A DNA stretch of 64,000 nt, taken from a virus. The DNA lies in the IMG/VR virus record IMGVR_UViG_3300050120_000169, positions 1 to 64,000 of that record. One strand, given 5' to 3'. The notes under the pieces are model-generated. The model was not told the DNA's origin. It was given only the letters and a program-made list of their open reading frames with translations, and ran no database searches. Positions within the stretch are counted from its first letter, which is position 1. The number at the start of each line of letters is the position of its first letter. A program made the position numbers and the translations under genes. Positions 1 to 64,000 of the stretch are shown piece after piece.

Positions 1-110
1 CACAAAAGCGGCTGTGGAGCAGGTGCTGGCTGGAATGGGCGCTCAGGTCCAATCCCCCGATAAGCACAAGGTGGCAGTCGCTGTCACCATACTAAAGAAG
101 TAGGTGGACT

Positions 111-866
111 ATGACACTGCAAATTCAGGATCGGGTTAAGGAAACCACCACAACTACTGGTACGGGCGCGCTGTCGCTGGCCGGAGCCGTTACCGGGTTC
201 CAGGCATTTTCAGCCGTGTGTGCTAATGGTGATACGTGTTATTACGCGCTTCAGCAAATTAATAGTGCGGGGGTGCCAACAGGATCGTGGGAGTGTGGAG
301 TCGGTACGTACACGACATCTGGCAACACATTAACCCGTACGACAGTAACCGCTTCTAGTAATAGTGGGTCGGTCGTTTCGCTGGCAGCGGGTACAACGCA
401 GGTGTGGATCGATATCACGGCAAGTGCATTCAATTTGGATAAAGTGCAAGTAGGCACACTAGCAGTGTATGCCGGGGCGACGATCCCTACTGGATACTTA
501 GCTGTGCCAACAGCGGCAACTACAGTAAGCCGCACGACTTACGCTGCGTTGTTTGCCGTGTTAGGTACAACGTGGGGCGCAGGAGACGGATCGACTACCT
601 TTGGGATTCCCTGGATTGCACCTGGAGGTGCTCCAGTAGCAACTGGTGCTGGGGGATTTACTTTAGGATTTGCCGGATACTCTGGGTTACAGCTTACCCA
701 TGATCACACATACCAGGATTTGGTATTTAGCACTGTTGGGGCTGTTTCTGGTGCAGATGTTGGAGTCATGTCTTTTGTAGAATTTACAGGCGGCCCTACA
801 GGCAGTACTGGTGGCTCTGCGAATTACGCGTCAGGGTCGGTATTCAATATGTGTATTAAGTATTAG
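111..866 (+). CDS. Tail fibre-like protein with phage tail collar domain
   Basis: Collar motif VGTLAVYAGATIPTGYL...SRTTYAALFAVLGTTWGAGDGSTTFGIP; C-terminal NMCIKY. Confidence 0.8.
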   Translation: MTLQIQDRVKETTTTTGTGALSLAGAVTGFQAFSAVCANGDTCYYALQQINSAGVPTGSWECGVGTYTTSGNTLTRTTVTASSNSGSVVSLAAGTTQVWIDITASAFNLDKVQVGTLAVYAGATIPTGYLAVPTAATTVSRTTYAALFAVLGTTWGAGDGSTTFGIPWIAPGGAPVATGAGGFTLGFAGYSGLQLTHDHTYQDLVFSTVGAVSGADVGVMSFVEFTGGPTGSTGGSANYASGSVFNMCIKY

Positions 867-877
867 GACACCGATTA

Positions 878-1546
878 ATGAAAACCGTGTATTTATATGA
901 TGCGACGACTGGCGCTTACCTTAGCACATATGAAGCCCAGGAAAGTCCACTTGAACCAGGGGTGTTTATAGAACCCACATATTCAACGGACGGCGCACCG
1001 CCCGCGACTGGCGCTAATCAAGTGGCGATTTATTCGAATGGTGGGTGGGCAATCACCGAAGACTATCGGGGCAAGACGATCTATAACCAGACTACGGGTG
1101 CTTCCCAGGTGCTGGAAGTGATTGGCCCTATTCCGGCTGGATTCGCTCTGACTGTGCCGCCTCCGACTTTGGCGCAGGCTCAAGCGGCTCAAGTAGTTAC
1201 GCTCACTCAAGCATACAGATTGGCGATTCAACAAGCAGTAAGTTATACCAGTAAAGGTGGGGTAACTGAGATTTACCAAGCCACGACACAAAGTGTGTCG
1301 AATTTGACCCAAATGTTGCTCGCGTTCAGCGCGACTCAAACGGTGCCGGTGGGTTTTTATTGGGTAGCTGCTGACAACACTCAAGTGCCTTTCACCTATG
1401 CCGATATGCAGGCGCTGGCAGCGGTATTCGGCACCCAGGGGGCAGCGGCTTTCCAGGTGTTGCAAACGCTGAAGGCACAAGTTAATGCCGCCAACCAAAC
1501 AGTAGCTGGAGTACAAGCGGTCGTTTGGCCTTCTACCAGCCCCTAA
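878..1546 (+). CDS. Tail fibre assembly-like protein
   Basis: N-terminal VYLYDATTGAYL...ESPLEPG..P, W...EDYRG; follows the collar-domain gene. Confidence 0.7.
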   Translation: MKTVYLYDATTGAYLSTYEAQESPLEPGVFIEPTYSTDGAPPATGANQVAIYSNGGWAITEDYRGKTIYNQTTGASQVLEVIGPIPAGFALTVPPPTLAQAQAAQVVTLTQAYRLAIQQAVSYTSKGGVTEIYQATTQSVSNLTQMLLAFSATQTVPVGFYWVAADNTQVPFTYADMQALAAVFGTQGAAAFQVLQTLKAQVNAANQTVAGVQAVVWPSTSP

Positions 1547-1566
1547 CCCAATGTAGTTGGTGAGCC

Positions 1567-2973
1567 ATGGCCCTAGGTTTTGGTCCAATTTCCGAACAAG
1601 CAGTCTCTGAGAATCAAACACCAGAGACGATTCTGCTCGCGTCGGGCACGACAACCAGTACAGCCACGGGGGCACTTGCCACCAGCATTACCGCCAAGGG
1701 GACTGGTTCTAGCACGTCTACGGCCCAAGCGGCGCTAGTTACGGGTATCAAGCTTGCGGTCCAGGTCGTAGAAAGTGCGCAATCAATTGCGGTACTCGCT
1801 ACCAGCATCACCATAGCCGGGTCGAACACGGGGTCGTCATCGGCACAAGCAGCGTTGTCGAATGCCCTGGTAGTGCAGGCGACTGAAACGGCGGCGGCTT
1901 TCGCATCCCTGACTACCGCGCTTTTGTTGGCGGCTGAAAGCGCAAGTACCAGTACTATCAGCGCCACGCTCAACACGCCCAATGATGTATTTGCGGCGGC
2001 GGCCACGACTACTAGTGTCGCTAGGGCAGCGTTGACGACCAATGTGAAATTGGCCTCGTTTGCCGAAAACATTAGCGGTACTAATGCGATGCTTACGACC
2101 GCGATTCATTTAGCGGCCAAGGGGCAGATTTTTTCAACGGGGACAGTCAACACCAGTTGGATTTTCGTAACGGCGGCGGAGAAATCCACGGCTGTAGCGA
2201 ACCTGATCACCGGTATTCTTGACGCCGCCCACGCGAACGAGACCAGTACAGCCTCCGCAGGATTGGCGAATACTTTCCTTGTTCACGCGAACGAGATAAG
2301 CACGGCTGTTGCTGCGTTGTCTAATGCAATGGCAGCGGCGGGTGGAGATTCTAGTACCGCCGAAGCTAGACTGGTTACGGCTATCGACTTAGTAGGGGAC
2401 GGTGTAAGTACCGTCACAGGTAGCTCCCACCTCACGACGGGCTTGCACCTCCTAACAGAGGGGCAGGAGTTAAGTGCAGGTGCAGCGGCGTTGCAGACCG
2501 GTATTGAGGTGGTGGCTTCCAATCGAAGCGCATCTGTAGCGACGGCACAACTACACACGTCGCTAACACTAGCGGCGATTGGCCGGGGAGGAAGCAGCAC
2601 TGAAGACCAGATGCAAACCAGTATCACTGTGCAGGCCCTGCTTTCGGCCTTGTCCTCGGCAGAAGCCGCGCTAACACGCCAGCCATTGTTGGCGGCTCAA
2701 GCAGGGGTATCGGCTGAGACCCTGGCGGCTCTGCGCGCTTCGATCACCTTCACCGCCCAGGCCCTGAATAGCAGCAATGCGAGTGCTGATGTACAGCAGA
2801 TTTTCTTTTACGGACTGGTGACGAGCGTGGCGCGGGCTACGTTTGGTATTGCGGTGACGCCCTACGAAAGTTTTCCGATTTATTCACAGAAAGAAACTTT
2901 TGGAGTAGTCTGTACACCAAGAGTAATACCCGTTACAGCAGACCCTGACGAAGTGCTTAACGTTACCCCATAG
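1567..2973 (+). CDS. Ala/Thr-rich repetitive putative virion protein
   Basis: Tandem degenerate repeats (STA.A.L.T.I.LA); structural neighbourhood. Confidence 0.55.
   Translation: MALGFGPISEQAVSENQTPETILLASGTTTSTATGALATSITAKGTGSSTSTAQAALVTGIKLAVQVVESAQSIAVLATSITIAGSNTGSSSAQAALSNALVVQATETAAAFASLTTALLLAAESASTSTISATLNTPNDVFAAAATTTSVARAALTTNVKLASFAENISGTNAMLTTAIHLAAKGQIFSTGTVNTSWIFVTAAEKSTAVANLITGILDAAHANETSTASAGLANTFLVHANEISTAVAALSNAMAAAGGDSSTAEARLVTAIDLVGDGVSTVTGSSHLTTGLHLLTEGQELSAGAAALQTGIEVVASNRSASVATAQLHTSLTLAAIGRGGSSTEDQMQTSITVQALLSALSSAEAALTRQPLLAAQAGVSAETLAALRASITFTAQALNSSNASADVQQIFFYGLVTSVARATFGIAVTPYESFPIYSQKETFGVVCTPRVIPVTADPDEVLNVTP
1777..1792. repeat. Dispersed palindrome copy 1
   Basis: GCGCAATCAATTGCGG, in CDS. 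Confidence 0.9.
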
Positions 2974-2985
2974 TGGAGCTAGACC

Positions 2986-3660
2986 ATGACCGCTGCAACG
3001 AACTACACCACGAACAAGTTTTTGGTAGATAACATCCTTCGTGGTCAAAGCAATACCCCGCCAACCTCGCTGTACTTCGGGTTGTTTGTGGCTGACCAAG
3101 GTTACTGGGTGGCGAGCCATGCCTATACCAGTGGGCAGTTTGTGCTCCCGGCTACCCCGAACGGCCACATTTACAAGTGCACGACCAGCGGCACGTCGGG
3201 TACGAACGCCGCAATTTTCAACACTGTGACCACGCCGGGTCAGACGGTTACGGATGGCACCGCCGTGTGGACGGAAGAAACGCTAGTGTTGGTGGCAGGG
3301 ACGTATTCCACCTACCCGCCAGAATGCACGTACACCAGCTATGCCCGCGAGTTGGTTACGTCCTCGCTGGCCGACTGGTCCGGTACTCAGTCGCAAGGCT
3401 CCACCACGGCTTCGACGGGTAGCAGCACGACGCTTAACAGCGTGGCGCTAAACACCTTCAATAACAACGCTGTGGCTTTCCCAGCACCGACCGGTAATCA
3501 GACGGGTGTTGTGGCTGGTATGTTTATCATCGATAATGCGACGGCAGGCACCAGCGGGAACATCCTGTTCTGGTCGATGCTGACCAACCCGAAGACGATC
3601 AACAACGGCGATGCGGCTCCGAACTTCCCGCAGTTTGCATTTGAACTTAGCTGGAGCTAG
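2986..3660 (+). CDS. Putative virion structural (fibre-associated) protein
   Basis: TNY..NK..D..LRGQ...P.SLY.GLF N-terminus, FPAPTG and LTNPKTINNGD C-terminus, with a W...HAY..GQ.V...NG.IYKCTTSG insert. Confidence 0.55.
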   Translation: MTAATNYTTNKFLVDNILRGQSNTPPTSLYFGLFVADQGYWVASHAYTSGQFVLPATPNGHIYKCTTSGTSGTNAAIFNTVTTPGQTVTDGTAVWTEETLVLVAGTYSTYPPECTYTSYARELVTSSLADWSGTQSQGSTTASTGSSTTLNSVALNTFNNNAVAFPAPTGNQTGVVAGMFIIDNATAGTSGNILFWSMLTNPKTINNGDAAPNFPQFAFELSWS

Positions 3661-3662
3661 GC

Positions 3663-4073
3663 ATGGCGTACTGCCCTCCGGCAGTGCCGCTCAAGATCCC
3701 TCTGATTGAGAAGGTTCCGAGTGCGGTACTGAATTATGGGTTCGACCTCTCGCCTTCGGCCACCAATCCAGACAATCCCTGGGCAGCACCAGGGGTGACT
3801 TTGGTTCCTTGGCTGGCCCCGGGCGAAGAGGTTATTACGCTATTCATGACCCTCGGTGTTGGATCAGTAAGTGGCACGAACGATTTGATGCTGGTAGACC
3901 AGCAGATCACCGCAAACGCCACGGGCATACCACAAAGTTTGCTAACGGCCTGGATCAGTGGCGGGATTGCCGGTAATACATATTTAGTGACGTTTAGCTG
4001 GTTGACGAACAGCACCCCCGTTGGACGCCAAGATAGTCGGTCGATGAACATCCTTTGCGTGGCTACGTTGTAG
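3663..4073 (+). CDS. Putative fibre/tail adaptor structural protein
   Basis: K.P.AVLNYGFD, WL..GE.I, TAWISGG..G..Y.VT motifs. Confidence 0.5.
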   Translation: MAYCPPAVPLKIPLIEKVPSAVLNYGFDLSPSATNPDNPWAAPGVTLVPWLAPGEEVITLFMTLGVGSVSGTNDLMLVDQQITANATGIPQSLLTAWISGGIAGNTYLVTFSWLTNSTPVGRQDSRSMNILCVATL

Positions 4074-4084
4074 CGGAGAAGAAC

Positions 4085-4294
4085 ATGACATTCGAAAGCA
4101 TCAAGAAAGAACTATCGGTGGCGATCCTGCTGGTGATGCTCCTGGCAATGGACTATCTCAAGATTGTTGACCCGGAACTCAAGTACCTGATCATGGGTTT
4201 GGCGGGCACGATTACCGGTTTTGGTGGCTTCCAGGCCTCTCCGCTTAACCCGGCCAACAAAACAGCATCCGGGGGACCAGCCGCCCCTCAATGA
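4085..4294 (+). CDS. Small two-TM membrane protein (holin-like)
   Basis: Two hydrophobic segments; GGAG RBS before ATG 4085. Confidence 0.5.
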   Translation: MTFESIKKELSVAILLVMLLAMDYLKIVDPELKYLIMGLAGTITGFGGFQASPLNPANKTASGGPAAPQ

Positions 4295-4412
4295 TGTAGC
4301 CGCCGAGCCGGTGATTGAGCCGGTGGCCGCATTGACACAGGAATTACAACAAGAAGCATTAGAATTGCCAATCCTTATCGAAGTCCCCCCACATACACAG
4401 ACGGAGTTGAAA

Positions 4413-4769
4413 ATGTCTATCCCGGATATCGCAGTATCAGACGTGACCGACGTGCTGAATGGCCTAGCGTCGTTGTTTGAAAAACCTGCATTTCAGGCCG
4501 CGTTGCCTGTAGTGATCACCCTCGTTGCTGATCTGGCAGAAGGTGGTGCAGCCGCATCGAATCCCTTGCTGTCGGCCCAGTTTTTGGCGACCCTGGTGAG
4601 TCAAATGCCGGTGATCGAACCCGCAGTATTGCAGGCAGGTGTCACGTTGTTCGGCGCAATCAATGCTGCGATCAAACCGAAAGCAGCGGAACCTGCACCC
4701 GCACCTGTCGTTGAACCTGTCCCGGAGCCGGTTGCAGAACCTGCACCCGTAGCCCAGCCAGCCGCCTAA
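4413..4769 (+). CDS. Hypothetical protein with C-terminal AEPAP/EPVP repeats
   Basis: GGAG RBS before ATG 4413, in frame with ORF 4221..4769. Confidence 0.55.
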   Translation: MSIPDIAVSDVTDVLNGLASLFEKPAFQAALPVVITLVADLAEGGAAASNPLLSAQFLATLVSQMPVIEPAVLQAGVTLFGAINAAIKPKAAEPAPAPVVEPVPEPVAEPAPVAQPAA

Positions 4770-4796
4770 GTTTTAACTACCCTCAAGGGGTTTATC

Positions 4797-5303
4797 ATGA
4801 AACGTCTTATTCTTGTTTTGGCAAGTGCTCTGATGCTGGGAGCCTGTTCGGTGGCCCCAGTTAGTTCGACTGGCGCTGCTACGGCCACGGCTGCAAGCGG
4901 AACCACTGTTAGTACGGCTGCATCACAAGCCGTTGCAGTGATGGACAACGTACGAACCCAGGCACTCAAAGCCTGTGCAGTCGTGCCGCCCATGATTACG
5001 TCGATGATCACTATCGAGACCTCGCAACCCGCGAGTTCCGCCTCGACTTCGGCAGTTGCTCAGTTGAATAAGCTGAGCACGGATGTTACCGGCGCTTGTA
5101 ATTTGATTGCCAAAATCCCGGCTCCTGGTGCTGCACCGGCCTTTACGTTGTCGGATGTCTCGACGTTCGTGAATACCAATGTGCCAACCCTGCTCACGAT
5201 CATCGGCAATAGCTCGATGAACCAAACGCAGAAAACGGCGGCGCAATTGACCATTGTAGGCGTGCAAACCGGCCTAGCACTGGCTGTCGCGCAGGCGCAG
5301 TAA
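4797..5303 (+). CDS. Lipoprotein
   Basis: MKR + hydrophobic core + lipobox LGAC. Confidence 0.7.
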   Translation: MKRLILVLASALMLGACSVAPVSSTGAATATAASGTTVSTAASQAVAVMDNVRTQALKACAVVPPMITSMITIETSQPASSASTSAVAQLNKLSTDVTGACNLIAKIPAPGAAPAFTLSDVSTFVNTNVPTLLTIIGNSSMNQTQKTAAQLTIVGVQTGLALAVAQAQ

Positions 5304-5307
5304 GATC

Positions 5308-6108
5308 ATGACCAAGCAAATACGCGTAGCGCTCAGCGGTAGTGGTTATCGACTGGGCGCGCACCTTGGCGCTTTGCAAGCAATCCAAGATGCCGGGTTT
5401 GAGGTGAAGGAGCTTGCCGCAACTTCGGGCGGCTCCATAGTGGCGGCCCTGCTTGCCAGCGGCATGACTCTGGCTGATCTGCGACAGATGTGCCTGACAT
5501 TGGACTGGTCGAAATACATGTCCTTTACGTGGGCACCGCTTACGTTGTTGACCAGTCAGGCGTTATGCAGCGGCGATTCGCTGTTGGCCTTCCTTACCCA
5601 GCTTACCAAGGGCGCGACTTTTAAAGACTCCGCGATTGACGTAAAGATCATCGCCAGTGATCTGTTGACCGAGCAGGAGTTTTGTTTCAGCAAGGCCACG
5701 ACACCTGATTGCCCTTTGGCCGTGGCCGCACGCGCCAGTGCAAGTATTCCGATTGTGTTCGCACCGGTAGCCTATGGTGATGGTTTGTATGTAGACGGTG
5801 GCTGTACCGATAACATCCCGGCCAGCGAGTTGGTGGTGGACACCCTACCCCGAGTAGGGATCTACTTGGAGTCGGATGATGCGGTGCTCAAACCCGGTAC
5901 GTATAGCTTGAGCACGCTTGCACCACGTATTATCGACTTGTTGCTGGCATCGAATGAACTGGCACATGTGGGTCTGGATACTAAGAACGGCGCGAATATC
6001 ATTCATGTACCCACCGGATTTGCTAGTTCATTTGATCGCAATATGGCAGTGGCTACGCGCCAAAAGCTGTATGACGTTGGGTACGATACGACGAAGGCCG
6101 CGCTATGA
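5308..6108 (+). CDS. Patatin-like phospholipase
   Basis: LSGSGYRLG oxyanion loop, ATSGG nucleophile elbow, ASASIP..F.P, YVDGG. Confidence 0.9.
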   Translation: MTKQIRVALSGSGYRLGAHLGALQAIQDAGFEVKELAATSGGSIVAALLASGMTLADLRQMCLTLDWSKYMSFTWAPLTLLTSQALCSGDSLLAFLTQLTKGATFKDSAIDVKIIASDLLTEQEFCFSKATTPDCPLAVAARASASIPIVFAPVAYGDGLYVDGGCTDNIPASELVVDTLPRVGIYLESDDAVLKPGTYSLSTLAPRIIDLLLASNELAHVGLDTKNGANIIHVPTGFASSFDRNMAVATRQKLYDVGYDTTKAAL

Positions 6109-6527
6109 GCGGGAATGACCAGGGCAACCCCCTTAATTTCATCTATGTGTGGGATGCAACCAGTCTGTTGACGAATGGCATTCCCACACCGGACGCCCAG
6201 GGTAGATTCCCGAATAAGCAAAATTTGCCGAATGCAGCTATGCCGATTTGGGAAGTTACTGCCCCTGCTTCAGATAACCCTCCGTGGCCTAACAACCAAG
6301 GAGCCATTGCAAACGCGACGGGGGCAGCGACAGGCCGTGGGGCGATCCCGGTCAAGTTCACTGCCCAACCTACTCCTGATTCGCAAGGCCGTTTTCCGAA
6401 TGACCCGACGAATGTGAATAGTGCTATCCCAGTGTACCTAGTAGCAACTGTGCCGGGTGCAACACCCCCCTATCCTAATTCACAAGAAGCAGATGGGGGA
6501 GCAACACCTGTTTATGTAGTTAGCTGA
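6105..6527 (+). CDS. Hypothetical protein with internal repeats
   Basis: PTPD(A/S)QGRFPN twice; P(W/Y)PN.Q...GA and IP(I/V)(W/Y) repeats. Confidence 0.6.
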   Translation: MSGNDQGNPLNFIYVWDATSLLTNGIPTPDAQGRFPNKQNLPNAAMPIWEVTAPASDNPPWPNNQGAIANATGAATGRGAIPVKFTAQPTPDSQGRFPNDPTNVNSAIPVYLVATVPGATPPYPNSQEADGGATPVYVVS

Positions 6528-6545
6528 TTTACATGGAAGGCAACC

Positions 6546-6773
6546 ATGTTTGCCACGTCTGTGTTTTGCCGCCTTCGGGCGGCTCTTTTTCTAGTGCTGG
6601 CACTCAGTGGCTGTGTGCTCGCACCTACTGCTGATCCAAAAACGCATGACCTAGTGTGCTGCATAGCCTACTCCACTTTTTTTGGTTATGACTTCAGCCA
6701 GTCGTATGAAAAGCAGGGAAGTCGCTGGGAAATCCACGGAACTGTGAGTTGGAAATACCTTAATGGTCCGTAG
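6546..6773 (+). CDS. Small putative lipoprotein
   Basis: Hydrophobic stretch + LSGC lipobox; GGAAGG RBS. Confidence 0.5.
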   Translation: MFATSVFCRLRAALFLVLALSGCVLAPTADPKTHDLVCCIAYSTFFGYDFSQSYEKQGSRWEIHGTVSWKYLNGP

Positions 6774-6778
6774 GTCTT

Positions 6779-6794
6779 CCGCAATTGATTGCGG
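6779..6794. repeat. Dispersed palindrome copy 2
   Basis: CCGCAATTGATTGCGG, intergenic before portal. Confidence 0.9.
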
Positions 6795-6856
6795 GGCGAG
6801 CGTGATTAATCCGCGCAGACCAGATACAATGCGGGAGATACTAGCCGAGGTACACA

Positions 6857-8485
6857 ATGGCAGGCGGTCAATCCCAAGAATTCGCAACGATTTCGGTGAC
6901 GGGGAGTGCAATTGGCACGCCCCTAGACTCGTTGTTGATGGCAGCAGAGATTCAACCCGGATCTACCCCCTCGTACGAGTTGTGCAAAACCATCTACACG
7001 TACCACCCGTTGGGTGCGAAGATGGTCGAGTTGCCTATTCGACTGGCGCAAAGCCAGGAACGCAAGATCACTATTGCGCTAGGACCTGAGGAACGTATCA
7101 AAGAAGCCTTTGAACGTGAGTGGAAGGCTCTTTCTGCTGACAAGCATATTTTCAATGTGATGCGAATTAGCCGTATTTACGGCATTAGTGCAGTGGCACT
7201 GGGCGCGGTGGGCATCACTACGGATAAAGCTGTAAATTACAGTGAATTATATAAGAAACAGATTTATTTCAATGTGCTGGACCCGCTAAATACGGCTGGA
7301 TCACTGGTATTGAATCAGAATCCTAACGCCCCGGATTTCCAGAAGCACAACAATATTGCCGTCAGTGGGCAGGCGTATCACCGCAGTCGCTCGTGCGTGA
7401 TGTTGAACGAAGAACCGATTTACATCGAGTACACCAGTTCTGCTTTTGGTTTCGTTGGCCGCTCTGTGTACCAACGTGCGTTGTTCCCAATGAAGTCGTT
7501 TGTGCAATCTATGATCACCGACGATCTGGTGACTAAGAAGGCAGGCGTTCTGGTGGCAATGATCAAGCAGCTTGGCTCGGTCAGTGACAAGGTGATGCAG
7601 GGGTTGATGGGCATCAAGCGGGCTTTCCTGAAGGGAGCACAAACCGGTAATGTGATCAGCATCGGCCATGAGGATAAGGTCGAGTCGTTGAATATGCAAA
7701 ACACCGATACGGCAATGACCACGGCCCGTAAGAACATTTTGGACAATATCGCCAGCAGCGCGAGTATGCCTGCCACGTTGATCAACAATGAAACCTTTGC
7801 CAGTGGTTTTGCGGACGGTAGTGAAGATGCGAAGGCGGTTGCGCAATACATCGAAAGCATTCGCACATCAATGGCCCCGTTATACGAATTCTTCGACAAG
7901 ATTGTGATGTACCGGGCCTGGAACCCTGATTTCTATAAGGCGATTCAAACTGAATTCCCTGAATACGAGGGTATCGATTACCTCAGCGCGTTCTATCAAT
8001 GGTCGAATAGCTTTAAGGCCGAATGGCCGTCACTGCTGATCGAACCGGAATCAGACCTGATCGAGATTGATGAGGCTAAGGTCAAGTCCGTCATGTCCGT
8101 GGGGCAATTGCTGTTGCCCATGGCTGACCCAGATAACAAGGCGCGTATTTTCCAGTGGATGCAAGATAACCTAAATGCCAATGAGACGCTCTTTAGCACG
8201 GCGCTTGACCTTGATTTTGAGGCCATGGCGAACTATGAACCACCGGCCCCCCCGGGTGGCGAAGGTGGTGGTCAGGGTGGCGCGCAAGGTGGACAGGCAC
8301 AGAAAGGCCCGATTGAGCAGCTAACCCGGTCGGATGGGGATACCCCTTTGCAAATCCCGGCCCCAGCCTGGGAAACCCTGGGTAATGGTGCAACACAGCC
8401 AGCCCCCATGCTGAAGGTACATGGCACGGTATCCAGTCCCCAAGCCAGCCCGGTGCGGCCCGGTGTCAAGATGGCGTTTAAATAA
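6857..8485 (+). CDS. Portal protein (DUF1073-like)
   Basis: YELCKTIY.YHPLGAK, RIYG, SSAFGFVGRSVYQRA; first gene of the head module. Confidence 0.8.
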   Translation: MAGGQSQEFATISVTGSAIGTPLDSLLMAAEIQPGSTPSYELCKTIYTYHPLGAKMVELPIRLAQSQERKITIALGPEERIKEAFEREWKALSADKHIFNVMRISRIYGISAVALGAVGITTDKAVNYSELYKKQIYFNVLDPLNTAGSLVLNQNPNAPDFQKHNNIAVSGQAYHRSRSCVMLNEEPIYIEYTSSAFGFVGRSVYQRALFPMKSFVQSMITDDLVTKKAGVLVAMIKQLGSVSDKVMQGLMGIKRAFLKGAQTGNVISIGHEDKVESLNMQNTDTAMTTARKNILDNIASSASMPATLINNETFASGFADGSEDAKAVAQYIESIRTSMAPLYEFFDKIVMYRAWNPDFYKAIQTEFPEYEGIDYLSAFYQWSNSFKAEWPSLLIEPESDLIEIDEAKVKSVMSVGQLLLPMADPDNKARIFQWMQDNLNANETLFSTALDLDFEAMANYEPPAPPGGEGGGQGGAQGGQAQKGPIEQLTRSDGDTPLQIPAPAWETLGNGATQPAPMLKVHGTVSSPQASPVRPGVKMAFK

Positions 8486-9297
8486 TGTCTACGTTTTATG
8501 AAGTGCTTACCGAGGCGGTGGCGGACATCGTTGAACACGGCTTCGACTCGCAAAAGCGCATTGATGACTGGTTGGTAAAGATCCGACAGGCAGCTATCGG
8601 TTCGCTGATTCCACAGCACAAGTTGGAATTGATGGTGCGCAAGAATTTTGTAGACATCTACCAGCGCATGGTCGTGAAGGGCGGGATCCTAAAGCACCAT
8701 AAAGGATTGAGTCAGTTCACCCTCGATAGGGTGAAGCCAAAGCTCCGCAATGAGCTTGACCGGCACATTATGGCTAATGCCAAGCTGATCACGCTGAATC
8801 GAGAAGCTGCGGTTGAAACCACACTTCGACGCTTTGCCGGGTGGTCTACCAGTATTCCGTCTGGTGGCACGAAGGCAGCAGATAAGCTGGCAACGAAGAC
8901 TGCTGTACGGAAGTCCCTGGCGCAATTGCCATTTCAGGAGCGCAGGGTTGCGATTGACCAGGGGCACAAGTTTATTTCGTCACTGAATCAAGTGCTGGCA
9001 GTAGAGCACGGGGCGTTGGCAGGGATTTGGCACAGCCATTGGCGGCGTAAAGGGTATAACTACCGGCCCGACCACAAGGAACGCGACCTAAGGGTTTATG
9101 CAGTGCGCGGTAACTGGGCGTTCGAGAAAGGGTTGATGAAGGTCGGCCCTGATGGATACACTGATCAGATTACCCAGCCTGCTGAAGAAGTGTACTGCGA
9201 GTGTTTTTACCAGTACGTGTATAACATCCAGGATTTGCCAGAATACATGCTCACGGTTAAAGCCAAGCGCGCAATCATGAAGGTGGAAACGGTATGA
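8485..9297 (+). CDS. Head morphogenesis protein (SPP1 gp7/Mu gpF-like)
   Basis: RRVAIDQGHK, WHSHW...YNYRPDHKERD, QPAEEVYCECFY; directly after portal. Confidence 0.75.
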   Translation: MSTFYEVLTEAVADIVEHGFDSQKRIDDWLVKIRQAAIGSLIPQHKLELMVRKNFVDIYQRMVVKGGILKHHKGLSQFTLDRVKPKLRNELDRHIMANAKLITLNREAAVETTLRRFAGWSTSIPSGGTKAADKLATKTAVRKSLAQLPFQERRVAIDQGHKFISSLNQVLAVEHGALAGIWHSHWRRKGYNYRPDHKERDLRVYAVRGNWAFEKGLMKVGPDGYTDQITQPAEEVYCECFYQYVYNIQDLPEYMLTVKAKRAIMKVETV

Positions 9298-12281
9298 CCA
9301 TCCGAGAAGAAATGCAGAAGTGGCTGGACAGCCAGAAGCTTAAAGCCGAGCGCGATGCTTGGATGCGATCTAACACCCGGACTGATTCGGATTCAGAGGG
9401 GCGGTGGGTAACCATCAATAACACCCATGTATTGATTGGCAAGGACGGTCGAATTAAGAGTGGGGCTGAAGGGAAGTTCAACGGTCAAACCGAAGCGCAA
9501 ATGAGTAAAGGTGAAGAAGCCAAGGGCGGGGGTAAGGACGCCCCGACCGAACCCGTAACAGTTCAAAAGGCTGGTCCCGATACGGGGAATAAAAAGATTC
9601 CGGCACCTCCTGGCAAGGAGGAAGGCAAGTCAGGGGCGCAAGAAGAACCCCCGATTGCTGATGATCTGGGCGATCTGAATAAACAGTTGACGGAAGCTCA
9701 ATCTGATTTGGCGGTAAAAAGAAAGGAATTGCAAAAAGCCGGAGAGGGTGGAAAAGCAAAAACCACCGCCCAGGTGAGTGCCGTAGTTGAAGGCAACAAG
9801 GCGGTTGCGGCTGCTCTGGCGAAAGTAGATAGGATCAAGACACGACTGAAAACTGCTGCCCAGGTGTCGGAAGCCATGCCGACTGCCAATCCCCAAAACG
9901 AGATCAACAAACAGAAGCAGGAAGCGCAGGAAAGTGGGAAGCAGGAACAAGATTTCCAGACTCAGCAGGAAAAGGACAAGCGCGAACACGAGTTGAAAAA
10001 AGAGGAAATGAAGTCCGCTGCTGGCAAGGAGTCTGCTCCAGGCCCGACCACGACCACCGAAAAGACGACGGAGAAAGTGGCCGCGAATGGGGGGAAGACC
10101 GTTACCAAGGAAGCGAAGACTGAAACCGCTCCTGCCCCGGCTGAGAAGAAATCAGCGGAGAAACCTGCTGAAAAACCGGCGGAAAAGAAGGAAGAACCGG
10201 CTGCGGAAGATAAGGACCGACCAAAACGGTGGGACGGTACTCCGAATCCCCCCGGGGCATTGGAGACGGACCCGCCAGAAGAACGTGAAGCCTATTTAAA
10301 GAAGGAATTGGCTGAGACCGACGCGGAGTACAAGAAGTTGAAAGCGGCCTCGCCAGTCGATTGGAAAGCCATACACAAAACTAGTGATTACGAGCAAAGT
10401 TTAAAGGTGTCGTTAAAACGGCATCAGGACAAACAAGCGGAAGATGCGGCTGTGGCTAAAGACCCGTCAACCATTACTGCGGCAGAGAAATCGGCTGTCA
10501 AGGTGTATTCGTCTGCCAGCTATGAGTCCATAAACAAGCAATTGCGCTCTGGGAAAGAAGAAGCTGGGGGGATGTATAACCACGAGATAGGCGTACTCGA
10601 TGCTGCGTTGAATAAAAAGACGCTACCCACTGGCACGAAGTTGAAGCGCTATATTGACGCGGCTGGGATTAAGCAGCTATTCGGCGGCGAACCCAAGGTA
10701 GGCTCGGTGGGTACGGACAAGGCATTCATGTCCACTTCAGATTCTAAGACCTGGGAAAAGAATGAGCACCAGTTAGTGATGGAAACTCCGGCTGGACAGA
10801 AAGGGTTGAAGCTGGGCAACTTGAGTAAATACGAAGAAGAGGGCGAAGTCCTGCTGCCTCGCGGTACTTCGTTGAAAGTCACGAGCATCGGCACCAGCAA
10901 GGGTAAGAAATTGATTAAGTGTGAAATTGTGCAGAATGGAGACACCAAGGCAGATTCTGTGCCGGGAACCGCTCGTGACGCGCAAGAGCAATGCACCCGC
11001 CTTACGCCCATGGAGTATGTACAGGCAATGATGGCCCGCTGCCACGGCGCGGGGCTATCGGCTACCCGCATCATGATGGCGAAGAAGGCATTTCTGGAAA
11101 CACACGGGGAAACGCCGCAAACTATCGAGGAATACAGTGCGGGCATCGGCCAGCGATTCTTGCTGGCGCTGCTCAATGAATTCGGCATTCCTTCGATTGA
11201 AGAAACCGTTGACTGGTTTAACCGTACAGAAGCGCGGGCGGATGCTGGGGTCGTGCAATTGGCGGTGCCTGTTGGGGAGAAAATTGCCGCTGGTGTGTTG
11301 TTTATCACTGACAGTGGTTATATCCTCTTGGGCCAACGCGCAGAACCGGGGGAGTACCAGGGTCACTGGGGCATTTTTGGTGGACACGCGGAACCGGGCG
11401 AACCGCTTGAACTCACGGCTATGCGTGAAGTGCTGGAAGAAACAGGCCATGAAATTGAACAGAGTCAGATAGAGGGCGAGGCACCGCCGTTGCAATTGAT
11501 TGCGGAAACCGAACTAGACGGTACGAAGTTCTCGTATTTCATCAACGTGTGTAAGCCCTTCGAAGTGCGGTTAAACGACGAACACACGACCTATGGCTGG
11601 TTTGCTATGGGGGCGATGCCAGAGCCGTTGATTCCCGGTTTGCAGGAAGTAATCGACAGCGATTTGGTTAAAGGCCTGCGGCTGCGCAAGATGAATGAAA
11701 CGGATGTGGCGCGGGCGATGGCCTGGGGTGCGTTGCCCTCACCTATGAAGTTTGCGAATGTCAGCATGTACAAGATGCGGATTACTGGCACGGGCGCGGC
11801 ATTTCGTAGTGGTCAGCCAGAAATCAAGAATGCTGATGGCAAGGTTACGCAGGTAGCACTCAAAGACGAGCATTGTTTCCGCCCGCCCGAGCACTATCTT
11901 AATGAGGACTTTCTTGAGCGCTGCCAGGGCTTGAACCTGATTTTTGAACATCCGAAGAAACGAATTTTGAATTCCAAGGAGTTCAATGATCGGAAAGTTG
12001 GGAACATAGTACAGCCCTATATTTGGGGCGATGAGGTGTGGGGTATCGGCAAGGTGTACGACCAAGACACCATCGATATCCTAGATCATGAGGTGATGAG
12101 CACCAGCCCTGCTGTGCAATTTGGCGACAATGACGGGAATACGATCATCCCCCTCAGTGACGGGTCGCAAATGTTGATTGAGGGTAAGGCCCGCCTGCTC
12201 GACCACTTGGCTATCTGCGAGCAGGGGGTCTGGGATAAGGGCGGGCCGCCTACCGGAATTATTTCCGAAAGTGCGAAATAG
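9294..12281 (+). CDS. Multidomain head protein: ADP-ribosyltransferase + Nudix hydrolase + DUF2213-like prohead protease
   Basis: ART: YESINKQLR, LKR, FMSTS, EGEVLLPRGT; Nudix box GGHAEPGEPLELTAMREVLEETG; protease: RITGTG, RPPE.YL, EHP, STSPAV, LDHLAICEQGVWDKGG. Confidence 0.85.
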   Translation: MTIREEMQKWLDSQKLKAERDAWMRSNTRTDSDSEGRWVTINNTHVLIGKDGRIKSGAEGKFNGQTEAQMSKGEEAKGGGKDAPTEPVTVQKAGPDTGNKKIPAPPGKEEGKSGAQEEPPIADDLGDLNKQLTEAQSDLAVKRKELQKAGEGGKAKTTAQVSAVVEGNKAVAAALAKVDRIKTRLKTAAQVSEAMPTANPQNEINKQKQEAQESGKQEQDFQTQQEKDKREHELKKEEMKSAAGKESAPGPTTTTEKTTEKVAANGGKTVTKEAKTETAPAPAEKKSAEKPAEKPAEKKEEPAAEDKDRPKRWDGTPNPPGALETDPPEEREAYLKKELAETDAEYKKLKAASPVDWKAIHKTSDYEQSLKVSLKRHQDKQAEDAAVAKDPSTITAAEKSAVKVYSSASYESINKQLRSGKEEAGGMYNHEIGVLDAALNKKTLPTGTKLKRYIDAAGIKQLFGGEPKVGSVGTDKAFMSTSDSKTWEKNEHQLVMETPAGQKGLKLGNLSKYEEEGEVLLPRGTSLKVTSIGTSKGKKLIKCEIVQNGDTKADSVPGTARDAQEQCTRLTPMEYVQAMMARCHGAGLSATRIMMAKKAFLETHGETPQTIEEYSAGIGQRFLLALLNEFGIPSIEETVDWFNRTEARADAGVVQLAVPVGEKIAAGVLFITDSGYILLGQRAEPGEYQGHWGIFGGHAEPGEPLELTAMREVLEETGHEIEQSQIEGEAPPLQLIAETELDGTKFSYFINVCKPFEVRLNDEHTTYGWFAMGAMPEPLIPGLQEVIDSDLVKGLRLRKMNETDVARAMAWGALPSPMKFANVSMYKMRITGTGAAFRSGQPEIKNADGKVTQVALKDEHCFRPPEHYLNEDFLERCQGLNLIFEHPKKRILNSKEFNDRKVGNIVQPYIWGDEVWGIGKVYDQDTIDILDHEVMSTSPAVQFGDNDGNTIIPLSDGSQMLIEGKARLLDHLAICEQGVWDKGGPPTGIISESAK
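11490..11505. repeat. Dispersed palindrome copy 3
   Basis: TTGCAATTGATTGCGG, in CDS. Confidence 0.9.
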
Positions 12282-12373
12282 CACATTGATAAAGATTCAC
12301 AGAAAGACTTTGTATCTGTAGACTCTCAAATTAACAAGCAACTGATTCACTCATTCATATTGGAGTAGCAGCC

Positions 12374-13249
12374 ATGACTGAAGCCGAACTCAAAGCAAAG
12401 GCAGACGCAGAAGAAAAAGCGCGTGCTGATGCTGAAGCCCCAGGCTGGGCCAAGAACCTCAGCGCCAAGATGGACGCTTGTATGACCAAGATGGACGCCG
12501 CTGGCATGGGCAGTATCATCAAGGTTGATTCCGAAAAGGAAGAAGCCGAAAAGGTCGCCGCTGACAAGAAGAAGGCCGACGAAGAAAAAGCCAAGGCTGA
12601 TGCGGCTAAGGCTGACGCCGACAAGGAAGCGGAAGAAAAAGCCAAGGCCGACAAAGCCAAGGCTGACGCTGAAGAAGAAGAAAAGAAGAAGGCCGACAAA
12701 ATGAAAGCCGACGAAGACAAGAAGGAAGAAGAAGCTCGTGCCGACTCGGTTCGCAAGGCCGTCGAAGCAGCTACTGCGCCCTTCAAGACCCTGATCGAAG
12801 AACAGAACAAGAAGCTTGCCGCCCTGACCGGCGCGGTGCATATTTCTGATGCTGACGAACTTTCGTTGGCTCAGATCCAAGCACGCGCAGACGAAGTGGC
12901 GAACTTGTTTGGCGAACGTGCTCCGAAGCACATGGCTGGCGAAACCCCGATTGCGTACCGCCGCCGTATGGCAGACAAGTACAAAGTTCATAGCCCGGAC
13001 TGGAAAGACCGTGATATGTCGATTGTGCCTGATGCGATGCTAGACGTGGCTGAAAAAGCCATTTACGCCGATGCGTCGAAGAAAGGCCTGGACCCGGCAG
13101 AAGCTCCCGCAGGCGTGTTGTCCGCGCATGTGACGAAGGACCGCACTGGGCGCGAAATTACCGAGTTCCGTGGCAGCAAGCGCGTATGGATGAGCCAGTT
13201 TATTTCGGCTCCCCAGGAACTTGTCAAATTCAACACGAACCGGGAGTAA
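12374..13249 (+). CDS. Capsid scaffolding protein
   Basis: Charged KADA-repeat coiled coil; GET.IAYRRR, IYADA, DRTGREITEF; between protease and capsid genes. Confidence 0.7.
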   Translation: MTEAELKAKADAEEKARADAEAPGWAKNLSAKMDACMTKMDAAGMGSIIKVDSEKEEAEKVAADKKKADEEKAKADAAKADADKEAEEKAKADKAKADAEEEEKKKADKMKADEDKKEEEARADSVRKAVEAATAPFKTLIEEQNKKLAALTGAVHISDADELSLAQIQARADEVANLFGERAPKHMAGETPIAYRRRMADKYKVHSPDWKDRDMSIVPDAMLDVAEKAIYADASKKGLDPAEAPAGVLSAHVTKDRTGREITEFRGSKRVWMSQFISAPQELVKFNTNRE

Positions 13250-13255
13250 TGAGTC

Positions 13256-14152
13256 ATGGCCTCAAATGCATCTTGGAACCCGTTTGTGACGACCAACGTT
13301 GCCGGATCGTTCTCGATCCAGTCCGAAGGTTTTGTCCAAGGCGTGGCGCTTGACGACCCGACTGTACGGTTTGCCCTCGCTGGTGGCCCGCTGGCTGGTA
13401 CTGAAACCCTCCCGATGTGGGGCGGCGTGGCGATTTCAGAATTCATTCCAGCTTCGGCAGCTTCGGGTGCCTTCGCAGGTCTGGGTTCACAGATCGCACG
13501 CGCTACCGCAATCGGTGGCGGCAACCCGATCAGCGGCTTCTCGGTCTTGAACCAAGCAAGCTCGTGGGTGACTTCGCCGCAAAGCGAATGCCCGAGTGCG
13601 TCGGCTTATCAGACGATTCCGTACTACCGCCTCGGCAGTGGTGCTCGTATCGCGCTGGCAATCGACCCCTCGCTGGTTTCGCTTGACGGCGGCCTGACCT
13701 CACAGCAAGTTTCGTGGGACTACAACGCTCAATGCTTGGCCCCGTATGTTGCAAGCGGCGGCACGGTTGCCGTGACTTCGGTTACGGGAGCTTACGCAGC
13801 AGGCGTGTGGACTTTCGTGGTGGTAGCAGGTGCAGCAACTCAAGTCGGCGCGGTCGGTGACTACATCACTTTCAGCGGCATTACCGGCACGGGTGCCAAC
13901 TACCTGAATTCTACGCACGTAGTTTCAGCCTACACTGACAACGAACACTTCAGCTTCCAAGTTTCCGGTGGCTCAACCCTGTTCTCGTCTGGTGCTCAGT
14001 CAGGCACGATTCTCGTGCAACAAGGTGTGGGCGCGCTGGCGGTCAAGATCCTGAAGCTGAATATCGGCAACAGTAAGGTCGTGACGTACGACGCCGTTAA
14101 TAACCTCGTCCACTGGACGAACAATGGCTCTACGGCCATTGCGTTGATCTAA
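13256..14152 (+). CDS. Head decoration/cement-like protein
   Basis: G.VQGVALDDP, ETLPMWGGV, YYRLGSGARI, VSWD; just upstream of the major capsid gene. Confidence 0.65.
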   Translation: MASNASWNPFVTTNVAGSFSIQSEGFVQGVALDDPTVRFALAGGPLAGTETLPMWGGVAISEFIPASAASGAFAGLGSQIARATAIGGGNPISGFSVLNQASSWVTSPQSECPSASAYQTIPYYRLGSGARIALAIDPSLVSLDGGLTSQQVSWDYNAQCLAPYVASGGTVAVTSVTGAYAAGVWTFVVVAGAATQVGAVGDYITFSGITGTGANYLNSTHVVSAYTDNEHFSFQVSGGSTLFSSGAQSGTILVQQGVGALAVKILKLNIGNSKVVTYDAVNNLVHWTNNGSTAIALI

Positions 14153-14162
14153 GGAGTCGGTC

Positions 14163-15182
14163 ATGGCCGGTGTAACCCCCTCATATGTCCAGCTTCACCC
14201 GTCGTACATGATGCCGGAGTTTATTCTCCAGTATCAGCAAGCGAGTGGAGCATTCGAGACCCTGCAAGGCGGTGAGCCTCTCACTCGCCTGGGCACCGGT
14301 GACCTCGTTGCGTATATCAAGGCATTCGATATTCGTACCGATATCGCTGCGGGTAACAGCGCGTACAACCAACTGCCGTCTGTGTCGATCACGCCGCGTA
14401 TGATCAGCACCGCCTCGTACCTGCTTCGGGTGCGTGCGGAGTATGACCATCACGACTTGGCGGCCTTCGGTAACTGGGGCGCTTCTCTGGTGGACGCCCA
14501 GCGCTTGGGTACTCGCCAAGGTATCTTCCAGCAAATGCGTTCGGCGCTGCTCTACGGAATTACGCCCACCAACGGCGAAGGTCTGTTGAATGCGCAGGGT
14601 GCAACTGCTGTGACTCTGCCTGCCGACAGCAACGGTCAAGACAGCATCAGCACTTACGATAACGGTCAGCTTGCAATTTTCTTCCTGACCCAACTCGGCG
14701 CGCTGAAGACCCGTACGTTGCAGATCGGTCAGCCGACCCAGATCACGTTCCTGGCACCGCAGCGAGTGATTTCGCAAATGACCTACGCGGGTGTCGTGCA
14801 ACTGGTCCAGTATCAACGTGTTGGTGCTGGTACGAACAGCACTGCTGGGATGCTCGCTGATGTAGCCGCTGTACAGGGCGACAAGGTGATTTTCCAGTGC
14901 GACGATACGCTGATCGGCCAAGGTGCAGGCGGTACGGATGCGATCATCATGACCACGCCGGAAGTCAAGAAGCCGGTCGGTAGCCCGATCAACACCAACG
15001 AGTTCGCACGACTCGCCCCGGGCCTCGAAGCTTGCAACATTCAGCTTTGCGACATGGACGCGCCTCGTGAAATCCCGACCCCGTTGGCCGGTGGTGCAAT
15101 CGATGTGTTGAGCGAGTTGCGGATCACCAGCGGCTGGTCGCTGCGTCCCGAAGCTCTGACGATCATCAGCGCACCGTTCTAA
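14163..15182 (+). CDS. Major capsid protein
   Basis: 339 aa; position after scaffold/decoration; GLLN and C-terminal TSGWSLRPEA; followed by a terminator. Confidence 0.8.
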   Translation: MAGVTPSYVQLHPSYMMPEFILQYQQASGAFETLQGGEPLTRLGTGDLVAYIKAFDIRTDIAAGNSAYNQLPSVSITPRMISTASYLLRVRAEYDHHDLAAFGNWGASLVDAQRLGTRQGIFQQMRSALLYGITPTNGEGLLNAQGATAVTLPADSNGQDSISTYDNGQLAIFFLTQLGALKTRTLQIGQPTQITFLAPQRVISQMTYAGVVQLVQYQRVGAGTNSTAGMLADVAAVQGDKVIFQCDDTLIGQGAGGTDAIIMTTPEVKKPVGSPINTNEFARLAPGLEACNIQLCDMDAPREIPTPLAGGAIDVLSELRITSGWSLRPEALTIISAPF

Positions 15183-15207
15183 TCGACCAGAAGTAGCTGT
15201 ACAATAG

Positions 15208-15245
15208 AAAAGCCCGGTTCCCGTTAATGGGCGTCGGGCTTTTTT
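15208..15245 (+). terminator. Rho-independent terminator after major capsid gene
   Basis: AGCCCG...CGGGCT stem followed by a T run. Confidence 0.65.
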
Positions 15246-15287
15246 CTTAAAGCAGCCATACATTTACACACAGACGGAGTACATAAA

Positions 15288-15821
15288 ATGACCAAGCTCT
15301 ACGTAGCCAACTGCTCGAAGTTCGTTCAAGATTTCTTGTTCAAACTGCCTGGGCAAACCCAGATTAACGCTTACCGGGCGACGATTCCCATCGGTGGGCA
15401 GACGTTGATCATGAATCGTGATATCGACATGAAAACGGCCATGCACATCGTGCAGCAGCATGAAAAGTACGGCCTGATTTCCGTACAGGATTTGGATCGC
15501 ACGAAGTCCTATTTCGGCTTGTGCTATCGGCTCGATGAAGAAATTGAAGTCGAGCAAATCATGCTGGGCATAGCCCACAACGAAGAAGTGAAAGATATCC
15601 TCGCCCATGAGAACCGCAAGCGCATGGCTGTGGCGCTGTCGGACGGGATTGACAAAATGATGCAAGGCAGTGAAGCCCACCTTCAAGGGCTGGAAATGGA
15701 GCTTACCGAACTGCCGAAAGCCGGGGATAACGCACCGCGCAAGACCGAGGCTATTCAGGTGGCAAAGCCCGGTAGCAAGGCTGCTCAACGTGGTGCCGAG
15801 AAGGCATTCCAAGCGCGGTAA
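15288..15821 (+). CDS. Hypothetical head-module protein
   Basis: ORF with GGAG RBS; MTKLYVANC N-terminus. Confidence 0.6.
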   Translation: MTKLYVANCSKFVQDFLFKLPGQTQINAYRATIPIGGQTLIMNRDIDMKTAMHIVQQHEKYGLISVQDLDRTKSYFGLCYRLDEEIEVEQIMLGIAHNEEVKDILAHENRKRMAVALSDGIDKMMQGSEAHLQGLEMELTELPKAGDNAPRKTEAIQVAKPGSKAAQRGAEKAFQAR

Positions 15822-15836
15822 TCATCGGGGGTCAAC

Positions 15837-16292
15837 ATGGCTTATCCGTACGGTTGTGCAAATATGACGGACTTCCAGTATTTCATCTACTCGGTGATGC
15901 TGATTCCCGTTGCGTACTTGCCCACCACTAGCCCGACGATTGCCGAGGCTTTTGCGGTATCGCAATGCACTGTTGACCCATTTATTCGGCAAGCTAGTCC
16001 CGTCTATTACAACTTGGCGTTCTATAACTTTGGTGGTGATTACATCATCAATAATGCGGTAGACGTTGAGTGTGATGCGTATTTTGAAAACCTGCGCAAG
16101 AAGTGGAATATTAATGGTTTCGTGGCCGGGGTGGTTCAATCCACTTCTGACATGAGTACCAGCACGTCGTTGAAGGTGCCAGAGGTGTACGACAACCTCA
16201 GCCCATTCGACTTGCAGCTAAACAAGACGCCGTACGGGCGACAGTATATGGCGATTGCCAGCAAATTCAGCGACATCTGGGGTATCAGCTAA
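15837..16292 (+). CDS. Head-tail adaptor (DUF4054-like)
   Basis: AGVVQSTSD..TS, KTPYGRQY motif. Confidence 0.7.
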   Translation: MAYPYGCANMTDFQYFIYSVMLIPVAYLPTTSPTIAEAFAVSQCTVDPFIRQASPVYYNLAFYNFGGDYIINNAVDVECDAYFENLRKKWNINGFVAGVVQSTSDMSTSTSLKVPEVYDNLSPFDLQLNKTPYGRQYMAIASKFSDIWGIS

Positions 16293-16507
16293 TGGAAGTT
16301 TTTACGCAAAAGGCCCGCCTGGATTTGGTGGAGGCCTTGGGCCTGGACCCGAAAAGTATTCAGAGCATCAATATTCAACTCGATGGTCAGCAAACGCCGA
16401 CCGTCACGATTGTGAAATACATTACTGATGACCAGATGAAGGTACTAGGCCAGATGCTCCAGGGCTTTGAACTGGTCGAGAAGTGGGCAATTCCGCTGGA
16501 GCAATGA
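16292..16507 (+). CDS. Hypothetical protein
   Basis: Translationally coupled ORF. Confidence 0.5.
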   Translation: MEVFTQKARLDLVEALGLDPKSIQSINIQLDGQQTPTVTIVKYITDDQMKVLGQMLQGFELVEKWAIPLEQ

Positions 16508-16508
16508 C

Positions 16509-17012
16509 GTGATTCTGGTACTTGGTATCATCGATATCCCATACGCGCAAGCTGGGTCAGCGATGAAGAAGGTCAAGAAGGCTCCTAAGGGTAAGGCAAC
16601 GGCTAAGGCCGCCAAACCCAAGAAGGCTCCTGCCCAACGCGAGGAAACCACGGGTGAAGTAGCTTCGGCGCTGGAAGAAAAGTATCAGATCATGCAGCAT
16701 TTCTTTGACGAGTATGAAGGTGTGTTCATGTACGACCTGATTGAGGATCTTGAAAAGCAGATTTTCAACTTGAATAACGGATCTCCCGTATTTGAAGGTG
16801 GCCCGTTCAAGAGTGGGTTGGAAAAGATGAAGGTATTGTTTGTCCAGTTTTTGGATGATCGGGAAATCGAACATCTGGGCATCCCTGGGGTGCCAACCAA
16901 GGCCGCGCTCGACGGAGTGCAGTCGAAGTTCAAGTTATTTAAGGGCGAACGCCGCGCCAGTTTTATCGATACGGGGCTGTACCAACAGTCGTTCAAGGCC
17001 TGGACTGAGTAG
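16509..17012 (+). CDS. Putative neck/tail completion protein
   Basis: L.LGIIDIPY N-terminus, GVPTKAA, R.SFIDTGLYQ.SF; probable GTG start at 16509 within ORF 16467..17012. Confidence 0.6.
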   Translation: MILVLGIIDIPYAQAGSAMKKVKKAPKGKATAKAAKPKKAPAQREETTGEVASALEEKYQIMQHFFDEYEGVFMYDLIEDLEKQIFNLNNGSPVFEGGPFKSGLEKMKVLFVQFLDDREIEHLGIPGVPTKAALDGVQSKFKLFKGERRASFIDTGLYQQSFKAWTE

Positions 17013-17018
17013 CACAGC

Positions 17019-17034
17019 GCGCAATCAATTGCGG
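17019..17034. repeat. Dispersed palindrome copy 4
   Basis: GCGCAATCAATTGCGG, intergenic. Confidence 0.9.
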
Positions 17035-17044
17035 AAGAACTGAC

Positions 17045-18073
17045 ATGCCGGGATCAATCGCTGAGTCGTATGAAAGCCAAGGGCCGCTGAATGCACCACT
17101 TCAGCAGGGCCTGGAGACGATTTCCCAGGACCAGGAGATATTGTTCACCCAGTACGTGAAGCTGATCCTACCGCTGGATGGTTATGTGTTTTGGGTGCGG
17201 TCTGATCTGGTGGGGGCGGCTGCGCTGTGCAACTGCTATAACTGCTCGAATCAGCAGGTTACCCCGACTACGCCCTATGTGAATCCTACCCAGGCCGTGC
17301 TTGGGCCGCCTGGACCCTACCTGAAAGTACAAGGATCTCTGCACTACAGTACGTCTGTACGGCAGTCCGAAGATGAGACGATGGCCGTGAATAGTGTTAT
17401 CTTCACCGCCCAGTCGGAAGTCAACGATTTCAACTTGATTGGCCCGACCGTGATGTACATCGGGACGTTTGAAGGCCGCAGATTCGCCTTCAGCAAGCGC
17501 GATGCTTGGTACAAGCAAGCTGGCCTTTATCACTACCAGGGCGACGCCGTGTACCCGGCCCTGGCGAGTCAGCTAGTTGATGATGTAAGTGCGTTTGACA
17601 CCACAAACGTAATCGTTAGCAATAGCTTACCGATCTGGCTGGCGCTAAATCAGTTCATGCCTATGTATCCGAGCTTTTTGGTGGAGGAAAACATACCACC
17701 GCCCTATGCCTCAGTGCATATTCCCCCCGACAGTACGACCGCTGTAGCCGCAAGGCCTGCGTGGGGCCACACAGGAACCCATAGCCAGCTAGTGAAAGAA
17801 AAGGTTAAGATCACGGTGTACGGTTTGCGCAACTTCAGTGCGCTGGATTTTCAAGATTACGTTTTTCAAAACAGTCTTGATAACCCGACGGTCTGGGGGT
17901 TGATGAACATGCCGGTGATGCAGGATGAGAAGCGGATCCAGTCAGAACTGACCGTGATTGCGCAGAAGAAGTCTTTCGAAATGGAAGTGAATTACTACCA
18001 GATTCGAGTCCGAGACATCGCAAGGCAGTTGATCCAAGGAGCAGTACCAGATATTTATCTTGAACCCCTGTAA
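17045..18073 (+). CDS. Putative head-closure/tail-terminator protein
   Basis: LPLDGYVFWV, GSLHY, SNSLPIWL, PPYASVHI; neck position before sheath. Confidence 0.6.
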   Translation: MPGSIAESYESQGPLNAPLQQGLETISQDQEILFTQYVKLILPLDGYVFWVRSDLVGAAALCNCYNCSNQQVTPTTPYVNPTQAVLGPPGPYLKVQGSLHYSTSVRQSEDETMAVNSVIFTAQSEVNDFNLIGPTVMYIGTFEGRRFAFSKRDAWYKQAGLYHYQGDAVYPALASQLVDDVSAFDTTNVIVSNSLPIWLALNQFMPMYPSFLVEENIPPPYASVHIPPDSTTAVAARPAWGHTGTHSQLVKEKVKITVYGLRNFSALDFQDYVFQNSLDNPTVWGLMNMPVMQDEKRIQSELTVIAQKKSFEMEVNYYQIRVRDIARQLIQGAVPDIYLEPL

Positions 18074-18104
18074 GGGGATTTGCTAACCAAGTAGGGAGTT
18101 CAAA

Positions 18105-18431
18105 ATGTCACAAGGTCCGTTGGGTGTAAGCATCACCAATGTCGAAGGCAGCAACTCCAAGCTGAATTTGACTGCCGGTGCCACGCTGGTGAAGCCGCAA
18201 CCGGGTCGCATCCTGTCGCTCGTTATCAATACTCCTGGGTCGACCACGACCACCCCGAGTGTTGTTATGTACGACTCGGCTACGACCGCAGGTACGGCTA
18301 CTGCAAACATTGTCTATGCCAGCCCTGACAACGTGGCGGCAGGTACGGTGATTCCGGTGAATTTTCCGGTCCAGAATGGGCTTGTCGTCGTGCCAGAAAC
18401 CGGGTGCGTTTGCTCCCTTTCGTACAACTAA
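18105..18431 (+). CDS. Small structural protein, paralog 1
   Basis: Shares VK.QPG, YDSATTAGTA.AN.VYAS, FP.QNG with the next gene. Confidence 0.6.
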   Translation: MSQGPLGVSITNVEGSNSKLNLTAGATLVKPQPGRILSLVINTPGSTTTTPSVVMYDSATTAGTATANIVYASPDNVAAGTVIPVNFPVQNGLVVVPETGCVCSLSYN

Positions 18432-18469
18432 GAGCCGGTGGCTCATTTTTAACGCATTAGGAGTTTAAA

Positions 18470-18787
18470 ATGCCACAAGGTCAAATTGCATTGGCAAACA
18501 CCCCGAGCAACGGCTCGAAGTCTGCCCTTGGTCTTACGGATGCAGCAGTTAATCTGGTGAAGTCACAACCGGGTAAGGTGCTGCAAGCAAATGTGGTTGT
18601 TGCCCTGGCTGGCGCGTTGTCGATTTATGACAGTGCGACTACCGCAGGCACCGCCGCAGCAAATCTGGTGTACGCCAGTAGCACGACTGTGGCGATTGGC
18701 ACGATCATTGAACTGGATTTCCCGATGCAGAACGGCATTGTCGCCGTGCTCGGAAGCACCGGTCAAGTCGCGCTGTCATACGTCTAA
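18470..18787 (+). CDS. Small structural protein, paralog 2
   Basis: Tandem paralog of 18105..18431. Confidence 0.6.
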   Translation: MPQGQIALANTPSNGSKSALGLTDAAVNLVKSQPGKVLQANVVVALAGALSIYDSATTAGTAAANLVYASSTTVAIGTIIELDFPMQNGIVAVLGSTGQVALSYV

Positions 18788-18830
18788 GCACGGTGTGAGA
18801 AATAACGTCTAACCTCTAAGGGATTCGGCC

Positions 18831-20210
18831 ATGACGAACGCAATTGTTCAAGTCAGCGTAAGCCAAACCATTGCACCAGCACCAAGTAAGTTGCAACGGA
18901 CTGGCGCGATGATTAGTCAGGGGGGTACGACGCTCACCCCGGGGACTTACTCGCTTCTGACGCAGGACTCAGACCTGACGCCGCTTCTGACGCAGCCTCA
19001 GACCAATAGCACGCTTGCCTGGGCGTCGTCGGTTGTGACCGTTACGACTGCGGTGGCTCACGGCTACCCGACCGGCGCGCTAATCAACCTGACCATCTCC
19101 GGTGCGAACCCTGCCGGTTATAACGGCACGTTCCTGGCGACCATTACCAGCAGCACGCAATTTACTTATCCGCTAACTGGTAACCCCGGCGCGCAGGTAA
19201 GTGCTGGTACGACGGTCAATGCCTTCGTGACCCAACTAGGGGCCATGGTCAACACGTTCTACGACCAGAACGGTCTGTTGAGTGTGTATGTGCTTGAGCT
19301 TGGCACCGGCACCAGCACGACGGGTATCGCGTCGCTGGAGGCTTACATTGTCGCCAGCCCTGGTTTCTTCTACAGCTACTTGATTCCGCGTGGCTGGGAT
19401 GCAGATTCGACTTACCCAGCTTTCCTGGCGAACTACAACGCGCCAAACGCGAAGATTTACTTCTACACGACGGTGACGTTGAGTAGCTACGCGGCCTTGA
19501 CCAACAACCAGTTGAACAAGTGCTGCCCGGTGCTGATCGAAAGCACGAGTCCGGCTCTGCCGCCCGACGAGTTCTCGATGGCGGCGATGTGGTGGACCAC
19601 GCTCAATGCCAATCCCAGCAGCACGAACATGGTGCCTCCGCTGTGCTTCAGCTTCCTGATCGGCGTTACTGCCGGTACTTGGACGGGTCCGCAATTGACT
19701 GCGTTCAAGACCAACAATGTCAACTACGTCGGGACCGGCGCAGAAGGCGGGATCAGCAAAGATATCCTGTACTGGGGCAATATGCCTGACGGCAACCCCT
19801 GGAACTACTGGTACTCGGCTGACTGGTCGCAGATCAATTTGGACCTCGATATCAGCAACACGATTATCAACGGTAGCAACACCAGCATCAATCCGCTCTA
19901 CTACAACCAGGACGGTGTGAATCGTCTTCAGGCGACGGCAGTGCAGACGATGCAGGAAGCGATTGCGTACGGCTTGGCGTACGGTACGCTGGTGCAAACC
20001 CAGCTTGATCCTACGACCTTTGCCAATAACGTGTCGGCTGGCCTGTACCTGGGTTATGTGGTGGTCAACGCCGTGCCGGTGGCGACGTGGCTGGCATCGA
20101 ATCCAAGCACGTATTCCGAGGGTATTTACGGGGGCTTGGCCGCGCTCTACACGCCAGCCCGAGGGTTTGAACAGATCCTGTTCAACCTTAACGTCAGCAA
20201 CTTGGCATAA
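18831..20210 (+). CDS. Contractile tail sheath protein (DUF3383-like)
   Basis: IVQVSVSQT, GAEGGIS, YWYSADW.QI, NPLYYNQDGVNRLQ. Confidence 0.8.
   Translation: MTNAIVQVSVSQTIAPAPSKLQRTGAMISQGGTTLTPGTYSLLTQDSDLTPLLTQPQTNSTLAWASSVVTVTTAVAHGYPTGALINLTISGANPAGYNGTFLATITSSTQFTYPLTGNPGAQVSAGTTVNAFVTQLGAMVNTFYDQNGLLSVYVLELGTGTSTTGIASLEAYIVASPGFFYSYLIPRGWDADSTYPAFLANYNAPNAKIYFYTTVTLSSYAALTNNQLNKCCPVLIESTSPALPPDEFSMAAMWWTTLNANPSSTNMVPPLCFSFLIGVTAGTWTGPQLTAFKTNNVNYVGTGAEGGISKDILYWGNMPDGNPWNYWYSADWSQINLDLDISNTIINGSNTSINPLYYNQDGVNRLQATAVQTMQEAIAYGLAYGTLVQTQLDPTTFANNVSAGLYLGYVVVNAVPVATWLASNPSTYSEGIYGGLAALYTPARGFEQILFNLNVSNLA
19689..19704. repeat. Dispersed palindrome copy 5 (variant)
   Basis: CCGCAATTGACTGCGT, in sheath CDS. 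Confidence 0.7.
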
Positions 20211-20222
20211 GGGGTATAGAAC

Positions 20223-20675
20223 ATGGCAACGCAAACTAACCCCCTCATTGCCCAGGGCACGCTTAACCGGCTCCGGGGTAGTGTAGTGTGGGCGAACTTC
20301 CCCACGCTGAATGTCACGGCCCCGTTCTTGAATAAAGAAGGTATCCGGTTGGCCCTGGATGGCGAGGCTACGACTTTCATCCAGACGATTACCGGCGCGG
20401 TAACTTCGCCGGAACCGTACCAGATGATCACACTCACCATGAACATCCTGAAGACGAACGGTCTTGCAGCGCTGTATCAGGCGCAAATGCAGAACTCAAC
20501 GTTGCTGGGAAATGGCACGGTGATTACCGACACGAACGCCTTGCCGGTCTTCCCGCTGATCAACTGCGCTATCGAGTCGGTGCGCGAGTTGAGCTTTGCC
20601 GGTGAAGATGCGGGCTTTGCGGTGGTGGTTCGTGGCTACTGGATCGTTAATAACGCGCTGTGGAATTTGCTGTAA
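20223..20675 (+). CDS. Tail tube protein
   Basis: 150 aa after sheath; NPLIAQGTLNRLRGSV, TGAVTSPEPY. Confidence 0.7.
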   Translation: MATQTNPLIAQGTLNRLRGSVVWANFPTLNVTAPFLNKEGIRLALDGEATTFIQTITGAVTSPEPYQMITLTMNILKTNGLAALYQAQMQNSTLLGNGTVITDTNALPVFPLINCAIESVRELSFAGEDAGFAVVVRGYWIVNNALWNLL

Positions 20676-20702
20676 AAACCAGCGTAGTAGGGCACAGACA
20701 AA

Positions 20703-21272
20703 ATGACCAAATTAGATAAAAAACTAAATATCGTGCTCCCACTCGATTCTGGGTGGGTACACGCTACCCCTATCTCGTACGATATCTTCGAGAAGTATTT
20801 CGTGAGTATCTCCAAGGCTTTCTCGCGGTTGTTTAACGAGGGCCTTGGCACGTTTGCAGGGCCACGAGTGGCTTACCTGATGCTGAAGAAGGTGGCTGAA
20901 GAAGACGGCAACTGGGAAACACCTAATGGTGACGGTGTGAGCCAGGGGCTGATGAACGAAATTATCCGGTTGTCGAATGTGTTGCTGCCGGGTGAGCAGG
21001 GCTGGACATCACTCCCGTTGTACGAAGCGCTCCGGCAAGGAAAATTGGACCCTGACGAAAAGGCGGAGGTGCTAAACGGCCTTGTTTTTTTTACTTTGGC
21101 TTCGTCGATGGCACGGAAGGCGGACTTGAGGGGGGTGCTCTCTGGGATAGTAAAATTCTGGGATGGGCAAATCACGTTGTCCGACTCTACGGCTTTTCTA
21201 GCCTCCTTGCCGACATTGACACCAGTAGAGCCTACTGGTCCGAAGGAGCCAGCATCGCCCATACCGTCTTGA
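20703..21272 (+). CDS. Tail assembly chaperone (probable -1 frameshift extension to 21400)
   Basis: Between tube and tape measure; slippery GTT TTT TTT at 21084-21092; -1 frame open to TGA 21398-21400. Confidence 0.75.
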   Translation: MTKLDKKLNIVLPLDSGWVHATPISYDIFEKYFVSISKAFSRLFNEGLGTFAGPRVAYLMLKKVAEEDGNWETPNGDGVSQGLMNEIIRLSNVLLPGEQGWTSLPLYEALRQGKLDPDEKAEVLNGLVFFTLASSMARKADLRGVLSGIVKFWDGQITLSDSTAFLASLPTLTPVEPTGPKEPASPIPS

Positions 21273-21404
21273 ACTGGGTGGTAGAAGACGGGTATAGGCA
21301 GTTTTTTGGTCAGTCAGACTACGAATTTGAATTCACGTCCGCACAGCATTACAGGAACCGGCACCTTTTGGCGGCGATGAGGCCTCGGCGGTCCAGATGA
21401 AATA

Positions 21405-21420
21405 GCGCAATTGATTGCGG
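21405..21420. repeat. Dispersed palindrome copy 6
   Basis: GCGCAATTGATTGCGG, intergenic before tape measure. Confidence 0.9.
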
Positions 21421-21430
21421 AGCGTGAATC

Positions 21431-23410
21431 GTGGCAGATAAACCAATCCTCAAGATTCCTGTGGACACCCAGGAGTGGGATCAGTTCGTAGATAAGTTCA
21501 ATGCCTACCAAAAGGTGTTGGAAACCCAGGGCGAGCAGTGGGCTGACACGAACAAAGGTGTCAAGGAAGTCTCGAAATCCTTCGATCAAGTAGAAGGGTC
21601 GTTCGACAAGTTGGTTAAGGCCGCAGTAAATCCCGCGTTCGCTGATAAGAGTACCGGCACCTTTGCACGCTTTGAGAAAAGCTCGCAGAAGACTGCTGGG
21701 TTCTGGAAAGCCACCGAGCGCTCGCTCGAAAAAACCAGTAAGTATTTCGAAACCTTCGTGCGTTCGGGCATCAAGTGGGAAGGACTCGCCAAGGGCGGCG
21801 GCTTGATCGGTGGGGTGCTAGGTATTGGTGGTGCCATATTGGGCGCTACTGAAAAGGCCTCGAATGACTTTGCTGGTCAAAATAAGCTGAATCGCTCTCT
21901 TGGATTAAAGCCAGGGGAGCAACAGGCGTTCACCAACGCGTTTGGTCCTGCGGGCGCTGATGATGCACTGCTCGCCAAGATGGCAGCGGCTAAGAACGAC
22001 CCTAACCAGTGGCACGGGTTGTTGGCGGCTGGTATCAATCAGCAGGAAATCCTAAGTAAGAACCCTGAGCAGCTTGCCGCCGAGTTTATGGAAAAGGCGG
22101 GGGATCGCTTTAACAAGCTGGGTCCGAATGGCGGCGCTTGGGCGAATTCCACAGGTGTGTCAGAGTTCCTGGACCCTAATCAGCTTCGGCTTGCTGGTTC
22201 GTATAACCACGGCCAGTATCAGGGCTTCCAAGGGCAATACGAGCAAGACGTACCGAAGTTTGCCGCCCAGCAGTCTGTGCTGGATGAAGCTACCAAGGCC
22301 AAACAGGATTTCGATAAGGCGTGGACTCAGCTTGATTTGGCGTTTGACAAGGCGGCGATGAAACTCACGCCGGATGTGGTCAAGCTGGTAGACGAGTTCG
22401 CAGATATGGTGAGTGCGTTTGCTGATTCGAAAGAATTCGCTACGGATGTCAAGGATTTCAAGGAAGACATCCACACTATGGGTGTGGCCGCCAAGTGGGT
22501 AGCTGATCATTTAAATCACCTATTCGGGCTAGACAAGCCGGGTGCCGATAAGAAGACTCACGTAGACCCACAGGGGTGGGGTGGGAAGCTGTTGTCGTTT
22601 GGTAAGTACACCTGGGATGCCATAACTGGGAATCAGTTCACGCCACCTAAATACGATTACGGTGGTGATGACGACACTTCAGATGCGAATGGTGGCGCAC
22701 CGAACGGTAGCGCGGGCTATGAAGACAAGATGCTCGACGCGATTAAGATGAACGAGTCGAGCGGTGTGAATGGCAAGACGAACCCTGACACGGGCGCGGC
22801 TGGCCTGTATGGCATCATGCCCGAAAACTCTACGAAAGCCGGTATCGACCCGATGGATCCGGTGGCTAGTCGCGGATTGGCTAAAAAGATTTATGACAGT
22901 TTCCTCACCAAGTACCACGGTGACAGTGCAAAGGCTCTGGCCGCTTATGACGGCTTCGGCGGCTTGGATAAAGACATTGCCAAGTACGGCGATCAGTGGC
23001 GCAGCCATATTGACGAATATCAAAGTACAGGTGAGACCATTAAGTATCTGAAGCGCATCGAAAAGCAGGGGCTTAATATTGGCCCCGGGACTAATGACGC
23101 CGATACCAAACCCAGCAAGCTCGACACCACGCCGATTGATGGTATGGATGTGCAACCGTACACGCCAGAAGAAGAGAAGGCGAAAGATCAGAGTGATAAG
23201 CAGTATGTGAAGGACCAGATGAAGGGCAACCGTAATATGTTTGGGGTATTTCAAGACCTGTTCACCCCTGGTGCTGGGAATAAGTACCTACCCCCGGACA
23301 ATCAGTCCAAGGCTACGTCTGGTCAGCAAGCGCCCTATAACATCAATGTCTCGGTCAGCGCTCCCCCTGGCACTAACACGGCTGTAACGGCTGGGGGGCT
23401 GGCACAGTGA
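21431..23410 (+). CDS. Tape measure protein with lytic transglycosylase domain
   Basis: Helical N-terminal region; SLT motifs ESSG, GAAGLYGIMP, ALAAY, ETIKYL. Confidence 0.75.
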   Translation: MADKPILKIPVDTQEWDQFVDKFNAYQKVLETQGEQWADTNKGVKEVSKSFDQVEGSFDKLVKAAVNPAFADKSTGTFARFEKSSQKTAGFWKATERSLEKTSKYFETFVRSGIKWEGLAKGGGLIGGVLGIGGAILGATEKASNDFAGQNKLNRSLGLKPGEQQAFTNAFGPAGADDALLAKMAAAKNDPNQWHGLLAAGINQQEILSKNPEQLAAEFMEKAGDRFNKLGPNGGAWANSTGVSEFLDPNQLRLAGSYNHGQYQGFQGQYEQDVPKFAAQQSVLDEATKAKQDFDKAWTQLDLAFDKAAMKLTPDVVKLVDEFADMVSAFADSKEFATDVKDFKEDIHTMGVAAKWVADHLNHLFGLDKPGADKKTHVDPQGWGGKLLSFGKYTWDAITGNQFTPPKYDYGGDDDTSDANGGAPNGSAGYEDKMLDAIKMNESSGVNGKTNPDTGAAGLYGIMPENSTKAGIDPMDPVASRGLAKKIYDSFLTKYHGDSAKALAAYDGFGGLDKDIAKYGDQWRSHIDEYQSTGETIKYLKRIEKQGLNIGPGTNDADTKPSKLDTTPIDGMDVQPYTPEEEKAKDQSDKQYVKDQMKGNRNMFGVFQDLFTPGAGNKYLPPDNQSKATSGQQAPYNINVSVSAPPGTNTAVTAGGLAQ

Positions 23411-24654
23411 GGTATTACCGCGTAGTCATTACTGACCCGACCACGAATGAAATTCTGGTGCCGAATTACAACGGTATTCCGGGTTTCACACGGGTGGGGA
23501 ACGATACGAACATTTCGTCGTACACCAGTCTTAATTACGGTCAGACTGTGACTGCGTTTGGCAGCACGAATATGTCAGCCCAGATGGTGGAAGTAGATAT
23601 CCCAGTGGGGTTTTTGCATCAGCCTGGGCAGAATGCTTACATCAAGATTCATGGGGTGGGCATTGCCGAAATCGGCCAAGCAGCAGATTTACAGGGTATG
23701 AACATCGCCGTGTATGGGGGTATGGCCGCTGGCCTACCTTTGGCTAACCCGCTTGAATCAGGGCTGTTGGTCAACGCCATGGTACTCCAGTCGTTTGGAA
23801 TTTGGCTGGGACACGAGCAGTCGCTCAATATGTTCATGACTTTTCAAGGTAGTAGTCCTACATCGAACCAAACCTCTGGCAATCCGAGCAGTACGAGCAC
23901 TGTGCCAGTCCCGACTACGAATGAAAATCCGGCCAATATTGTCTTTCAATGGCGACCGGGCCAACCCCTGCTCACACCAGTGGTTAATACCTTACAAGTT
24001 GCGTACCCGAAGTACTCGATTGCCGGAGCCGTGCATAGTGGATTAGTGTGGAGTGGCGCGACTGCCACGGGCTATTTCAATACGCTTGAGCAGTTTTCTG
24101 CCTATTTATATCAAAAGTCACTTTCTATCATTAGTGGCTATGCGCCTATTAATCCACTACCACAGAACTACCCCAGCAATTACCCAGGGGTGCGGCTTGC
24201 ATTGCAAAACAATACGATTACGATTCAGGATGGCACGACGCAAACCACGCCGAAGCAGATCCAGTTTATTGATTTGGTGGGCCAACCGACTTGGAGCCAA
24301 CGCTATCAAGTGCAGGTGACGTGCGTAATGAGAGCGGATATTAACTGTGGTGATTATGTGCGGCTCCCGCCGTCCCCAGGAATCACCACGCTGGGTAGTA
24401 ACAGTGAGTACTTCAACCCTTCTGGGGGCAACATATACGCGACTGCTAAGGACAGCAGCATCTTCAGCGGGGTTTTTGAAGTGATAGCTGTTCGACATGT
24501 GGGGAATAACCGGGATCCGAATGCTCAGTCCTGGGTGACCACACTCGATTTATTGAATATGTCTTACGGGCAACCAGAGGTCGTAGATACCCTGCCAGTC
24601 TTGTACAATGGCCCTACTGGTGGTAGCGCATATTCTTTCTATTTGCCGAGTTAG
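23407..24654 (+). CDS. Baseplate hub-like protein
   Basis: MRYY.VVI, GGMAAGLPLANP, DLVGQPTW, MRADI..GD, VRHVG. Confidence 0.65.
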   Translation: MRYYRVVITDPTTNEILVPNYNGIPGFTRVGNDTNISSYTSLNYGQTVTAFGSTNMSAQMVEVDIPVGFLHQPGQNAYIKIHGVGIAEIGQAADLQGMNIAVYGGMAAGLPLANPLESGLLVNAMVLQSFGIWLGHEQSLNMFMTFQGSSPTSNQTSGNPSSTSTVPVPTTNENPANIVFQWRPGQPLLTPVVNTLQVAYPKYSIAGAVHSGLVWSGATATGYFNTLEQFSAYLYQKSLSIISGYAPINPLPQNYPSNYPGVRLALQNNTITIQDGTTQTTPKQIQFIDLVGQPTWSQRYQVQVTCVMRADINCGDYVRLPPSPGITTLGSNSEYFNPSGGNIYATAKDSSIFSGVFEVIAVRHVGNNRDPNAQSWVTTLDLLNMSYGQPEVVDTLPVLYNGPTGGSAYSFYLPS

Positions 24655-24656
24655 TC

Positions 24657-25430
24657 ATGCCAAGCTTAGACCAAACGATTTTCAAGCTAGGTTTTCAAAT
24701 TTCACCGGTTATTTTGGTGAATGGTGTGGCGTCGCAAATTCCTGGGCAGATGCTACCCATTGTTGCCTTGACTCAAGCGGCTGACTTCACGCTAGGCCTG
24801 TTGAGTGGTGGTGCCAGCTTACCCTCATCGTTGGATCAATATTTTGCCCATTGGAAACCCCTACCCGGTACAACGCTGATTCAAAACACTATCGGCCAGT
24901 ATCCCTTTGCCAATCAAGCGGTGGCGGCGAACTCGATCATTGCCCAGCCGTTGCAGATCAGTATGTTGATGGCGTGCCCAGTGCAGGAGGAAGGTGGCTA
25001 TCCGGCCAAACTGGCTACCATGACGGTATTGGTGCAAACGCTCAATCAGCACAATGCGATGGGGGGCGTATATACAATTGCCACTCCAGCCCAGATTTAC
25101 CCGAACTGCATCTTGCTGGCCGTGCGTGATGTGTCTAGTGGGGAGAGCAAGCAGGTACAATTTGCTTACCAGTTCGACTTCGTGCAGCCGCTGATTACGA
25201 TCAACCAAGCGACGCAGGTTTATAACTCCCTGATGAACACCATTTCTGGTGGCTTACCCACGAGCTTGACCCCTTCGTGGAGTGGCTTGTCCTCCACCAC
25301 GGGTGCCAATTTAGTATCAGCCCCTGGTGCAGCTATTCCCTCTCTCACCAATATGGCTGGTGCAGCGGCTTCGGGGGTTGGGTCTGGTGCGATTGGTGGT
25401 GTGCTAGGTGGCACGGGGATAGGACTATGA
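24657..25430 (+). CDS. Baseplate/tail initiator-like protein
   Basis: FQISPVILV.G, YPFANQAVAAN, H...GG.Y.IATP, F.QPLIT. Confidence 0.55.
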   Translation: MPSLDQTIFKLGFQISPVILVNGVASQIPGQMLPIVALTQAADFTLGLLSGGASLPSSLDQYFAHWKPLPGTTLIQNTIGQYPFANQAVAANSIIAQPLQISMLMACPVQEEGGYPAKLATMTVLVQTLNQHNAMGGVYTIATPAQIYPNCILLAVRDVSSGESKQVQFAYQFDFVQPLITINQATQVYNSLMNTISGGLPTSLTPSWSGLSSTTGANLVSAPGAAIPSLTNMAGAAASGVGSGAIGGVLGGTGIGL

Positions 25431-25912
25431 CTACCGTTCAGTTTCAACCATCACCCACGGCGAATACCCGGTTCCAAGCGACGCTTGATAGTCAGGTGTA
25501 CAACGTGGTTATCAATTGGAATTTGTTCGGTGCCCGGTATTACGTGAATATCTACACGTTGGCGGGTCAGCGTATTGTGACTGAGCCGTTGATTGGCTCG
25601 CCACTGGGTTATGACCTGTCTTCATTGACCAGTGATAACAACATCGCCAGTGCTGTGACGGCGGTGAGTCACACCTACACGGTCGGTAGTATTGTGCCCT
25701 TGCAGATTGCCGGGAACACCCCGACCGCATTTAACGGCACGTTCAATTGCAACATTACCGGCCCGAACAGTTTTACTTATCCCCTGCCAGGGACGATTGA
25801 TCAGGCTACACAATTGGGCACGGCCACATACACCCTGAGCCTTACAGCCGGGTATTTCAACAGCACTATGGTGTATTTTCCGGACAACGAGCAGATCATC
25901 ATCACTCCCTAA
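25427..25912 (+). CDS. Baseplate plug-like protein with inserted beta module
   Basis: F.PS....FQATLD, WN.FG.RYY.NIY; ATG 25427 with AGGA RBS. Confidence 0.6.
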   Translation: MTTVQFQPSPTANTRFQATLDSQVYNVVINWNLFGARYYVNIYTLAGQRIVTEPLIGSPLGYDLSSLTSDNNIASAVTAVSHTYTVGSIVPLQIAGNTPTAFNGTFNCNITGPNSFTYPLPGTIDQATQLGTATYTLSLTAGYFNSTMVYFPDNEQIIITP

Positions 25913-25914
25913 GT

Positions 25915-25930
25915 CCGCAATTAATTGCGG
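25915..25930. repeat. Dispersed palindrome copy 7
   Basis: CCGCAATTAATTGCGG perfect palindrome, intergenic. Confidence 0.9.
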
Positions 25931-25938
25931 AGGAATTC

Positions 25939-26694
25939 GTGACCATTGAACTGAAGAACCCGCTGTTCAAATCGATCCCAGCGGCGATTCATAAGCGAGT
26001 AGTGAATGCTTTCCAGTTGACAGGGAAGGCGCTCCCTTGCCACGTCACTGCTGTGAATGCTGCACCGAGTGGGGTGCTGATTACCGTGCAGTTCGATGTC
26101 AGTGATATCCACAATTTGCCACAGATTACGATTCCCCTGTTTGGGCCTGAGTACATTCGTTACCCGATCAAGGCAACTGATCTGGGTGTGGTTATGCCGG
26201 TAGATGCTAGTGTGGCTTACACCAGCGGGCAGAGTAGTGGTATTTCTGATTTGAGTGACCCGGCCAACCTTGAGGCGCTGTATTTCATGCCGATTGGTAA
26301 TAAGAACTGGGTATCAGTAGACCCTGATCAGGTGACGATTTATGCCCCCAATGGTGCGACAATACGCGACACGAACAGTGGTGCGGTCATTGTGTTGCAC
26401 CCCACGGAGATAACGATTACTGTAGGGTCCAGTAGCTGGGCGATGAACAGTACTAGCGTGACTGTGACTACCACACACTACGTAGTCAATGCCTCAGCCG
26501 ATGCCACGATCACCGCGCCACAGATTGTGTTGGATGGTCAGATGACGCAGGGCACCAGTGGCGCGGGCTACCCGGCGACCTTGCAGGGTCCGGTTACTGT
26601 GGTTCACGAGGTTACAGCCGCAAGTATCCCGCTCAGCACTCACTTGCACAGCGATGCTGGTGGCACGGGCGATTCTGGTCCGCCTATCCCATAA
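25939..26694 (+). CDS. Baseplate spike protein
   Basis: GKALPC.V, EYIRYP, beta-rich C-terminus ending with an HxH metal-binding tip (THLH..GG.G.SGPP). Confidence 0.75.
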   Translation: MTIELKNPLFKSIPAAIHKRVVNAFQLTGKALPCHVTAVNAAPSGVLITVQFDVSDIHNLPQITIPLFGPEYIRYPIKATDLGVVMPVDASVAYTSGQSSGISDLSDPANLEALYFMPIGNKNWVSVDPDQVTIYAPNGATIRDTNSGAVIVLHPTEITITVGSSSWAMNSTSVTVTTTHYVVNASADATITAPQIVLDGQMTQGTSGAGYPATLQGPVTVVHEVTAASIPLSTHLHSDAGGTGDSGPPIP

Positions 26695-26704
26695 GGAGCA
26701 TGAA

Positions 26705-27046
26705 ATGCGGGTCTACGGAAGAATTTACAACGGGGGTGTGCCGCAATGGGTTGTGGTGGAAACTGACGCCGCAGGGAATAGCGAGTACGTGTACGTGACG
26801 TGGCTTATTCAGGTGTTGAAGCTGTGCCTGGGTGAAAGCCCGTTCTACGCGAATTATGGTATCCCGGCTGTGCCTTCAGTTGTGCAGCAGATCTTCCCAG
26901 ATTTTTATGTGGCCCAGGTGCAGCAGCAATTTCAGCAGTATTTCGCGTCGCTGATCATTAGCAAGGTGCCGAGCCTCACACCCACGTACAACGTGAATAT
27001 TCTGATGTTCAATGGAACTGTATTTTCCGCAACTATCGCGGGGTAG
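26705..27046 (+). CDS. Baseplate wedge protein (gp25-like)
   Basis: MRVYGR, LKL.LGESPFYANYGIPA; ATG 26705 after AGGAG. Confidence 0.6.
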   Translation: MRVYGRIYNGGVPQWVVVETDAAGNSEYVYVTWLIQVLKLCLGESPFYANYGIPAVPSVVQQIFPDFYVAQVQQQFQQYFASLIISKVPSLTPTYNVNILMFNGTVFSATIAG

Positions 27047-27048
27047 AC

Positions 27049-27672
27049 ATGTTTTATACCTATTTACACCTGACTACTGATGGAAAACCTTTTTATATCG
27101 GAAAAGGGTGTGGTCATCGAGCTTGGTCGAAAGCGAATCGCAATAACCATTGGCAACGTACTGTTGAGAAATACGGCTTACAAGTAGTAGTTTTAGCTGA
27201 ATGGGCAACAGAAGAAGAAGCTTTTGAGCACGAAAAAGTCCTAATTGCGTGTTTCCGTGACATGGGCCACAAATTGGTGAACCGCACTGACGGGGGTGGC
27301 GGTGTATCTGGATTAGTGATGACTGCTGAGTGGAAGCAGAAAAAACGAGAATTTCGTACAGGCAAAAAACACTCGGTTGAAACTCGAAAAAAGATAGCAG
27401 AGGCTAATAGATTAAGAGTAAAGAAACCAGAAAGTATTGAAAAACAGCGGACAAAAATTATTGGTCGAAAAGCAACTATTGAGCAGCGTCTTAAGCAGTC
27501 CTTAGCGGCGAAAGGGAAGAAAAAGCCAGATGGTTTTGGTGAAAAAATACGTCAAGCAAGAACTGGAGTGCCTAGAACCCCAGAAACTATTGAGCGTATG
27601 CGACAAGGGGCGCTGGCAACAGCCAAGAGAAAACGTAACGGCACGGTATTCCAGGCGACGATTGCTGGTTGA
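27049..27672 (+). mobile_element. Free-standing GIY-YIG homing endonuclease with NUMOD3-like repeats
   Basis: FYTYLH...PFYIGKG...RA, E..LI, LVN.TDGG, GKKHSVETRKKI; AT-rich relative to flanks. Confidence 0.85.
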
Positions 27673-27724
27673 CCAGCACCCGTAAATGTTAAACTGTGCG
27701 CAGATAAAGAATTAGGTGGAATGA

Positions 27725-29140
27725 ATGTCGACCATCCCGATTATCATGACAACCACGGGTGTGCAGCCGCAGAGTCCGGCTTCACTGCTCCAGCAGTTGC
27801 TTGCGAATGTGGCGGCGACTAACCCCGGCTATACGGCGAATCTTCCAGGCACTCTTATAGAAGACATCAGTTCGACTGACGTGGGCGCGCTCGCGTTGTG
27901 CGATGCGGCCTTTGTCGAGCTTGTGAATAGCATCACCCCTGGCAGTGCCAACGCTTTCATCTTGAATCAGCTTGGTCAGCAGTTTGGGGTTCCCCAAGGT
28001 ATGGGGTATAACACGAATGTGAATGTGGTTTTCACCGGCCCAGCAGGCTTCGTGATATCCCAAGGTTTTATCGTCAGTGATGGCGTCTATCAGTACGTGG
28101 TACAAAACCCTGCCATTATTCCCACGAGTGGATCCACTGGGTCGGTCTATTGCCTAGCCCAGCTTTCTGGTACTTGGGCAGTTCCTGCCGACACGGTGAA
28201 TGTGATTATCAGCAGTGTGCCGAGCGGTATCACTGTAACCGTGACCAACCCCATTGCGGGAATTCCAGGGAACGGTACGGAGACCACGGCGGCTTATCAA
28301 GCTCGTGTGGTGCAGGCAGGTTTAAGCACTTGCCAGGGCATGACCACGACCTTGCGCAACGCCCTGCAAGCTGTTAGTGGCGTGCAACCGAACTTAGTGT
28401 CTGTGCTACAAAAGACAGGGCAGTGGGAGATTATTTGTGGCGGCGGGGATCCATACGAGGTGGCGTTCGCTATCTTTACCGGCCTAGGCGACATTTCCAA
28501 CCTGATCGGTAGCACGCTGAGTGTGGCAAGTATCACGAAAGCCAACCCTGGCGTGGTAACTACCAACCAAAACCACGGCTTCACTACTGGGCAGGTAATA
28601 CATATTACCGGCATTGTCGGTATGACCGCGCTTAATGGGGTAGCACTGACGATCACGGTAACGGGCCTGGAATCCTTCACCATCGGGGTAGATACCACGA
28701 GTTACGCGACTTATGTAAGTGGCGGGGTAATTCTGCCCAATCCGCGCAATATTTCAGTCAGTATCAACGATTACCCAGACACGTATGTAATTCCATTTGT
28801 GAATCCTCCACAGCAAGTGGTGGGAATTACCGCGACGTGGAACACCATCAGCACCAACTACATCAGTCCTGCGGCTATTTCGAGCTACGCGCAACCACCG
28901 ATGATTGCTTATGTGAATGCGATCACTGTGGGTCAGCCGTTGAACTTGCTTGACTTGCAGGGCATCTTTCAGACAGCCGTTGCCCCGATCCTGCCCGCGT
29001 CGCTGCTAATCAGTTTGACTTTTGTTGTGACCATTGACAGTGTTGTGACTGCGCCAGAATCTGGCACCCAAATTATTGTTGGCGACCCAGAATCGTACTT
29101 CTTTACGACTGCCGCTGACATTTCGATTGTCCAGCTATGA
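27725..29140 (+). CDS. Baseplate J-like protein
   Basis: PGYTANLPGTLIEDISST, V.FTG..GFVI..GF.V.DG, ET..AY.ARV. Confidence 0.8.
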   Translation: MSTIPIIMTTTGVQPQSPASLLQQLLANVAATNPGYTANLPGTLIEDISSTDVGALALCDAAFVELVNSITPGSANAFILNQLGQQFGVPQGMGYNTNVNVVFTGPAGFVISQGFIVSDGVYQYVVQNPAIIPTSGSTGSVYCLAQLSGTWAVPADTVNVIISSVPSGITVTVTNPIAGIPGNGTETTAAYQARVVQAGLSTCQGMTTTLRNALQAVSGVQPNLVSVLQKTGQWEIICGGGDPYEVAFAIFTGLGDISNLIGSTLSVASITKANPGVVTTNQNHGFTTGQVIHITGIVGMTALNGVALTITVTGLESFTIGVDTTSYATYVSGGVILPNPRNISVSINDYPDTYVIPFVNPPQQVVGITATWNTISTNYISPAAISSYAQPPMIAYVNAITVGQPLNLLDLQGIFQTAVAPILPASLLISLTFVVTIDSVVTAPESGTQIIVGDPESYFFTTAADISIVQL

Positions 29141-29868
29141 GTACGCCTACTGTAGATAGCACTTACGTTGTAGACGGGTACTGGGTAGACGGGTACACGG
29201 TTGATGTTCCTATTACCGAAACCGTTAATAATCCAGTTACCGTGCAGACGGTGATCCCGAGCTATCTGTATTGGGAGTACAACGATGATGTGGACTTGCA
29301 GGCATTTGTAGCGAGCTATAACTCGATTGCCCAGCAGATTTTGAACACGTTTAACCAGTTGAACTTGCCGGTGTACGCGGGAAACAATCTGATTGTTGGC
29401 GCGTTGTTGAATTGGGTAGCTTTGGGTATCTACGGGGTGCCCCGGCCTATTTTGTCGAGTGGGAGTGTTTCCGCTGTCGGTACGTACAACAGCTATTCGT
29501 ACAATCAGGCTATTGTTCCTTACGACGATCTGGAATCACTGGGCACTATTACTCAGATTGTGACGAGCGACGATGTGTTCAAGCGCATCCTGACGTGGAA
29601 CTTGTATCGAGGGGATGGGAAGATTTTCAGTATCACTTGGTTGAAACGCCGGGTACTTCGGTTCTTGAACGGCCTTAATGGCACGGATCCGGGTATAGAT
29701 CAAACCTACCTCGTTAGCGTAACATTCAGTAGTGGCACGTTTGAGATTAATCTCGCGGACTATGTGGCGTCTCAGCCTAGTTCGTTGATGCCTGCAACAC
29801 TCCAAGCGGCTATGAAGTCGGGGGTGTTGAATGTGCCGTTTCAGTATTCTTTTGTGGTTAATCTATAA
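29137..29868 (+). CDS. Baseplate wedge protein
   Basis: IPSYLY.EY.DD.DLQAFV, LL.WVA.GIYG..RP, DDVFKRILTW; follows J-like gene. Confidence 0.65.
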   Translation: MSTPTVDSTYVVDGYWVDGYTVDVPITETVNNPVTVQTVIPSYLYWEYNDDVDLQAFVASYNSIAQQILNTFNQLNLPVYAGNNLIVGALLNWVALGIYGVPRPILSSGSVSAVGTYNSYSYNQAIVPYDDLESLGTITQIVTSDDVFKRILTWNLYRGDGKIFSITWLKRRVLRFLNGLNGTDPGIDQTYLVSVTFSSGTFEINLADYVASQPSSLMPATLQAAMKSGVLNVPFQYSFVVNL

Positions 29869-29887
29869 GAACCACTGGGGTTAAAAC

Positions 29888-31303
29888 ATGGCTGCACTTA
29901 TCGAGATCTATGCCAATAATGCCGCTACCACGCTTGCGGCGGGCATCAGTAGCACAGCCACGTCGTTGACGGTGTTGAGCGGCTCAGGCACGCCTTTTCC
30001 TAACCCAGGAGCGAATCAGTTTTTCCGTTTCACCTTGAATGACGCCCTCACTGGCTTGGAATACGAGATCATTTATTGCACGGCCCGATCTGGAGACACG
30101 TTCAGTGGGTTGCTGCGTGGACAGGAAGGCACGACTGCACTCGCGTGGCTGTCGGCTGATAAGGTGTTTGAGGGTGTGACGGCTGGAGCCATGGCGAACC
30201 TGACGCAGGTTGAAGAAGTTCAACAGAACCTTTTCAATTACGCGACGGATACCGGGGCGGCAAATGCCTATAACATCGCATTCTCACCCAGCCTGCAAAC
30301 CCCCGTCCCAGGTGCGGTGCTTTACTGGATCGCGGCTAATCCCAACACCACGGCAAGCACGGTTATTGTGAATGGCAGTAGTGCTTACCCGCTGCTTGGT
30401 CAGGGTCGTGCGGCCATGCAGGGAGGCGAAATTAAGTCGTTTTGTGCCATGACTTATGATGCGGCGCTGAGTAGTTACGTGCTGCTGTCGTCTACTGGGG
30501 GTGCTGTACAAGGTGTTCCTACCGTCACCAAGAGTGCTCAGCATCTAACGCTTGGGCAGGCGCAGGCGCAGTTTGCGGCCCTTAACGGTAACGCAGGTCA
30601 GGCTTTTGCAGCCGCCTCGCTGGCTAGTTCGGTGCTTTCCACTGGTAGTGGCACAACGTTGTTGTTGGAAAGTAATACAGCCATTGCGGCAGTGAATGTG
30701 GGCAACACCGCTTATGTGCCGATGTATGTAGGGGCACCCACGACGGGGAATTCTGCGGTCAACCTGACCTATGCCGGTGCAACTTACGCGGCAATTAACG
30801 GCAGTACTTCCCAGGCATTTTCAGCCAGCAACTTAACTCTCTCGGCTGGCTTGTTGACTAGCACCGCTGGTGCTTTGCAACTTAGAAATAACACTCTAGT
30901 CGGTTGTTACAACGTGGCTGGTAGCGCTTTCGTGCCCCTGGCTTGCGCCCCGGCGCAAAATGGTAATGAGGTTGTAACTCTTGGGCAACTGCAAAACCCC
31001 TTGGTGGCTGCGTCTAATGCCTACGGGGTAAATACTTACGTGGGGTGCTCAGTAGCATTTACGGCCCCAGGTCCAGGTTTGTTAATAGCCTGGGGGTCTC
31101 GAAACGATTCAGCGCAAGACGCATCTTCGTACCCAGGCTATTTGTACATAAATGGTAGTGCGTACGCCAGTGATGACACGCTAATGACCATGACCCATAT
31201 GGAAGGTATTTATACGGCTGGTGGTTACAGCAGCGCGGAGTATTACGCTGGAGGCCAATCCTTCACTGTGTGGGTGTGCCTGATTTTCATCCCCTACGTC
31301 TAA
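29888..31303 (+). CDS. Tail fibre protein
   Basis: ANNA.TTLA..I, RGQEGT.A..W, YA.DTG.ANAY; repetitive C-terminus. Confidence 0.75.
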   Translation: MAALIEIYANNAATTLAAGISSTATSLTVLSGSGTPFPNPGANQFFRFTLNDALTGLEYEIIYCTARSGDTFSGLLRGQEGTTALAWLSADKVFEGVTAGAMANLTQVEEVQQNLFNYATDTGAANAYNIAFSPSLQTPVPGAVLYWIAANPNTTASTVIVNGSSAYPLLGQGRAAMQGGEIKSFCAMTYDAALSSYVLLSSTGGAVQGVPTVTKSAQHLTLGQAQAQFAALNGNAGQAFAAASLASSVLSTGSGTTLLLESNTAIAAVNVGNTAYVPMYVGAPTTGNSAVNLTYAGATYAAINGSTSQAFSASNLTLSAGLLTSTAGALQLRNNTLVGCYNVAGSAFVPLACAPAQNGNEVVTLGQLQNPLVAASNAYGVNTYVGCSVAFTAPGPGLLIAWGSRNDSAQDASSYPGYLYINGSAYASDDTLMTMTHMEGIYTAGGYSSAEYYAGGQSFTVWVCLIFIPYV

Positions 31304-31315
31304 TAGGCACAGAAA

Positions 31316-31837
31316 ATGACTGCAATCTATTACGTTGTACCAGACGGCAAGGGAGGAATTCGTAGCGGTGGTCATTCCCCCGATGGCACCTTGCACCCCA
31401 CAGTGCCCGTGATCGTCTGTACGAAAGAAATTTCTCAGAATTTTATGGGTTACACGGAGGCTAACGGAGTACTCGTGCCTCCCCCTGCTGAATACGTGCA
31501 GGCTCAAGCGGCCAAGAAAACGGCGGATACGGCTCTGTCAGCCGGTATTACCGTAACCAGTACGACTCAGCCGCTAATCGACGGGGTGTATTCCTTGTCG
31601 CAAAGCGCTCGAAACAATATCAATTCGATTGAGAATTTCATCCTCAAACACGGCAAGTTTCCCGGTACTGCTAGTGTTTTGAATTACCCGGATAAGCTAG
31701 GGGTTATGCACGCCTTTTACGAGGTGCAGACTTTTAGTGATTTCGCCACGGCGATAACCAACTACGTCACAGATCTGAATTCCTACGCACACGGGTTTAT
31801 CCCCGCTCTGCCTGAATCCACTGTGGTTATCGCCTGA
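31316..31837 (+). CDS. Putative tail fibre assembly/accessory protein
   Basis: Follows fibre gene; F..FATAI..YV motif. Confidence 0.5.
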   Translation: MTAIYYVVPDGKGGIRSGGHSPDGTLHPTVPVIVCTKEISQNFMGYTEANGVLVPPPAEYVQAQAAKKTADTALSAGITVTSTTQPLIDGVYSLSQSARNNINSIENFILKHGKFPGTASVLNYPDKLGVMHAFYEVQTFSDFATAITNYVTDLNSYAHGFIPALPESTVVIA

Positions 31838-31851
31838 GCACGGAGTACGAC

Positions 31852-32121
31852 ATGACCGTAACTGTATATCTTCGTGCCAATCAGTCTGCTGCGCTTTCTT
31901 GGTCGCAGGTGGACGGCAACTTCACGGCCTTGGCGACACAAGTTAATACCAATACCGCAGATATTGCGGCTTTGGGTGGTGCGCAGGGTGGACCTACAAG
32001 CAGCCGCCCGTCTGTACCAACGCTGTATCAGTACTATGTAGATACCACTTTGGGATACCCAGTATGGTGTACCGTGGTAAGTCCCCCCACTTGGGTCAAC
32101 GCAGCAGGAGTCGCGTCGTGA
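31852..32121 (+). CDS. Small fibre-associated hypothetical protein
   Basis: LSW.QVD.NF, GPTSSRP....YQYY.DTTLG.PVW. Confidence 0.55.
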   Translation: MTVTVYLRANQSAALSWSQVDGNFTALATQVNTNTADIAALGGAQGGPTSSRPSVPTLYQYYVDTTLGYPVWCTVVSPPTWVNAAGVAS

Positions 32122-34427
32122 TTATCAAAAACATCAAGAAATTCATCACCTTACTGTGGCTGTTTCCGCAATTGATTGCGGGTACGGCGATGGCTCAGAC
32201 TTACCATGTGCAGAACTTGGTAGTTGGCGGCACCAGTACTTTTGCCACTCGCCCGGTGTTCAACAGCAACACGCCTTATGACACGGGTAACTTGACCATC
32301 GGCAATTATGCGACGCTGGCGAGTCCGACCTTCACCGGAACACCCGTTGTGCCCGGGTATCTGACTACCGGCACCGCAGTCAGCACCTATGCTCCAATCA
32401 ATGCCCCGACCTTCACAGGCGTAGGCACGATTCCGAGTGGGTGGTCGATTGCCGGTTACTTGACTAGCTCGACAGCGGCCAGTACTTACGCCCCCCTCAG
32501 CACCCCAACCTTCACCGGTACGGTGACGGCCACTACCTTTGCAGGAGCAGGTACGAGTTTGACGGGTACGGCAGCATCGTTGAATATTGGCGGCAATGCT
32601 GCAACAGCGACGAGCGCCACGACCGCAACTAAGATTGCGTCCGGTGCAGCGAACCAGATCTTGTACCAGTCTGGAGCGGGTGTTACCGCGTTTTTAACCG
32701 CCCCGACCAGTGCCAGTACTTACCTCGAATGGAATGGCACGGCCTTTACCTGGGGTGCAGGAGGCGGCGGTGGGGGGAGCGGTACAGTTACGAGTGTGGC
32801 TATCAGTGGAGGCACCACGGGCCTAACGTGGACTGGTAGCCCCATTACCACGAGTGGCACCTTTACCCTTGCCGGTTTGCTTGTACCCGCCAACGGCGGC
32901 ACGGGCGTAGCAAGTCCTACTGCACACGGTGTTCTGGTAGCTGAGGGTTCCTCGGCTATGACTACGGCTACCATCGGTACAGCAGGTAATACGATTGTTG
33001 ACCAAGGCAGTGGCGCAGATCCTAAATTCCAGTCCAGTGGTCAGATTATTCTGACTGGTGCGGACCCTACCGGGGTGGCTGACAGCACCACGGCGATTCA
33101 AAATGCTGTTACCACGGCTGTCGTAAATGGTGAGAAGCTTTCGATCCCCCCGGGCACGTACAAGATTAGTGCGGCAATTTCCGTACCGTTTGGTACTGGC
33201 TACAGTATTTCAGGCAACAGTCGTGGTGGTACGATCATCAGTCAGACAGCGGCGAACACGGCCATTTTCAATCTTGCCAGCGGTAGCGGAGGGGTGGGCG
33301 GTCATTCCTTTGCCTTCACTGATATGACTTTGCAGTGGGCGAGCGCCCCGACGATTAGCCAAGCGCACTCGATTGGGATCAGTTTTAACAACAGCGCTGA
33401 ATCCTTCTACGACTTCCAGATCCAGCGACTGACCTGTACCAACGGTTACGAGTGCGTGGGCATCGACAACGCGACTGACACCACAGTATGGGGAGTGTCA
33501 ATGCGCGATATCGTGGTTGGTAACACTGCCTGTAGCGCGATTGACTTCAGCGAAGGCGGCACCGGCCAACCAAGTATCTCGATTGATGGTGTGTACGCCA
33601 CGGCCAGCAACATGGACGTGAGTTGCCCAGTTATCAACGTGGCAAACAATGACAGCGGGTGGTTTAACCACATCGAAGTCAATGCCGTGCCACACGGAAA
33701 CACCGTGCTCTATGCTACCGGCCAGTTTGCGATTGGCACGATCAAGATCGAGCAGGGCACATACACCAACGGTCAGTATATTTACCGGTTCATCAATGCC
33801 CACGTCACGGCTAATAACCTGTTGGCAGAAGATTTGACCATCAGTGCCAGCGGTAGCGAAGTGTATGGCCTGGATATCAACGGCGGCGGGGGTGGCACTA
33901 CGGCCACCATCGGTAACTACAATCTGACGTTTGCGATCGGCATTACCGGATCCTTTTATCTGGTCAACAGCGGCACAGCCCCGACCTTTACTGCCCGGTT
34001 CCTGAATCAGCCGAACGGGTTGATTGGTACGGCCAACGCGTTTTTGACCCAAGTGCCTGCCAGCGCCAGCGCGGACGGGGTATCTGTGGATGATTGGCAA
34101 CAAAAGCGAATGACTGCCGATACTGGTGATGCCAGCACCACCTATGCAATTGGTAATCCGAACATGATTTTGTACAACACGCCCCTAACTGCGGGTCGTA
34201 CGGTCGAGTTCACTGATCCGTCTAACAGCATTACTGACACCAACCTGTATAATGGTGCCGAAGTGTGTGTGGTACGGACTGCTGCGGCTACGGGGGCATC
34301 GGTGATTACTGTAGAGCAGTTTCAGGCTGGTGCGATTGGCACCACGATTGCGGCGGGACAGTCTGAGTGCTTTATGTGGAAACGTTCGGTCACTAACTGG
34401 GTAGAGGTGAGCAAAAGCAGCCTGTAA
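32118..34427 (+). CDS. Tailspike-like protein with pectate-lyase-type beta-helix and apparent signal peptide
   Basis: YAP..PTFTG fibre repeats, GADPTGVADSTTAIQNA..IPPGTYKI beta-helix start; GTG 32118 after AGGAG. Confidence 0.7.
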   Translation: MIIKNIKKFITLLWLFPQLIAGTAMAQTYHVQNLVVGGTSTFATRPVFNSNTPYDTGNLTIGNYATLASPTFTGTPVVPGYLTTGTAVSTYAPINAPTFTGVGTIPSGWSIAGYLTSSTAASTYAPLSTPTFTGTVTATTFAGAGTSLTGTAASLNIGGNAATATSATTATKIASGAANQILYQSGAGVTAFLTAPTSASTYLEWNGTAFTWGAGGGGGGSGTVTSVAISGGTTGLTWTGSPITTSGTFTLAGLLVPANGGTGVASPTAHGVLVAEGSSAMTTATIGTAGNTIVDQGSGADPKFQSSGQIILTGADPTGVADSTTAIQNAVTTAVVNGEKLSIPPGTYKISAAISVPFGTGYSISGNSRGGTIISQTAANTAIFNLASGSGGVGGHSFAFTDMTLQWASAPTISQAHSIGISFNNSAESFYDFQIQRLTCTNGYECVGIDNATDTTVWGVSMRDIVVGNTACSAIDFSEGGTGQPSISIDGVYATASNMDVSCPVINVANNDSGWFNHIEVNAVPHGNTVLYATGQFAIGTIKIEQGTYTNGQYIYRFINAHVTANNLLAEDLTISASGSEVYGLDINGGGGGTTATIGNYNLTFAIGITGSFYLVNSGTAPTFTARFLNQPNGLIGTANAFLTQVPASASADGVSVDDWQQKRMTADTGDASTTYAIGNPNMILYNTPLTAGRTVEFTDPSNSITDTNLYNGAEVCVVRTAAATGASVITVEQFQAGAIGTTIAAGQSECFMWKRSVTNWVEVSKSSL
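32166..32181. repeat. Dispersed palindrome copy 8
   Basis: CCGCAATTGATTGCGG, in CDS. Confidence 0.9.
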
Positions 34428-34459
34428 TTGGGGATATGTAACTAGTGCTGGGGATTACC

Positions 34460-34654
34460 ATGCCTGAGTACCCACGAAGCGACAAAGAGCGCATTGCGGC
34501 TTTGGAAAAGGATAACGAGAACATCCATATCAACATGGGGTCTTTCGTTACCCGGGATGAGTTCACCTCAGTTAAACTGATCGCGTATGGCTTCGTCGCA
34601 ATCGTATTGTCCTCGGTCTTGATCTCAATCATGGGGAGGTTCGTTTTTAAATGA
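34460..34654 (+). CDS. Holin-like membrane protein
   Basis: ERIAALE coiled coil + C-terminal TM; lysis region. Confidence 0.5.
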   Translation: MPEYPRSDKERIAALEKDNENIHINMGSFVTRDEFTSVKLIAYGFVAIVLSSVLISIMGRFVFK

Positions 34655-34809
34655 AACAACTTCTAAAAGAATGCCGTGAGTGCTGGTTGGTTACCAGTTT
34701 CATAACCGTCTTGTTTATCGCAAACGGGGTCAACATGTGGGTTTCGGTTTCAACGAGCCACGATCCCAGCCTACCGGTGATACTGCGATTGCTCGACATC
34801 TTTCGATAA
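34651..34809 (+). CDS. Small membrane protein (52 aa, below ORF-track cutoff)
   Basis: MKQLLKECRECWLVTSFITVLFIANGVNMWV...; coupled to the previous stop; GGAGG RBS. Confidence 0.45.
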   Translation: MKQLLKECRECWLVTSFITVLFIANGVNMWVSVSTSHDPSLPVILRLLDIFR

Positions 34810-34818
34810 GGTGCCATC

Positions 34819-35118
34819 ATGACCGAGAAAACAATAATCTACAAAACACCCTGCGTTTGGCTGTGGGTTTCGCTGATTCTGTTCTCGGGCATCTGTGGTG
34901 GCATAACCGGCTTGTACACGGGTGTGCATGTGGCCGAGCAAACGCAGCAGACGAAGGTAGAAGTCAAGACTAATCAGATACTAGACAAAGTTGCGAGTAA
35001 ATTAGACTCCAGCAAGTTGGAGCCAAAGAGAGTGGATTGCGTTAGACCTCCTGCCGCCCCGGCCCCCGCTGACAAGCCGAGTTGGTTCCACTGGTGGAAT
35101 GGCAGCAACAAGCACTAG
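34819..35118 (+). CDS. Membrane-anchored protein (possible spanin component)
   Basis: N-terminal TM, helical and Pro-rich C-terminus; next to endolysin. Confidence 0.45.
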   Translation: MTEKTIIYKTPCVWLWVSLILFSGICGGITGLYTGVHVAEQTQQTKVEVKTNQILDKVASKLDSSKLEPKRVDCVRPPAAPAPADKPSWFHWWNGSNKH

Positions 35119-35134
35119 CCGCAATCAATTGCGG
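35119..35134. repeat. Dispersed palindrome copy 9
   Basis: CCGCAATCAATTGCGG, intergenic before endolysin. Confidence 0.9.
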
Positions 35135-35142
35135 AGAAAATC

Positions 35143-35796
35143 GTGACGTTCGCCCAGTACGAGATAGACTTTATCAACAGCCTGCAAATGGCCGCCCAAA
35201 CCAGCATGGAAATGACCGGTGTTCCTGCGTCGTTTGTCATTGCTGAGGGTGCGCTTGAATCCAACTGGGGGCGCAGCGGGTTGGTGGCGGAGGCCATGAA
35301 TATCTTTGGTGTGAAGGCCGATGTCAGTTGGACCGGCCCGGTGTACATCATGCGCACGCGTGAGTGCATTCAGGGCAAGTGGGTGATTCAGGAAGCCCGC
35401 TGGCGCAAGTACAGCAGTTGGCTGGATTCCATTACCGATCATGCCCAGTTCTTTTTACAGAACCCCCGGTACAAGCCAGCATTGCTATGTCAGACCGGGC
35501 CTGCTTTCGCGGTGGCAGCGGCTAAAGCAGGGTATGCTACGGATCCTGACTACGCGGCAAAGATCACTGAAATCATTACCGAGCACGGCCTACAGACTCT
35601 GGATAATGTGACGTTGCTCAAGCCAGGAGTTACCCAAGTGGCCCCGGCTCCTACCCCTGCCGTAGTAGTGCCTGTGGCCCCACCAGCACCGCCCCTAGCC
35701 TTGGTTGCTGCTACGCCTGTAGCTGCCCCACTAGCTCACCCCGGCCCGACCGTGCCGCCATTTAGCTTCTTAGAATGGTTTAAAAATCTGTTTTGA
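35143..35796 (+). CDS. Endolysin, glucosaminidase/FlgJ (GH73)-like
   Basis: IAEGALESNWG, NIFGVKA, NPRY, AGYATDPDYA; Pro/Ala-rich tail. Confidence 0.85.
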   Translation: MTFAQYEIDFINSLQMAAQTSMEMTGVPASFVIAEGALESNWGRSGLVAEAMNIFGVKADVSWTGPVYIMRTRECIQGKWVIQEARWRKYSSWLDSITDHAQFFLQNPRYKPALLCQTGPAFAVAAAKAGYATDPDYAAKITEIITEHGLQTLDNVTLLKPGVTQVAPAPTPAVVVPVAPPAPPLALVAATPVAAPLAHPGPTVPPFSFLEWFKNLF

Positions 35797-35801
35797 GTCC
35801 T

Positions 35802-35829
35802 TTGACAAATCCGGTATTGGTGCTATAGT
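35802..35829 (+). promoter_or_regulatory. Sigma70-type promoter
   Basis: TTGACA-16 bp-TATAGT with extended -10 TG. Confidence 0.75.
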
Positions 35830-35836
35830 ACGGACA

Positions 35837-36150
35837 TGCGGTGGGCTTCCAAAACCTGAAATTCACGGGCAGTGCGGCCCTGACACCGCACCCAACAGGC
35901 ATTAACTGAACCAGCAGTCACCTGGGACTGACCATGAATCATGGAAAATCATGGAAGGGTGTGTGGCCCGCTCTAAACCGCTAGGAACGGAGGGCAAGAA
36001 TGTTTGCGGGATTGATCCCCCGTTACGTACCGTGCAAGCCACGGATTGCAACATCGTTCGGTGCTAGTAGACGTACTAGCCGGATGGCTCACGAAACGGG
36101 CTATTGGTCACGGACGAGTGACGCCGGAAGGGAAAGTCATAACCGGTACG
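35837..36150 (+). ncRNA. Candidate structured non-coding RNA/leader
   Basis: Dense run of hairpins immediately after the promoter, no convincing ORF. Confidence 0.35.
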
Positions 36151-36152
36151 AT

Positions 36153-36580
36153 TCCGGGGAACCCGAGCACGGTCATGAATTTTGAGAAAACATGTAAGCG
36201 CCACGGTGTTACTAAACATCGGTATGTTAAGCGCAAAGGTTACGCTGATAGAGAGCAGTGCTGTAGGTGCAACACGGAAGCTGTGCTTAAACGAAGACGA
36301 CGTATCAAAGATATGGCTATAGCCTATAAAGGCGGAAAATGCCAAAAATGCGGGTACGCAAAATGCAAAACTGCGTTAGAGTTTCATCACCGTGATCGTG
36401 CAGCCAAAGAGTTCGCCATAGGCACTGATGGGGACACAAGAAGTTGGGAACGCGTGAAAAAAGAGTTAGATAAGTGTGATTTATTGTGCTCCAATTGCCA
36501 CCGAGAAACGCACGAAGAACTAGATTTTGCGTGATTGTTAATCAATGGCTAGGTGGGTTCGATCCCCATACCCGGAGCCA
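36153..36580 (+). tRNA. tRNA-Asn(GTT) interrupted by an HNH ORF (split or pseudo-tRNA)
   Basis: 5' part TCCGGGG (36153) pairs with ACCCGGA-G-CCA (to 36580); anticodon loop TT-GTT-AA at 36535-36541; T-arm GTGGG TTCGATC CCCAT. Confidence 0.6.
36175..36534 (+). mobile_element. HNH endonuclease
   Basis: YKGGKCQKCGY, LEFHHRD, KCDLLCSNCHRETH; probable ATG 36175. Confidence 0.85.
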
Positions 36581-36597
36581 GCCTCAATGGAGTGAGA

Positions 36598-36822
36598 ATG
36601 CCAAAGTATCCTTTTTCAGGTGAAATCACGATACATCTATCAATCCTGGGCATGGAAGAATGCCAAGCAAAGATAGGGGCGTTTATTTCCGGCCAGCCCA
36701 ACATGATGGAAATGACTCCGTTTAATATTGAGTGGCTACGCGACGTAGCTACCCAGATCGTAAAAGATACGCTTCGAGTTGAACTCGAATTACGCGATAT
36801 GCACACCCAAGAAAAACTATGA
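36598..36822 (+). CDS. Hypothetical protein
   Basis: GGAG RBS before ATG 36598. Confidence 0.55.
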   Translation: MPKYPFSGEITIHLSILGMEECQAKIGAFISGQPNMMEMTPFNIEWLRDVATQIVKDTLRVELELRDMHTQEKL

Positions 36823-38009
36823 CCATGCTTGAGCACGCGCTGAAGGCACGCATTCCTGTTATTGCCGCACAGACAGACGATTTGGTTCATGTTGGAGAAG
36901 TCCTTCAGGTTTGGGCACAAAAGCTTGCTGTAGATTGGTCTACCCTGAGCGATAAAGCGCCGCTGATGGCGAAGCACGTCTATTACACGACCGACGAAAA
37001 GGCCGTTACCCTCATCAACTATCGCAGGCTTGAAGCGGCGGCGTGCAGTTTGGTGGTGCTAAACAGCACTAAGCCAAACTCCCTGGCCTTTGAAACCGGC
37101 CAAGTACCTGTCAGCAGGGAAATGATCGAGAAGGACATGGCAGGGTTTATTCAAGCTGCGCAGCAACCAGTTCTTAGCCGGATCATGAATGGCATGAGCC
37201 TTAAGGCCGCCCATGATTGTCTAGTACTCACCATCGCCCGTACAGGCGGCGCGGCACCGACTGAGGTACGTCGTACCCGGCTGATGCTGACCGGTGGCCT
37301 GCGCGGGTTGATTCCACTTGAAACTGAAGAAGAGGTGTTTTATGCGTGGCCGCCGAAATTGTTGGAATGGGTGGAAACGAACAGTAAATTCTTTAGTTCT
37401 CCCCAGACCCCCCATAAGCTGGTTCCGAGAGGGTTGTTGCTCGCAGGCCCAGCAGGAACAGGGAAGACTATGGCGGCCCGCGAAATTGCGCACAGACTCA
37501 AAATTCCGCTTTACCGGCTCGACATTGCGCAAGCCCTCAACCGATATATTGGTGAGAGTGAGAACCAAGTCAGCCGTATCCTGGCTCTGGCCGAACAGGA
37601 AAGCCCGTGTGTCGTACTTCTTGATGAAGTAGAAAAGATTTTTCAGCACAGTGATGACGGCGGCACGGTGACGCGGATCCTTAGTCAGATCCTGTGGTGG
37701 CTTAGTGAGCATCGCAGCAGGGTGCTTACGATCATGACCACCAATGACATCAAGAAGATTCCGCCAGAACTGTATCGTCCTGGGCGGTTGGATCAGGTAT
37801 TCTACCTACCCCGCTTGGCACTTAAGGACGCCGAGGATTTTGCGCTCGATGTGTTTAGAGACGTGCTTGATCCTGGTCTATTGACGGTTAAGGTAGTCCT
37901 TAAGCTACATGCGGCGCTTCACGCTATTGGGCGTACCGAACTATCGCACGCGGAAGTCAGCGAGACCGTGTACTCACAAATTAAACAATCTAACTGGCTT
38001 ACTTTATGA
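36819..38009 (+). CDS. AAA+ ATPase
   Basis: Walker A GPAGTGKT, Walker B VVLLDEVEK, SRH TTN...PPEL.RPGRLD. Confidence 0.9.
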   Translation: MTMLEHALKARIPVIAAQTDDLVHVGEVLQVWAQKLAVDWSTLSDKAPLMAKHVYYTTDEKAVTLINYRRLEAAACSLVVLNSTKPNSLAFETGQVPVSREMIEKDMAGFIQAAQQPVLSRIMNGMSLKAAHDCLVLTIARTGGAAPTEVRRTRLMLTGGLRGLIPLETEEEVFYAWPPKLLEWVETNSKFFSSPQTPHKLVPRGLLLAGPAGTGKTMAAREIAHRLKIPLYRLDIAQALNRYIGESENQVSRILALAEQESPCVVLLDEVEKIFQHSDDGGTVTRILSQILWWLSEHRSRVLTIMTTNDIKKIPPELYRPGRLDQVFYLPRLALKDAEDFALDVFRDVLDPGLLTVKVVLKLHAALHAIGRTELSHAEVSETVYSQIKQSNWLTL

Positions 38010-38203
38010 AAACTGTGTACGTGATTTTTTACGAAGGCCCCGAGTGGAATGACCCGATAGAGGGCTATGTATCTAACCACAGGGCTAAAACCCGGGCGGC
38101 AGAACTTAACAAGATGCGGAATATAACCGACAAATCAGCGTCGTTGGACGCCTTGAGCGAGTACGTGGTCAAATCGATAACCATCATGGATATGCCGTCA
38201 TGA
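38006..38203 (+). CDS. Hypothetical protein
   Basis: Coupled ORF. Confidence 0.5.
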   Translation: MKTVYVIFYEGPEWNDPIEGYVSNHRAKTRAAELNKMRNITDKSASLDALSEYVVKSITIMDMPS

Positions 38204-38532
38204 GCAAAGCCAACCACGAAGACACCATTAACGACTTGCAGAAGGCGGTGAATGCTTTGGAAAAAGACGCCCTCCGTTGGACATTCTTCACCCATCTGCC
38301 CCGGTCATTGCAATTGGACATGATTGAAAGCTATAAAAACCCATTCGCACTTAACCGAGCACTGGCTGAGCTTATGGACCGGCCAGCAAACCCATATGAG
38401 TACCCGGGTAACGACGAACGGTTGTTCGAAGAAGCTGGAATCGAGGCTGACACCTATCGAGGCGGAGGCTGGTTTGCGCTGCGCACGATGTTGATCAACT
38501 TTCACAAACGTTGTCAGGCTCTAAAAATTTGA
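38200..38532 (+). CDS. Hypothetical protein
   Basis: Coupled ORF. Confidence 0.55.
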   Translation: MSKANHEDTINDLQKAVNALEKDALRWTFFTHLPRSLQLDMIESYKNPFALNRALAELMDRPANPYEYPGNDERLFEEAGIEADTYRGGGWFALRTMLINFHKRCQALKI

Positions 38533-38536
38533 TAGA

Positions 38537-38552
38537 CCGCAATTAATTGCGG
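38537..38552. repeat. Dispersed palindrome copy 10
   Basis: CCGCAATTAATTGCGG, 19 bp upstream of a -35 box. Confidence 0.9.
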
Positions 38553-38571
38553 AGAACGCGTAAAAAACATT

Positions 38572-38599
38572 TTGACAAACTGCCGGGCTTACCTATACT
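38572..38599 (+). promoter_or_regulatory. Sigma70-type promoter
   Basis: TTGACA-16 bp-TATACT. Confidence 0.75.
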
Positions 38600-38637
38600 A
38601 CGTTCATGACATAACGAATTAACGATTTCACACCGGC

Positions 38638-38835
38638 ATGGAGGCCATCATGGAAGCTACTCTCACCGCACACGAAGCATTCCTACGCGAAGTGGCTGAA
38701 TGGCGCGTCTACTATTTGGACCTCCTGCGTGACGGTATGGAAACCCTGGCACTTCGTCAAAAAACGCGTGAAGACATTTTTGCCAAACGCGTCGCAGCCC
38801 TCGAAGCTTGCCGGATTTACTCAGCAGCTTACTAG
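38638..38835 (+). CDS. Hypothetical early protein
   Basis: ORF after promoter; GGAGG RBS before the second ATG. Confidence 0.55.
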   Translation: MEAIMEATLTAHEAFLREVAEWRVYYLDLLRDGMETLALRQKTREDIFAKRVAALEACRIYSAAY

Positions 38836-39089
38836 GAGACATCATGGATAACTGCGGCCTTTGCATGAGTTTTTACTTCGACGCAATCAACAATGTCGGG
38901 TACTTGCGTTTTACCCTCGAAGGGTACGAAGAATTTCTGTCCGACGAATATCTGTTGGAGCACGGGTTCATCTAAACCCGCCAGCAGCCTTTAACCCACT
39001 GGAGACTGTCATGAGCAAACTTATTACACTGGCGATCATCGGCACGGCTGTCGTGATGTCCTTTGCTGCCTGGGTCTAATCCAAAACAT

Positions 39090-39117
39090 TTGACAAATCG
39101 GGCAGATGCCATATACT
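39090..39117 (+). promoter_or_regulatory. Sigma70-type promoter
   Basis: TTGACA-16 bp-TATACT. Confidence 0.75.
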
Positions 39118-39134
39118 GCCCCCTATCCTAACCA

Positions 39135-39869
39135 ATGGAGTGGACAATGAGTAAAAAAGAGATTCCGGTTATTTTTCGAGGCGACCGGCGATTCTATCGC
39201 GTGATTGGGGTGCAAGACGATGTGTTTTACGGGTTGAATCTCGAAATCAGTCAGCACTCCCACGGGGTCATGAATCTGATCTTGGCGCTGGCCTGCATTG
39301 GCGACCCGCCCAAGACCACACCATTCAAGAAGCGCGCTCATGGTGCGTTCCTGATGGCTTACGAGGAAAACCCGGATCCCGACACCAAACCGGTCGTTGT
39401 GCAGGGGTGGCGTCTGGACAAGATCGAGCGCAAGCTGGGTAAGAACCTGTCGGCCTTCGAAGGGACTCAGCACATCATGGATCAAGTACCTGCCATGAAG
39501 GCGTGGCTGGATGAGACCATGGAAAATGCTGGCATCGTACCGCTGTACAACGATGTGGGTGAGATTTTCCAGTATTTCTTCGGCAAAGACAACATGCCGG
39601 AGGCCGAGCGCTTCCCACTGGAATTGCCGGTTGTGGGTAAATCTGCGGATGGGGTCACTGATGTGGCCTTCACCATGGATTACAGCAAGTACAAGGGCGG
39701 TGCGATTGATCCGGCCAGTGGTGAAATTCTGCCCGAGGATCCGATGTTAGGCGATGTAGGCGACGCCAGCACCGATACCGGCCATATGCCCCATGGATGG
39801 AAGGCACAGTCCGAGGGCGGCCCAATAGATGGCGCTGATGCTGACGCCCAAGACCCGGAGGACATGTAA
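39135..39869 (+). CDS. Hypothetical protein with acidic C-terminus
   Basis: Long ORF after promoter. Confidence 0.6.
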   Translation: MEWTMSKKEIPVIFRGDRRFYRVIGVQDDVFYGLNLEISQHSHGVMNLILALACIGDPPKTTPFKKRAHGAFLMAYEENPDPDTKPVVVQGWRLDKIERKLGKNLSAFEGTQHIMDQVPAMKAWLDETMENAGIVPLYNDVGEIFQYFFGKDNMPEAERFPLELPVVGKSADGVTDVAFTMDYSKYKGGAIDPASGEILPEDPMLGDVGDASTDTGHMPHGWKAQSEGGPIDGADADAQDPEDM

Positions 39870-39871
39870 CC

Positions 39872-40057
39872 ATGAAGCTGCTATCGACCAACCATAAAGT
39901 CGAGAAAGTCCGTTCGTTACGGCCTAGTGACTTAAACAACTGGGAACAGGGCTTTAGAGACACCATCGAGCGGTTGGCCTTGGCTAACAAAATCGGTGAC
40001 TTGACCGATAACCAGCTTGATGTACTTGACCGGTTGTACGAGAAACATTTTACCTAG
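39872..40057 (+). CDS. Hypothetical protein
   Basis: LNNWEQGF...LTDNQ...L..LY small phage protein pattern. Confidence 0.55.
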   Translation: MKLLSTNHKVEKVRSLRPSDLNNWEQGFRDTIERLALANKIGDLTDNQLDVLDRLYEKHFT

Positions 40058-40237
40058 GAGTCTATTATGATTTTCACCCCATATGAAATGGGTTGGGCAA
40101 TTTCAGTCGGTATCATTATTGGCTTTGCCTTACATGGCGTGTGTCGAATGATGCTTATTCGGAAATAAAGTCCAGCCCTAGGCCTCGCGTGCGGGGTCTA
40201 TAGACGGATTTTCCCGTCGCTTACGGAGTTAGTCATA

Positions 40238-40744
40238 ATGGCAAATAAGAAACCCTTGTTTCAGAAGCAAGGTGCATGGGCGACTGGACTGGCAACACGT
40301 CCGGTCTTTATCGATGGCCTTACGCACTCGTTGTTTTACCTGATCGTCGGCTGCAAAAACAGCGCAGACAGCTATCAAGCGGTCGTCGTTGGTCGGTTCG
40401 CACCTGACGTGTTCAAGATCAAGTTCTATGGCAAGTTCGAGGATTTCGGCTTCACCAAGAGCAGCATTTCCGACAAGTTCGGTGGCAGTAGCTTTCTGGA
40501 TCGCAGCGACAAAGACGACGCGGGCTACCAGCGCTATTACACCAACCGTGACGGCTTGGCGAAGATCCTGAAGGCCTTGGGCGAAACCCGTGGCGTGACT
40601 GTGGCACCGCTGGAGCAAGTGCTCGATGCCTATAACATGCCGCAACCCGAGCGCGCCAAGATCGCCAATCAGGTGCATCCTGCGCGTGGCGGCCACCGCC
40701 CGACCCTGCCGTTCAAACCGGTGCCGGTTTTGCAACACGCTTGA
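40238..40744 (+). CDS. Hypothetical protein
   Basis: ORF with GGAG RBS. Confidence 0.6.
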   Translation: MANKKPLFQKQGAWATGLATRPVFIDGLTHSLFYLIVGCKNSADSYQAVVVGRFAPDVFKIKFYGKFEDFGFTKSSISDKFGGSSFLDRSDKDDAGYQRYYTNRDGLAKILKALGETRGVTVAPLEQVLDAYNMPQPERAKIANQVHPARGGHRPTLPFKPVPVLQHA

Positions 40745-40771
40745 CCCTCGCCAGGATCGGCCTGACCCCGC

Positions 40772-40800
40772 TTGAATCTAGGCGGGGTTTCTGCTATAGT
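40772..40800 (+). promoter_or_regulatory. Putative promoter overlapping a terminator-like hairpin
   Basis: TTGAAT-17 bp-TATAGT with TG; lies within ACCCCGC...GCGGGGT-TT. Confidence 0.5.
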
Positions 40801-40929
40801 AGTTACACATTCCAGTGCCGACACACTAGAAAAAGTACCAAGCTCAAGAGCCTTTGAGTGTGTGACTCTTTAATTCTTTCGGGAATCCCGGTGTCGGCTG
40901 GGGGGTCATGCACTTAAGGGCTTTTTCTT

Positions 40930-41961
40930 ATGAGTCTCTGGACCGATCTATCAGCACGCGGGCGTAATCTGGTGTTACACGAACTGGAGCGCGTGTTCGA
41001 TCCTAATACTGGGCGATTCTTGTCCCAGCTTCTTTACTGGTATTCCCCCGACTCCAAGCATGACACCCGAGCGACTGTCCAATACGATGGGCGATCCTGG
41101 GTGGCGCGCACCAAAGAGCAGTGGATTATCGACACCAACATGTCAGAGTGGCGGATCCGGGTGGCTATGGAGCGCCTGCTTGAACTTGGTTTGATCGAGC
41201 GGCAAATACTTCCCTACCACAACCAGCAAGTCCGGCACCTGTGGCTAAATGTCCCGGCCCTGGTGGAGTTCATTGCACAAAACGATGCACGCGAAGAACT
41301 GTCTCAGGAGCAGGGGGAGTGTGAATTCCTCACGACCCCCGTGAGTGTTCCTCACGCCCTCTATAAATACAAAGAATTAGAAGAGAGCTTTACAGTCACA
41401 GCCCCTGGACAAGCCCCAGGGACTAACACCCATACCCTGGCTGACTTATCACAGGGACAGGAGAACACAACCATGAACATCAATGACGTCCTGGCAAACA
41501 AAAAGATAGCTGCCCCCGTGGCGAATGTAACGCCCTCGGTACTGGCACTCTTTTGGAAGAAACGACAGGCCGAGTACATCGGGGGGTATGTCAAGGATTT
41601 GACTGGCAAACAACTAGGTCAGCTTAAATTCTTACTGAAGGGTGTCGGCCCCGAGCGATCCCTCGCGGTGATTAATTTCGTGTTCGAGAACTGGGCGCGC
41701 TTTGCCCTGCAAGTAAAGTCTGACAAAGGATTGTTGACTGTTCCTGCGGCCCCGGACATTGGCTTTTTGACCGCTTATCACGACATCGCCGTGCAATTGA
41801 TTGCGGAAAAACAGCCGACCTCGCCAGTGAGTGCAAAACCGGTTATCATACCGGTAACGCCAAAACTGGAGAAAAACCCGGAACCGGCTGAGGTTGAGAA
41901 GAAAATGAGTTACGAAGAAATGATGGGGTACGTGGCTTCGGTTAAGGCCGGTAAGGAGTAG
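40930..41961 (+). CDS. Putative replication initiator (winged HTH)
   Basis: FLSQLLYW, WVART..W...T.MSE..IR.AM.RL.ELGLIE; upstream of loader and helicase. Confidence 0.6.
   Translation: MSLWTDLSARGRNLVLHELERVFDPNTGRFLSQLLYWYSPDSKHDTRATVQYDGRSWVARTKEQWIIDTNMSEWRIRVAMERLLELGLIERQILPYHNQQVRHLWLNVPALVEFIAQNDAREELSQEQGECEFLTTPVSVPHALYKYKELEESFTVTAPGQAPGTNTHTLADLSQGQENTTMNINDVLANKKIAAPVANVTPSVLALFWKKRQAEYIGGYVKDLTGKQLGQLKFLLKGVGPERSLAVINFVFENWARFALQVKSDKGLLTVPAAPDIGFLTAYHDIAVQLIAEKQPTSPVSAKPVIIPVTPKLEKNPEPAEVEKKMSYEEMMGYVASVKAGKE
41791..41806. repeat. Dispersed palindrome copy 11
   Basis: GTGCAATTGATTGCGG, in CDS. Confidence 0.9.
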
Positions 41962-41963
41962 TC

Positions 41964-42506
41964 GTGAGCGCTGTAGCGGAGCAGAAACCAGTCGAAGTGA
42001 TCGATAAGACCGTTCACTGGCAAATTCTGAAGGAAATGACGCGTGTTTGCGAAATTGCAAACGTGCCGCCTCAGTTCGTCCGTAATTCGATGAAAAGTTA
42101 CTGTACCGACAGTGAGATAGAGTGGGTGCGGACGTTCAATGTCACGCGCAAGGATGGCCTGGGAGGTTTATGCCTGACCGGAGCGGATTCTATTACGCGT
42201 TGCATGGCCGTTACCGGTACGCTGGTGCGGCATTTTGTTGATGCTCGACTGATGACGCTGAATAACGTGGTGGGTAGCCCCGAGGCCGCAGTATTGCCGA
42301 CCGTACTGGTGATTCCGAATTTCTACGTCAAGAGCACGGCAGGTAAGCAGTTGACCGGCTGGCAGGTTCAAACGCTGTTCGATGTGATGCTGGCGCGATT
42401 CAGTGCCAACAAACCGACCGTGGTTTATGTCGAGGACAAGAAGGCCCTCGCATTGGATTACGGCGCGCAGATGGCCGACCACATACAGCAATTCGCGCAA
42501 GCCTAA
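41964..42506 (+). CDS. Degenerate DnaC/IstB-like helicase loader
   Basis: ANVP..F, GLCLTG, LF.VM.ARF...KPTVV; between initiator and helicase; no intact Walker A. Confidence 0.45.
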   Translation: MSAVAEQKPVEVIDKTVHWQILKEMTRVCEIANVPPQFVRNSMKSYCTDSEIEWVRTFNVTRKDGLGGLCLTGADSITRCMAVTGTLVRHFVDARLMTLNNVVGSPEAAVLPTVLVIPNFYVKSTAGKQLTGWQVQTLFDVMLARFSANKPTVVYVEDKKALALDYGAQMADHIQQFAQA

Positions 42507-42524
42507 GATACGGAAGGATATAAA

Positions 42525-42971
42525 ATGGCGGTGAACCGTTACAGTCACCCTGTACACGGCATGAAGGGAACGCCGACTTATCAATCATGGGAATCCATGA
42601 AGCGGCGTTGCAAAGACCCGAAGAAGAAATATGTTCAGCGCGGGATTAAAGTTTGCGAGCGCTGGGAAAGTTTTCTGAATTTTTTGGCAGATATGGGGAT
42701 TAGGCCAGAAGGCACGACCTTAGAACGCCAAAATAATGATAAAGGTTATGCGCCTGGAAATTGTATATGGGCCACCATGAAAGAGCAGTCAAGAAACAAA
42801 ACTTCAAATGTTTTCTTGACGTTTGACAATGAAACTCTATGTACAGCCGACTGGGCTAGAAAAACTGGTATCAGCCATAAGGTGATTCGGGAACGAGTCA
42901 ACCGAGGCTGGTCCGTAGAAGATGCACTAACAATTAAGCCCGTAGTCGGAGCAAATAGTCATGGCTGTTAA
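42525..42971 (+). mobile_element. HNH-type homing endonuclease
   Basis: TYQSW.SMKRRC, RGIKVCERW.SF..FLADMG.RP, TLER.NND.GY.PGNC.WAT. Confidence 0.8.
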
Positions 42972-44256
42972 TCTCGGTCTTCGGGCGATTCGTCGCCTCT
43001 GCGAACAACAGGAAACATACGAGTGGTATAAGTCAAAACTGAGTCCGTTGTTGTTTAAACCGAACGAACAGCCAGTTTTTAAGTGGGTTGACGATTTCGT
43101 ACGGACTCACCACGCACTACCTCAAATCGATACGTTGGTGAAATACTTCCCCGCCGTGGCTGATGTCCCGGCGACCGAAGTAGCTAGTTATTACGTGGAC
43201 TTGCTGGAGAACGATTACTGCTTTTCGAAAATCGTGCAGTGTGGTCAGGATAGTGCCAACCTACTGAAAGAGAATAATGCGGCCTGGAAGCCAGCCGCCG
43301 AGATCCTGCGGCGAACGCTTAACGACATTTCCCGCCAGCAGTATCGGGAAAAGATTATGGATTTCGGAGCCGAGGCCAATAGTTTGTTGACCAAGACCTA
43401 TTACGGCTTGGAGAAAGTGCCGAATATCAGCGGTTTTGGCTGGCCGTACATGGATGAAATGGGTGGGGCGATGCCCGGGGACGTGGTGAGCTTCATTGGA
43501 CGCCCACAAATGGGTAAGTCTTGGCTCACGTTGTACACCGCGCTACATAACTGGCGAGTGCGCAAGCACAGTGTGTTGTTCGTCAGCATGGAAATGAGTC
43601 ACTTGCCAATCGCCCAACGTGCGGCGACGATGATTGCCCACACGAATTTGACGCAGTTAAAGCACGGGCACCATTCGGACAAGGGTTATTCGACGCAGAC
43701 CGAGAAGCTGTTTTTCTCCAGTATGGAGACGATCACCAGTCCAGTCGAAGACGGTGGCGCACGGTTGTACATTGTTGACGGTAACCTAGCAGCGGACATG
43801 GAGGACATCTTCTCCCTGGCTGATCAATTGGGATGTCAGACGGTGATTATTGACGGCGCTTATCTTTGCCGCCACAAAAACGGACGCCTGGACCGATTCA
43901 CACGAGCGGCTGAAAACTGCGAAAGCATGAAGCGCTACAGCAATGACCTGATGCTCGCCAGCTTTGCTAGTTGGCAGTTCAACCGGCAGGCGGCGGATAA
44001 GCAGAAGAAAAAAGGCGGCACGGCTGAAATTGGGTTGGAAGACATCGGGTACTCGGATGCCATTCCCCAGATCAGTAGTATCGTGCTGGGGCTATTCCAA
44101 GAAGACGGGGTGGAGACTATGACCAAGAAAAACATCCGGGTCATGAAAGGCCGGGGTGGCGAGGTAGGTGAGTTCGACATTGGGTGGGATTTCAACACTA
44201 TGAATTTTGATCAAATCGGGATTAAGACCGAGGATTTTCAAAATATTTATATTTGA
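42961..44256 (+). CDS. DnaB-like replicative helicase
   Basis: GRPQMGKS, VLFVSMEM, VIIDGAYL, QFNR, IGYSDAI.Q, MKGRGG. Confidence 0.9.
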   Translation: MAVNLGLRAIRRLCEQQETYEWYKSKLSPLLFKPNEQPVFKWVDDFVRTHHALPQIDTLVKYFPAVADVPATEVASYYVDLLENDYCFSKIVQCGQDSANLLKENNAAWKPAAEILRRTLNDISRQQYREKIMDFGAEANSLLTKTYYGLEKVPNISGFGWPYMDEMGGAMPGDVVSFIGRPQMGKSWLTLYTALHNWRVRKHSVLFVSMEMSHLPIAQRAATMIAHTNLTQLKHGHHSDKGYSTQTEKLFFSSMETITSPVEDGGARLYIVDGNLAADMEDIFSLADQLGCQTVIIDGAYLCRHKNGRLDRFTRAAENCESMKRYSNDLMLASFASWQFNRQAADKQKKKGGTAEIGLEDIGYSDAIPQISSIVLGLFQEDGVETMTKKNIRVMKGRGGEVGEFDIGWDFNTMNFDQIGIKTEDFQNIYI

Positions 44257-44280
44257 CAAATATCGAATTCGGCTTATAAT
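44253..44280 (+). promoter_or_regulatory. Sigma70-type promoter
   Basis: Consensus TTGACA-16 bp-TATAAT. Confidence 0.8.
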
Positions 44281-44470
44281 GCAATCTGGTTGGGTGGCGG
44301 ATTGCGCCGGAACCCCCAGGCGGCTGGGTGTCTCCCGTGCGATTTGCCGCTCGACCGCCTTAACAAGTGCGGTTAAGCGGATAGGTTGTTTGATCATGCC
44401 CACCTGGGGGATGCCCAGGGGTTGTATGGCTGGCAGGCTGTCTACTTAACCGCATTTCAACCTCAATGGA

Positions 44471-45274
44471 GTGACTATGACCGTATTACATGAATTACTT
44501 GCAGCAGAAAAGACGGTGACCAGTGCGCGTGACCGCCTCACCGAAGACACAGACAACAAGTTCGGCAAGCAGGAATCCTTCTTTACCGGGGGCACCAAAA
44601 CCCTCGAAATGTTGGGTGACGATCAAGCCAATAAGTCCATCGAAGCCGCAGCGCGGGCCGACAAGGAACTGGCAACCACTGTGGTAGCGACACTTGACTA
44701 CTACCTGACGTATTGGGCCAAGGCCGAGACGTTACTGGCGCAAAAGAACCTGACCAATACCCGGGCACTGGCTGACCTCGAATTTCGCGGCACCACGATT
44801 GCCAACGATGTACCGGTTGACGAACTGATGGGCCTGGAAGTGCGGCTGACGGATTTTCGTAAGCTGGCTTTGCGGATCCCCACGCTCGATGCCAGCCGGG
44901 AATGGCAGTACGATACGAGTGCCGAGCAACAGGGCACCTATCGGGCGGTCAAGCCTACTGTTACGACCAAAACCGAGAAGGTGGAAGTACCGGTTATTCT
45001 GGTGCAACCGACCAAGGAACACCCGGCACAGGTCAAGATCAGTAGCGCGGACAAGGTGGTGGGCACGTTCACGACCCAGCATACCAGCGGCGCTATTGCG
45101 GCGATTCAGAAGGCCAATTTGCTGGCGGTGATCGATGATCTGATCATTTCTGTCAAGGCCGCCCGGGTGCGTGCTAACTCGGTAGAAGTCAGCAAGGTCC
45201 CGGGTTTGGGCGAAACGATCAAAACACTGTTGATGGAGCCGTTGAAGGCGGCCCCGATCAACAATGCGGTATAA
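44471..45274 (+). CDS. Helical phage protein of unknown function, directly upstream of the tRNA-like RNAs
   Basis: LHELLAAEK, IPTLD, KEHPAQV, VKAARVRAN. Confidence 0.65.
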   Translation: MTMTVLHELLAAEKTVTSARDRLTEDTDNKFGKQESFFTGGTKTLEMLGDDQANKSIEAAARADKELATTVVATLDYYLTYWAKAETLLAQKNLTNTRALADLEFRGTTIANDVPVDELMGLEVRLTDFRKLALRIPTLDASREWQYDTSAEQQGTYRAVKPTVTTKTEKVEVPVILVQPTKEHPAQVKISSADKVVGTFTTQHTSGAIAAIQKANLLAVIDDLIISVKAARVRANSVEVSKVPGLGETIKTLLMEPLKAAPINNAV

Positions 45275-45288
45275 ACAGTAAGTGCGAA

Positions 45289-45460
45289 ACAGGTAGCGTT
45301 ATCGTTATAGTTGGCGTCGGGTTAGGTTGGTTCGAATCCAACCCGTCCCGCCAAGTTTTCCGCAATTAACTGCGGAGGATTTCACGGGACGGTGGCCGAG
45401 TGGATACAGGCCCACATGCGAATGTGGAAAGACCCAGTTTATGATTTTCGTATCACCTGT
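45289..45460 (+). ncRNA. Circularly permuted tRNA-like RNA 1 (Y RNA/YrlA-like topology)
   Basis: T-arm 45326-45342, CCGTCCC-G-CCA 45343-45353, then GGGACGG 45386-45392 and D-arm; ends pair ACAGGT/ACCTGT. Confidence 0.65.
45360..45375. repeat. Dispersed palindrome copy 12 (variant)
   Basis: CCGCAATTAACTGCGG, in loop of tRNA-like RNA 1. Confidence 0.8.
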
Positions 45461-45462
45461 CA

Positions 45463-46186
45463 GCATTGTCTTATGCAACAGCGGCAAAAGTAGTCCGGCA
45501 AGCAGCTTCGCGCACCCCTGATAAGAGCGCGAAGCATAAGTCAAGGTCATCGGTTCGAACCCGGTCGCCTCCTCCTGAGTAACTTGTAAAACTATGAATG
45601 CTAAGCAGTACATTCTTGACCGGAGTTTGGAAATAGGGGATTGCTGGATATGGCAGCAATCTACGGATAAGAATGGTTACGGTTGTGCCTGTTTTAATGG
45701 TGTGTATTTAGGCGCTCACCGGCTTTCATTCATGGCTTTTGTTGGGGAAATACCTTCTGGTATAAAAGTGTTACATACTTGCGATATTCCTTCTTGTGTG
45801 CGACCACAACATCTATTTCTTGGAAGTCATCAAGACAACATGGATGATATGGTTAAAAAAGGGAGGTCTGCCAAGGGTGTGCATATGAATACTGGAAGTG
45901 CGCACGGTTCAGCGGTTTTGACGGAAGACCAAGTTTTACTAATTCGCAAACTTTGTGAAGAAGGTAGGTCACAAAATTCAGTGGAAAGAGAATTTGGATT
46001 GTCCAAAGGACTAGTGAATAAAATAGTGCGTAGAAAACTATGGACCCACATATAGGTTACTGAGCGGAGGCGTAGCTCAGCGGTAGAGCATTGGCTAATT
46101 GAGTTATCGTAACTGGCTTGGATGTGATGAAAAACGCAGTTGGGTGAAAGCCGAAGTCCCCAGCAGGAGTCGGGCATGACAAATGC
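45463..46186 (+). ncRNA. Circularly permuted tRNA-like RNA 2 with HNH gene in the acceptor-stem loop
   Basis: T-arm 45549-45565, CGCCTCC 45566-45572, then GGAGGCG 46066-46072 and D-arm TAGCTCAGCGGTAGAGC; ends pair 45463-45476 with 46174-46186. Confidence 0.6.
45594..46055 (+). mobile_element. HNH homing endonuclease with C-terminal HTH
   Basis: CWIW, GYG, AHRLS, VLHTCD.PSCV.P.HL..G...DNM.DM..KGR; AT-rich. Confidence 0.9.
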
Positions 46187-46245
46187 GCGGGGGCTTTCTA
46201 ACTGGCCTTGGACACAGGACCGGGCAGAAAGCGCACTTCAATGGA

Positions 46246-46434
46246 GTGACCGTGATTGATACCACACAAACCCCGTATTACAAGGGTTACAAAGCCTTCC
46301 TAGATTACAACCGGGGCGATACCCCCATGCCTGACAACCCATTTGTAGAAGGTAGCAATGATTACGGGCGGTGGGTTGATGGGTATGGCGATGCTCTTGG
46401 CGACTGGGAAGCCTGGATGGAAAGCGATATTTAG
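46246..46434 (+). CDS. Small protein with Rmf-like motif
   Basis: YYKGY.A...NPF..GS..Y..W.DGY; GGAG RBS near GTG starts, start codon uncertain. Confidence 0.45.
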   Translation: MTVIDTTQTPYYKGYKAFLDYNRGDTPMPDNPFVEGSNDYGRWVDGYGDALGDWEAWMESDI

Positions 46435-46443
46435 GAGCAGCAC

Positions 46444-47280
46444 ATGGCATTGAATTTTGTTGGTGGTAAGCCGGTAAAAGTGGATAAGAAGATTATCCCT
46501 GTTGAAGAAATAAAAACCCCCGCTCCCCCTCCTTCGGGGGACTTCAAGTATTCGGATAAAGAACTGGCCGCGTTCCTGCTTGAGCAAGCACAGCAAATCA
46601 AGGCTGCGACTGCTGTACCGGGTTCGTTGTTGACCGCACAAGAACCGGAAAAGATACCGATCTACGTCAATGTTACGCATACAGTGGCCCCCGCCCCCTC
46701 GATTTTTGGATCATCGGGCATTCTAAACAACGAATTGTATGCCCAAGGCGTCACGCCACCCCCCGGGACGGTATTGGCCGATGGCACGACCACGTACTTG
46801 AGTAAGCTGCAAATCCCCGTTTCGGAATTAACGGTCGAGGACCAAGTAAAGCTTTCTCAGGACCAAGAACCGCAGTCAATTGCGGTGGAACAGGCGCACT
46901 CGGAAGTGCTGACGTTGGTAGACGAGTACACCGAACTGCAAGCGGAAATCGATGCCGTTGACATTTCTGCCCAGTTGAAAGCCCAGGAAACGATCAAAAA
47001 GCGGCTGGCGCAGATTGCCAAATCCGATAATTACCCGTCGAATAAACCCGTACAGCTATGCGGCACGCATGGCAACTACGTGGAGTTCAGCGCGGCGGCC
47101 AACTCGGTGAAGATCACCGACAAGGCGGGTATGGCGATGTATCTCGGTGCGCCAGTGTGGATTGAGCACACCGAAATGACGCTGGCCGAAGCCAAGAAGA
47201 TCCTCAGCGAAAACGAACTTGCCAAGTACACGTCTAACGTCCCGGGTAGTCGGACGCTCAAAACCGTTTATAAGGGGTAG
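46444..47280 (+). CDS. Hypothetical protein
   Basis: ORF with AGGAG RBS. Confidence 0.6.
   Translation: MALNFVGGKPVKVDKKIIPVEEIKTPAPPPSGDFKYSDKELAAFLLEQAQQIKAATAVPGSLLTAQEPEKIPIYVNVTHTVAPAPSIFGSSGILNNELYAQGVTPPPGTVLADGTTTYLSKLQIPVSELTVEDQVKLSQDQEPQSIAVEQAHSEVLTLVDEYTELQAEIDAVDISAQLKAQETIKKRLAQIAKSDNYPSNKPVQLCGTHGNYVEFSAAANSVKITDKAGMAMYLGAPVWIEHTEMTLAEAKKILSENELAKYTSNVPGSRTLKTVYKG
46870..46885. repeat. Dispersed palindrome copy 13 (variant)
   Basis: CCGCAGTCAATTGCGG, in CDS. Confidence 0.8.
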
Positions 47281-47629
47281 TCATGGTAGATACCGATGTC
47301 CTAATTGCGGCCTTGGCTGACCAGCACGATATTATTGACTCGCTGTTGGCCGAGCTTATTACTGCGAAACCCGGATGGTTCCCTACACAAAGTCCGTTGT
47401 GGCTGCGAATTGTATCCGCGCACGAGATTTTGGTGGAGGCCCAACGTGAGCAAAAAGGGTAAGCCTAAGTTTTATGTGCCCTGTACTCCGGCTGGCACGC
47501 CCTGCGTGTGGAATGCCGGAAAGACTGAGCAAGAAGCGTGGGAGAACCTCATGATGGATGCCAGTCATATGCCGTACACAGGCATAGATGCGTTCAAAGC
47601 TCGGGGCTACACAGTGGAGGAATGGGATT

Positions 47630-47953
47630 ATGATCCGCGATGAAGTAAAGCCGGATTGGCTACAACTTTGTTTCGACAATAACTACATCGATTTTGTGGA
47701 GTTTCCCGAGGGTGCGGCGTATGAAAACGCGGCTATCCACAAATTCATGTACACCTGGGGTATCCTTGCGGGCTTGAATTCCTGTGGGTACGAAAACCGC
47801 TGGTGTTACTCTACAGAAGAAGATGCACACCGGGCGCTGATGGACTGGCGATTACGTGGTGGTGAGGAAGAACCCGATGGCTGGCACCGTGAATTAGCAC
47901 ACGGTCGCCGCCGTCCAGATGGAGACGCAAGCCGTGAATACATCAACTGGTAA
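47630..47953 (+). CDS. Hypothetical protein
   Basis: GYENRWCY...A..AL..W, EPDGWHR. Confidence 0.55.
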   Translation: MIRDEVKPDWLQLCFDNNYIDFVEFPEGAAYENAAIHKFMYTWGILAGLNSCGYENRWCYSTEEDAHRALMDWRLRGGEEEPDGWHRELAHGRRRPDGDASREYINW

Positions 47954-48170
47954 AGGCCCGCACATCTGCTGGGTAGTGTATGAGCACCCGTTGGACTTCC
48001 CTGATGGGTATGTGGCCCGACAGTTCATTAATGGCAAGCCTACGGAAACTTGCTTGCGCTTTAAGGAACTAGGGCAACTTCGGGTTATACTCTGCTGGAA
48101 TTACCCGGAAATTCGCTATTTTCCGCGCCATGCGAGTGACGAACCGCAGATCAAAGAAATGTGGATGTAG
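47919..48170 (+). CDS. Hypothetical protein
   Basis: WVVYEHP.DFPDGYVAR...R..SDEP.I.E.W. Confidence 0.55.
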   Translation: METQAVNTSTGKGPHICWVVYEHPLDFPDGYVARQFINGKPTETCLRFKELGQLRVILCWNYPEIRYFPRHASDEPQIKEMWM

Positions 48171-48173
48171 AGC

Positions 48174-49181
48174 ATGAATCTTGAACAGGGGCGGGCGTTC
48201 TTGGAATGCCTGGGCGTCAAGCAATCCAAAATGAAGTCGGATGCGAAGTGGTTGCGCTGTAGCTGCCCGTTGGCTAGATGGACACACCAACACCATAAAG
48301 ATAGTAACCCCAGCTTTGCCCTATCACTGGATAGCACGCAGGCCCCCTTCTATACCTGTTTTACCTGCTTTAGTGGTAGTGCTGAGGACCTACTCCAAAC
48401 GCTCGAACTGTACACCCGGGAAACCCCCGAGCTACAGCATATGTACAACTTCGCACGGGCGCATGAGATCCTAGATGACGCGGAGTTGATGCTGCCGGTG
48501 ATGGGCGAGTACACCGAGGGTGTAAGCGAGGAACATAAGAAATTCGTGCCTTGGCCCGAAACCTACCTGCAATCATTTATACGTGCCAGTCAGCATCCAC
48601 TACCGGCTGAGTACCTAATGTCCCCAAAGGATCACTTAAATGAATTTGGACAAAAATGTAGAGCAATCCCTGCCGAGCGGCTCATCACTTTTGACGTCAG
48701 GTACGATCCAAGCAAGGGGATGGTGGTGTTTCCTTACCGGGATGCATATGGGCGACTGGCCGGTATGCGAGGGCGTTCCCTTACCGAAAAGAAGCACTAT
48801 GACTATACATGGCAAGGTGTTAATAACGCTGGTTTAGTGTGGTACAACGAGCAATGCCTGGACACCTTACCGGGCTGGGTAGTGGTGGTAGAAGGGCAAA
48901 TTGATGCCCTACGCGTGAGTGAGCGCTGGCCTAAGGTAGTGGCTAACATGACGGCCAAACCCAGCACGTCCAAGCTTGAGAAGCTGATGCACGCCCAGGG
49001 CACAATCCTAATCCCTGATGCTGATGCGGGCGGGGTAAATAGTGTCAAGCGCTACATTGAGTACCACCAGATGCACGATCAACCCCTACGGGTTTTACAC
49101 CTCCCAGACCTAGGGCAGAAGTTGGATCCAGACGACTGTGATCCAGATTATCTTCATTCTCGAATTTTGGAGATACTTTAA
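48174..49181 (+). CDS. DNA primase (Zn finger + TOPRIM)
   Basis: CSCP..H..D.NPSF..CFTC; VVVVEGQIDAL; IPDADAGG; DPD. Confidence 0.85.
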   Translation: MNLEQGRAFLECLGVKQSKMKSDAKWLRCSCPLARWTHQHHKDSNPSFALSLDSTQAPFYTCFTCFSGSAEDLLQTLELYTRETPELQHMYNFARAHEILDDAELMLPVMGEYTEGVSEEHKKFVPWPETYLQSFIRASQHPLPAEYLMSPKDHLNEFGQKCRAIPAERLITFDVRYDPSKGMVVFPYRDAYGRLAGMRGRSLTEKKHYDYTWQGVNNAGLVWYNEQCLDTLPGWVVVVEGQIDALRVSERWPKVVANMTAKPSTSKLEKLMHAQGTILIPDADAGGVNSVKRYIEYHQMHDQPLRVLHLPDLGQKLDPDDCDPDYLHSRILEIL

Positions 49182-49187
49182 TATCAT

Positions 49188-49215
49188 TTGACAAACCCCA
49201 GATTCGGCGTACAAT
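49188..49215 (+). promoter_or_regulatory. Sigma70-type promoter
   Basis: TTGACA-16 bp-TACAAT. Confidence 0.75.
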
Positions 49216-49272
49216 CCAGATAGTGCCAGGGAGCACTTTTTGAGGTTTAGTCCTGATTATCTGGAGTTCAAT

Positions 49273-50046
49273 ATGACTGTCTCATGGCTGAAACAAGGTG
49301 AAGCTAGTGTTGTAATTGCAAAACAAGAAGAAGCCGCATATGAAATGCGCAAGGAAGAACAGGGAAAAATGTCCCGGTTCTGGATGAAGGAAGGTGAAGA
49401 ATGCCGAATTACGTTTGTGGACGGCGATCTTGACCCAGAAAAGCAGATTTTGATCCCGCCTCGTTATTACGAGCACATGTTGTACCTCGATGGCAGTTGG
49501 AATAACCACTTTGTTTGTCCTGAGAAAACGGCCCCTCACCTGGGTGACAAATGCCCTATCTGTGCGGGCAACGAGTACCCCTACCTCGCATCGCTTTTCA
49601 CCATCATCGACCACCGCGAGTGGCAAAGCCAGAAGAACCCTGGCAAGGTCTACAAGGACCAAGCCAAGTTGTTTGTAGCTAAGGCCAAGACCGTAGAACT
49701 ATTGAACAAGATCGCGGTTAAGCGTGGCGGCCTCGCTGGCTGCACGTTTGACGTGATGCGGATCGGTGAAAAGAGCGCCAATGTGGGTACGAACTTCGAT
49801 TTCGTGGAGAAACAATCCATTGAGGTGCTGAAGGAAAAATACGTGCAGGAATGGACCGACCCGAAGACCAACAAAACCACCAAGATTTGCGTGTTTGTCC
49901 CAGCGAAATACGAAGAACAGATCGTGTTCCGCAGTGGTGCGCAACTTGAGGCCAAGGGTTTCGGCGCACCGAAGGTCAGCGGCTACAGCAGCAACACCCC
50001 GTCAGCCGGTGCTGGCGATATGACTGACTACGCAAACCAACTGTAA
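49273..50046 (+). CDS. Single-stranded DNA-binding protein (T4 gp32-like)
   Basis: RFWMKEGE..RITFVD, YEH, VC...CPIC Zn site, DV.R.G; ATG 49273 after GGAG. Confidence 0.7.
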   Translation: MTVSWLKQGEASVVIAKQEEAAYEMRKEEQGKMSRFWMKEGEECRITFVDGDLDPEKQILIPPRYYEHMLYLDGSWNNHFVCPEKTAPHLGDKCPICAGNEYPYLASLFTIIDHREWQSQKNPGKVYKDQAKLFVAKAKTVELLNKIAVKRGGLAGCTFDVMRIGEKSANVGTNFDFVEKQSIEVLKEKYVQEWTDPKTNKTTKICVFVPAKYEEQIVFRSGAQLEAKGFGAPKVSGYSSNTPSAGAGDMTDYANQL

Positions 50047-50171
50047 GTCAACGGGGCGAGCAATTAGGCAAAGGAAGTGTATCCTCCACACTTTCCTGCC
50101 AGCACCTTATCCCAGTGGGTGTTTGCCGAATAGATTGGGAATCGCTCGCCCCCCCCCCTAATGGAGTAAAA

Positions 50172-51515
50172 ATGACTTTACGCGTGCTGGACGTACAGCC
50201 GAAGTTCACGTCCGCTATGGCGGTTTATGACTTTAATTTGGCGATTGAGGCCAAGTTCAAATTCATGAGCAGATTTGGCGACCCGGTGAATATGTCATAC
50301 CGTGAAGGCAACTTGCTGTACGTGCCGCGTGAAGTAGTTCCTGTAGGCAAGGAAGATTACCGAGTTAGCAACAAGGTGTCCGCAATCAATTGCGCGATTG
50401 TGCCACGTAACGCCGAGCAGATACCCCTTTCGTCTAAATCATTAGACCTGCTTCGAAGCGGACAAAATCATGTTTTTAATGCGCCTACTGGATGGGGCAA
50501 GAGTGTAGTAGGTGGTTTTATAGCCGCAGCGTTAGGTCAGACGACAATTATTATTGTCAATAAGACAGACCTGATGGATAGCTGGTACGACGCCTTAGTA
50601 AATGTGCTAGGCATACCACCGAAACTGGTGGGCAAGGTGCAGCAGGACACCTGTAACTGGCAGGGAAAGCAGTTTGTGATCGCTATGGCGCATAGCGTGT
50701 GCAAGGAAGACAGATACCCCGATGAAATGTACCGGTATTTTGGGTTCATGATTGTCGATGAAGTAGATGCGATGGCCCCGGATTTCTTTGCCGGAATCTT
50801 CTCCAAATTCCCGGCGCGATACCGGTTAGGGTTCTCAGCCACCACTGACCGATCAGACGGTAAATGGAAGATCCTGACATACAATATCGGTCCCGTATTG
50901 GTGCAAGGTACGATTCTCCCGATGGTGCCCAAGATTCTGGTCAAGAAGACCAAGTGGCGCATCCCCCGGTGGAAGAAGTGGGTAGACGGGGAGGTAAAGG
51001 AAGAACCGATACCGCACAGCCCTGGACGCATGACGCTGGTAACTAAGGCCATGGCAAGCAGCTTGCCTCGTAATATGGAAATTGTTGAGTTCGTTAAGGC
51101 CGCGTACAAGGCTGACCGGACTACTTTGATACTGAGTGACTTAAGGGATGGACATCTTGACCCCCTGTTCTTGTTGTTGACCAAACAGGCAGGGATACCC
51201 GGCGATAAGATTGGTTATTACGTTGGGGGCATGACCAAGCAGGAATTAGAGGTAACGAAAAAGGCCAAGGTAGTGCTGGCGACTTACAAGATGGTAAATA
51301 GAGGCACGAACGTCCCACATTGGGACTCCCTGGTACTAGCTACACCTAAATGTGATGTACGTCAGGCAGTGGGCCGGGTTATTCGGTTTATGACTGATAA
51401 AAAACAACCCGTTGTATTGGATCTTGTGGATGTAGATCCGATTTTTCATACCTTTCATTTATCACGGGTGAAGTATTATTACAGTATTAAAGCAGAAATT
51501 GTGAGGATGGACTGA
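50172..51515 (+). CDS. Superfamily 2 DNA helicase (UvsW/ResIII-like)
   Basis: APTGWGKS, IVDEVD, GFSAT..RSDG, QAVGRVIR. Confidence 0.9.
   Translation: MTLRVLDVQPKFTSAMAVYDFNLAIEAKFKFMSRFGDPVNMSYREGNLLYVPREVVPVGKEDYRVSNKVSAINCAIVPRNAEQIPLSSKSLDLLRSGQNHVFNAPTGWGKSVVGGFIAAALGQTTIIIVNKTDLMDSWYDALVNVLGIPPKLVGKVQQDTCNWQGKQFVIAMAHSVCKEDRYPDEMYRYFGFMIVDEVDAMAPDFFAGIFSKFPARYRLGFSATTDRSDGKWKILTYNIGPVLVQGTILPMVPKILVKKTKWRIPRWKKWVDGEVKEEPIPHSPGRMTLVTKAMASSLPRNMEIVEFVKAAYKADRTTLILSDLRDGHLDPLFLLLTKQAGIPGDKIGYYVGGMTKQELEVTKKAKVVLATYKMVNRGTNVPHWDSLVLATPKCDVRQAVGRVIRFMTDKKQPVVLDLVDVDPIFHTFHLSRVKYYYSIKAEIVRMD
50380..50395. repeat. Dispersed palindrome copy 14
   Basis: CCGCAATCAATTGCGC, in CDS. Confidence 0.9.
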
Positions 51516-51517
51516 TC

Positions 51518-51949
51518 ATGACCGATGACGCATTCAACCGCTGGTACAAGAATCACAAGAAGGACTTTAACGACAAGCGGAAAAGTCGCTACCATACTGA
51601 TCCCGAGTACAAGAAGCGGGTGTTGGCGGCCAGTCGGCAAACCCGAGAAGATCGGCGTAAAGGTGTGGTGAAGTCGGCTACTAGTCAGAGTGGGGTGGTA
51701 AATCTGTCGGCCTTAGCCGAGGACCTAGAGATATCGGTTTGGACGCTTCGGAACTGGATGGCTAACGATTATTTTCCAAGACCCCAGATAGAGGGTGGGG
51801 GGCTATGGTTCACGCCCTGGCAAGTAGCACTCGTGGCACTGATTCAAGAATTCATGAAAGATAACAACGTTCGACGCCTAAGCGCCGCCCAGCGCCAAGA
51901 TTTACAAAAAGTCTTGACCTATATCCATGCCCATTGGGGTGATGCATGA
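51518..51949 (+). CDS. MerR-like HTH DNA-binding protein
   Basis: LSALAEDLEISVWTLRNW...YFPRP...G.WFT..QV. Confidence 0.65.
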   Translation: MTDDAFNRWYKNHKKDFNDKRKSRYHTDPEYKKRVLAASRQTREDRRKGVVKSATSQSGVVNLSALAEDLEISVWTLRNWMANDYFPRPQIEGGGLWFTPWQVALVALIQEFMKDNNVRRLSAAQRQDLQKVLTYIHAHWGDA

Positions 51950-52302
51950 GTGTAACTATCCACAAACCTAATCCGTACGCCAAACATCTGGTTAGTGAGC
52001 CAGTGAAGGGCACCACGACTGTAACCCATGTCCAAACCCTGGGGAAAGGTCAAAAAGAAGAAAAGCTACTATCGTCAACCGATGAACTGGTAAGCAAAGG
52101 TCTGATTGTCCCCAAGGAGCAGCTTCACATGTTGGAGGTAGGGGGCGGTACGACGATCAACCTGGGCAATTTCGAATCGGCACGAATTGATGTACGGCTC
52201 ACAGCGCCATGTACAAAGGCTGATTTGATGGAAACCTACGAATTTGCCAGCGATTGGGTAAGCGAACGCATTATTGCGGCAGTCAAAGCCGCTAAGGGGT
52301 AG
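51946..52302 (+). CDS. Hypothetical protein
   Basis: TINLGNFESARIDV motif. Confidence 0.6.
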   Translation: MSVTIHKPNPYAKHLVSEPVKGTTTVTHVQTLGKGQKEEKLLSSTDELVSKGLIVPKEQLHMLEVGGGTTINLGNFESARIDVRLTAPCTKADLMETYEFASDWVSERIIAAVKAAKG

Positions 52303-52305
52303 ACC

Positions 52306-53562
52306 ATGCCAGTTACAGTAGGAAAACCCGGCACGAAACCGGGACCGGTAAAAATTACAGCGGATGTAAAATCGATAGTGCCTGTCAATGCCCCGGAACC
52401 GGCTAAGAAAAAAATAACCAGTGAGTTGTCGGTTGTATTGGCTCAGATCAAAAAGGATAAAGGCGATAAGGTTGTCTACCGGGGGCGCGATGTTCCTGAT
52501 GTAAAACGCTGCCCAACTGGCGATTTTGAGTTTGATTTCAATACCGGTGGGGGCTTCCCGCGTGGGCGCATATCGCTCATTTACGGGCCTGAGTCTAGCT
52601 GCAAGACCACGTTTGCTCTACGTGCCGCCGCAGTGGCGCAGCGCGGCCCGAAAGAATGTAATAAGGTGGTGTTTGTGGATGTAGAGCACTCCTTTGATAC
52701 GGCGCGGGCCGAGGAACTGAGTGTGGATGTAGACGAATTGATTGTGGTTAAGCCCGGTTACGGCGAAGAAGCGGCGGACATTATCGTTGCTGTGATTGCC
52801 GCTGAGGATGTCGCAATGGTTATTGTTGATTCCCTGGCCGCCATGATTTCTACGGCTGAGATTGATAAATCAATGGAGAAGTTCGACGTTGGCACCAGCG
52901 CGATCCTAATTAAGCGCATGACCAATAAGGTTAATAACCAGCTTTCAGCCGAGGCCAAGCGAGATCATTACCCGGCTGTGATCCTGATCAATCAGATTCG
53001 GTACAAGGTTGGTGTGGTATTTGGCAACCCGGAAACGACACCGGGCGGGAAAAACCCGCATTTCTTGTCTGCGTTGACCGTTCGGGTGAGTGGCAAGAAC
53101 AAGATTGTTGGTGCCGTGAATCCAGATAAACCGTCATATAAAGAATTGACTTGCGACATTATCAAAGCCAAGGTGGGCATCATCCGCAGCCACTTTGAGT
53201 TCGATATGGCGATGTTTGCACATGGCGACCTACTGGCTGGGGAAACCAAAAGTTGGGGGCTGGTAAAAGACGAACTTCAGGCGGCTGGGTTGTTGAAGAA
53301 AGGCCCGAAGGAAAAGGGTTGGGAACTGGAAGGAAAAGTGTACCCAACTCAGCAGGTGATCGAAGACACGTACTACGCCGAAGCCGACTTCTCGTTGCAC
53401 CTCCAGCAGTTGGTGATTGCCCAGTACGATGGCAAGAAGACGGTTTTTGATAACACCAAGAAATTCCTGGCACAATCTGATCAAGAAGTGGAAGCTCAGC
53501 CAATTGATACGACGGGGGGGATGCTTTTCCAGGAGTCTAAAGATGTCGAATCCATATCTTGA
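52306..53562 (+). CDS. RecA/UvsX-like recombinase
   Basis: GGFPRGRI..IYGPESSCKTT, FVDVEH, VIVDSLAA, INQIR.KVGV.FGNPETTPGG. Confidence 0.92.
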   Translation: MPVTVGKPGTKPGPVKITADVKSIVPVNAPEPAKKKITSELSVVLAQIKKDKGDKVVYRGRDVPDVKRCPTGDFEFDFNTGGGFPRGRISLIYGPESSCKTTFALRAAAVAQRGPKECNKVVFVDVEHSFDTARAEELSVDVDELIVVKPGYGEEAADIIVAVIAAEDVAMVIVDSLAAMISTAEIDKSMEKFDVGTSAILIKRMTNKVNNQLSAEAKRDHYPAVILINQIRYKVGVVFGNPETTPGGKNPHFLSALTVRVSGKNKIVGAVNPDKPSYKELTCDIIKAKVGIIRSHFEFDMAMFAHGDLLAGETKSWGLVKDELQAAGLLKKGPKEKGWELEGKVYPTQQVIEDTYYAEADFSLHLQQLVIAQYDGKKTVFDNTKKFLAQSDQEVEAQPIDTTGGMLFQESKDVESIS

Positions 53563-53911
53563 ACGAGCCGCCAAAAAGCTAATTGGCGACACAGGACGGG
53601 CTAGTGAGAAGCGCGTGGCTCGCTCAATGGGCGGTCGGCTGCAACCAGCCAGTGGGGCTGTGGACGGCCACAAGGGTGATTTCAAGCTAAAACGACGAAT
53701 GAAGTTTTTGGCTGAGGCAAAAAGTACCACTGGTGATACACTCAAACTCGATCTTGGGTGGTTAATGAAAATTACATCTGAAGCGTTGGCCCAACGTGCT
53801 AAACCCATGCTGGTGGTGAGCTTTACCACTCCCGAGGGCAAACTTCGCGGGCTAAAGGAAGACTGGGTGTGTATCCCACGCCACGTATTCGATGAGTTGA
53901 CGGAGGAATGA
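53543..53911 (+). CDS. PD-(D/E)xK resolvase-like nuclease
   Basis: SEKRVA...GG..QPASGA...KGD...EAKST; ATG 53543 after AGGAG. Confidence 0.7.
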   Translation: MSNPYLERAAKKLIGDTGRASEKRVARSMGGRLQPASGAVDGHKGDFKLKRRMKFLAEAKSTTGDTLKLDLGWLMKITSEALAQRAKPMLVVSFTTPEGKLRGLKEDWVCIPRHVFDELTEE

Positions 53912-54168
53912 AAATGATGGATTGTACTGAGGCAGAAACCCGGTTGGCGAAATGTGTTGAAATGCTGGAAGAACAATTTCGGGGGGAATTTCATTTCGCG
54001 GTGTTTGTGATGCGGCGTCCCATTGATGGGGAACCGGATTCAGATGTCATTGAAGGCACGTATATGAGCACGTTGCCAAACCCTGAGTTACGGTCCTGTG
54101 TAGTTGGTATGATTGATGGCACGGATCCTGACGATATAGAGCAGATTCAAGGTAGTTCGATCAACTAG
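53908..54168 (+). CDS. Hypothetical protein
   Basis: Coupled ORF; weakly similar to the next ORF. Confidence 0.5.
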   Translation: MKMMDCTEAETRLAKCVEMLEEQFRGEFHFAVFVMRRPIDGEPDSDVIEGTYMSTLPNPELRSCVVGMIDGTDPDDIEQIQGSSIN

Positions 54169-54179
54169 CGAGGTTTGTC

Positions 54180-54425
54180 ATGACCGGTGATGAAGCTGAC
54201 AAAAAGATGCGCAAATGCGTTGATTACATCCAAAAGCAGTTTGGGCAGGGTGAAACGGCTTTTGGACTGGTCGTGGTTGTACGAACTGATGAAGACCCTG
54301 AGGGGGATTTAGGCTATAGCGGCTCAATGACCCTGCGCGAAACCGGCGATGTAATCCAAGCCTATCTCGAAGGCGAAGGCCCAGCCGACGAGCGTGGCGA
54401 TTTCAAACCCATCCTGTTGAACTAG
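54180..54425 (+). CDS. Hypothetical protein
   Basis: EA...KCV...QF...F..VV similar to the previous ORF. Confidence 0.5.
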   Translation: MTGDEADKKMRKCVDYIQKQFGQGETAFGLVVVVRTDEDPEGDLGYSGSMTLRETGDVIQAYLEGEGPADERGDFKPILLN

Positions 54426-54432
54426 GACTACC

Positions 54433-55326
54433 GTGACCGCTGGCTGGCTTAAAGAAGCTGTGATTGGGATGGGCACTCCACAGGTGTCGATCATCCAGCG
54501 CATCAAGGCAAATCTGGGCGGTCATACTCAACCCAGGGCCAAGGACGTGGTACACGCGTCGGACGCCACGAAGCCTAACTTTTGCCCACGACATTGGGCG
54601 TTGCTGGATATCGAAAAGAAAAAGATCCCCGAGGAATACATATCGACGGCCTTGGCCGCCACGTTCGACGTAGGACGCGCCACGGCGGACTTGGTAACCG
54701 AGCATTGGCTAGGCGACTCGGCCATCGGTAATTGGAAATGTGCGACCTGCGGTGAGCAGCGATCCTTCTGTTCGAAACCCAAGAACGGGTGCGCAAAGCA
54801 GTTAGGATGCAACTGGCGTTATAAGGAAGTGGTATTCGAGTCCAAGGAGTACGGTGTTAGTGGATCAATTGACGTAATGGTGGACCTTGGCGCGGCGCTG
54901 GTGGCAGCGACCGAGCTAAAGATTATCAAGGTCGAGGACTTTGCCGAGATCAAACAACCGTTGGCCGAACACGTACTACGCACCCAAATGTATTTGAAGC
55001 TGATTTCCGATAGCAATTCCGCGTACAAGAACCGGATCAACTTGCACGAGGCCCGAGTGTTTTATGCCAGCCGAGGTTACGGTAAGGCCAATTTGGATCA
55101 CAATAAAGAGGTTCTGCCGTTCAAGGAATTTGTGGTCAAGCGCAACGACGAACGGGTAGTGCCGCTGCTCAAGAACGCCCAGCAGGTTATGATTTTTAGA
55201 CAGACTGGGGAGATGCCAAGCGGTATCTGCACGTTACCCAGTGACAAGTACGCTAAGCACTGTACAACCTGCAAGGGCTGTTTCTCGGGCCAATACCCGG
55301 CTGCACAACCGTCTTTGGAGTTGTGA
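54433..55326 (+). CDS. Cas4-like PD-(D/E)xK exonuclease
   Basis: HASD...FCPR, E..F....GVSGSID, ELK, Q.YL, C-terminal C..C..C cluster. Confidence 0.75.
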   Translation: MTAGWLKEAVIGMGTPQVSIIQRIKANLGGHTQPRAKDVVHASDATKPNFCPRHWALLDIEKKKIPEEYISTALAATFDVGRATADLVTEHWLGDSAIGNWKCATCGEQRSFCSKPKNGCAKQLGCNWRYKEVVFESKEYGVSGSIDVMVDLGAALVAATELKIIKVEDFAEIKQPLAEHVLRTQMYLKLISDSNSAYKNRINLHEARVFYASRGYGKANLDHNKEVLPFKEFVVKRNDERVVPLLKNAQQVMIFRQTGEMPSGICTLPSDKYAKHCTTCKGCFSGQYPAAQPSLEL

Positions 55327-56000
55327 TGGTAGTCGCGTACACGAACCACAATCCACAACCGGTGTTGGCCGTGCCTGCGCCTAAGAAAGCGATGTCAGTA
55401 TTGGGTAGTAGCGCCAAGAATACAGAGTTCAACGGCAGCGACGAGTGGTACACGCCACAATTCTGTATCGACATGGCCCGGGAAGTACTCGGACATATTG
55501 ATTTAGATCCGGCGTCTAGCTTTCAGGCCAACTTTCGGGTGCACGCTGATCATTACTTCACGGCTGAAGAGGATGGACTAAGCAAACCGTGGACACATCC
55601 ATATGGAGGTGTGGCGTTACCGAGCAAAATATGGCTTAACCCGCCTAACTCGTTAATGACGCGTTTTGCCAAGAAAATCGTCACGGAGATAGAGGCCGGT
55701 CATGTTGAGTCTATGATTGTGGTCATCAACACCCGCTGCGATACCGGTTGGTTTATTGACATGTTTAAGCGCTTTGGCGGGTACTTCACCCGGGGCCGCG
55801 TTGGGTTCGAAAAGCACAATGCAGAGACCGGAGAGCTAATAAGCAGTACGGATGGCGGTGCGCCGACCGGGCAAGTATTTTTTTATCATGGACCTGATCG
55901 AGAAAAATTCGTATCGGTATTTAGTCGTTACGAGGGGTATTACGTGCCACCCGAATCGGTGACGCGTTTTTCCGGTAAGAAGTGGCGAGGGTCGAAATGA
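55323..56000 (+). CDS. Phage DNA N6-adenine methyltransferase-like protein
   Basis: DEWYTP, IDLDPAS, EDGL..PW, WLNPP. Confidence 0.8.
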   Translation: MMVVAYTNHNPQPVLAVPAPKKAMSVLGSSAKNTEFNGSDEWYTPQFCIDMAREVLGHIDLDPASSFQANFRVHADHYFTAEEDGLSKPWTHPYGGVALPSKIWLNPPNSLMTRFAKKIVTEIEAGHVESMIVVINTRCDTGWFIDMFKRFGGYFTRGRVGFEKHNAETGELISSTDGGAPTGQVFFYHGPDREKFVSVFSRYEGYYVPPESVTRFSGKKWRGSK

Positions 56001-56503
56001 TTGTTGTTGGCATTGATCCGAGCACCTGGGTAGGCCTAGCCAGAAGTGACGGCCATGGCGACATCATGGGCAAGTGTGTACACGTAGATCTGGTTGGCTG
56101 GGAACGCGTGCAATTGATTGCGGAAAACGTGTACAGAACCCTGGAGGTTTGGGAGCCAGAGTTGGCGGTAATAGAAAATTATGCCCTAGGGATGAAAAAA
56201 AGCCCCGATACCCTAGTGACACTGATCGCAATCGGTACTATGATTAGATCCTCGTTGTACAACTTGAACATCCCCTGGATTGAAATTAGACCCAGTACGC
56301 TCAAGAAATGGACAACCGGTAAAGGCAATGCCAAGAAGCCACAGATGGCGGAAGCAGTGAAGAATCGGTGGGGTTACACTTCCCCCTCTGATGACATTGT
56401 AGATGCAGCGGCCCTCGCAGAAATGGGCCACATTCTTGTAGCAAATGGGTTAAAAAATCTTCCAGACGGAGTAAAACATGGACTCAGCAACTTTCAAGCG
56501 TGA
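55997..56503 (+). CDS. RuvC-like Holliday junction resolvase
   Basis: VGIDPS, AVIE.Y, P.TLKK..TGKGNA.K, DD.VDA. Confidence 0.85.
   Translation: MIVVGIDPSTWVGLARSDGHGDIMGKCVHVDLVGWERVQLIAENVYRTLEVWEPELAVIENYALGMKKSPDTLVTLIAIGTMIRSSLYNLNIPWIEIRPSTLKKWTTGKGNAKKPQMAEAVKNRWGYTSPSDDIVDAAALAEMGHILVANGLKNLPDGVKHGLSNFQA
56108..56123. repeat. Dispersed palindrome copy 15
   Basis: GTGCAATTGATTGCGG, in CDS. Confidence 0.9.
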
Positions 56504-57200
56504 CGTATTCCGCACGGTGGGAGTGAAGACGGCTAAATTTGGGTTGCGCAACACCGCTCGATCTAACGCAGACGCGAATTTGTTTCACGGAATTATGGGT
56601 TTGAACACCGAAGTAGGCGGTATGCTGCAAGGCCTCCAGCCTTATCTCCTGGGATTCCAGCTTAGCCCGGAACTATTGCAAAACGCGTTCTTGTCGCTGG
56701 GCGGTGTGGGCTACTATGCCGTGATGGTCGCCAAGACTCTCAAGGTCAAAGTACCCGGTGCGGGCAAGAAATCCAAGCTGAAAGACATGACGCCCACCGA
56801 GGCGCTGCTGACCCTTGACCAGCTTGCGGGTGATCTGCTGTATGCGGCGATGGGTGTTTTCCATTCTGGCGAAGTCAGCAAGGCGGATGCGGCAGTGGCT
56901 ATTGAGCAGTTCATGAAAGTCTTGTGGCCGGTGGCTTACGACCTCGTGAGTGTGCCTATGTCTGACGTGTTCGAGAACTACGTCGAGCGGATTGCCCCGG
57001 CATACCCAGTAGGCCTATTTTCCACCAATGAGGAAATGATCGGCAATGCCAAGACGGCCATGCTTGCCGATGAAGACCAGCACATTCAGCAATACGTGGA
57101 TGCGCGTAAGCAGGCACAGGCGGTTAAAAAGTCAGCCAAGTTGGCAGTGAAGCTGGCGAAAGAAGGGATGGACAAAGCCGAGAAAGCTGAAGCGGCCTAG
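56478..57200 (+). CDS. Hypothetical protein, possibly a degenerate MazG-like fold
   Basis: LFHGIMGLNTEVG and LGGVGYY resemble MazG helices but lack the acidic catalytic residues. Confidence 0.4.
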   Translation: MDSATFKRDVFRTVGVKTAKFGLRNTARSNADANLFHGIMGLNTEVGGMLQGLQPYLLGFQLSPELLQNAFLSLGGVGYYAVMVAKTLKVKVPGAGKKSKLKDMTPTEALLTLDQLAGDLLYAAMGVFHSGEVSKADAAVAIEQFMKVLWPVAYDLVSVPMSDVFENYVERIAPAYPVGLFSTNEEMIGNAKTAMLADEDQHIQQYVDARKQAQAVKKSAKLAVKLAKEGMDKAEKAEAA

Positions 57201-57215
57201 TGCAATTGATTGCGG
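57200..57215. repeat. Dispersed palindrome copy 16
   Basis: GTGCAATTGATTGCGG, 7 bp upstream of a -35 box. Confidence 0.9.
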
Positions 57216-57222
57216 AAACCCT

Positions 57223-57250
57223 TTGACAAATGGGGCGCACGCGTTATAAT
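57223..57250 (+). promoter_or_regulatory. Sigma70-type promoter with palindrome copy just upstream of -35
   Basis: Consensus TTGACA-16 bp-TATAAT. Confidence 0.8.
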
Positions 57251-57293
57251 CAATTCATAAGTTTTAATGAAACATACACAGACGGAGTATCAC

Positions 57294-58109
57294 ATGACCG
57301 ACGAAGTAATGACAGACGCAGAAGAACAGCAACCCCTCGAAAAAGTTGACGTAGGGGTGAAATCCAAAGGCAAGGCCACGGGTAACACCATCGCAGACGT
57401 GGCGGCCAAGGTCGAAGGACTGACCAAAACCAAAGCCCGCAATCGTGCCGACGAACTGGCTGAAAACATCGAAGCCAATTACTTCGAACTGGGCGGCGTG
57501 CTGAAGGTGATCATGGATAACGGGTGGTTCGAAGGCTATGACAGCTTCCAAACCTTCGTGTTTGAACGCTATGGTTTCCAGAAGCGCAAGGCCGAGTACC
57601 TGATGGGTCTGTATGACCATCTGGTGACCAAGCAAATCCCGTGGGAAAAAGTCGCACATCTGGGTTGGACTAAGGTTGCAATCCTGGCCTCTGTACTGAC
57701 GCTCGAAAACCTTGACGAATGGGTGGCACGAGCCGAAGCATCGACGGTGCTGCAATTGACGGCTATGATCAAGGCCAAACCAGAAAGCGGCGGCGAGTCC
57801 ACCACCAGTGACGAGGTGGTTACGCTCAAGTACAAGTTTCACAAGGATCAGGCTGAAACGATCCAAACCGGGCTTGCCAAGGCCAAGGGCGATTTCCAGA
57901 CCGAGTATGATACGGTCGCAATGGAAAACGTGTTTGCTGGCTATCTGGCAGGGCAATTCGGCGCGGCACCTTCAGCAGGGGGCGACCTCAAGGCGATCAT
58001 GAAGGACGCTGGGTGGGAAGCCGTCTTGGGAGCTTTCGATGAACTGTTCCCCGAAATCAATCTGGCAGTAACGCTACCCGGTACGGACGCCGAGCAAGCA
58101 GCGGCGTAA
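57294..58109 (+). CDS. Putative HTH DNA-binding protein (DUF3102/partition-protein-like)
   Basis: YFELGGVL..I....GYDSFQTFV.ERYG..KRKA.YLM..Y, LGWTK; ATG 57294 after GGAG. Confidence 0.55.
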   Translation: MTDEVMTDAEEQQPLEKVDVGVKSKGKATGNTIADVAAKVEGLTKTKARNRADELAENIEANYFELGGVLKVIMDNGWFEGYDSFQTFVFERYGFQKRKAEYLMGLYDHLVTKQIPWEKVAHLGWTKVAILASVLTLENLDEWVARAEASTVLQLTAMIKAKPESGGESTTSDEVVTLKYKFHKDQAETIQTGLAKAKGDFQTEYDTVAMENVFAGYLAGQFGAAPSAGGDLKAIMKDAGWEAVLGAFDELFPEINLAVTLPGTDAEQAAA

Positions 58110-58118
58110 CGCGTCTCC

Positions 58119-58191
58119 AGCACTGCTTCATTCCCCATGGGGCAGTGCTTTTCTAGCGGGAAGGCTTTTTAACCCGGCCTTCCCCTTTTTT
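58119..58191 (+). terminator. Tandem Rho-independent terminators
   Basis: AGCACTGC...GCAGTGCT-TTT and GGGAAGGC...GCCTTCCC-CTTTTTT. Confidence 0.7.
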
Positions 58192-58212
58192 ACCTCTAAA
58201 GGAGTAGATGCC

Positions 58213-58491
58213 GTGTCGGTAACCATTATCCGGCCCGTTTCATCGCCCAAAACTCCGCCCGTTGCAGATCCTGCTGTACCCCACGAGTACAATATTCTTG
58301 ATGCCCTTGCTGAATTGCATTCGCATAAAGGTACGCTTATGCTCGTACACCGGAGTTCACCAGAGGCTTATCAGGTGCTGGCGTACGACAAAGACACCGG
58401 ACGGGTTAAGTTGAAAGGCCCACACGGGCAATTGCTGCACCCTGTTGTGACGGCGCGTGAAGCTGCGCTATACACCCCGTTGTGGAGGTAG
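58213..58491 (+). CDS. Hypothetical protein
   Basis: ORF with AGGAG RBS. Confidence 0.55.
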   Translation: MSVTIIRPVSSPKTPPVADPAVPHEYNILDALAELHSHKGTLMLVHRSSPEAYQVLAYDKDTGRVKLKGPHGQLLHPVVTAREAALYTPLWR

Positions 58492-58494
58492 AAC

Positions 58495-58713
58495 GTGAAC
58501 AAAGAGCAAGTACTTCAGGAGCTAGTGGGTAAGCTGCGTGAGCTTGACCTTGATGACGGAGTGGTTGGCATCATTGCCGTCAAAGGCCGCAACGAAACCA
58601 CGACCGTGCAGGCATTCAGCACGGCTCATAACAGTTTGATGGCGATTGACTACGCCCAGATCGTGCTCGATATAGCGTCGGCTATCAAACACCGAGTTCG
58701 GTCCATCGTCTAA
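58495..58713 (+). CDS. Hypothetical protein
   Basis: ORF with GGAGG RBS. Confidence 0.5.
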   Translation: MNKEQVLQELVGKLRELDLDDGVVGIIAVKGRNETTTVQAFSTAHNSLMAIDYAQIVLDIASAIKHRVRSIV

Positions 58714-58714
58714 T

Positions 58715-59179
58715 ATGCTAAGCAAAGAACAAGCAGCCAAATATATGGTACTCGCATGGCTGAAGGATTGGTCCGTGCGGCTGTACCTGGGCACAATTTA
58801 CCAGACGAACATTCCAGAAGATCCAAAGCAAATCCATAAGGATTACCCTTGGATGCCAGTGTTGGAAAGTTTGTATTTCCATGGCCGAGGTCGTAAGTAT
58901 TGCCGTACCTTTATTGCAATGACTTACCCAGATCTGAATAATGCCCTATGCGACGCGGCGGATAATAAGGCGCTGTTGGCTTTGGCTCCGCGCATCTTGG
59001 GCCTGAATAACAAGAATATCCAACTGCAAACGATGTTGCGGAAACCAGATTATGCTGAATGTAAGCGTAGTCAGCTTGACTTTCAGGCAAATCGGATGAT
59101 GTCGGACAGCAAGCGGGAAGAACGAAAAAATGCCCTTCGTAGTAACTGGGGAACCGTTAAAGGGAAATGTAACTCATGA
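58715..59179 (+). CDS. Hypothetical protein
   Basis: Coupled ORF upstream of the modification cluster. Confidence 0.55.
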   Translation: MLSKEQAAKYMVLAWLKDWSVRLYLGTIYQTNIPEDPKQIHKDYPWMPVLESLYFHGRGRKYCRTFIAMTYPDLNNALCDAADNKALLALAPRILGLNNKNIQLQTMLRKPDYAECKRSQLDFQANRMMSDSKREERKNALRSNWGTVKGKCNS

Positions 59180-59850
59180 AAACCCTTATTGTGTCTTGCC
59201 ACCCTGATGACGAAGCGATTAGTTGCGGGGGGTTGATTCAGAACCGCTTACGGGACGGCCACAGGGTATTTGTGTTGGCGATGTGTGGCCGGTATTACCA
59301 GTACCCAGATCCCGATAAGATGAAAGAGCTACGTCAGGCCCAGCACGCTGAGCTACAGGCTAGTTTGAATGTCCTGGGTAAGAATTATCTGGACCAGATA
59401 GCCTACGATTTTTGTGATTACTCCAATGGCGAACCCACCAAGGAGGGGTATCACAAGTGGCTGGACGTGATTGAAGACCACCTCGTACGGGGGTACGATG
59501 AAGTGGTTATTCCAAATCCCTACGATAACCATCAAGACCACCGGCATTTGCACGAGTGCTGTAAAATCGCCCTGCGCTCGTACAACCTGGGCGCGGTTAA
59601 GCGGATCCTGATGTGGCACGCCCTAGACGGTAGCTATCAGGAACGGTCAACATGGTTCGAACCTATGACCCTCGGCCAGCTTGAAAATAAGAAGAACGCC
59701 CTGTTGTGTTACCGCACTGAAGTACGGCCCCTGCCACACCCTAGGGCACTGGATAACCTTGATGCTCACGCACGAGTAACCGGTAGTCAGGCAGGGTTGC
59801 TGTACGCCGAGCCTTTTACCGTCTATATGATTCGTGGAGAATTAGAATGA
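59176..59850 (+). CDS. PIG-L/LmbE-family N-acetylsugar deacetylase
   Basis: IVSCHPDDEAISCGGLI, D.HQDH, K..AL.CY..E, YAE.F. Confidence 0.9.
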   Translation: MKTLIVSCHPDDEAISCGGLIQNRLRDGHRVFVLAMCGRYYQYPDPDKMKELRQAQHAELQASLNVLGKNYLDQIAYDFCDYSNGEPTKEGYHKWLDVIEDHLVRGYDEVVIPNPYDNHQDHRHLHECCKIALRSYNLGAVKRILMWHALDGSYQERSTWFEPMTLGQLENKKNALLCYRTEVRPLPHPRALDNLDAHARVTGSQAGLLYAEPFTVYMIRGELE

Positions 59851-60539
59851 AAATCGAACAAATTGATGTGAGTTTGGCGTCGGCTCAGGCATCGTCAAAT
59901 TTCTTTAACGCGTTGTCGAAAGTGTACGATCTGTCGAATATGGAGGTGCTCGATGCCTTCGCCCGTAATGGGCAACTGACGGTTAGCCATTATGCCCACT
60001 GGGTAAAGGCCGTAGACTGTTGGGAGTTTTGCGATGAGCATCGGGAGGCGCTGCAATCAATTGCGGGTGTGCGTGAGGTGGTAATCGGCTGTTCGTATGA
60101 CTTGTCCGATGCCGAACGTATCATGGAAGTGAGCAAGTACGACATGGTGGTAATTGATGCCCCACAAAGCTTCCATAACAGTAATCACGGTGGTCCGATG
60201 TGTGGGCATTTGGATTTTCTGACGGACTACACCGAACACCTGTTGAAAGACCGGGCACTGGTTATGTTGTACGTCAACAAGGTGCCTTACGATCCGGCGA
60301 AGGAAGGACACCACGGGCTAGACTCGTACGAGAACTTCGATTTTGATATGTGGATGAAGCGCCGATTAGAGTTTTACGGCTGGGTGGACATCAATGAGCA
60401 GGTTGCCTTACAGGCCTACGAGGATGTTTTTCACCGGATGGGCCGCAAGATCAAGTCGGTTTTCATGCACCCCCTGCCGGATAATGTTCCCGGCAAACCG
60501 CCTGCATTCTATATGGTGCTCGAAACGGTCAAGGTATAG
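59847..60539 (+). CDS. SAM-dependent methyltransferase-like protein
   Basis: VLDAFARNG, WE, YDMVVIDAP Rossmann motifs. Confidence 0.6.
   Translation: MKIEQIDVSLASAQASSNFFNALSKVYDLSNMEVLDAFARNGQLTVSHYAHWVKAVDCWEFCDEHREALQSIAGVREVVIGCSYDLSDAERIMEVSKYDMVVIDAPQSFHNSNHGGPMCGHLDFLTDYTEHLLKDRALVMLYVNKVPYDPAKEGHHGLDSYENFDFDMWMKRRLEFYGWVDINEQVALQAYEDVFHRMGRKIKSVFMHPLPDNVPGKPPAFYMVLETVKV
60051..60066. repeat. Dispersed palindrome copy 17
   Basis: CTGCAATCAATTGCGG, in CDS. Confidence 0.9.
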
Positions 60540-60541
60540 AC

Positions 60542-61972
60542 ATGAAAATTCTTGTGGATCCGGTCTACACCCAGCGTGTTCGCATTTGCTCCGGCAGCTA
60601 TCTTGCGTGGCAGATAGTCGAGGAAATGAGCAAGCGCCGCGAGGATGTATTTTTCTATATGATCCTGCCCGAAGAAAAAATGGAGCAGGCGGACTGGGAT
60701 TGGATCAACAGTAGGCCCTACCGCGACCGAGTTACGCTGCTAGACATGTACACCAATCCGGTGGATCGGTTGAGTGAGTTGTACATGCTGCGCGATGGCT
60801 TGCATAAAATCTTGCACCCGCTTAACCGTAATACCTGGGATATCGATATTGTGGTCAGTGGCCGGATCCCGGTGTTGAAACATATGATGATCCACAGTAG
60901 TAGACCGGGCGGTAAGCTACGTAGTGCCAGGGCGTTCTTTGGCACTGACAACATGCCCTGCCTGCCTGGACGGGACACAGTTCCGTGGCATGAGCACGCG
61001 TACGCCGACACGATTATGTCCTATGCTATGTCGGACGGAATCTTGATCAGTGGTATGTGGATGAAGAAGCTGATCGCGCACACGGCCCGTGAAGTATTGT
61101 CACCAGCTTGGCAGAAACGTGCGTTGGCAAACGTGTACGGCGCGAACCTGATCAAGCTGGAGCGGCTCAAGATGGGACGAGATTATGTTCCCGGTAAGGA
61201 TTTCAATATCGGCTTTACCGGGCGCATTACCGGCACTCGGAATTTTGAGGGGGTGGCTGAGTTATTCCGTAAGCAATTCAGTTTCCCGCTTGGGCCAAAC
61301 AAGGCCTGCCTTAAATTCAGTATCAGTACGAACAGTCAGTGTGTTGGGGCGGCTGACGCGGGGGAGATCGATTTTATCGACTATCAGATGAATGACCGGG
61401 CGGCCTTTTACACATTTTTGGAGACCCAGCATCTGGTGGTCAACTTGAGTTCTACCGAGGACTTTTCGATTACCACGCACGAGACGTTGCGGCATGGCGT
61501 GCCGATGATTGTGTATGATCGGCCCTGGACTGAATTTTTAGGCCCAGACTACCCGTTCCGGGTAAAGGGTGAAACCGAGGCCTATGCATTGATTAACGCG
61601 TTTGTGGCCGATTATCCGAAGATGTACAAGCTATTCTCGGATTGGGAAAGCACTTGGTGGAAGAACTATGTGGAAAGTCCTGAAACCAACGTGACTACCA
61701 GCGAAAAGTTGATTCAACTGATCAATGATTTCGAAATCAAGCGGGCCGAGGCATTCCTTAAGCAGGGGGCTATGGCACGGGAGCGGCTGCAATCAATTGC
61801 GGAAACCGAACTGGATTTGACCGAGATAGCCTTTGAAAGCATCCCCAAAGGCGACCGGGTAACATCGCTGGCGCTGGGGCGTGTACCTAATACCTTGGTG
61901 TGGAAAGTCATTGCATACGAACTTGGTTATACTGATACAGCTAAAACCGGCATTATGGTAAGGAAGACCTAA
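60542..61972 (+). CDS. GT-B fold glycosyltransferase
   Basis: MKILVD N-terminus, IGFTGR, S.TEDFSITTHETL.HGVP.I (E-x7-E motif). Confidence 0.75.
   Translation: MKILVDPVYTQRVRICSGSYLAWQIVEEMSKRREDVFFYMILPEEKMEQADWDWINSRPYRDRVTLLDMYTNPVDRLSELYMLRDGLHKILHPLNRNTWDIDIVVSGRIPVLKHMMIHSSRPGGKLRSARAFFGTDNMPCLPGRDTVPWHEHAYADTIMSYAMSDGILISGMWMKKLIAHTAREVLSPAWQKRALANVYGANLIKLERLKMGRDYVPGKDFNIGFTGRITGTRNFEGVAELFRKQFSFPLGPNKACLKFSISTNSQCVGAADAGEIDFIDYQMNDRAAFYTFLETQHLVVNLSSTEDFSITTHETLRHGVPMIVYDRPWTEFLGPDYPFRVKGETEAYALINAFVADYPKMYKLFSDWESTWWKNYVESPETNVTTSEKLIQLINDFEIKRAEAFLKQGAMARERLQSIAETELDLTEIAFESIPKGDRVTSLALGRVPNTLVWKVIAYELGYTDTAKTGIMVRKT
61787..61802. repeat. Dispersed palindrome copy 18
   Basis: CTGCAATCAATTGCGG, in CDS. 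Confidence 0.9.
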
Positions 61973-62824
61973 ATGGATGCGCTGGAAAAGACCAAAGCCC
62001 TAGGCCGTGTTTTTCTGCCGGTGGAAGCGCTTGAGCCAAATAAAGATAACCCAAACACGATGTCGGACGCAGAATTTAATATGTTGTCCGATAACATCGA
62101 GAAGACTGGGATTACCGATCCAATTTTTGTTCGGCTTATTTCGCCAGGACAGTACCGTATTGTCGGTGGACACCACCGCTGGGAAGTGGCAAAGCTCCTG
62201 GGGTTTGTTGAAGTCCCATGCACTGTGATCGATGATCCCGAGTTCGATGATGATGCAGAAAAGTATCAAATGGTGCGTATGAACGTGATTCGAGGTCGCA
62301 TGACCCCGGATAAGTTCCTTAAGTTGTACAACAGTCTCAATAAGAAGCATGGGGCTGAAATCATGGCCGAGGCCTTCGGTTTTGTTGACGAAGAACAGTT
62401 CAAGAAGCTCACCAAGCAGATGAGCGCTACCTTACCACCGGAACTCCAAGGGGATTTTGAGAAGGCGGCCAAAGAAATCAAGACTATCGACGGCCTCTCT
62501 AAACTACTTAACGGGATGTTCAGTAAATATGGTAATACTCTCGACTATAACTTTATGTTGCTAGATTATGGCGGGAGAGATAGTGTGTGGATTCGTATGG
62601 CAGCTTCTGAAAAGAAAAAGCTGGTGTCCTTAGGGTATAAATGTGTAGATGGGTCGGTTAGTTTGGATTCTGTGTTGAATGGGTTGATTGACTTTTCTTT
62701 ATCAGACAAAGGTAGCCAGATATTGGCTCAATTGATAAAAGAAGGGAAGAAAGTTACACTTTCGGATGGGATTGAATTACCCACTCTGGAGAATTTAGAT
62801 GAGCACCCTAAAGGGCACTATTAG
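61973..62824 (+). CDS. ParB/Srx N-terminal domain protein
   Basis: L.PN..NPN.M...EF..L...I...G..DPI.V, YRIVGGHHRW..AK.LG..EVPC. Confidence 0.85.
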   Translation: MDALEKTKALGRVFLPVEALEPNKDNPNTMSDAEFNMLSDNIEKTGITDPIFVRLISPGQYRIVGGHHRWEVAKLLGFVEVPCTVIDDPEFDDDAEKYQMVRMNVIRGRMTPDKFLKLYNSLNKKHGAEIMAEAFGFVDEEQFKKLTKQMSATLPPELQGDFEKAAKEIKTIDGLSKLLNGMFSKYGNTLDYNFMLLDYGGRDSVWIRMAASEKKKLVSLGYKCVDGSVSLDSVLNGLIDFSLSDKGSQILAQLIKEGKKVTLSDGIELPTLENLDEHPKGHY

Positions 62825-63320
62825 AAAAGCTGGGAAGAAAGTAAGGGATTGGTTAGGTGATATTAAAGCTGTGCAATTGATTGCGGAAGGGTGCGGTGAA
62901 TGTATGCCCTATACTGGTCGAGTAGATAAAAACGGGTATGGTAGATGCCCCTGGGAAGGGGTTGGAAATACTTTAACGCATCGGTTAGCCTATGCAGTGG
63001 CTCATGACTTATCACTAACAGATATCGAGGGTGTAGTGGTTCGACACACTTGTGATAACCCTCCGTGTTGTAACCCTAATCATTTAGTTGTCGGGACACA
63101 CGGGGATAATTGCAAAGATAAAATTATTCGCGGAAGACTTCCGGTTGGAGAAGACGCAGGTCCGTCTAAATTGACCGAAGCCCAAGTTAGAGAAATTAAA
63201 ACTAGATTATTGGGCGGAGAACGTGGCAAAGTGTTAGCAAAAGAGTTTGGCGTCCACGTGATGACGATTAGTGATATCAAGCGTGGGGCCACATGGAGGC
63301 ATGTAAATGTCCAAGTTTAA
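62799..63320 (+). mobile_element. HNH homing endonuclease with C-terminal HTH
   Basis: GYG, THRLAY, VVRHTCDNPPCCNPNHL..GT..DN..D...RGR. Confidence 0.9.
62871..62886. repeat. Dispersed palindrome copy 19
   Basis: GTGCAATTGATTGCGG, inside HNH gene. Confidence 0.9.
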
Positions 63321-63789
63321 GCGTATCGAAGAACTGCCTGCCACAGTGCTATTGGATGTGCGGGCGGGTATATACGAGCCGATAATCCTGGCCCAGTACT
63401 TGCAAAAGCAGGGGTATTTTACTGACGTAGCCGAGGCTACCTTGACCCAATTAGTTGGGGCTTATCGCAAAAGTTTGAAGATCCCCGAGGGGACTTCCGA
63501 AGACTCGGTGCCTGACGAGTTCAACCCCCTGGCAGAAATCCTGGCAGTAGCCAAACAGCAGAAAGAACGCGTCCGGCTGGCAGTGTCTAAAGAAAAAGAA
63601 ATCAATATGCCGCTCGACGCCACGAACAAGGTGATTCAAGAGTACCAGCAGACATTAGCGCTCATGCAGAAGATGCAGATCGAACGTGATTTGGCAGATA
63701 CTAAGGTAAAACTACCAGCGGGATCCAATAATGTGACGGCTCGTATCAAAGATATGATGCGCTGGGCGAACACGCAAGACCGAGAGTAA
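63307..63789 (+). CDS. Possible terminase small subunit
   Basis: N-terminal RIEELP helical/HTH-like region + coiled coil; follows the ParB gene. Confidence 0.35.
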   Translation: MSKFKRIEELPATVLLDVRAGIYEPIILAQYLQKQGYFTDVAEATLTQLVGAYRKSLKIPEGTSEDSVPDEFNPLAEILAVAKQQKERVRLAVSKEKEINMPLDATNKVIQEYQQTLALMQKMQIERDLADTKVKLPAGSNNVTARIKDMMRWANTQDRE

Positions 63790-63794
63790 CGGGT

Positions 63795-64000
63795 ATGAAA
63801 ATTATTGCTGAGAGGCATAAGGACGGACACCGGCAGTGGTTGTGTGTCTGCTTGTGTGGTAAAGAGGGGTGGTTCAAGGCCTCCCCCGGCACTGCTGGGC
63901 CACCAGAAACTTGTAGATGCAACAAGACAGTAGTGGTAAATCCCAAGAAGGTGGGTGCCCCCAACTTCCGCCATGGAAAATCGACCACCAGAGTCCATGT
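63795..64000 (+). CDS. Partial ORF, N-terminus of a further homing endonuclease
   Basis: WLCVCLCGK...TCRC...RHGKSTT; runs off the window end. Confidence 0.5.
   Translation, partial: MKIIAERHKDGHRQWLCVCLCGKEGWFKASPGTAGPPETCRCNKTVVVNPKKVGAPNFRHGKSTTRVH

What the first reader, a model, noticed from the sequence alone, without database searches (positions are those of the whole stretch)
1777..62886. Genome-wide lattice of a 16-bp quasi-palindrome (19 copies, inside and between genes)
Seen: consensus nnGCAATYRATTGCGG at 1777, 6779, 11490, 17019, 19689, 21405, 25915, 32166, 35119, 38537, 41791, 45360, 46870, 50380, 56108, 57200, 60051, 61787 and 62871. Sixteen match the core GCAATYRATTGC exactly; about 0.015 are expected in 64 kb at equal base frequencies. 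Eight are intergenic and 11 lie in unrelated CDSs, read as QLIA/QSIA/QLTA or, in another frame, SAINCA, so the constraint is on DNA rather than protein. Gaps never exceed about 6.3 kb. Of 12 asymmetric copies, 10 keep the GCGG end downstream, often extended GCGGAAA(CC). One copy lies inside an HNH gene and one inside an ncRNA loop. Established analogies: RK2 KorB operators, mycobacteriophage L5 stoperators, parS/Noc/SlmA sites. Inference: binding or loading sites for a dimeric phage protein that organises, silences, partitions, packages or marks the whole genome. The count is by eye and may be incomplete.
Basis: partly seen in the sequence, partly recalled or inferred. Interest (0 to 1): 0.9.

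Follow-up and report, generated by a model that had tools for sequence, protein, structure and literature searches.

The report
Phage-wide palindrome lattice, ParB-like binder
A 12-16-bp palindrome is written every 2-3 kb through this ~100-kb peat phage and its relatives, including cultured Stenotrophomonas, Rhodobacter, Rhizobium and Vibrio phages. It most likely marks docking sites for a phage protein whose DNA-binding part looks like that of ParB/KorB, a system that no paper I could search describes.

Summary
GCAATYRATTGC occurs 16 times exactly and 3 times with one mismatch in the window, against 0.04 expected. It occurs about 30 times in the ~100-kb genome.

It is not peculiar to this phage. 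The same core occurs 20-46 times in related metagenomic phages and in cultured phage DLP5. Diverged versions occur in RcZahn, SIO-2, RHph_TM16 and RcTiptonus.

Several features point to double-stranded DNA sites for a phage-encoded homodimer:
- The flanks change symmetrically between phages but independently within a phage.
- Copies inside genes sit at orthologous positions in proteins only ~50% identical (arms 100% identical, flanks 42%).
- Spacing is more even than random (CV 0.5-0.6 against 0.96).

The best candidate binder is the product of 57294-58109:
- It is the only DNA-binding candidate found in every motif-bearing genome I examined.
- Its fold resembles the ParB/KorB DNA-binding domain, without the CTPase domain.
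- It models as a homodimer.
- A site lies 7-10 nt upstream of the -35 of its own promoter in nine genomes.

No ParA is present, so classical partition is unlikely. Binding itself was not tested and the function remains inferred. This scan found the same system earlier on other DNA (e1-5318750, e1-5982126).

The parts
1779..1790 (.). site, exact core (centre CA), inside ORF 1567-2973
6781..6792 (.). site, exact (TG), intergenic before the portal gene 6857-8485
   Evidence: same place in G001 (18742) and G009 (34207)
11492..11503 (.). site, exact (TG), inside the NUDIX part of the 995-aa ART-NUDIX ORF 9294-12281, read LQLIA
   Evidence: orthologous copies at G001 24034 and G009 37185
17021..17032 (.). 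site, exact (CA), 12 nt before the start codon of the major capsid gene 17045-18073
   Evidence: same place in G001 (29268) and G009 (42401)
19691..19702 (.). site with one mismatch (GCAATTGACTGC), inside the sheath-like ORF 18831-20210
21407..21418 (.). site, exact (TG), 12 nt before the start of the SLT/tape-measure-like ORF 21431-23410
   Evidence: same place in G009 (46459) and G008 (7078)
25917..25928 (.). site, exact (TA, perfect 16-bp palindrome with its flanks), 10 nt before the start at 25939; GCGGAGG serves as the Shine-Dalgarno sequence
32168..32179 (.). site, exact (TG), 104 nt into ORF 32064-34427 as called (the start is uncertain)
35121..35132 (.). site, exact (CA), 10 nt before the start at 35143
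   Evidence: G009 56521 lies before the orthologue
38539..38550 (.). site, exact (TA), 21 nt upstream of the -35 of promoter 38572 (TTGACA-16-TATACT)
41793..41804 (.). site, exact (TG), inside the DnaD-like ORF 40930-41961, read VQLIA
   Evidence: orthologous copies in G009, G010 and G013, with the centre flipped in two of them
45362..45373 (.). site with one mismatch (GCAATTAACTGC), in the non-coding stretch that the scan's notes read as a tRNA-like RNA
   Evidence: G009 99359 has a copy beside the same downstream sequence
46872..46883 (.). site with one mismatch (GCAGTCAATTGC), inside ORF 46444-47280
   Evidence: copies about 140 nt further along the orthologous ORF in G009 and G013
50382..50393 (.). 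site, exact (CA), inside the SF2 helicase ORF 50115-51515 at about aa 89
   Evidence: orthologous copies at G009 69047 and G013 7114
56110..56121 (.). site, exact (TG), inside the RuvC-like ORF 55982-56503 at about aa 43, read VQLIA
   Evidence: orthologous copies in G009, G010, G011 and DLP5
57202..57213 (.). site, exact (TG), 9 nt upstream of the -35 of the candidate binder's own promoter (site centre near -50)
   Evidence: the same arrangement occurs in G009, G010, G012, G013, DLP5, RcZahn, TM16 and RcTiptonus
57223..57250 (+). consensus sigma70-type promoter TTGACA-16-TATAAT (12/12)
57294..58109 (+). candidate site-binding protein, 271 aa from the conserved Met (the ORF as listed starts at 57267). 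It has a central ParB/KorB-like DNA-binding domain, no ParB_N domain, and models as a homodimer.
58147..58165 (+). terminator-like hairpin followed by a T-run, closing the one-gene unit
60053..60064 (.). site, exact (CA), inside ORF 59847-60539
61789..61800 (.). site, exact (CA), inside the glycosyltransferase-like ORF 60542-61972, read LQSIA
   Evidence: orthologous copy at G009 82637
61973..62824 (+). ParB_N-domain protein (GGHHRW box), a rival or partner candidate
62873..62884 (.). site, exact (TG), inside the HNH-like ORF 62799-63320
   Evidence: orthologous copy at G009 83713
51518..51949 (+). MerR/CI-like HTH regulator, a weaker rival candidate

Best explanation
The palindromes are double-stranded DNA docking sites for a homodimer of the phage protein encoded at 57294-58109. 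The consensus here is (t)cCGCAAT-YR-ATTGCGg(a). This protein carries a ParB/KorB-type helix-turn-helix DNA-binding domain but no ParB N-terminal CTPase domain. Host RNA polymerase makes it early from a consensus sigma70 promoter that itself has a site centred near -50, so it probably regulates its own synthesis (inferred). It then occupies about 30 evenly spaced sites across the ~100-kb genome. A quarter of these lie 7-12 nt upstream of the -35 of strong early promoters, over the UP-element region. Others lie between a stop codon and the next Shine-Dalgarno sequence, and the rest lie inside genes. The most likely role is a KorB-like global regulator and organiser of the phage chromosome: it would damp or insulate early promoters and keep every 2-3-kb segment of the genome bound, for example in the episomal carrier state known for relative DLP5. 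It is unlikely to be a classical ParABS centromere. Shown here: the sites, their conservation, symmetry and spacing, and their co-occurrence with the protein family. Inferred: the binding, the autoregulation and the function.
For: Enrichment:
- 16 exact copies against 0.04 in shuffles.
- Synonymous-codon shuffles give 0.6 in-ORF copies against 10 observed.
- 16 of 26 exact copies lie outside ORFs, although ORFs cover 94% of the genome.

Clade-wide conservation of the core:
- G009 42 copies, G010 40, G012 27, G013 20, sister contigs 35.
- DLP5 27 exact plus 9 one-mismatch.
- Diverged but significant versions: RcZahn 19 against 0.9 expected, SIO-2 26 against 0.55, TM16 TGCAA-N4-TTGCA 17 against 0.2, RcTiptonus GCAATCGATTGC 50 against 0.6.

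Dimer signature rather than hairpin:
- The consensus at +-7 and +-8 switches symmetrically between phages (C..G here, T..A in G009-G013 and DLP5).
- Within a genome, left and right flank deviations are no more complementary than chance (z -0.8 to -2.8).
- Conserved in-CDS copies fold no better than shuffles (-3.4 and -3.6 kcal/mol).
- Both centre orientations are equally common on the single coding strand.

Selection acts on the DNA:
- Orthologous in-CDS copies sit in RuvC, helicase, DnaD-like, NUDIX and GT genes.
- Their arms are 100% identical and their flanks 42% identical over 26 pairs.
- Centre flips turn Leu into Ser, QLIA to QSIA.

Even spacing in four full genomes: CV 0.48-0.59 against 0.96, P <= 0.0004.

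The binder:
- The family of 57294-58109 is present in every motif-bearing genome examined.
- It is absent from three complete relatives sharing the capsid gene that lack the motif.
- It is the best-conserved non-enzyme of the module (51-63% identity).
- VIA matches: ParB DBD-parS Z 8.3, Spo0J 7.6, KorB DBD-operator 6.8 (106 of 114 residues), KorB 6.5. The next unrelated rows score <= 4.8. Foldseek gives the same cluster.
- Homodimer model: score 0.74 against a best control of 0.00. That mark was reached by 20 of 30 proteins solved as pairs and 1 of 23 solved as single chains; runs agree in at least 76% of contacts and the partner's pLDDT is at least 71.
- A site lies 7-10 nt upstream of the -35 of this gene's promoter in nine genomes.
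- 25 of 33 promoter-proximal sites lie 7-12 nt from the -35.
Against: No binding data exist, and co-occurrence is not proof.
- The fold match is moderate: Z is about 8 or less for a helical domain, the Raf1 alpha domain scores as high (8.8), Foldseek E is about 0.5, and neither Pfam nor PDB sequence searches hit.
- The model's C-terminal half has low confidence.
- A second protein, 61973-62824 (ParB_N), matches ParB/Noc/KorB over about 190 columns at E 3e-8. It co-occurs with the motif everywhere except SIO-2 and the partial contig G011, so it could be the binder or an obligatory partner.
- A symmetric homodimer does not explain why the centre is almost always TG or CA in this group (about 190 of 197).
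- G011 has the protein but no site at its promoter, and only 6-11 sites in 52 kb.
- Only 7 of about 20 strong promoters here carry a site, so promoter control cannot be the whole function.
- Nothing explains the even spacing mechanistically for a protein that lacks the clamp-forming CTPase domain.
Confidence: 0.55

Rival explanations
1. The sites are bound or loaded by the ParB_N-domain protein 61973-62824, alone or as a 'split ParB' with 57294-58109 supplying the DNA-binding domain. It would form NTP-dependent clamps that slide from evenly spaced loading sites. These clamps might serve the adjacent glycosyltransferase/deacetylase DNA-modification cluster, or silencing.
For: - ParB_N Pfam hit at 7e-12 and PHROG 26387 at 4e-85.
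- Foldseek matches ParB, Noc and KorB at E 3e-8 over about 190 columns, beyond the N-terminal domain alone.
- Homologues are present in G009, G010, G012, G013, DLP5, RcZahn, TM16 and RcTiptonus.
- KorB clamps slide about 1.5 kb (PMC11790492), comparable with half the 2-3-kb spacing here.
- DLP5 DNA is reported to be heavily modified (PMC5834331).
Against: - SIO-2 lacks it by tblastn at E < 0.01, yet has 26 significant sites.
- The box reads GGHHRW rather than GERRxRA.
- The model beyond residue 100 has low confidence.
- No site lies at its own promoter.
- No interaction between it and 57294-58109 was tested.
Confidence: 0.15
2. The sites are entry points for a DNA transaction rather than regulation. 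They could be strand nicks, cleavage or recombination hotspots for the phage's HNH, RuvC-like, Cas4-like or RecA machinery, or marks left unmodified or specially modified.
For: - Even, genome-wide spacing regardless of coding.
- The lattice travels with the recombination/replication module, not the structural module.
- The core contains ATTG, a RuvC-preferred tetranucleotide (my own knowledge, not tested here).
- DLP5 DNA is modified (PMC5834331).
Against: - Known phage nick sites, such as those of T5 and tf (my own knowledge), are asymmetric and strand-specific. These sites are symmetric and occur in both centre orientations.
- The fixed placement 7-12 nt upstream of -35 boxes, and at the candidate gene's own promoter, is what an operator would show.
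- The HNH gene is not conserved across the clade.
Confidence: 0.08
3. The sites are operators of the small MerR/CI-like HTH regulator 51518-51949.
For: It has HTH hits. It is conserved in G009-G013 and DLP5 and sits inside the same module.
Against: - It is only 27-48% identical across phages that share an invariant 12-bp core.
- No homologue was found in RcZahn, TM16 or RcTiptonus, and SIO-2 gave only a 27-residue match.
- No site lies at its own gene.
Confidence: 0.04
4. The element works as an RNA or single-stranded DNA hairpin, for example as a processing site, a translational operator next to the Shine-Dalgarno sequence, or a 3'-end protector.
For: - About 10 copies lie between a stop codon and the next start, with GCGGAG acting as the Shine-Dalgarno sequence.
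- Copies with full flanks fold at -9.3 kcal/mol (z = -4.2).
- All genes lie on one strand.
Against: - There is no pairwise covariation within genomes.
- Conserved in-CDS copies fold no better than shuffles.
- The loop would be UUGA or UCAA with equal frequency.
- The sequence, not the pairing, is conserved.
- In sister phages the flank is GCGCA, which is not a Shine-Dalgarno sequence.
- The even spacing and the in-CDS conservation would have no explanation.
Confidence: 0.04
5. The sites are bound by a host protein, or are relics of a selfish miniature palindromic element that spreads within phage genomes.
For: The short palindromes are in high copy number. No direct evidence for either reading was found.
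Against: - The hosts span Stenotrophomonas, Vibrio, Rhodobacter and Rhizobium, while the motif varies with the phage lineage.
- Copies sit at orthologous positions, which speaks against recent spread.
- Nothing is conserved beyond 16-18 bp.
- Over-dispersed spacing is not expected of insertions.
Confidence: 0.04

Closest known systems
KorB and its OB operators on IncP plasmid RK2 (PMC11790492; PDB 1r71, 8qa8)
   Same: - A palindromic operator is repeated over the whole replicon, some copies next to promoters and some far from any promoter or inside genes.
- The DNA-binding domain has the same fold class (VIA Z 6.8 and 6.5).
- The protein is dimeric.
- The expected role is global regulation.
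   Different: - KorB has an N-terminal CTPase clamp domain, a ParA partner (IncC) and the co-repressor KorA.
- The candidate here has no ParB_N domain, no ParA is encoded, and no KorA-like partner was sought.
- Site density is about twice as high (1 per 2.2-3.2 kb).
- Sites are evenly spaced and conserved inside coding sequences.
- Promoter-proximal sites centre near -50, not near -40 as I recall for KorB class I sites (from memory, not checked).
Mycobacteriophage L5 gp71 stoperators (my own knowledge)
   Same: - Dozens of copies of one short site lie throughout a temperate phage genome.
- Many lie in tiny intergenic gaps.
- They act as operators at promoters and as roadblocks elsewhere.
   Different: - Stoperators are asymmetric 13-mers that work in one orientation and are bound by the immunity repressor.
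- Here the core is symmetric, both centre orientations are equally frequent, many copies lie inside genes at conserved positions, and the candidate is ParB-like.
Noc-NBS, SlmA-SBS and MatP-matS chromosome-marking systems (my own knowledge; Noc structures 7ol9, 7ng0 appear)
   Same: Tens of dispersed 12-14-bp palindromes are bound by a dimer and mark a whole DNA domain rather than single promoters. Noc belongs to the ParB family.
   Different: Those are cellular systems tied to division-site selection. Noc needs its CTPase domain and a membrane-targeting helix. None of them is known in phages or has sites positioned at promoters.
Dispersed operators and centromeres of plasmid prophages: P1 C1 operators and the four N15 SopB sites (my own knowledge)
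   Same: These are large phages that can persist as plasmids, as relative DLP5 does (PMC5834331), with one protein's sites scattered over the genome.
   Different: P1 C1 sites are asymmetric 17-mers. The N15 sites number four and work with SopA (a ParA), and no ParA is present here. Lysogeny of this particular phage is not shown.

Membership tests
ParB/KorB superfamily (protein 57294-58109) | Central HTH DNA-binding domain with the ParB/KorB fold | tested here: inconclusive
   VIA: 6s6h Z 8.3 (116 aligned, rmsd 5.7), 1vz0 Z 7.6 (105, rmsd 3.5), 1r71 Z 6.8 (106 of 114, rmsd 3.8), 8qa8 Z 6.5. The next unrelated rows score <= 4.8, but the Raf1 alpha domain scores 8.8. Foldseek gives the same cluster at E about 0.5. 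There is no Pfam or PDB sequence hit. The Atlas gives leads to DUF3102 and ParB-HTH clusters only.
ParB/KorB superfamily (protein 57294-58109) | N-terminal ParB_N CTPase domain with a GxxRxxA box | tested here: not met
   No ParB_N hit in six family members or in ten long-form relatives. Residues 1-38 are variable and modelled as disordered.
ParB/KorB superfamily (protein 57294-58109) | Homodimer | tested here: met
   By model only: ipSAE 0.74 against a best control of 0.00. The mark was reached by 20 of 30 proteins solved as pairs and 1 of 23 solved as single chains. Runs agree in at least 76% of contacts and the partner's pLDDT is at least 71.
ParB/KorB superfamily (protein 57294-58109) | Specific binding to a 13-16-bp palindrome on its own replicon | not testable with these tools
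   Only co-occurrence and a site at the gene's own promoter in nine genomes.
Type I ParABS partition system | A ParA (Walker/deviant Walker ATPase) encoded with ParB | tested here: not met
   PF13614 and PF01656 gave no match in G000, G007, G009, G010 or DLP5, while both rang in all 14 control genomes.
Type I ParABS partition system | parS sites few and clustered near the par locus or origin | tested here: not met
   There are 26-46 sites per genome, over-dispersed (CV 0.5-0.6).
KorB-OB type global regulon | The same palindromic operator at promoter-proximal and promoter-distal places across the replicon | tested here: met
   Seven sites lie 9-49 bp upstream of -35 boxes and the rest are distal or in CDS. 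The modal site-to-(-35) spacing is 7-12 nt in 25 of 33 cases across genomes.
KorB-OB type global regulon | CTP-dependent sliding clamp plus a clamp-locking partner (KorA) | not tested
   The candidate lacks the clamp domain. No KorA-like partner was sought.
L5-type stoperators | Asymmetric site that works in one orientation relative to transcription | tested here: not met
   The core is symmetric. Centres are TG 11, CA 12, TA 3 on a single coding strand. The flank polarity is seen only in this genome.
Structured RNA / hairpin element | Base pairing kept by covariation, and stable folding of the copies | tested here: not met
   There is no excess complementarity at flank positions within genomes. 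Conserved in-CDS copies fold at -3.4 and -3.6 kcal/mol, z -0.1 and -0.7. No Rfam match.

The most novel reading that the evidence does not exclude
An undescribed and very widespread class of phage 'genome-marking' systems. An N-domain-less ParB/KorB-type DNA-binding protein (about 2,500 clusters at 50% identity in metagenomes) would work together with 25-50 evenly spaced cognate palindromes, which are maintained even at the cost of amino-acid changes in unrelated genes. The pair would coat or organise the whole phage chromosome. Possible roles are global silencing, ParA-independent episome maintenance, telling self from host DNA, or guiding the linked ParB_N/glycosyltransferase DNA-modification machinery. 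The mechanism would be distinct from both ParABS and KorAB.
Probability: 0.3. Interest if true: 0.85.

Novelty: new variant of a known kind. Interest (0 to 1): 0.72.

Why it matters
If the reading holds, many large phages of Proteobacteria carry a conserved protein-site system that constrains their whole genome architecture, including gene spacing, promoter design and even protein sequences such as Q(L/S)IA in RuvC and helicase. These include cultured and tractable phages: DLP5, DLP3, Summit, RcZahn, RcTiptonus, RHph_TM16 and SIO-2/VHS1-like phages. No paper I could search mentions the system.

It would extend the ParB/KorB world to proteins without the CTPase clamp domain. It could explain how plasmid-like prophages such as DLP5 persist without a ParA. 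It also gives a directly testable case of genome-wide regulation or organisation in a virus, with about 36 predicted ChIP peaks in DLP5. The ready-made series of natural specificity variants (centre TG/CA, CG, CATA; flank T..A against C..G) is useful for studying how ParB-type DNA recognition evolves.

Tried and rejected
- Megablast of 20 kb against cultured phages found nothing. Relatives were reached only through proteins.
- ARAGORN and Rfam found nothing in the window.
The 14-mer scan mostly returned chance single hits, but it revealed same-sample contigs.
- More distant capsid relatives showed no equivalent repeated 10-mer.
- The hairpin or stem model was rejected.
- A promoter role for the late-region copies was rejected. 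Only 10-15 nt separate the site from the start codon, and there is no -10 element.
- Classical partition was rejected because no ParA is present.
- A Pfam scan and a PDB sequence search of the candidate family gave nothing. The N-terminal extensions of long forms have no Pfam domain.
- The GenBank label 'ribonuclease E/G family' on some homologues is not supported by the fold.
- No RNA holder is listed among public runs. The holders are peat and watershed DNA kept as contigs, so no reads were laid.
- Literature searches for the motif strings found only primers. The DLP5, DLP3 and RcZahn papers do not mention a repeat.
- Aeromonas phage HJ05, a distant homologue, had no copy with one mismatch or fewer and was not explored further.
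- The model of the ParB_N protein was too poor beyond residue 100 to decide whether it has an HTH.

Full report
OBSERVATION. The 12-mer GCAATYRATTGC occurs 16 times exactly in the window. Dinucleotide-preserving shuffles give a mean of 0.04 and at most 1. All genes lie on the + strand. The window is the first 64 kb of an 80,087-bp IMG/VR record carrying 22 exact and 3 one-mismatch copies. That record is itself incomplete. A 20.3-kb contig from the same metagenome overlaps its end by a 127-nt assembly joint, carries the terminase, polymerase-like and PPDK-like genes, and adds five more copies with the same flanks. The genome is therefore about 100 kb with about 30 sites. Shuffling synonymous codons within every ORF yields 0.6 in-ORF copies (max 3) against 10 observed. 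Sixteen of 26 exact copies lie outside ORFs, although ORFs cover 94% of the sequence.

ANATOMY. The consensus here is (t)cC-GCAAT-YR-ATTGC-GG(a). The centre is CA in 12 copies, TG in 11 and TA in 3, and never CG. The copies fall into three contexts:
- About ten sit between a stop codon and the next start, 10-15 nt before the start codon. There GCGGAG doubles as the Shine-Dalgarno sequence. Examples are the capsid gene at 17045 and the tape-measure-like gene at 21431.
- Seven sit 9-49 bp upstream of the -35 of near-consensus sigma70 promoters (TTGACA-16-TATAnT). The genome has about 20 such promoters, all on the + strand and all between 35.8 and 94.5 kb.
- About ten lie deep inside unrelated genes.

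Relatives have symmetric flanks. I therefore attribute the polarity to Shine-Dalgarno use and the purine-rich coding strand, not to the system.

COMPARATIVE EVIDENCE. Relatives found through the capsid protein split into two groups. A sister phage from the same sample has the motif, while 50-kb relatives at 53% capsid identity or less do not. Searching with the candidate proteins found ~100-kb phages from other metagenomes with 40-42 exact copies, and partial contigs with 20-27.

Cultured relatives were found through the same protein family:
- Stenotrophomonas phage DLP5 has 27 exact plus 9 one-mismatch copies.
- Rhodobacter phage RcZahn has 19 against 0.9 expected.
- Vibrio phage SIO-2 has 26 against 0.55 expected, as G(C/A)AATYRATT(G/T)C.
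- Rhizobium phage RHph_TM16 has 17 exact copies of TGCAA-N4-TTGCA, mostly with CATA in the middle.
- Rhodobacter phage RcTiptonus has 50 copies of (G/A)CAAT-CG-ATTG(C/T).

The lattice travels with the replication/recombination module, not the structural module. G010-G013 share only that module with this phage, yet they have the sites.

DNA DUPLEX SITE FOR A DIMER, NOT A HAIRPIN.
- Between phages the consensus at +-7 and +-8 changes symmetrically: CC..GG here, GC..GC in the sister, (C/T)T..A(G/A) in G009, G010, G012 and DLP5, with the outermost position looser in G011 and G013.
- Within a genome the deviations on the two sides are no more complementary than shuffles (z between -0.8 and -2.8 at offsets 1-3). 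That is what independent half-sites of a co-evolving dimer predict, and not what a stem predicts.
- Conserved in-CDS copies fold no better than shuffled sequence.
- Both centre orientations are equally frequent on the one transcribed strand, so an RNA reading would have two different loops.

IN-CDS COPIES ARE ANCIENT. Copies occupy orthologous positions in proteins only about 45-60% identical:
- RuvC, at about aa 43, in five genomes.
- SF2 helicase, at about aa 89, in three genomes.
- DnaD-like protein, in four genomes.
- NUDIX, in three genomes.
- Glycosyltransferase and HNH, in two genomes each.

Over 26 orthologous pairs the 10 arm bases are 100% identical, while 58 flanking bases are 42% identical. 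Where the reading frame could be fixed (RuvC, DnaD-like, NUDIX, glycosyltransferase), the copies read (L/V)Q(L/S)IA. A centre flip changes Leu to Ser while preserving the DNA motif.

SPACING. In four full-length genomes the circular gaps have CV 0.48-0.59 against 0.96 for random placement (P <= 0.0004). The largest gaps are 5-8 kb against 10-13 kb expected. In two genomes no gap is under about 700 bp.

WHO BINDS. Three DNA-binding candidates lie in the module.

(a) 57294-58109.
- The listed ORF starts at 57267, but Met10 is invariant and the promoter's -10 ends at 57250.
- Homologues occur in every motif-bearing genome examined, from 63% down to 27% identity.
- None occurs in three complete capsid relatives that lack the motif.
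- Its central 130 residues are modelled with confidence. The best structural matches are ParB DBD-parS (Z 8.3), Spo0J (7.6), KorB DBD-operator (6.8, 106 of 114 residues) and KorB (6.5), together with the Raf1 alpha domain (8.8). Unrelated rows start at 4.8.
- It has no ParB_N domain and no Pfam hit.
- It models as a symmetric homodimer, with score 0.74 against a best control of 0.00. That mark was reached by 20 of 30 proteins solved as pairs and 1 of 23 solved as single chains; runs agree in at least 76% of contacts and the partner's pLDDT is at least 71.
- It forms a one-gene unit between a 12/12 consensus promoter and a terminator.
- A site lies 7-10 nt upstream of that promoter's -35 here and in G009, G010, G012, G013 (one mismatch), DLP5, RcZahn, TM16 and RcTiptonus, but not in G011.
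- The family is large: 2,557 clusters at E <= 1e-3.

(b) The ParB_N protein 61973-62824.
- It matches ParB, Noc and KorB at E 3e-8 over about 190 columns.
- It co-occurs with the motif everywhere except SIO-2 and the partial contig G011.
- It remains a serious rival or partner.

(c) The MerR/CI-like HTH protein 51518-51949.
- It is poorly conserved.
- No homologue was found in RcZahn, TM16 or RcTiptonus, and SIO-2 gave only a 27-residue match.

WHAT IT DOES (INFERRED). Across genomes, 25 of 33 promoter-proximal sites end 7-12 nt before the -35. This puts the site centre near -50, over the UP-element region. The geometry fits modulation of strong early promoters, including autoregulation of the binder gene. 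Promoter control cannot be everything, however, because most sites are far from promoters, are evenly spaced and are conserved inside genes.

No ParA-type ATPase is encoded in this phage, G009, G010 or DLP5. The system is therefore not a classical ParABS centromere, although DLP5 persists as a plasmid prophage with heavily modified DNA (PMC5834331).

The closest analogue is KorB with its dispersed OB operators. KorB reaches promoters up to 1.5 kb away as a CTP clamp (PMC11790492). The candidate here lacks the clamp domain, which makes the mechanism of genome-wide coverage an open question.

UNEXPLAINED. The near-exclusive TG/CA centre in this group contrasts with CG in RcTiptonus and CATA in TM16. 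The even spacing and the role of the ParB_N protein are also unexplained. One lead: residues 137-139 of the candidate, just after the invariant HLGWTK, read VAI here and LKD in all five aligned relatives whose +-7 flank is T..A.

PRIOR NOTES AND LITERATURE. After reaching this reading, I found that the scan had reported the same kind of lattice with a ParB-DBD-like protein in two other phage genomes (e1-5318750, e1-5982126). A first-stage note on this genome had proposed the 57294 unit as the binder (e1-6097088). These are AI notes, not independent evidence. No searchable paper contains the motif strings in this context. The DLP5, DLP3 and RcZahn papers do not mention it.

VERDICT. Binding and function remain untested.

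Noticed in passing
window 63874-64000 region and record end; contig G007 (L162/L163): The 80-kb record rated '100% complete' is not the whole genome. A 20,307-bp contig from the same metagenome shares a 127-nt assembly joint with its end. It carries terminase-like, 1078-aa polymerase-like and PPDK-like genes syntenic with DLP5, giving about 100 kb.
   Followed up: partly
window 35802-57250 (and on to 94.5 kb of the joined genome): About 20 near-consensus sigma70 promoters (TTGACA-16-TATAnT) lie on the + strand and none on the - strand. None lies in the 0-35 kb structural module, so how the late genes are transcribed is unclear.
   Followed up: partly
window 9294-12281: A 995-aa head-module protein combines an ADP-ribosyltransferase exoenzyme-type domain (PF03496, 7.6e-20) with a NUDIX domain (5.6e-13). 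It may be an ejected host-modifying protein.
   Followed up: no
window 59176-62824: The cluster of PIG-L deacetylase, unknown protein, glycosyltransferase-like protein and ParB_N protein is conserved in DLP5 and RcZahn; TM16 keeps the glycosyltransferase-like and ParB_N genes. DLP5 DNA resisted 32 of 36 restriction enzymes (PMC5834331).
   Followed up: partly
window 45289-46186: The stretch that other first-stage notes read as permuted tRNA-like RNAs gave no ARAGORN or Rfam match. Its palindrome copy and the adjacent GGGACGGTGGCC sequence recur in G009.
   Followed up: partly
window 57294-58109 homologues in GenBank (e.g. MN988459 EVB27_031): Some records annotate this family as 'putative ribonuclease E/G family protein'. 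The fold and the absence of any Pfam hit do not support that name. The label probably comes from the low-complexity N-terminal extension.
   Followed up: partly
window 55323-56000: A phage-type Dam N6-adenine methyltransferase (PF05869, 1e-12) is present here and partly in G011, but not in the other relatives. It overlaps the RuvC-like ORF start by 19 nt.
   Followed up: no
L012, L015, L017, L036 (distant capsid relatives, ~40% GC): The 10-mer AAAATCTTGC recurs 4-5 times per ~20 kb in several of these loci. It may be another lineage-specific repeated element.
   Followed up: no

What the first reader, a model, noticed from the sequence alone, without database searches (positions are those of the whole stretch)
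45289..46186. Two tandem circularly permuted tRNA-like RNAs (Y RNA-like) with no Ro60 gene in view
Seen: in both elements the tRNA 3' half comes BEFORE the 5' half. RNA 1: T-arm GTTGG-TTCGAAT-CCAAC, CCGTCCC-G-CCA (45343-45353), 32-nt linker, GGGACGG (45386-45392, 7/7 pairs), class II-like D-arm GCCGAGTGGATACAGGC, a GCGA-tetraloop hairpin, and termini pairing (GGGTT/GACCC, ACAGGT/ACCTGT). RNA 2: AGTCAA, GGTC, T-arm ATCGG-TTCGAAC-CCGGT, CGCCTCC (45566-45572), then GGAGGCG (46066-46072, 7/7), D-arm TAGCTCAGCGGTAGAGC, TTGGCT pairing with AGTCAA, and termini pairing (45463-45476 with 46174-46186). Established: bacterial YrlA Y RNAs and two-piece tmRNAs have permuted tRNA-like topology, and YrlA normally lies beside a Ro60/TROVE gene. 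Inference: these RNAs share a transcript from the 44253 promoter with the unknown protein 44471..45274, suggesting an undescribed protein + tRNA-mimic ribonucleoprotein. RNA 1 has an encoded GCCA end that could be exposed by RNase P/3' trimming and aminoacylated.
Basis: partly seen in the sequence, partly recalled or inferred. Interest (0 to 1): 0.88.

Follow-up and report, generated by a model that had tools for sequence, protein, structure and literature searches.

The report
Phage double tRNA-mimic RNA carrying HNH gene
Just after an unstudied phage gene (DUF7873) lies a folded RNA containing two back-to-front tRNA look-alikes, a gene-RNA pair found in many phages and bacteria without the usual Ro60 partner; here a selfish HNH endonuclease gene sits inside one loop of that RNA.

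Summary
The motifs are real at the stated coordinates. Both elements run T-arm, 3' acceptor strand, capping loop, 5' acceptor strand (7/7 pairs), D-arm. That is the YrlA (bacterial Y RNA) order.

A ~98% identical phage from an independent metagenome has 24 nt there instead, a natural empty site. The claimed RNA 2 termini pairing is not conserved.

A covariance model built only from viral copies finds one or two such modules directly downstream of DUF7873, on the same strand:
- all 24 non-redundant viral loci searched;
- about 75 of 80 cellular loci.

In 150 modules, 99.4% of stem cells pair (43-57% in slid controls). CCA sits exactly after the discriminator in 34 of 150.

The complete 80-kb phage has no Ro60 or RtcB. 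The Ro-binding motif is not enriched and Rfam YrlA is not reached. So it resembles YrlA but is not a member.

DUF7873 has no known fold and is predicted to form a homodimer.

This scan has reported the same DUF7873-RNA pair before on other DNA; I found no paper describing it. Transcription, binding and processing are untested.

The parts
44253..44280 (+). Sigma-70-type promoter (TTGACA, 16 nt, TATAAT).
   Evidence: 12 of 12 consensus matches. It is the only + strand promoter call in 44000-46500.
44287..44457 (+). Highly structured 5' leader made of two long hairpins.
   Evidence: MFE -103.8 kcal/mol, z = -7.0. The X4 relative's substitutions keep the pairing: 44406/44416 G-C to A-U, and 44357 and 44425 wobble to Watson-Crick.
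44477..45274 (+). DUF7873 protein gene. The ORF list starts it at GTG 44471. ATG 44477 behind GGAG 44468-71 is the likelier start.
   Evidence: Pfam PF25283, E = 2e-59, 201.7 bits. The Atlas record starts at residue 3.
45289..45460 (+). tRNA-like module 1. In order: closing helices, T-arm 45326-42, 3' acceptor strand 45343-49 plus GCCA 45350-53, capping hairpin 45354-85, 5' acceptor strand 45386-92, D-arm 45395-411, GCGA hairpin 45412-27.
   Evidence: Sequence. MFE fold, z = -4.9. Model R1 scores 61.3 bits at 45320-45413. Covariation in 13 homologues: 22 of 25 pairs with double changes.
45490..45575 (+). tRNA-like module 2, upstream half. Hairpin 45505-35, anticodon-stem-like strand AGTCAA 45539-44, T-arm 45549-65, 3' acceptor strand 45566-72, then TCC.
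   Evidence: Sequence. Aligns with insert-free homologues once the insert is left out. Compensatory changes in X4.
45576..46065 (+). Inserted HNH endonuclease cassette. ORF 45594-46055, bracketed by self-complementary arms 45575-88 and 46051-64.
   Evidence: Pfam HNH_3, 46.4 bits against a cut-off of 24.8. PHROG HNH families down to E = 1e-29. An independent 31.8-kb contig joins 45575 to 46066 with 24 other letters. Arm pairing.
46066..46150 (+). tRNA-like module 2, downstream half. 5' acceptor strand 46066-72, D-arm 46075-89, TTGGCT 46091-96, conserved GTTATCGTAAC 46103-13, and the return strand of an outer helix.
   Evidence: Sequence. Alignment with phiRSL1 and seven other homologues.
46153..46198 (+). 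Terminator-like 3' hairpin followed by TTTCT. Probable 3' end of the unit.
   Evidence: MFE fold. A homologous hairpin plus T-run in relatives, with covariation. The simple terminator scan did not call it.

Best explanation
Shown:
- 44253-46198 reads as one unit: promoter, structured leader, DUF7873 gene, then a non-coding RNA of about 440 nt (insert not counted) with two YrlA-type circularly permuted tRNA-like domains, ending in a terminator-like hairpin.
- It belongs to a widespread family of RNAs that sit directly after DUF7873 genes in phages and in many bacterial phyla. The family is not linked to Ro60.
- In this phage, the hairpin that normally caps the acceptor stem of domain 2 has been replaced by a 490-nt cassette carrying an intact HNH homing-type endonuclease gene. 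The ends of the cassette pair with each other, so the two acceptor strands can still meet.

Inferred:
- The RNA and DUF7873 work together as a ribonucleoprotein. The protein is probably a homodimer, which would fit one tRNA-like domain per subunit.
- Each domain presents the tRNA 'top half': a 7-bp acceptor stem stacked on a 5-bp T-stem, plus a D/T-loop elbow.
- Host tRNA enzymes probably recognise this top half. By analogy with M. smegmatis YrlA, RNase P would cut at the 5' acceptor strand (46065/46066 and 45385/45386) and the 3' strand would be trimmed or repaired to N-CCA.
- That would yield a base-paired multi-piece RNA. It would also make the capping loop, and the HNH message in it, a disposable spacer.
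- What the particle does is unknown.
For: - Anatomy and folds.
- DUF7873 identity.
- Synteny, by pattern: 27 of 29 viral DUF7873 loci carry 1-2 modules downstream.
- Synteny, by model: R1, built from viral copies only, hits about 75 of 80 cellular loci just downstream on the same strand. Some misses are contigs that end right after the gene. The strict pattern gave 0 hits on the opposite strand of the 80 loci.
- Covariation: 99.4% of 1730 stem cells pair, against 62.5% shuffled and 43-57% slid. All 12 pairs show double changes.
- Empty site without HNH, and compensatory substitutions, in an independent 31.8-kb contig.
- Arms bracketing the ORF.
- Capping loops are hypervariable (3-101 nt, median 13). 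CCA sits exactly at +2..+4 in 34 of 150 modules, against 0-5 at other offsets.
- No conserved neighbour other than the RNA.
- No TROVE in this phage or in phiRSL1. TROVE is absent from 2 of 5 carrier genomes and unlinked in the other 3.
- Homodimer prediction: ipSAE 0.67 (median of three runs), best of 3 controls 0.01. Runs agree in at least 31% of contacts and partner pLDDT is at least 65. That mark was reached by 20 of 30 proteins solved as pairs of one chain and by 1 of 23 solved as single chains. My own alignment was used, so these counts hold only roughly.
Against: - No transcript, end-mapping, binding or aminoacylation data exist for any member that I could reach.
- In the closest subgroup, the CC after the discriminator pairs with GG just before the 5' acceptor strand. 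That could explain the conservation of CC without a free CCA end, and it could hinder RNase P.
- Many capping loops are only 3-7 nt.
- DUF7873 has no recognisable RNA-binding fold.
- Domain 2 might be inactivated by the insert rather than tolerating it.
- An earlier later-check note in this scan (e1-2703945) priced the Ro-independent binding claim at only 22 in 100.
Confidence: 0.6

Rival explanations
1. These are ordinary YrlA-type Y RNAs that work with a Ro60/Rsr protein supplied by the host. DUF7873 would be an accessory or an unrelated neighbour.
For: - Same domain order as YrlA.
- phiRSL1 domain 2 aligns end to end with Rfam YrlA at 32 bits, E = 1.7e-4.
- 3 of 5 carrier genomes encode a TROVE protein somewhere.
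- Phage YrlA RNAs are known (PMC4201824).
Against: - No Rfam YrlA hit in the window even at E <= 10. The phiRSL1 hit is far below the gathering score of 69.
- The Ro-binding GNCGAAN0-1G motif is not enriched near the 5' end: 5 of 82 loci against 8 of 82 controls.
- No TROVE in this phage or in phiRSL1, nor in a complete Anabaena chromosome or an Actinomadura genome that carry the pair.
- Linkage is to DUF7873, whereas published YrlA genes lie within 4 kb of Ro60 on the same strand.
Confidence: 0.12
2. The elements are genuine split or permuted tRNA genes, or a two-piece tmRNA-like molecule. After processing they would be aminoacylated and used on the ribosome.
For: - Canonical T-arm, 7-bp acceptor stem, D-arm with GG, and encoded N-CCA.
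- Partial match to the permuted junction of beta-proteobacterial two-piece tmRNA.
Against: - No anticodon loop. Domain 1 has a GCGA tetraloop, and domain 2 is open there and continues into other helices.
- ARAGORN, which finds permuted tmRNA genes, reports nothing. No tag frame or pseudoknots are evident.
- The tmRNA scores of 13.7-24.9 bits are far below the gathering score of 84.
- The phage has ordinary tRNA genes elsewhere, at 74.2-74.7 kb.
Confidence: 0.08
3. Domain 2 is a dead relic in this phage, broken by the HNH insertion. Only domain 1 (or neither) still functions, and the local complementarity around the insert is incidental.
For: - A 490-nt translated insert inside a structured RNA is unique among about 150 modules, whose loops are otherwise 101 nt or shorter.
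- R1 cannot detect domain 2 in the window.
Against: - The flanks stay about 98% identical to the insert-free relative, and the differences preserve structure.
- The ORF is bracketed exactly by arms of 14 nt that keep the acceptor strands together.
- All core motifs of domain 2 are intact.
- If the loop is normally cut out, the insert costs nothing.
Confidence: 0.15

Closest known systems
YrlA, the tRNA-mimicking bacterial and phage Y RNA bound by Ro60/Rsr (Rfam RF02553; Chen et al. 2014, PMC4201824)
   Same: - A permuted tRNA-like domain in the order T-arm, capped acceptor stem, D-arm, closed by a helix formed from flanking strands.
- Often two RNAs or domains in tandem.
- Also found in phages.
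   Different: - No Ro60 gene nearby or in the phage at all.
- No enriched GNCGAAN0-1G Ro-binding motif.
- Below the Rfam threshold.
- Always linked to DUF7873 instead.
- Two tRNA-like domains in one unit.
Mycobacterium smegmatis YrlA, cleaved by RNase P and given CCA in vivo (PMC4201824)
   Same: A 7-bp acceptor stem, which the authors name as the determinant of RNase P cleavage, and a partly encoded CCA. This RNA is the model for the proposed processing into base-paired pieces.
   Different: Processing is shown there by cDNA cloning and an M1 RNA assay. Here it is only inferred from sequence features.
Two-piece (circularly permuted) tmRNA genes of alpha- and beta-proteobacteria and cyanobacteria (Rfam RF01850 for the beta form)
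   Same: The same gene order (T-arm, 3' acceptor strand with CCA, a spacer that is removed, then the 5' acceptor strand). It gives the only Rfam match in the window.
   Different: No tag reading frame and no pseudoknots. It has a true D-arm. ARAGORN finds none. Scores are far below threshold.
Homing endonuclease genes looped out of peripheral hairpins of group I introns (established knowledge, not tested here)
   Same: An endonuclease ORF sits in a loop of a structured RNA, closed by a helix so that the RNA core can still fold. It is present or absent between close relatives.
   Different: The host RNA is not an intron. No splicing is implied, and no group I core was detected.

Membership tests
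YrlA (Rfam RF02553; Chen et al. 2014) | tRNA-like domain in the order T-arm, capped acceptor stem, D-arm | tested here: met
   Sequence and fold. Covariation.
YrlA (Rfam RF02553; Chen et al. 2014) | Reaches the Rfam gathering score (69 bits) | tested here: not met
   No YrlA match in window 44200-46400 even at E <= 10. phiRSL1 domain 2 scores 32 bits.
YrlA (Rfam RF02553; Chen et al. 2014) | GNCGAAN0-1G motif near the 5' end (the proposed Ro60 contact) | tested here: not met
   5 of 82 loci have it within 120 nt upstream of the first T-arm, against 8 of 82 controls. The window has one copy, at 46150 near the 3' end.
YrlA (Rfam RF02553; Chen et al. 2014) | Encoded within about 4 kb of a Ro60/TROVE gene on the same strand | tested here: not met
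   No TROVE (PF05731) in the complete 80-kb phage. None among its large ORFs. None in phiRSL1.
DUF7873-associated double tRNA-mimic RNA (a family defined only by this scan's notes and by my model R1) | One or two permuted tRNA-like modules directly downstream of a DUF7873 gene on the same strand | tested here: met
   DUF7873 at 201.7 bits. R1 scores 61.3 bits at 45320-45413. Domain 2 aligns with insert-free homologues.
Two-piece tmRNA | Permuted order: T-arm, 3' acceptor strand with CCA, spacer, 5' acceptor strand | tested here: met
   Partial beta_tmRNA alignment over exactly this junction.
Two-piece tmRNA | Tag reading frame with resume codon and pseudoknots; detection by ARAGORN or Rfam | tested here: not met
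   ARAGORN reports 0 genes. 13.7 bits against a gathering score of 84.
Canonical or permuted tRNA gene | A 7-nt anticodon loop on a 5-bp stem | tested here: not met
   Domain 1 has a 6-bp stem with a GCGA tetraloop. Domain 2 is open at that place. No tRNA call in the window.
HNH_3 homing-type endonuclease (PF13392) | Pfam domain above the curated cut-off in an intact ORF | tested here: met
   46.4 bits against a cut-off of 24.8. Full-length match to phrog_6254, residues 1-148 on 1-151 of 154.
Permuted group I intron-exon arrangement (considered for RNA 2) | Group I catalytic core split around the exons | tested here: not met
   No Intron_gpI match at E <= 10. Insert-free homologues and the empty site show a short hairpin in the same place.

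The most novel reading that the evidence does not exclude
DUF7873, acting as a dimer, and the two-domain tRNA-mimic RNA form a ribonucleoprotein that does not need Ro60. The RNA's domains are cut by RNase P and matured to CCA ends, giving a base-paired three-piece RNA with two tRNA-like acceptor ends that might be charged or might be targeted by tRNA-directed enzymes. In this phage a homing endonuclease gene has settled in the spacer that this processing discards, so tRNA maturation enzymes would also separate the endonuclease message from the RNA.
Probability: 0.28. Interest if true: 0.8.

Novelty: new variant of a known kind. Interest (0 to 1): 0.62.

Why it matters
tRNA mimicry by non-coding RNAs is so far understood through tmRNA and through Ro60-bound Y RNAs. 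This is a third setting. A two-headed tRNA mimic is tied to one dedicated protein of unknown fold, across Myxococcota, Nostocales, Planctomycetota, Actinomadura, Spirochaetota and many phages, and the searchable literature has no description of it.

This window adds a natural experiment. The loop that caps one acceptor stem can be swapped for a 490-nt gene in one phage and is a 27-nt hairpin in its near-twin. So the loop is either dispensable or removed. That points to specific bench tests:
- RNase P cleavage.
- CCA ends.
- Pull-down of DUF7873.

Cultured carriers such as Ralstonia phage phiRSL1 are available for these tests.

Tried and rejected
1. Permuted group I intron reading of RNA 2 (3' intron half, 3' exon, ORF, 5' exon, 5' intron half). 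I considered it on first reading. I rejected it because there is no group I hit, and because insert-free homologues and the empty site have a plain hairpin there.
2. Assembly shuffle of ordinary tRNA genes. Rejected: the same order occurs in independent assemblies and in more than 100 loci.
3. Expression data. No RNA holder is listed for the stretch; only DNA runs from peat and watershed metagenomes hold it.
4. DUF7873 fold.
- Foldseek against PDB and BFVD gave nothing at E <= 0.001.
- The wide structural search gave at best Z 8.9 to a designed helical protein, within the tool's stated noise for helical models.
- The sequence profile found nothing in PDB.
- PHROGs gave nothing.
- The Atlas returned only DUF7873 clusters.
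- Weak Cas7 rows in Foldseek did not survive the second look.
5. HNH relatives. None of 67 viral loci places the gene inside a permuted tRNA-like element.
6. The 'UAUCGU'-like words in the flanks are confined to this window's subgroup. They are not enriched across the family.
7. Gene neighbours of DUF7873 in cellular genomes are heterogeneous.
8. Weaker R1 hits at 74.2-74.6 kb of the phage are junctions of adjacent ordinary tRNAs.
9. That claim stays unchecked.
10. A 2025 Listeria phage paper that mentions Y RNAs concerns a Ro-like gene, not this system.
11. The weak CRISPR-DR53 match at 46235-46262 (E = 4.1) is the ribosome-binding region of the next gene.

Full report
**What is there**

The window is the first 64 kb of an 80,087-base IMG/VR phage record that CheckV rates complete. 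It comes from peat metagenomes.

- Element 1 (45289-45460) folds on its own into the permuted cloverleaf described (z = -4.9). It has two closing helices, a T-arm, a 7-bp acceptor stem followed by GCCA, a capping hairpin, a long-loop D-arm and a GCGA-capped hairpin.
- Element 2 has the same order. However, its two acceptor strands (45566-72 and 46066-72) are 493 nt apart.
- ARAGORN finds no tRNA or tmRNA in the window, and no Rfam family reaches threshold. At permissive settings the only relevant match is the permuted junction of two-piece beta-proteobacterial tmRNA, at 13.7 bits.

- The 493 nt hold an intact 153-aa ORF, 45594-46055. It is an HNH_3 endonuclease (46.4 bits against a cut-off of 24.8; PHROG HNH families down to E = 1e-29).
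- Contigs of four other public runs were laid on the stretch. A 31.8-kb contig from a watershed metagenome of another study is about 98% identical on both sides. It joins 45575 directly to 46066, with 24 other letters in place of the 490.
- This is a natural empty site, so the HNH cassette is optional. A second, more divergent contig shows a similar short join.
- The cassette ends pair with each other (45575-88 with 46051-64). They bracket the ORF exactly, and the stop codon lies in the 3' arm, so the acceptor strands can still meet.
- The relative's substitutions preserve structure:
  - two double compensatory changes and two changes to G-U in the 45505-13/45527-35 hairpin;
  - U-G to C-G and C-G to U-G in AGTCAA/TTGGCT.
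The 3' partner lies inside a terminator-like hairpin that homologues share.

**Relatives**

- The upstream gene is DUF7873 (PF25283, E = 2e-59). Its likely start is ATG 44477.
- Ralstonia phage phiRSL1 has a homologue, ORF270. It is followed by 484 unannotated bases holding the same two elements. The second has a 31-nt capping hairpin and a sub-threshold, end-to-end YrlA match of 32 bits.
- Among 29 viral contigs with DUF7873, a strict pattern finds one or two modules just downstream in 27.
- I built a covariance model (R1) of the core from 35 viral modules.
  - It hits all 24 non-redundant viral loci searched.
  - It hits about 75 of 80 independent cellular loci from Myxococcota, Nostocales, Planctomycetota, Actinomadura, Spirochaetota and others.
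  - Nearly all of these hits lie directly downstream on the gene's strand.
- The strict pattern gave no hit on the opposite strand of those 80 loci.
- Over 150 modules, 99.4% of stem cells form standard pairs, against 62.5% in shuffles and 43-57% when partners are slid. All 12 pairs show double changes. This alignment is fitted to the model, but independent MAFFT alignments give the same picture.
- Upstream neighbours are heterogeneous, so the RNA is the only conserved partner of the gene.

**Relation to Ro60 and YrlA**

- The phage has no TROVE and no RtcB. None of its large ORFs shows a TROVE or vWA match. phiRSL1 has none either.
- Of five well-assembled carrier genomes, three have a TROVE gene far from the locus. 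Two have none, including a complete Anabaena chromosome.
- Chen et al. define YrlA by three features: a GNCGAAN0-1G motif near the 5' end, the tRNA-like domain, and a position within 4 kb of Ro60 on the same strand.
  - The domain order is met.
  - The motif is not enriched: 5 of 82 loci against 8 of 82 controls.
  - Linkage to Ro60 is absent.
  - The Rfam threshold is not reached.
- So it works like the tRNA-like half of YrlA but is not a member.

**Acceptor end**

- Capping loops range from 3 to 101 nt (median 13). The window's 493 nt is the only ORF-bearing case.
- CCA occupies exactly positions +2 to +4 after the 3' strand in 34 of 150 modules, against 0-5 at any other offset. C at +2 is the majority.
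- M. smegmatis YrlA, the one with a 7-bp acceptor stem, is cut by RNase P and receives CCA in vivo (PMC4201824). Of the 150 modules here, 123 have a perfect 7-bp acceptor stem.
- This makes processing into base-paired pieces plausible, and it would explain why the loop tolerates a gene.
- Against it: in the closest subgroup the CC pairs with GG just before the 5' strand.

**The protein**

- The AlphaFold model (pLDDT 78.5, pTM 0.63) shows four long helices and long beta hairpins.
- No credible structural or sequence relative was found.
- A homodimer prediction passed its controls:
  - ipSAE 0.67 (median of three runs), best of 3 controls 0.01;
  - the runs agree in at least 31% of contacts, and partner pLDDT is at least 65;
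  - the mark was reached by 20 of 30 proteins solved as pairs of one chain and by 1 of 23 solved as single chains;
  - my own alignment was used, so these counts hold only roughly.
- The model supports binding but does not show it.
- A dimer would fit a two-domain RNA. That is inference.

**Prior knowledge**

- This scan has already reported the DUF7873 plus double tRNA-mimic pair on other DNA. One later check priced the Ro-independent binding claim at 22 in 100.
- My own tests agree that the pairing is the rule and that Ro60 is not required nearby.
- No paper in the library contains 'DUF7873'. The Aravind-lab jumbo-phage review mentions only Ro/TROVE with a tRNA-like partner.
- I could not open Burroughs and Aravind 2016.

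**Verdict**

A real, conserved, apparently undescribed variant of the Y-RNA-like tRNA mimics, with a different dedicated protein. This window adds a mobile HNH gene nested in one acceptor cap and a matching empty site. Transcription, binding, processing and function remain untested.

Noticed in passing
window 44287-44457: The ~190-nt leader between the consensus promoter and the DUF7873 start folds into two long near-perfect hairpins (z = -7.0). A 98% identical relative changes it only in structure-preserving ways. Its role (attenuator, processing site or stabiliser) is unknown.
   Followed up: partly
window 44463-44475 and 46238-46250: An exact 13-nt direct repeat (TCAATGGAGTGAC), which is the ribosome-binding region, precedes both the DUF7873 start and the start of the next gene (GTG 46252). 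It therefore brackets the DUF7873-plus-RNA unit, as if that unit had been inserted as a cassette. There is one further 1-mismatch copy at 36584.
   Followed up: partly
L191 12159-13976 (G000 76159-77976, outside the window): The phage's ThyX thymidylate synthase gene is interrupted by an intein carrying an HNH endonuclease domain (Thy1, Intein_splicing and HNH Pfam matches). This is a second selfish endonuclease element in the same genome.
   Followed up: no
window 9294-12281: A 995-aa protein in the structural module, just after the portal gene, combines an ADP-ribosyltransferase domain (ADPrib_exo_Tox/ART) with a NUDIX domain. It may be a packaged host-modifying enzyme.
   Followed up: no
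L001 5554-5677 (phiRSL1 record about 188,800-188,925): An unannotated tRNA gene (Rfam tRNA, 41 bits) with a 62-nt insertion in the anticodon loop lies between ORF269 and ORF268 of phiRSL1.
   Followed up: no
G000 74.2-74.7 kb (outside the window): The phage carries at least three ordinary tRNA genes in a cluster, about 28 kb from the DUF7873 locus. In this phage the mimic is therefore not part of the tRNA cluster.
   Followed up: partly
window 42525-42971: A 148-aa ORF lies between two replication genes and has no Pfam match. From memory, its sequence pattern resembles free-standing phage homing endonuclease-like proteins. I did not test this.
   Followed up: no

Follow-up and report, generated by a model that had tools for sequence, protein, structure and literature searches.

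Free-standing homing endonuclease genes reportedly reside in phage tRNA gene clusters, among them those for the T4 SegB and the T5 F-Tfl enzymes. Endonuclease-bearing insertions have equally been described in CPR rRNA genes (PMC11270868), and in helix 45 of the Coxiella burnetii 23S rRNA a 428-nt ORF-bearing IVS is excised by RNase III, which leaves the rRNA in fragments (PMC4990558). Among RNAs with tRNA-like folds, the YrlA RNA of M. smegmatis is cleaved by RNase P at its acceptor stem in vitro and has CCA added in vivo, while no such RNase P cleavage was seen for Salmonella YrlA and D. radiodurans Yrn1 (PMC4201824). No description of a protein-coding insert in the YrlA acceptor loop was found in the literature searched and, in a search that had most subscription journals outside its scope, permuted tRNA-like or Y-type RNAs with endonuclease inserts were not found in phages. 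In the phage locus analysed here, an HNH gene, judged by sequence comparison to be very probably a free-standing homing endonuclease cassette, would have taken the place of a short hairpin linker at the closed end of the acceptor stem in one tRNA-shaped module of a non-coding RNA.

The window, as we call the whole stretch of 64,000 nt that was analysed, is included in an 80,087-bp IMG/VR phage record, and all features described below lie on its + strand. A gene for a DUF7873 protein (44471..45274; PF25283, E 2e-59), the conserved partner of a tRNA-mimic RNA, is one of 1039 DUF7873 homologues, which include ORF270 of phage phiRSL1. For the AF2 model of the protein (pLDDT 85.6), Foldseek found no PDB structure at E 0.001 or better, with weak rows including Cas7-type proteins at a TM of about 0.1, and the best Z in a VIA wide structure search was 9.1, for helical designs; no match came from PHROGs, NCBIfam or a sequence search of PDB, and DUF7873 was not found in the literature, with most subscription journals outside the scope of the search. 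Upstream, a sigma-70-type promoter-like site (TTGACA, 16 nt, TATAAT; 44253..44280) is recognised by its consensus match alone (12/12 positions). No terminator-like sites are predicted on the + strand from there up to 46600, and the site is likely the start of a transcript that carries the DUF7873 gene, the RNA and the HNH gene.

The ORF-poor stretch 3' of the DUF7873 gene harbours two tRNA-shaped modules with reversed arm order. Module 1 (45326..45426) is composed of a T-arm (45326-42), the acceptor 3' strand CCGTCCC (45343-49) followed by GCCA (45350-53), a 32-nt linker (45354-85), the acceptor 5' strand GGGACGG (45386-92), a class-II-type D-arm (45395-45411) and a hairpin (45413-26) with a GNRA tetraloop at the position where the anticodon loop would be. 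As the initial annotation had noticed, the module-1 linker holds a copy of a genome-wide palindrome, CCGCAATYRATTGCGG (45360-75), which occurs at about 15 places in the window, 0.8 being expected. Module 1 is also present in the nearest relative, with a 93% identical DUF7873 protein (L001), with the T-stem changed from GTTGG/CCAAC to GCTGG/CCAGC; this contig ends between the modules, and its remaining part is without module 2.

The conservation of this architecture was assessed on about 130 fetched loci encoding DUF7873 relatives, 80 distinct ones of which were scored with a module pattern consisting of a 5-bp T-stem, a TTCRANY-type loop, a 7-bp acceptor and a D-arm signature. Just downstream of DUF7873 genes, the pattern is matched 86 times in 62 kb, compared with 5 times in 391 kb elsewhere on the same strand, twice on the opposite strand and 0 times in 310 kb of shuffled sequence, an enrichment of more than 100-fold that rules out chance complementarity as the source of the acceptor pairing. 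Most of the about 130 loci have the two-module RNA just 3' of the DUF7873 gene. A strict module occurs in 59 of the 80 distinct loci and a relaxed module in 75. All 12 T-stem and acceptor pairs covary with many compensatory types, the 100% pairing in this set being circular because the seeds had been selected by pairing. The equivalent of the anticodon stem, which was unused in the selection, has 5/5 pairs in 42% of 69 modules versus 5% with shuffled partners and at least 4/5 pairs in 83% versus 35%. In the cultured Ralstonia phage phiRSL1, both modules lie in an unannotated 485-nt gap after ORF270, with a module-2 linker of 31 nt. An exact-pattern search of IMG/VR for the 5' half of module 2 gave zero matches, and no closer loci were found via the P0003 query. 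The host RNA is a conserved and widespread phage non-coding RNA with two YrlA-like back-to-front tRNA mimics, linked to DUF7873.

Module 2, which is separated from module 1 by a 9-bp hairpin (GCTTCGCGC / GCGCGAAGC, 13-nt loop; 45505..45535), runs in the order T-arm, acceptor 3' strand, linker, acceptor 5' strand and D-arm. It is entered through the 3' strand of the anticodon-stem equivalent, GTCAA (45540-44), which pairs with TTGGC (46091-95) and has CCTGA/TCGGG as its phiRSL1 equivalent, and through the variable region GGTC (45545-48). The T-arm ATCGG TTCGAAC CCGGT (45549..45565) has the equivalents of G53:C61, T54-Psi55-C56 and A58 all in place. The acceptor 3' strand CGCCTCC (45566..45572) forms 7 Watson-Crick pairs with the 5' strand GGAGGCG (46066..46072), which starts with the +1 G, and the two are separated by a linker of 493 nt (45573..46065). 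U8, A9, the D-arm GCTC AGCGGTA GAGC (46075-89; GCTCAGCGGTAGAGC), A26 and TTGGC follow in 46073..46095. The 7-bp acceptor is stacked on a 5-bp T-arm, and the tRNA tertiary nucleotides are all present. The 3' domain of the RNA (46096..46165), which contains the conserved motif GTTATCGTAAC (46104-46114) and aligns with phiRSL1 and with the more distant phage L181 considered below, stops at a predicted 3' end before the AGGAG ribosome-binding site of an ORF at 46183-46434. At about 46150, GCCGAAG fits the Ro-binding GNCGAA(N)G by eye; neither phiRSL1 nor L181 conserves it.

The designation as a permuted tRNA-like RNA in the initial annotation is apt with respect to topology. A permuted tRNA gene of the algal or archaeal type, although the 3' half does lie upstream of the 5' half, is rejected, as there is no anticodon loop, nor are there termini that could be joined into a decoding tRNA, and the module is one domain of a longer RNA, the strands of its anticodon stem continuing into other RNA domains. 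CATAA, which precedes GTCAA in the window, was set aside as an anticodon remnant for want of conservation in phiRSL1 and in L182, another relative. Ordinary tandem tRNAs are ruled out by ARAGORN, which reported zero tRNA, zero tmRNA and zero tag reading frame over the window. A search of 44800-46800 against Rfam at E up to 10 gave no intron, ribozyme, GOLLD/ROOL or tRNA match; a group I or group II intron was rejected on this result and on the fact that just 21 nt of the linker before the ORF and 10 nt after it lie outside the ORF.

The HNH gene in the linker of module 2 (45594..46055; Pfam and PHROGs) is intact and encodes an HNH_3 homing endonuclease of 153 aa with a C-terminal HTH. It matches HNH_3 (PF13392) with E 3e-12 and 46.4 bits at a cut-off of 24.8, and equally PHROG 59, 1872 and 6254. 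In an alignment of 14 sequences, H42, H61, C63, D64, C68, H73 and H79-M86, with N82 kept, are invariant, a set that includes the catalytic and zinc-binding residues of HNH_3. The cassette has a GC content of 41% versus 52% for the genome. No Shine-Dalgarno sequence is found ahead of the ATG and, as the 21 nt from the acceptor stem to this ATG leave no room for a promoter, the gene would be transcribed within the DUF7873-RNA precursor and might be translated either from this precursor or from a released linker.

Alignment of Logan contigs to 44900-46700 uncovered HNH-less alleles, the comparison that the initial annotation had proposed, and their break points fall exactly at the boundaries of the acceptor stem. 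Two contigs of 31.8 kb and 28.8 kb, from the watershed runs X5 and X6 of one study, have flanks that are 96-98% identical to the window, with 14 differences over 44900-45575 and 16 over 46066-46478. They join 45575 to 46066: the 490 nt of the cassette (45576-46065) are absent, and a 24-nt hairpin, ATTCACATGAGGCGTGTGCATCAA, is in their place. The first swapped position therefore follows C75 of the tRNA-like 3' end directly, so that the empty allele reads TCCA and the window TCCT, and the last one precedes G+1, the first letter of the acceptor 5' strand being the exact 3' boundary of the swap. As the flanks just inside the cassette edges are unrelated to the linker of the empty allele, the event is the swap of a whole linker and not a clean insertion. 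When folded, the virtual empty module gives a permuted cloverleaf that is clean and has a hairpin as its linker. In the peat run X3, which contains the HNH form at 100% identity too, 29 other letters connect 45575 with 46072 in a short contig; this contig stems from a more distant relative.

These alleles bear on the fate of the RNA. The swap destroys A76 of the TCCA of the empty allele, and the interrupted module 2 can no longer be scored by the YrlA model, as if the insertion had killed the module or the whole RNA and left the flanking tRNA-like halves as decaying remnants. Such an outcome is improbable to a high degree, given that T-arm, acceptor and D-arm are the same in both alleles, with 30 nt ahead of the insert and 62 nt behind it identical, and that the allelic differences elsewhere in the RNA are compensatory. 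In the hairpin at 45505-35, the HNH-less allele has the paired changes T45507C + A45533G and T45508C + A45532G, while C45509T and C45530T produce G-U pairs; in the anticodon-stem equivalent of module 2, T45541C and C45542T preserve pairing. A loose end from X4 equally shows compensatory D-stem changes, from GCTC/GAGC to ACTC/GAGT. Retention of the RNA in a second HNH-bearing phage and conservation of a helix that would be senseless in a dead gene, both presented below, argue against decay as well.

This helix is brought along by the cassette itself. The initial annotation had described CGCCTCC (45566-45572) and AGTAAC (45578-45583) upstream of the ORF (45594-46055) as pairing with GTTACT (46056-46061) and GGAGGCG (46066-46072) downstream of it, and these pairs were recovered at precisely these positions. 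In its extended form, the clamp helix has the 5' strand CTGAGTAAC (45575..45583), which continues to about 45588, and the 3' strand GTTACTGAG (46056..46064), which begins directly after the stop codon; 8 of the 9 positions are paired, and the helix extends to about 13 bp. Acceptor stem and clamp form a composite helix of ~20 bp with a duplex energy of -29.1 kcal/mol, broken by a 2x1 internal loop and a single mismatch. When 45536-46100 is folded without constraints, the MFE structure (z -3.7) is the cloverleaf, from which the ORF loops out, and includes the anticodon-stem equivalent, T-arm, acceptor, clamp and D-arm; the leader 5' of G+1 is base-paired up to -2, and C75 is paired. The 7-bp acceptor stem and the ~13-bp helix supplied by the cassette would jointly keep the insert away from the fold, so that the tRNA-like core could still form. 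The clamp stops some 5-10 nt short of the start codon, and the stop codon is part of the helix when all 13 bp are formed, so folding and translation would compete.

A second occupancy of the same site is found in L181, a phage of 215 kb with a DUF7873 protein 57% identical to that of the window. It encodes an HNH protein of 156 aa, 63% identical to the one in the window, at the equivalent site, in the order T-arm, CTCCGCC, a 498-nt linker, GGCGGAG and D-arm. Its clamp, TCACTGTGTAT / ATACAGTGA, is unbroken with the acceptor stem, giving a composite helix of ~20 bp and -35.6 kcal/mol in which the leader is paired through -1 and C75 is paired. The two clamps are homologous and differ by one compensatory change, A:T to T:A. 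In L181, both modules are retained despite long divergence, as are the 3' motif and a terminator. Between the two HNH genes, pN is 0.24 with synonymous sites saturated; purifying selection acts on both the HNH gene and the surrounding RNA. That the RNA would still be functional is suggested by the features conserved in these two HNH-bearing lineages.

The endonuclease gene has the distribution of a homing endonuclease, namely presence and absence at one site among relatives. All other IMG/VR relatives of the HNH protein are 49% identical or less, and nesting in a permuted module was seen at none of the 67 scanned loci of these relatives, 4-5 of which adjoin tRNA or tmRNA genes. Other endonuclease genes are lodged between the DUF7873 gene and the RNA in several relatives, GIY-YIG genes in L006/L040 and L182 and HNH genes with NUMOD3 repeats in L010/L003, which identifies the locus as a hot spot for endonuclease genes. 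Purifying selection at the same site in two distant phages might also suggest that the HNH protein has been domesticated, as a working component of the DUF7873-RNA system, and is not selfish. This is the least credible of the readings considered, as neither the allele with 96-98% identity nor phiRSL1 has the gene, and over 100 other loci lack it too; it also has a foreign GC content and belongs to the ordinary phage HNH_3 family. Regarding the gene as a selfish cassette, we infer homing as the route of spread along with co-transcription and continued function of the RNA; the cassette, specialised on a dispensable linker, would spread and be lost at one site, as homing endonuclease genes do.

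The linker is the most variable and a dispensable part of the module. Across 67 non-redundant modules, the linker is 6-49 nt long (median 28), and in three jumbo-phage relatives the module-1 linkers are 147-153 nt without an ORF. The initial annotation had held that this position tolerates cargo and provides a safe harbour without a ribozyme, a proposal that the empty alleles, the L181 orthologue and the null result in Rfam bear out. How the cargo leaves the RNA, if it does, is a separate issue. That the linker is physically removed by some host RNase has, in our estimate, slightly better than even chances.

One route, put forward in outline by the initial annotation, would be host tRNA maturation, with RNase P cutting before G46066, 3' trimming to NCC and repair of the CCA, upon which the acceptor stem would keep the pieces of the RNA together and the released spacer would serve as the HNH mRNA, with no ligation. 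The phage itself has no gene for a CCA-adding enzyme. Beyond the 7-bp acceptor on a 5-bp T-arm and the full set of tRNA tertiary nucleotides, the family linkers speak for such processing: the acceptor stem is followed by NCCA in 30/67 modules and by NCC in 44/67 (about 1 and 4 by chance), +1 is G in 50/67 and -1 is U in 31/67, and 15 of 25 short A/U-rich linkers, which resemble tRNA spacers, have UAU before G+1. The allele swap, which starts exactly after CC75 and ends at -1, and the precedent of the M. smegmatis YrlA, which shares this topology and has a stem of 7 bp (PMC4201824), point in the same direction. On the other hand, the leader is paired to -2 in the window and through -1 in L181, with C75 paired, the window allele has TCCT and not TCCA, and in many family members the linkers are long hairpins that prolong the acceptor stem unbroken and without CCA. 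For Salmonella YrlA and D. radiodurans Yrn1, furthermore, cleavage of this kind was not seen (PMC4201824). Removal of the linker by tRNA maturation is on balance a tentative reading that we hold at roughly one chance in three, and the cut by RNase P at +1 is regarded with the same reserve.

The composite helix may instead invite RNase III. In an IVS-type process, this enzyme would cut the 20-bp helix of acceptor and clamp and free the HNH RNA, with the stubs maybe trimmed. The leader, which is paired in both HNH alleles, the composite helix, which reaches ~20 bp in each of them (-29.1 and -35.6 kcal/mol) and is continuous in L181, and the one compensatory clamp change between the two cassettes speak for this, and the ORF-bearing 428-nt IVS of the Coxiella 23S rRNA provides a precedent (PMC4990558). 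The helix of the window is, however, interrupted by the 2x1 internal loop and one mismatch, and the clamp might just hold the fold together or repress translation of HNH. We regard the process as plausible but less likely than not. Retention of the cassette as a looped-out insert is possible; it and excision of the RNase III type fit as well as tRNA end-processing does.

Taken to its furthest, the maturation reading would make the cassette a mobile intervening element of a new kind, with its home at the 3'/5' junction of a permuted tRNA-like fold, its linker excised by RNase P, 3' trimming and CCA repair, perhaps with RNase III acting at the clamp, and its mRNA being the released 'spacer'. Excision by ordinary tRNA end-maturation would entail that the element needs neither ribozyme nor ligase. 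This full proposal is doubtful at present, the probability that we assign to it being low.

Irrespective of the route, the locus represents a natural insertion experiment on a very widespread phage RNA, the DUF7873-linked double tRNA mimic. With an acceptor-closing loop of 27 nt versus 493 nt in near-identical phages, this end of the RNA is either cut open in maturation or functionless, and the question of processing to free CCA ends in tRNA mimics becomes directly testable. New here are the empty alleles, the orthologous occupancy in L181 and the sequence enrichment at the linker ends. The locus is a further example, documented by empty alleles and by an independent second occurrence, of a structured, intron-free RNA gene that houses a homing endonuclease, the cassette being protected by a clamp helix alone.

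Among described RNAs, YrlA (RF02553), a Y RNA-like RNA of bacteria and phages, and the modules are alike in that T-arm, a loop-closed acceptor-like stem and D-arm follow each other, with the anticodon-stem side open to the RNA and the tRNA tertiary nucleotides retained. Modules of relatives align to the whole YrlA model (1-114 of 114) with 32-36 bits at a gathering score of 69, and on the window, with its interrupted module 2, the model gave no match at E up to 10. YrlA has Ro60/Rsr (TROVE) as its neighbour, whereas the partner of the host RNA is DUF7873; no Ro60/TROVE (PF05731) is found in the 80-kb genome, with positive controls matched. Unlike YrlA, the host RNA also has its two modules joined in a single molecule of about 400-450 nt. 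With half the gathering score and no Ro60/TROVE, it is placed as YrlA-like in topology and outside the YrlA family.

The 23S rRNA IVS resembles the cassette as a foreign ORF segment of ~0.4-0.5 kb at a hairpin tip, with its own stem and without a ribozyme, and its host RNA works without religation; here, too, the insert sits at the hairpin tip of a structured RNA and is closed by its own stem. The Coxiella IVS differs in having an rRNA host and a decaying ORF, where the window has a phage tRNA-mimic RNA and an intact, selected homing endonuclease. Endonuclease genes of phage tRNA clusters are similarly lodged between conserved tRNA-type sequences and patchy in close relatives; they sit between separate genes, in contrast to the HNH gene, which lies inside one RNA gene, flanked by the 3' and 5' halves of a single fold, and has a clamp helix. 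Two-piece tmRNA shares the succession of T-arm and acceptor 3' strand with CCA, intervening segment and acceptor 5' strand, and its intervening segment is removed by processing with no ligation. The beta_tmRNA model does give weak matches exactly at the linker junction (13.7-27 bits, 13.7 in the window); at a gathering score of 84, and with a true D-stem and no tag reading frame by ARAGORN, a two-piece tmRNA was rejected. Endonuclease ORFs that lie in the peripheral loops of group I introns or within archaeal introns of the bulge-helix-bulge type are equally looped out of a fold that survives and have their site maintained by homing. The locus, however, has no ribozyme core, bulge-helix-bulge motif or need for exon ligation and, unlike in these intron systems, the part of the 'exons' falls to the 3' and 5' halves of an acceptor stem.

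The linker of module 1 in the two-module permuted tRNA-mimic RNA carries the palindrome CCGCAATYRATTGCGG at 45360-45375, with about 14 further sites, for example at 6779, 25915, 32166, 35119, 38537 and 46870, and its 28 strand-matches in the window against 0.8 expected amount to a strong over-representation. In the closest relative, the 99.5-kb record IMGVR_UViG_3300050120_000213 (L001/L179; DUF7873 93% identical), a variant of this palindrome is likewise located in the module-1 linker, and the contig end falls between module 1 and module 2, which may represent an assembly break due to presence/absence polymorphism of the HNH gene nested in module 2.

In three relatives, the module-1 linker is 147-153 nt long, lacks an ORF and is closed by a stem of 12-14 bp (ACCAAACACGCT / AGCGTGTTTGGT): L181 (3526-3672), a 215-kb phage with an orthologous nested HNH gene, L182 (about 4292-4443) and L183 (about 3566-3718). 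These linkers could constitute a structured extension or the remnant of an earlier cassette. In the clade of the window phage, module 1 possesses an extra hairpin 3' of the D-arm (45413-45426; L180, Ralstonia phage phiRSL1, 3457-3473; L181 3700-3715), whose loop is a GNRA tetraloop in the window, the 7-nt CUAAUCA in phiRSL1 and UUCUAAU in L181. Taken as an anticodon loop, the L181 sequence would read CUA; decoding is unlikely, as the loop sequence is not conserved.

In all clades, the modules are flanked by copies of a motif of the GTTATCGT / GTTAGCGT type, repeated in the same sense (window 45283-45315, 45440-45460 and 46100-46114; also phiRSL1 and L188-L201). As CGUUAGCG is self-complementary provided that G-U pairs count, and CGUUAUCG pairs with itself leaving two U-U mismatches, the copies could pair mutually; alternatively, they could serve as protein-binding sites, with DUF7873 as a candidate binder.

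In other phages, the interval separating the DUF7873 gene from the RNA has received endonuclease genes of the GIY-YIG and HNH types with NUMOD3-like repeats (minus strand: L006 4722-5300, L010 4726-5442 and L003 4966-5298, the latter apparently truncated; plus strand: L182 about 3560-4200). The window phage itself encodes a second HNH_3 gene (62892-63305) with 35% identity to the nested one and, beyond the window, four ordinary tRNA genes (Phe, Ser, Cys, Gln; genome C1 74172-74664). Downstream of the RNA, an 83-aa ORF without a family match (46183-46434) is preceded by an AGGAG ribosome-binding site, with an alternative GTG start at 46252 preceded by GGAG.

The entire two-module RNA is also present in the cultured phage phiRSL1, 3' of ORF270 (DUF7873) in a gap annotated as intergenic (L111/L180 3287-3770, corresponding to AB366653.2 about 189208-189691, minus strand). 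The HNH-less form of the RNA would be readily accessible to experiment in this phage.
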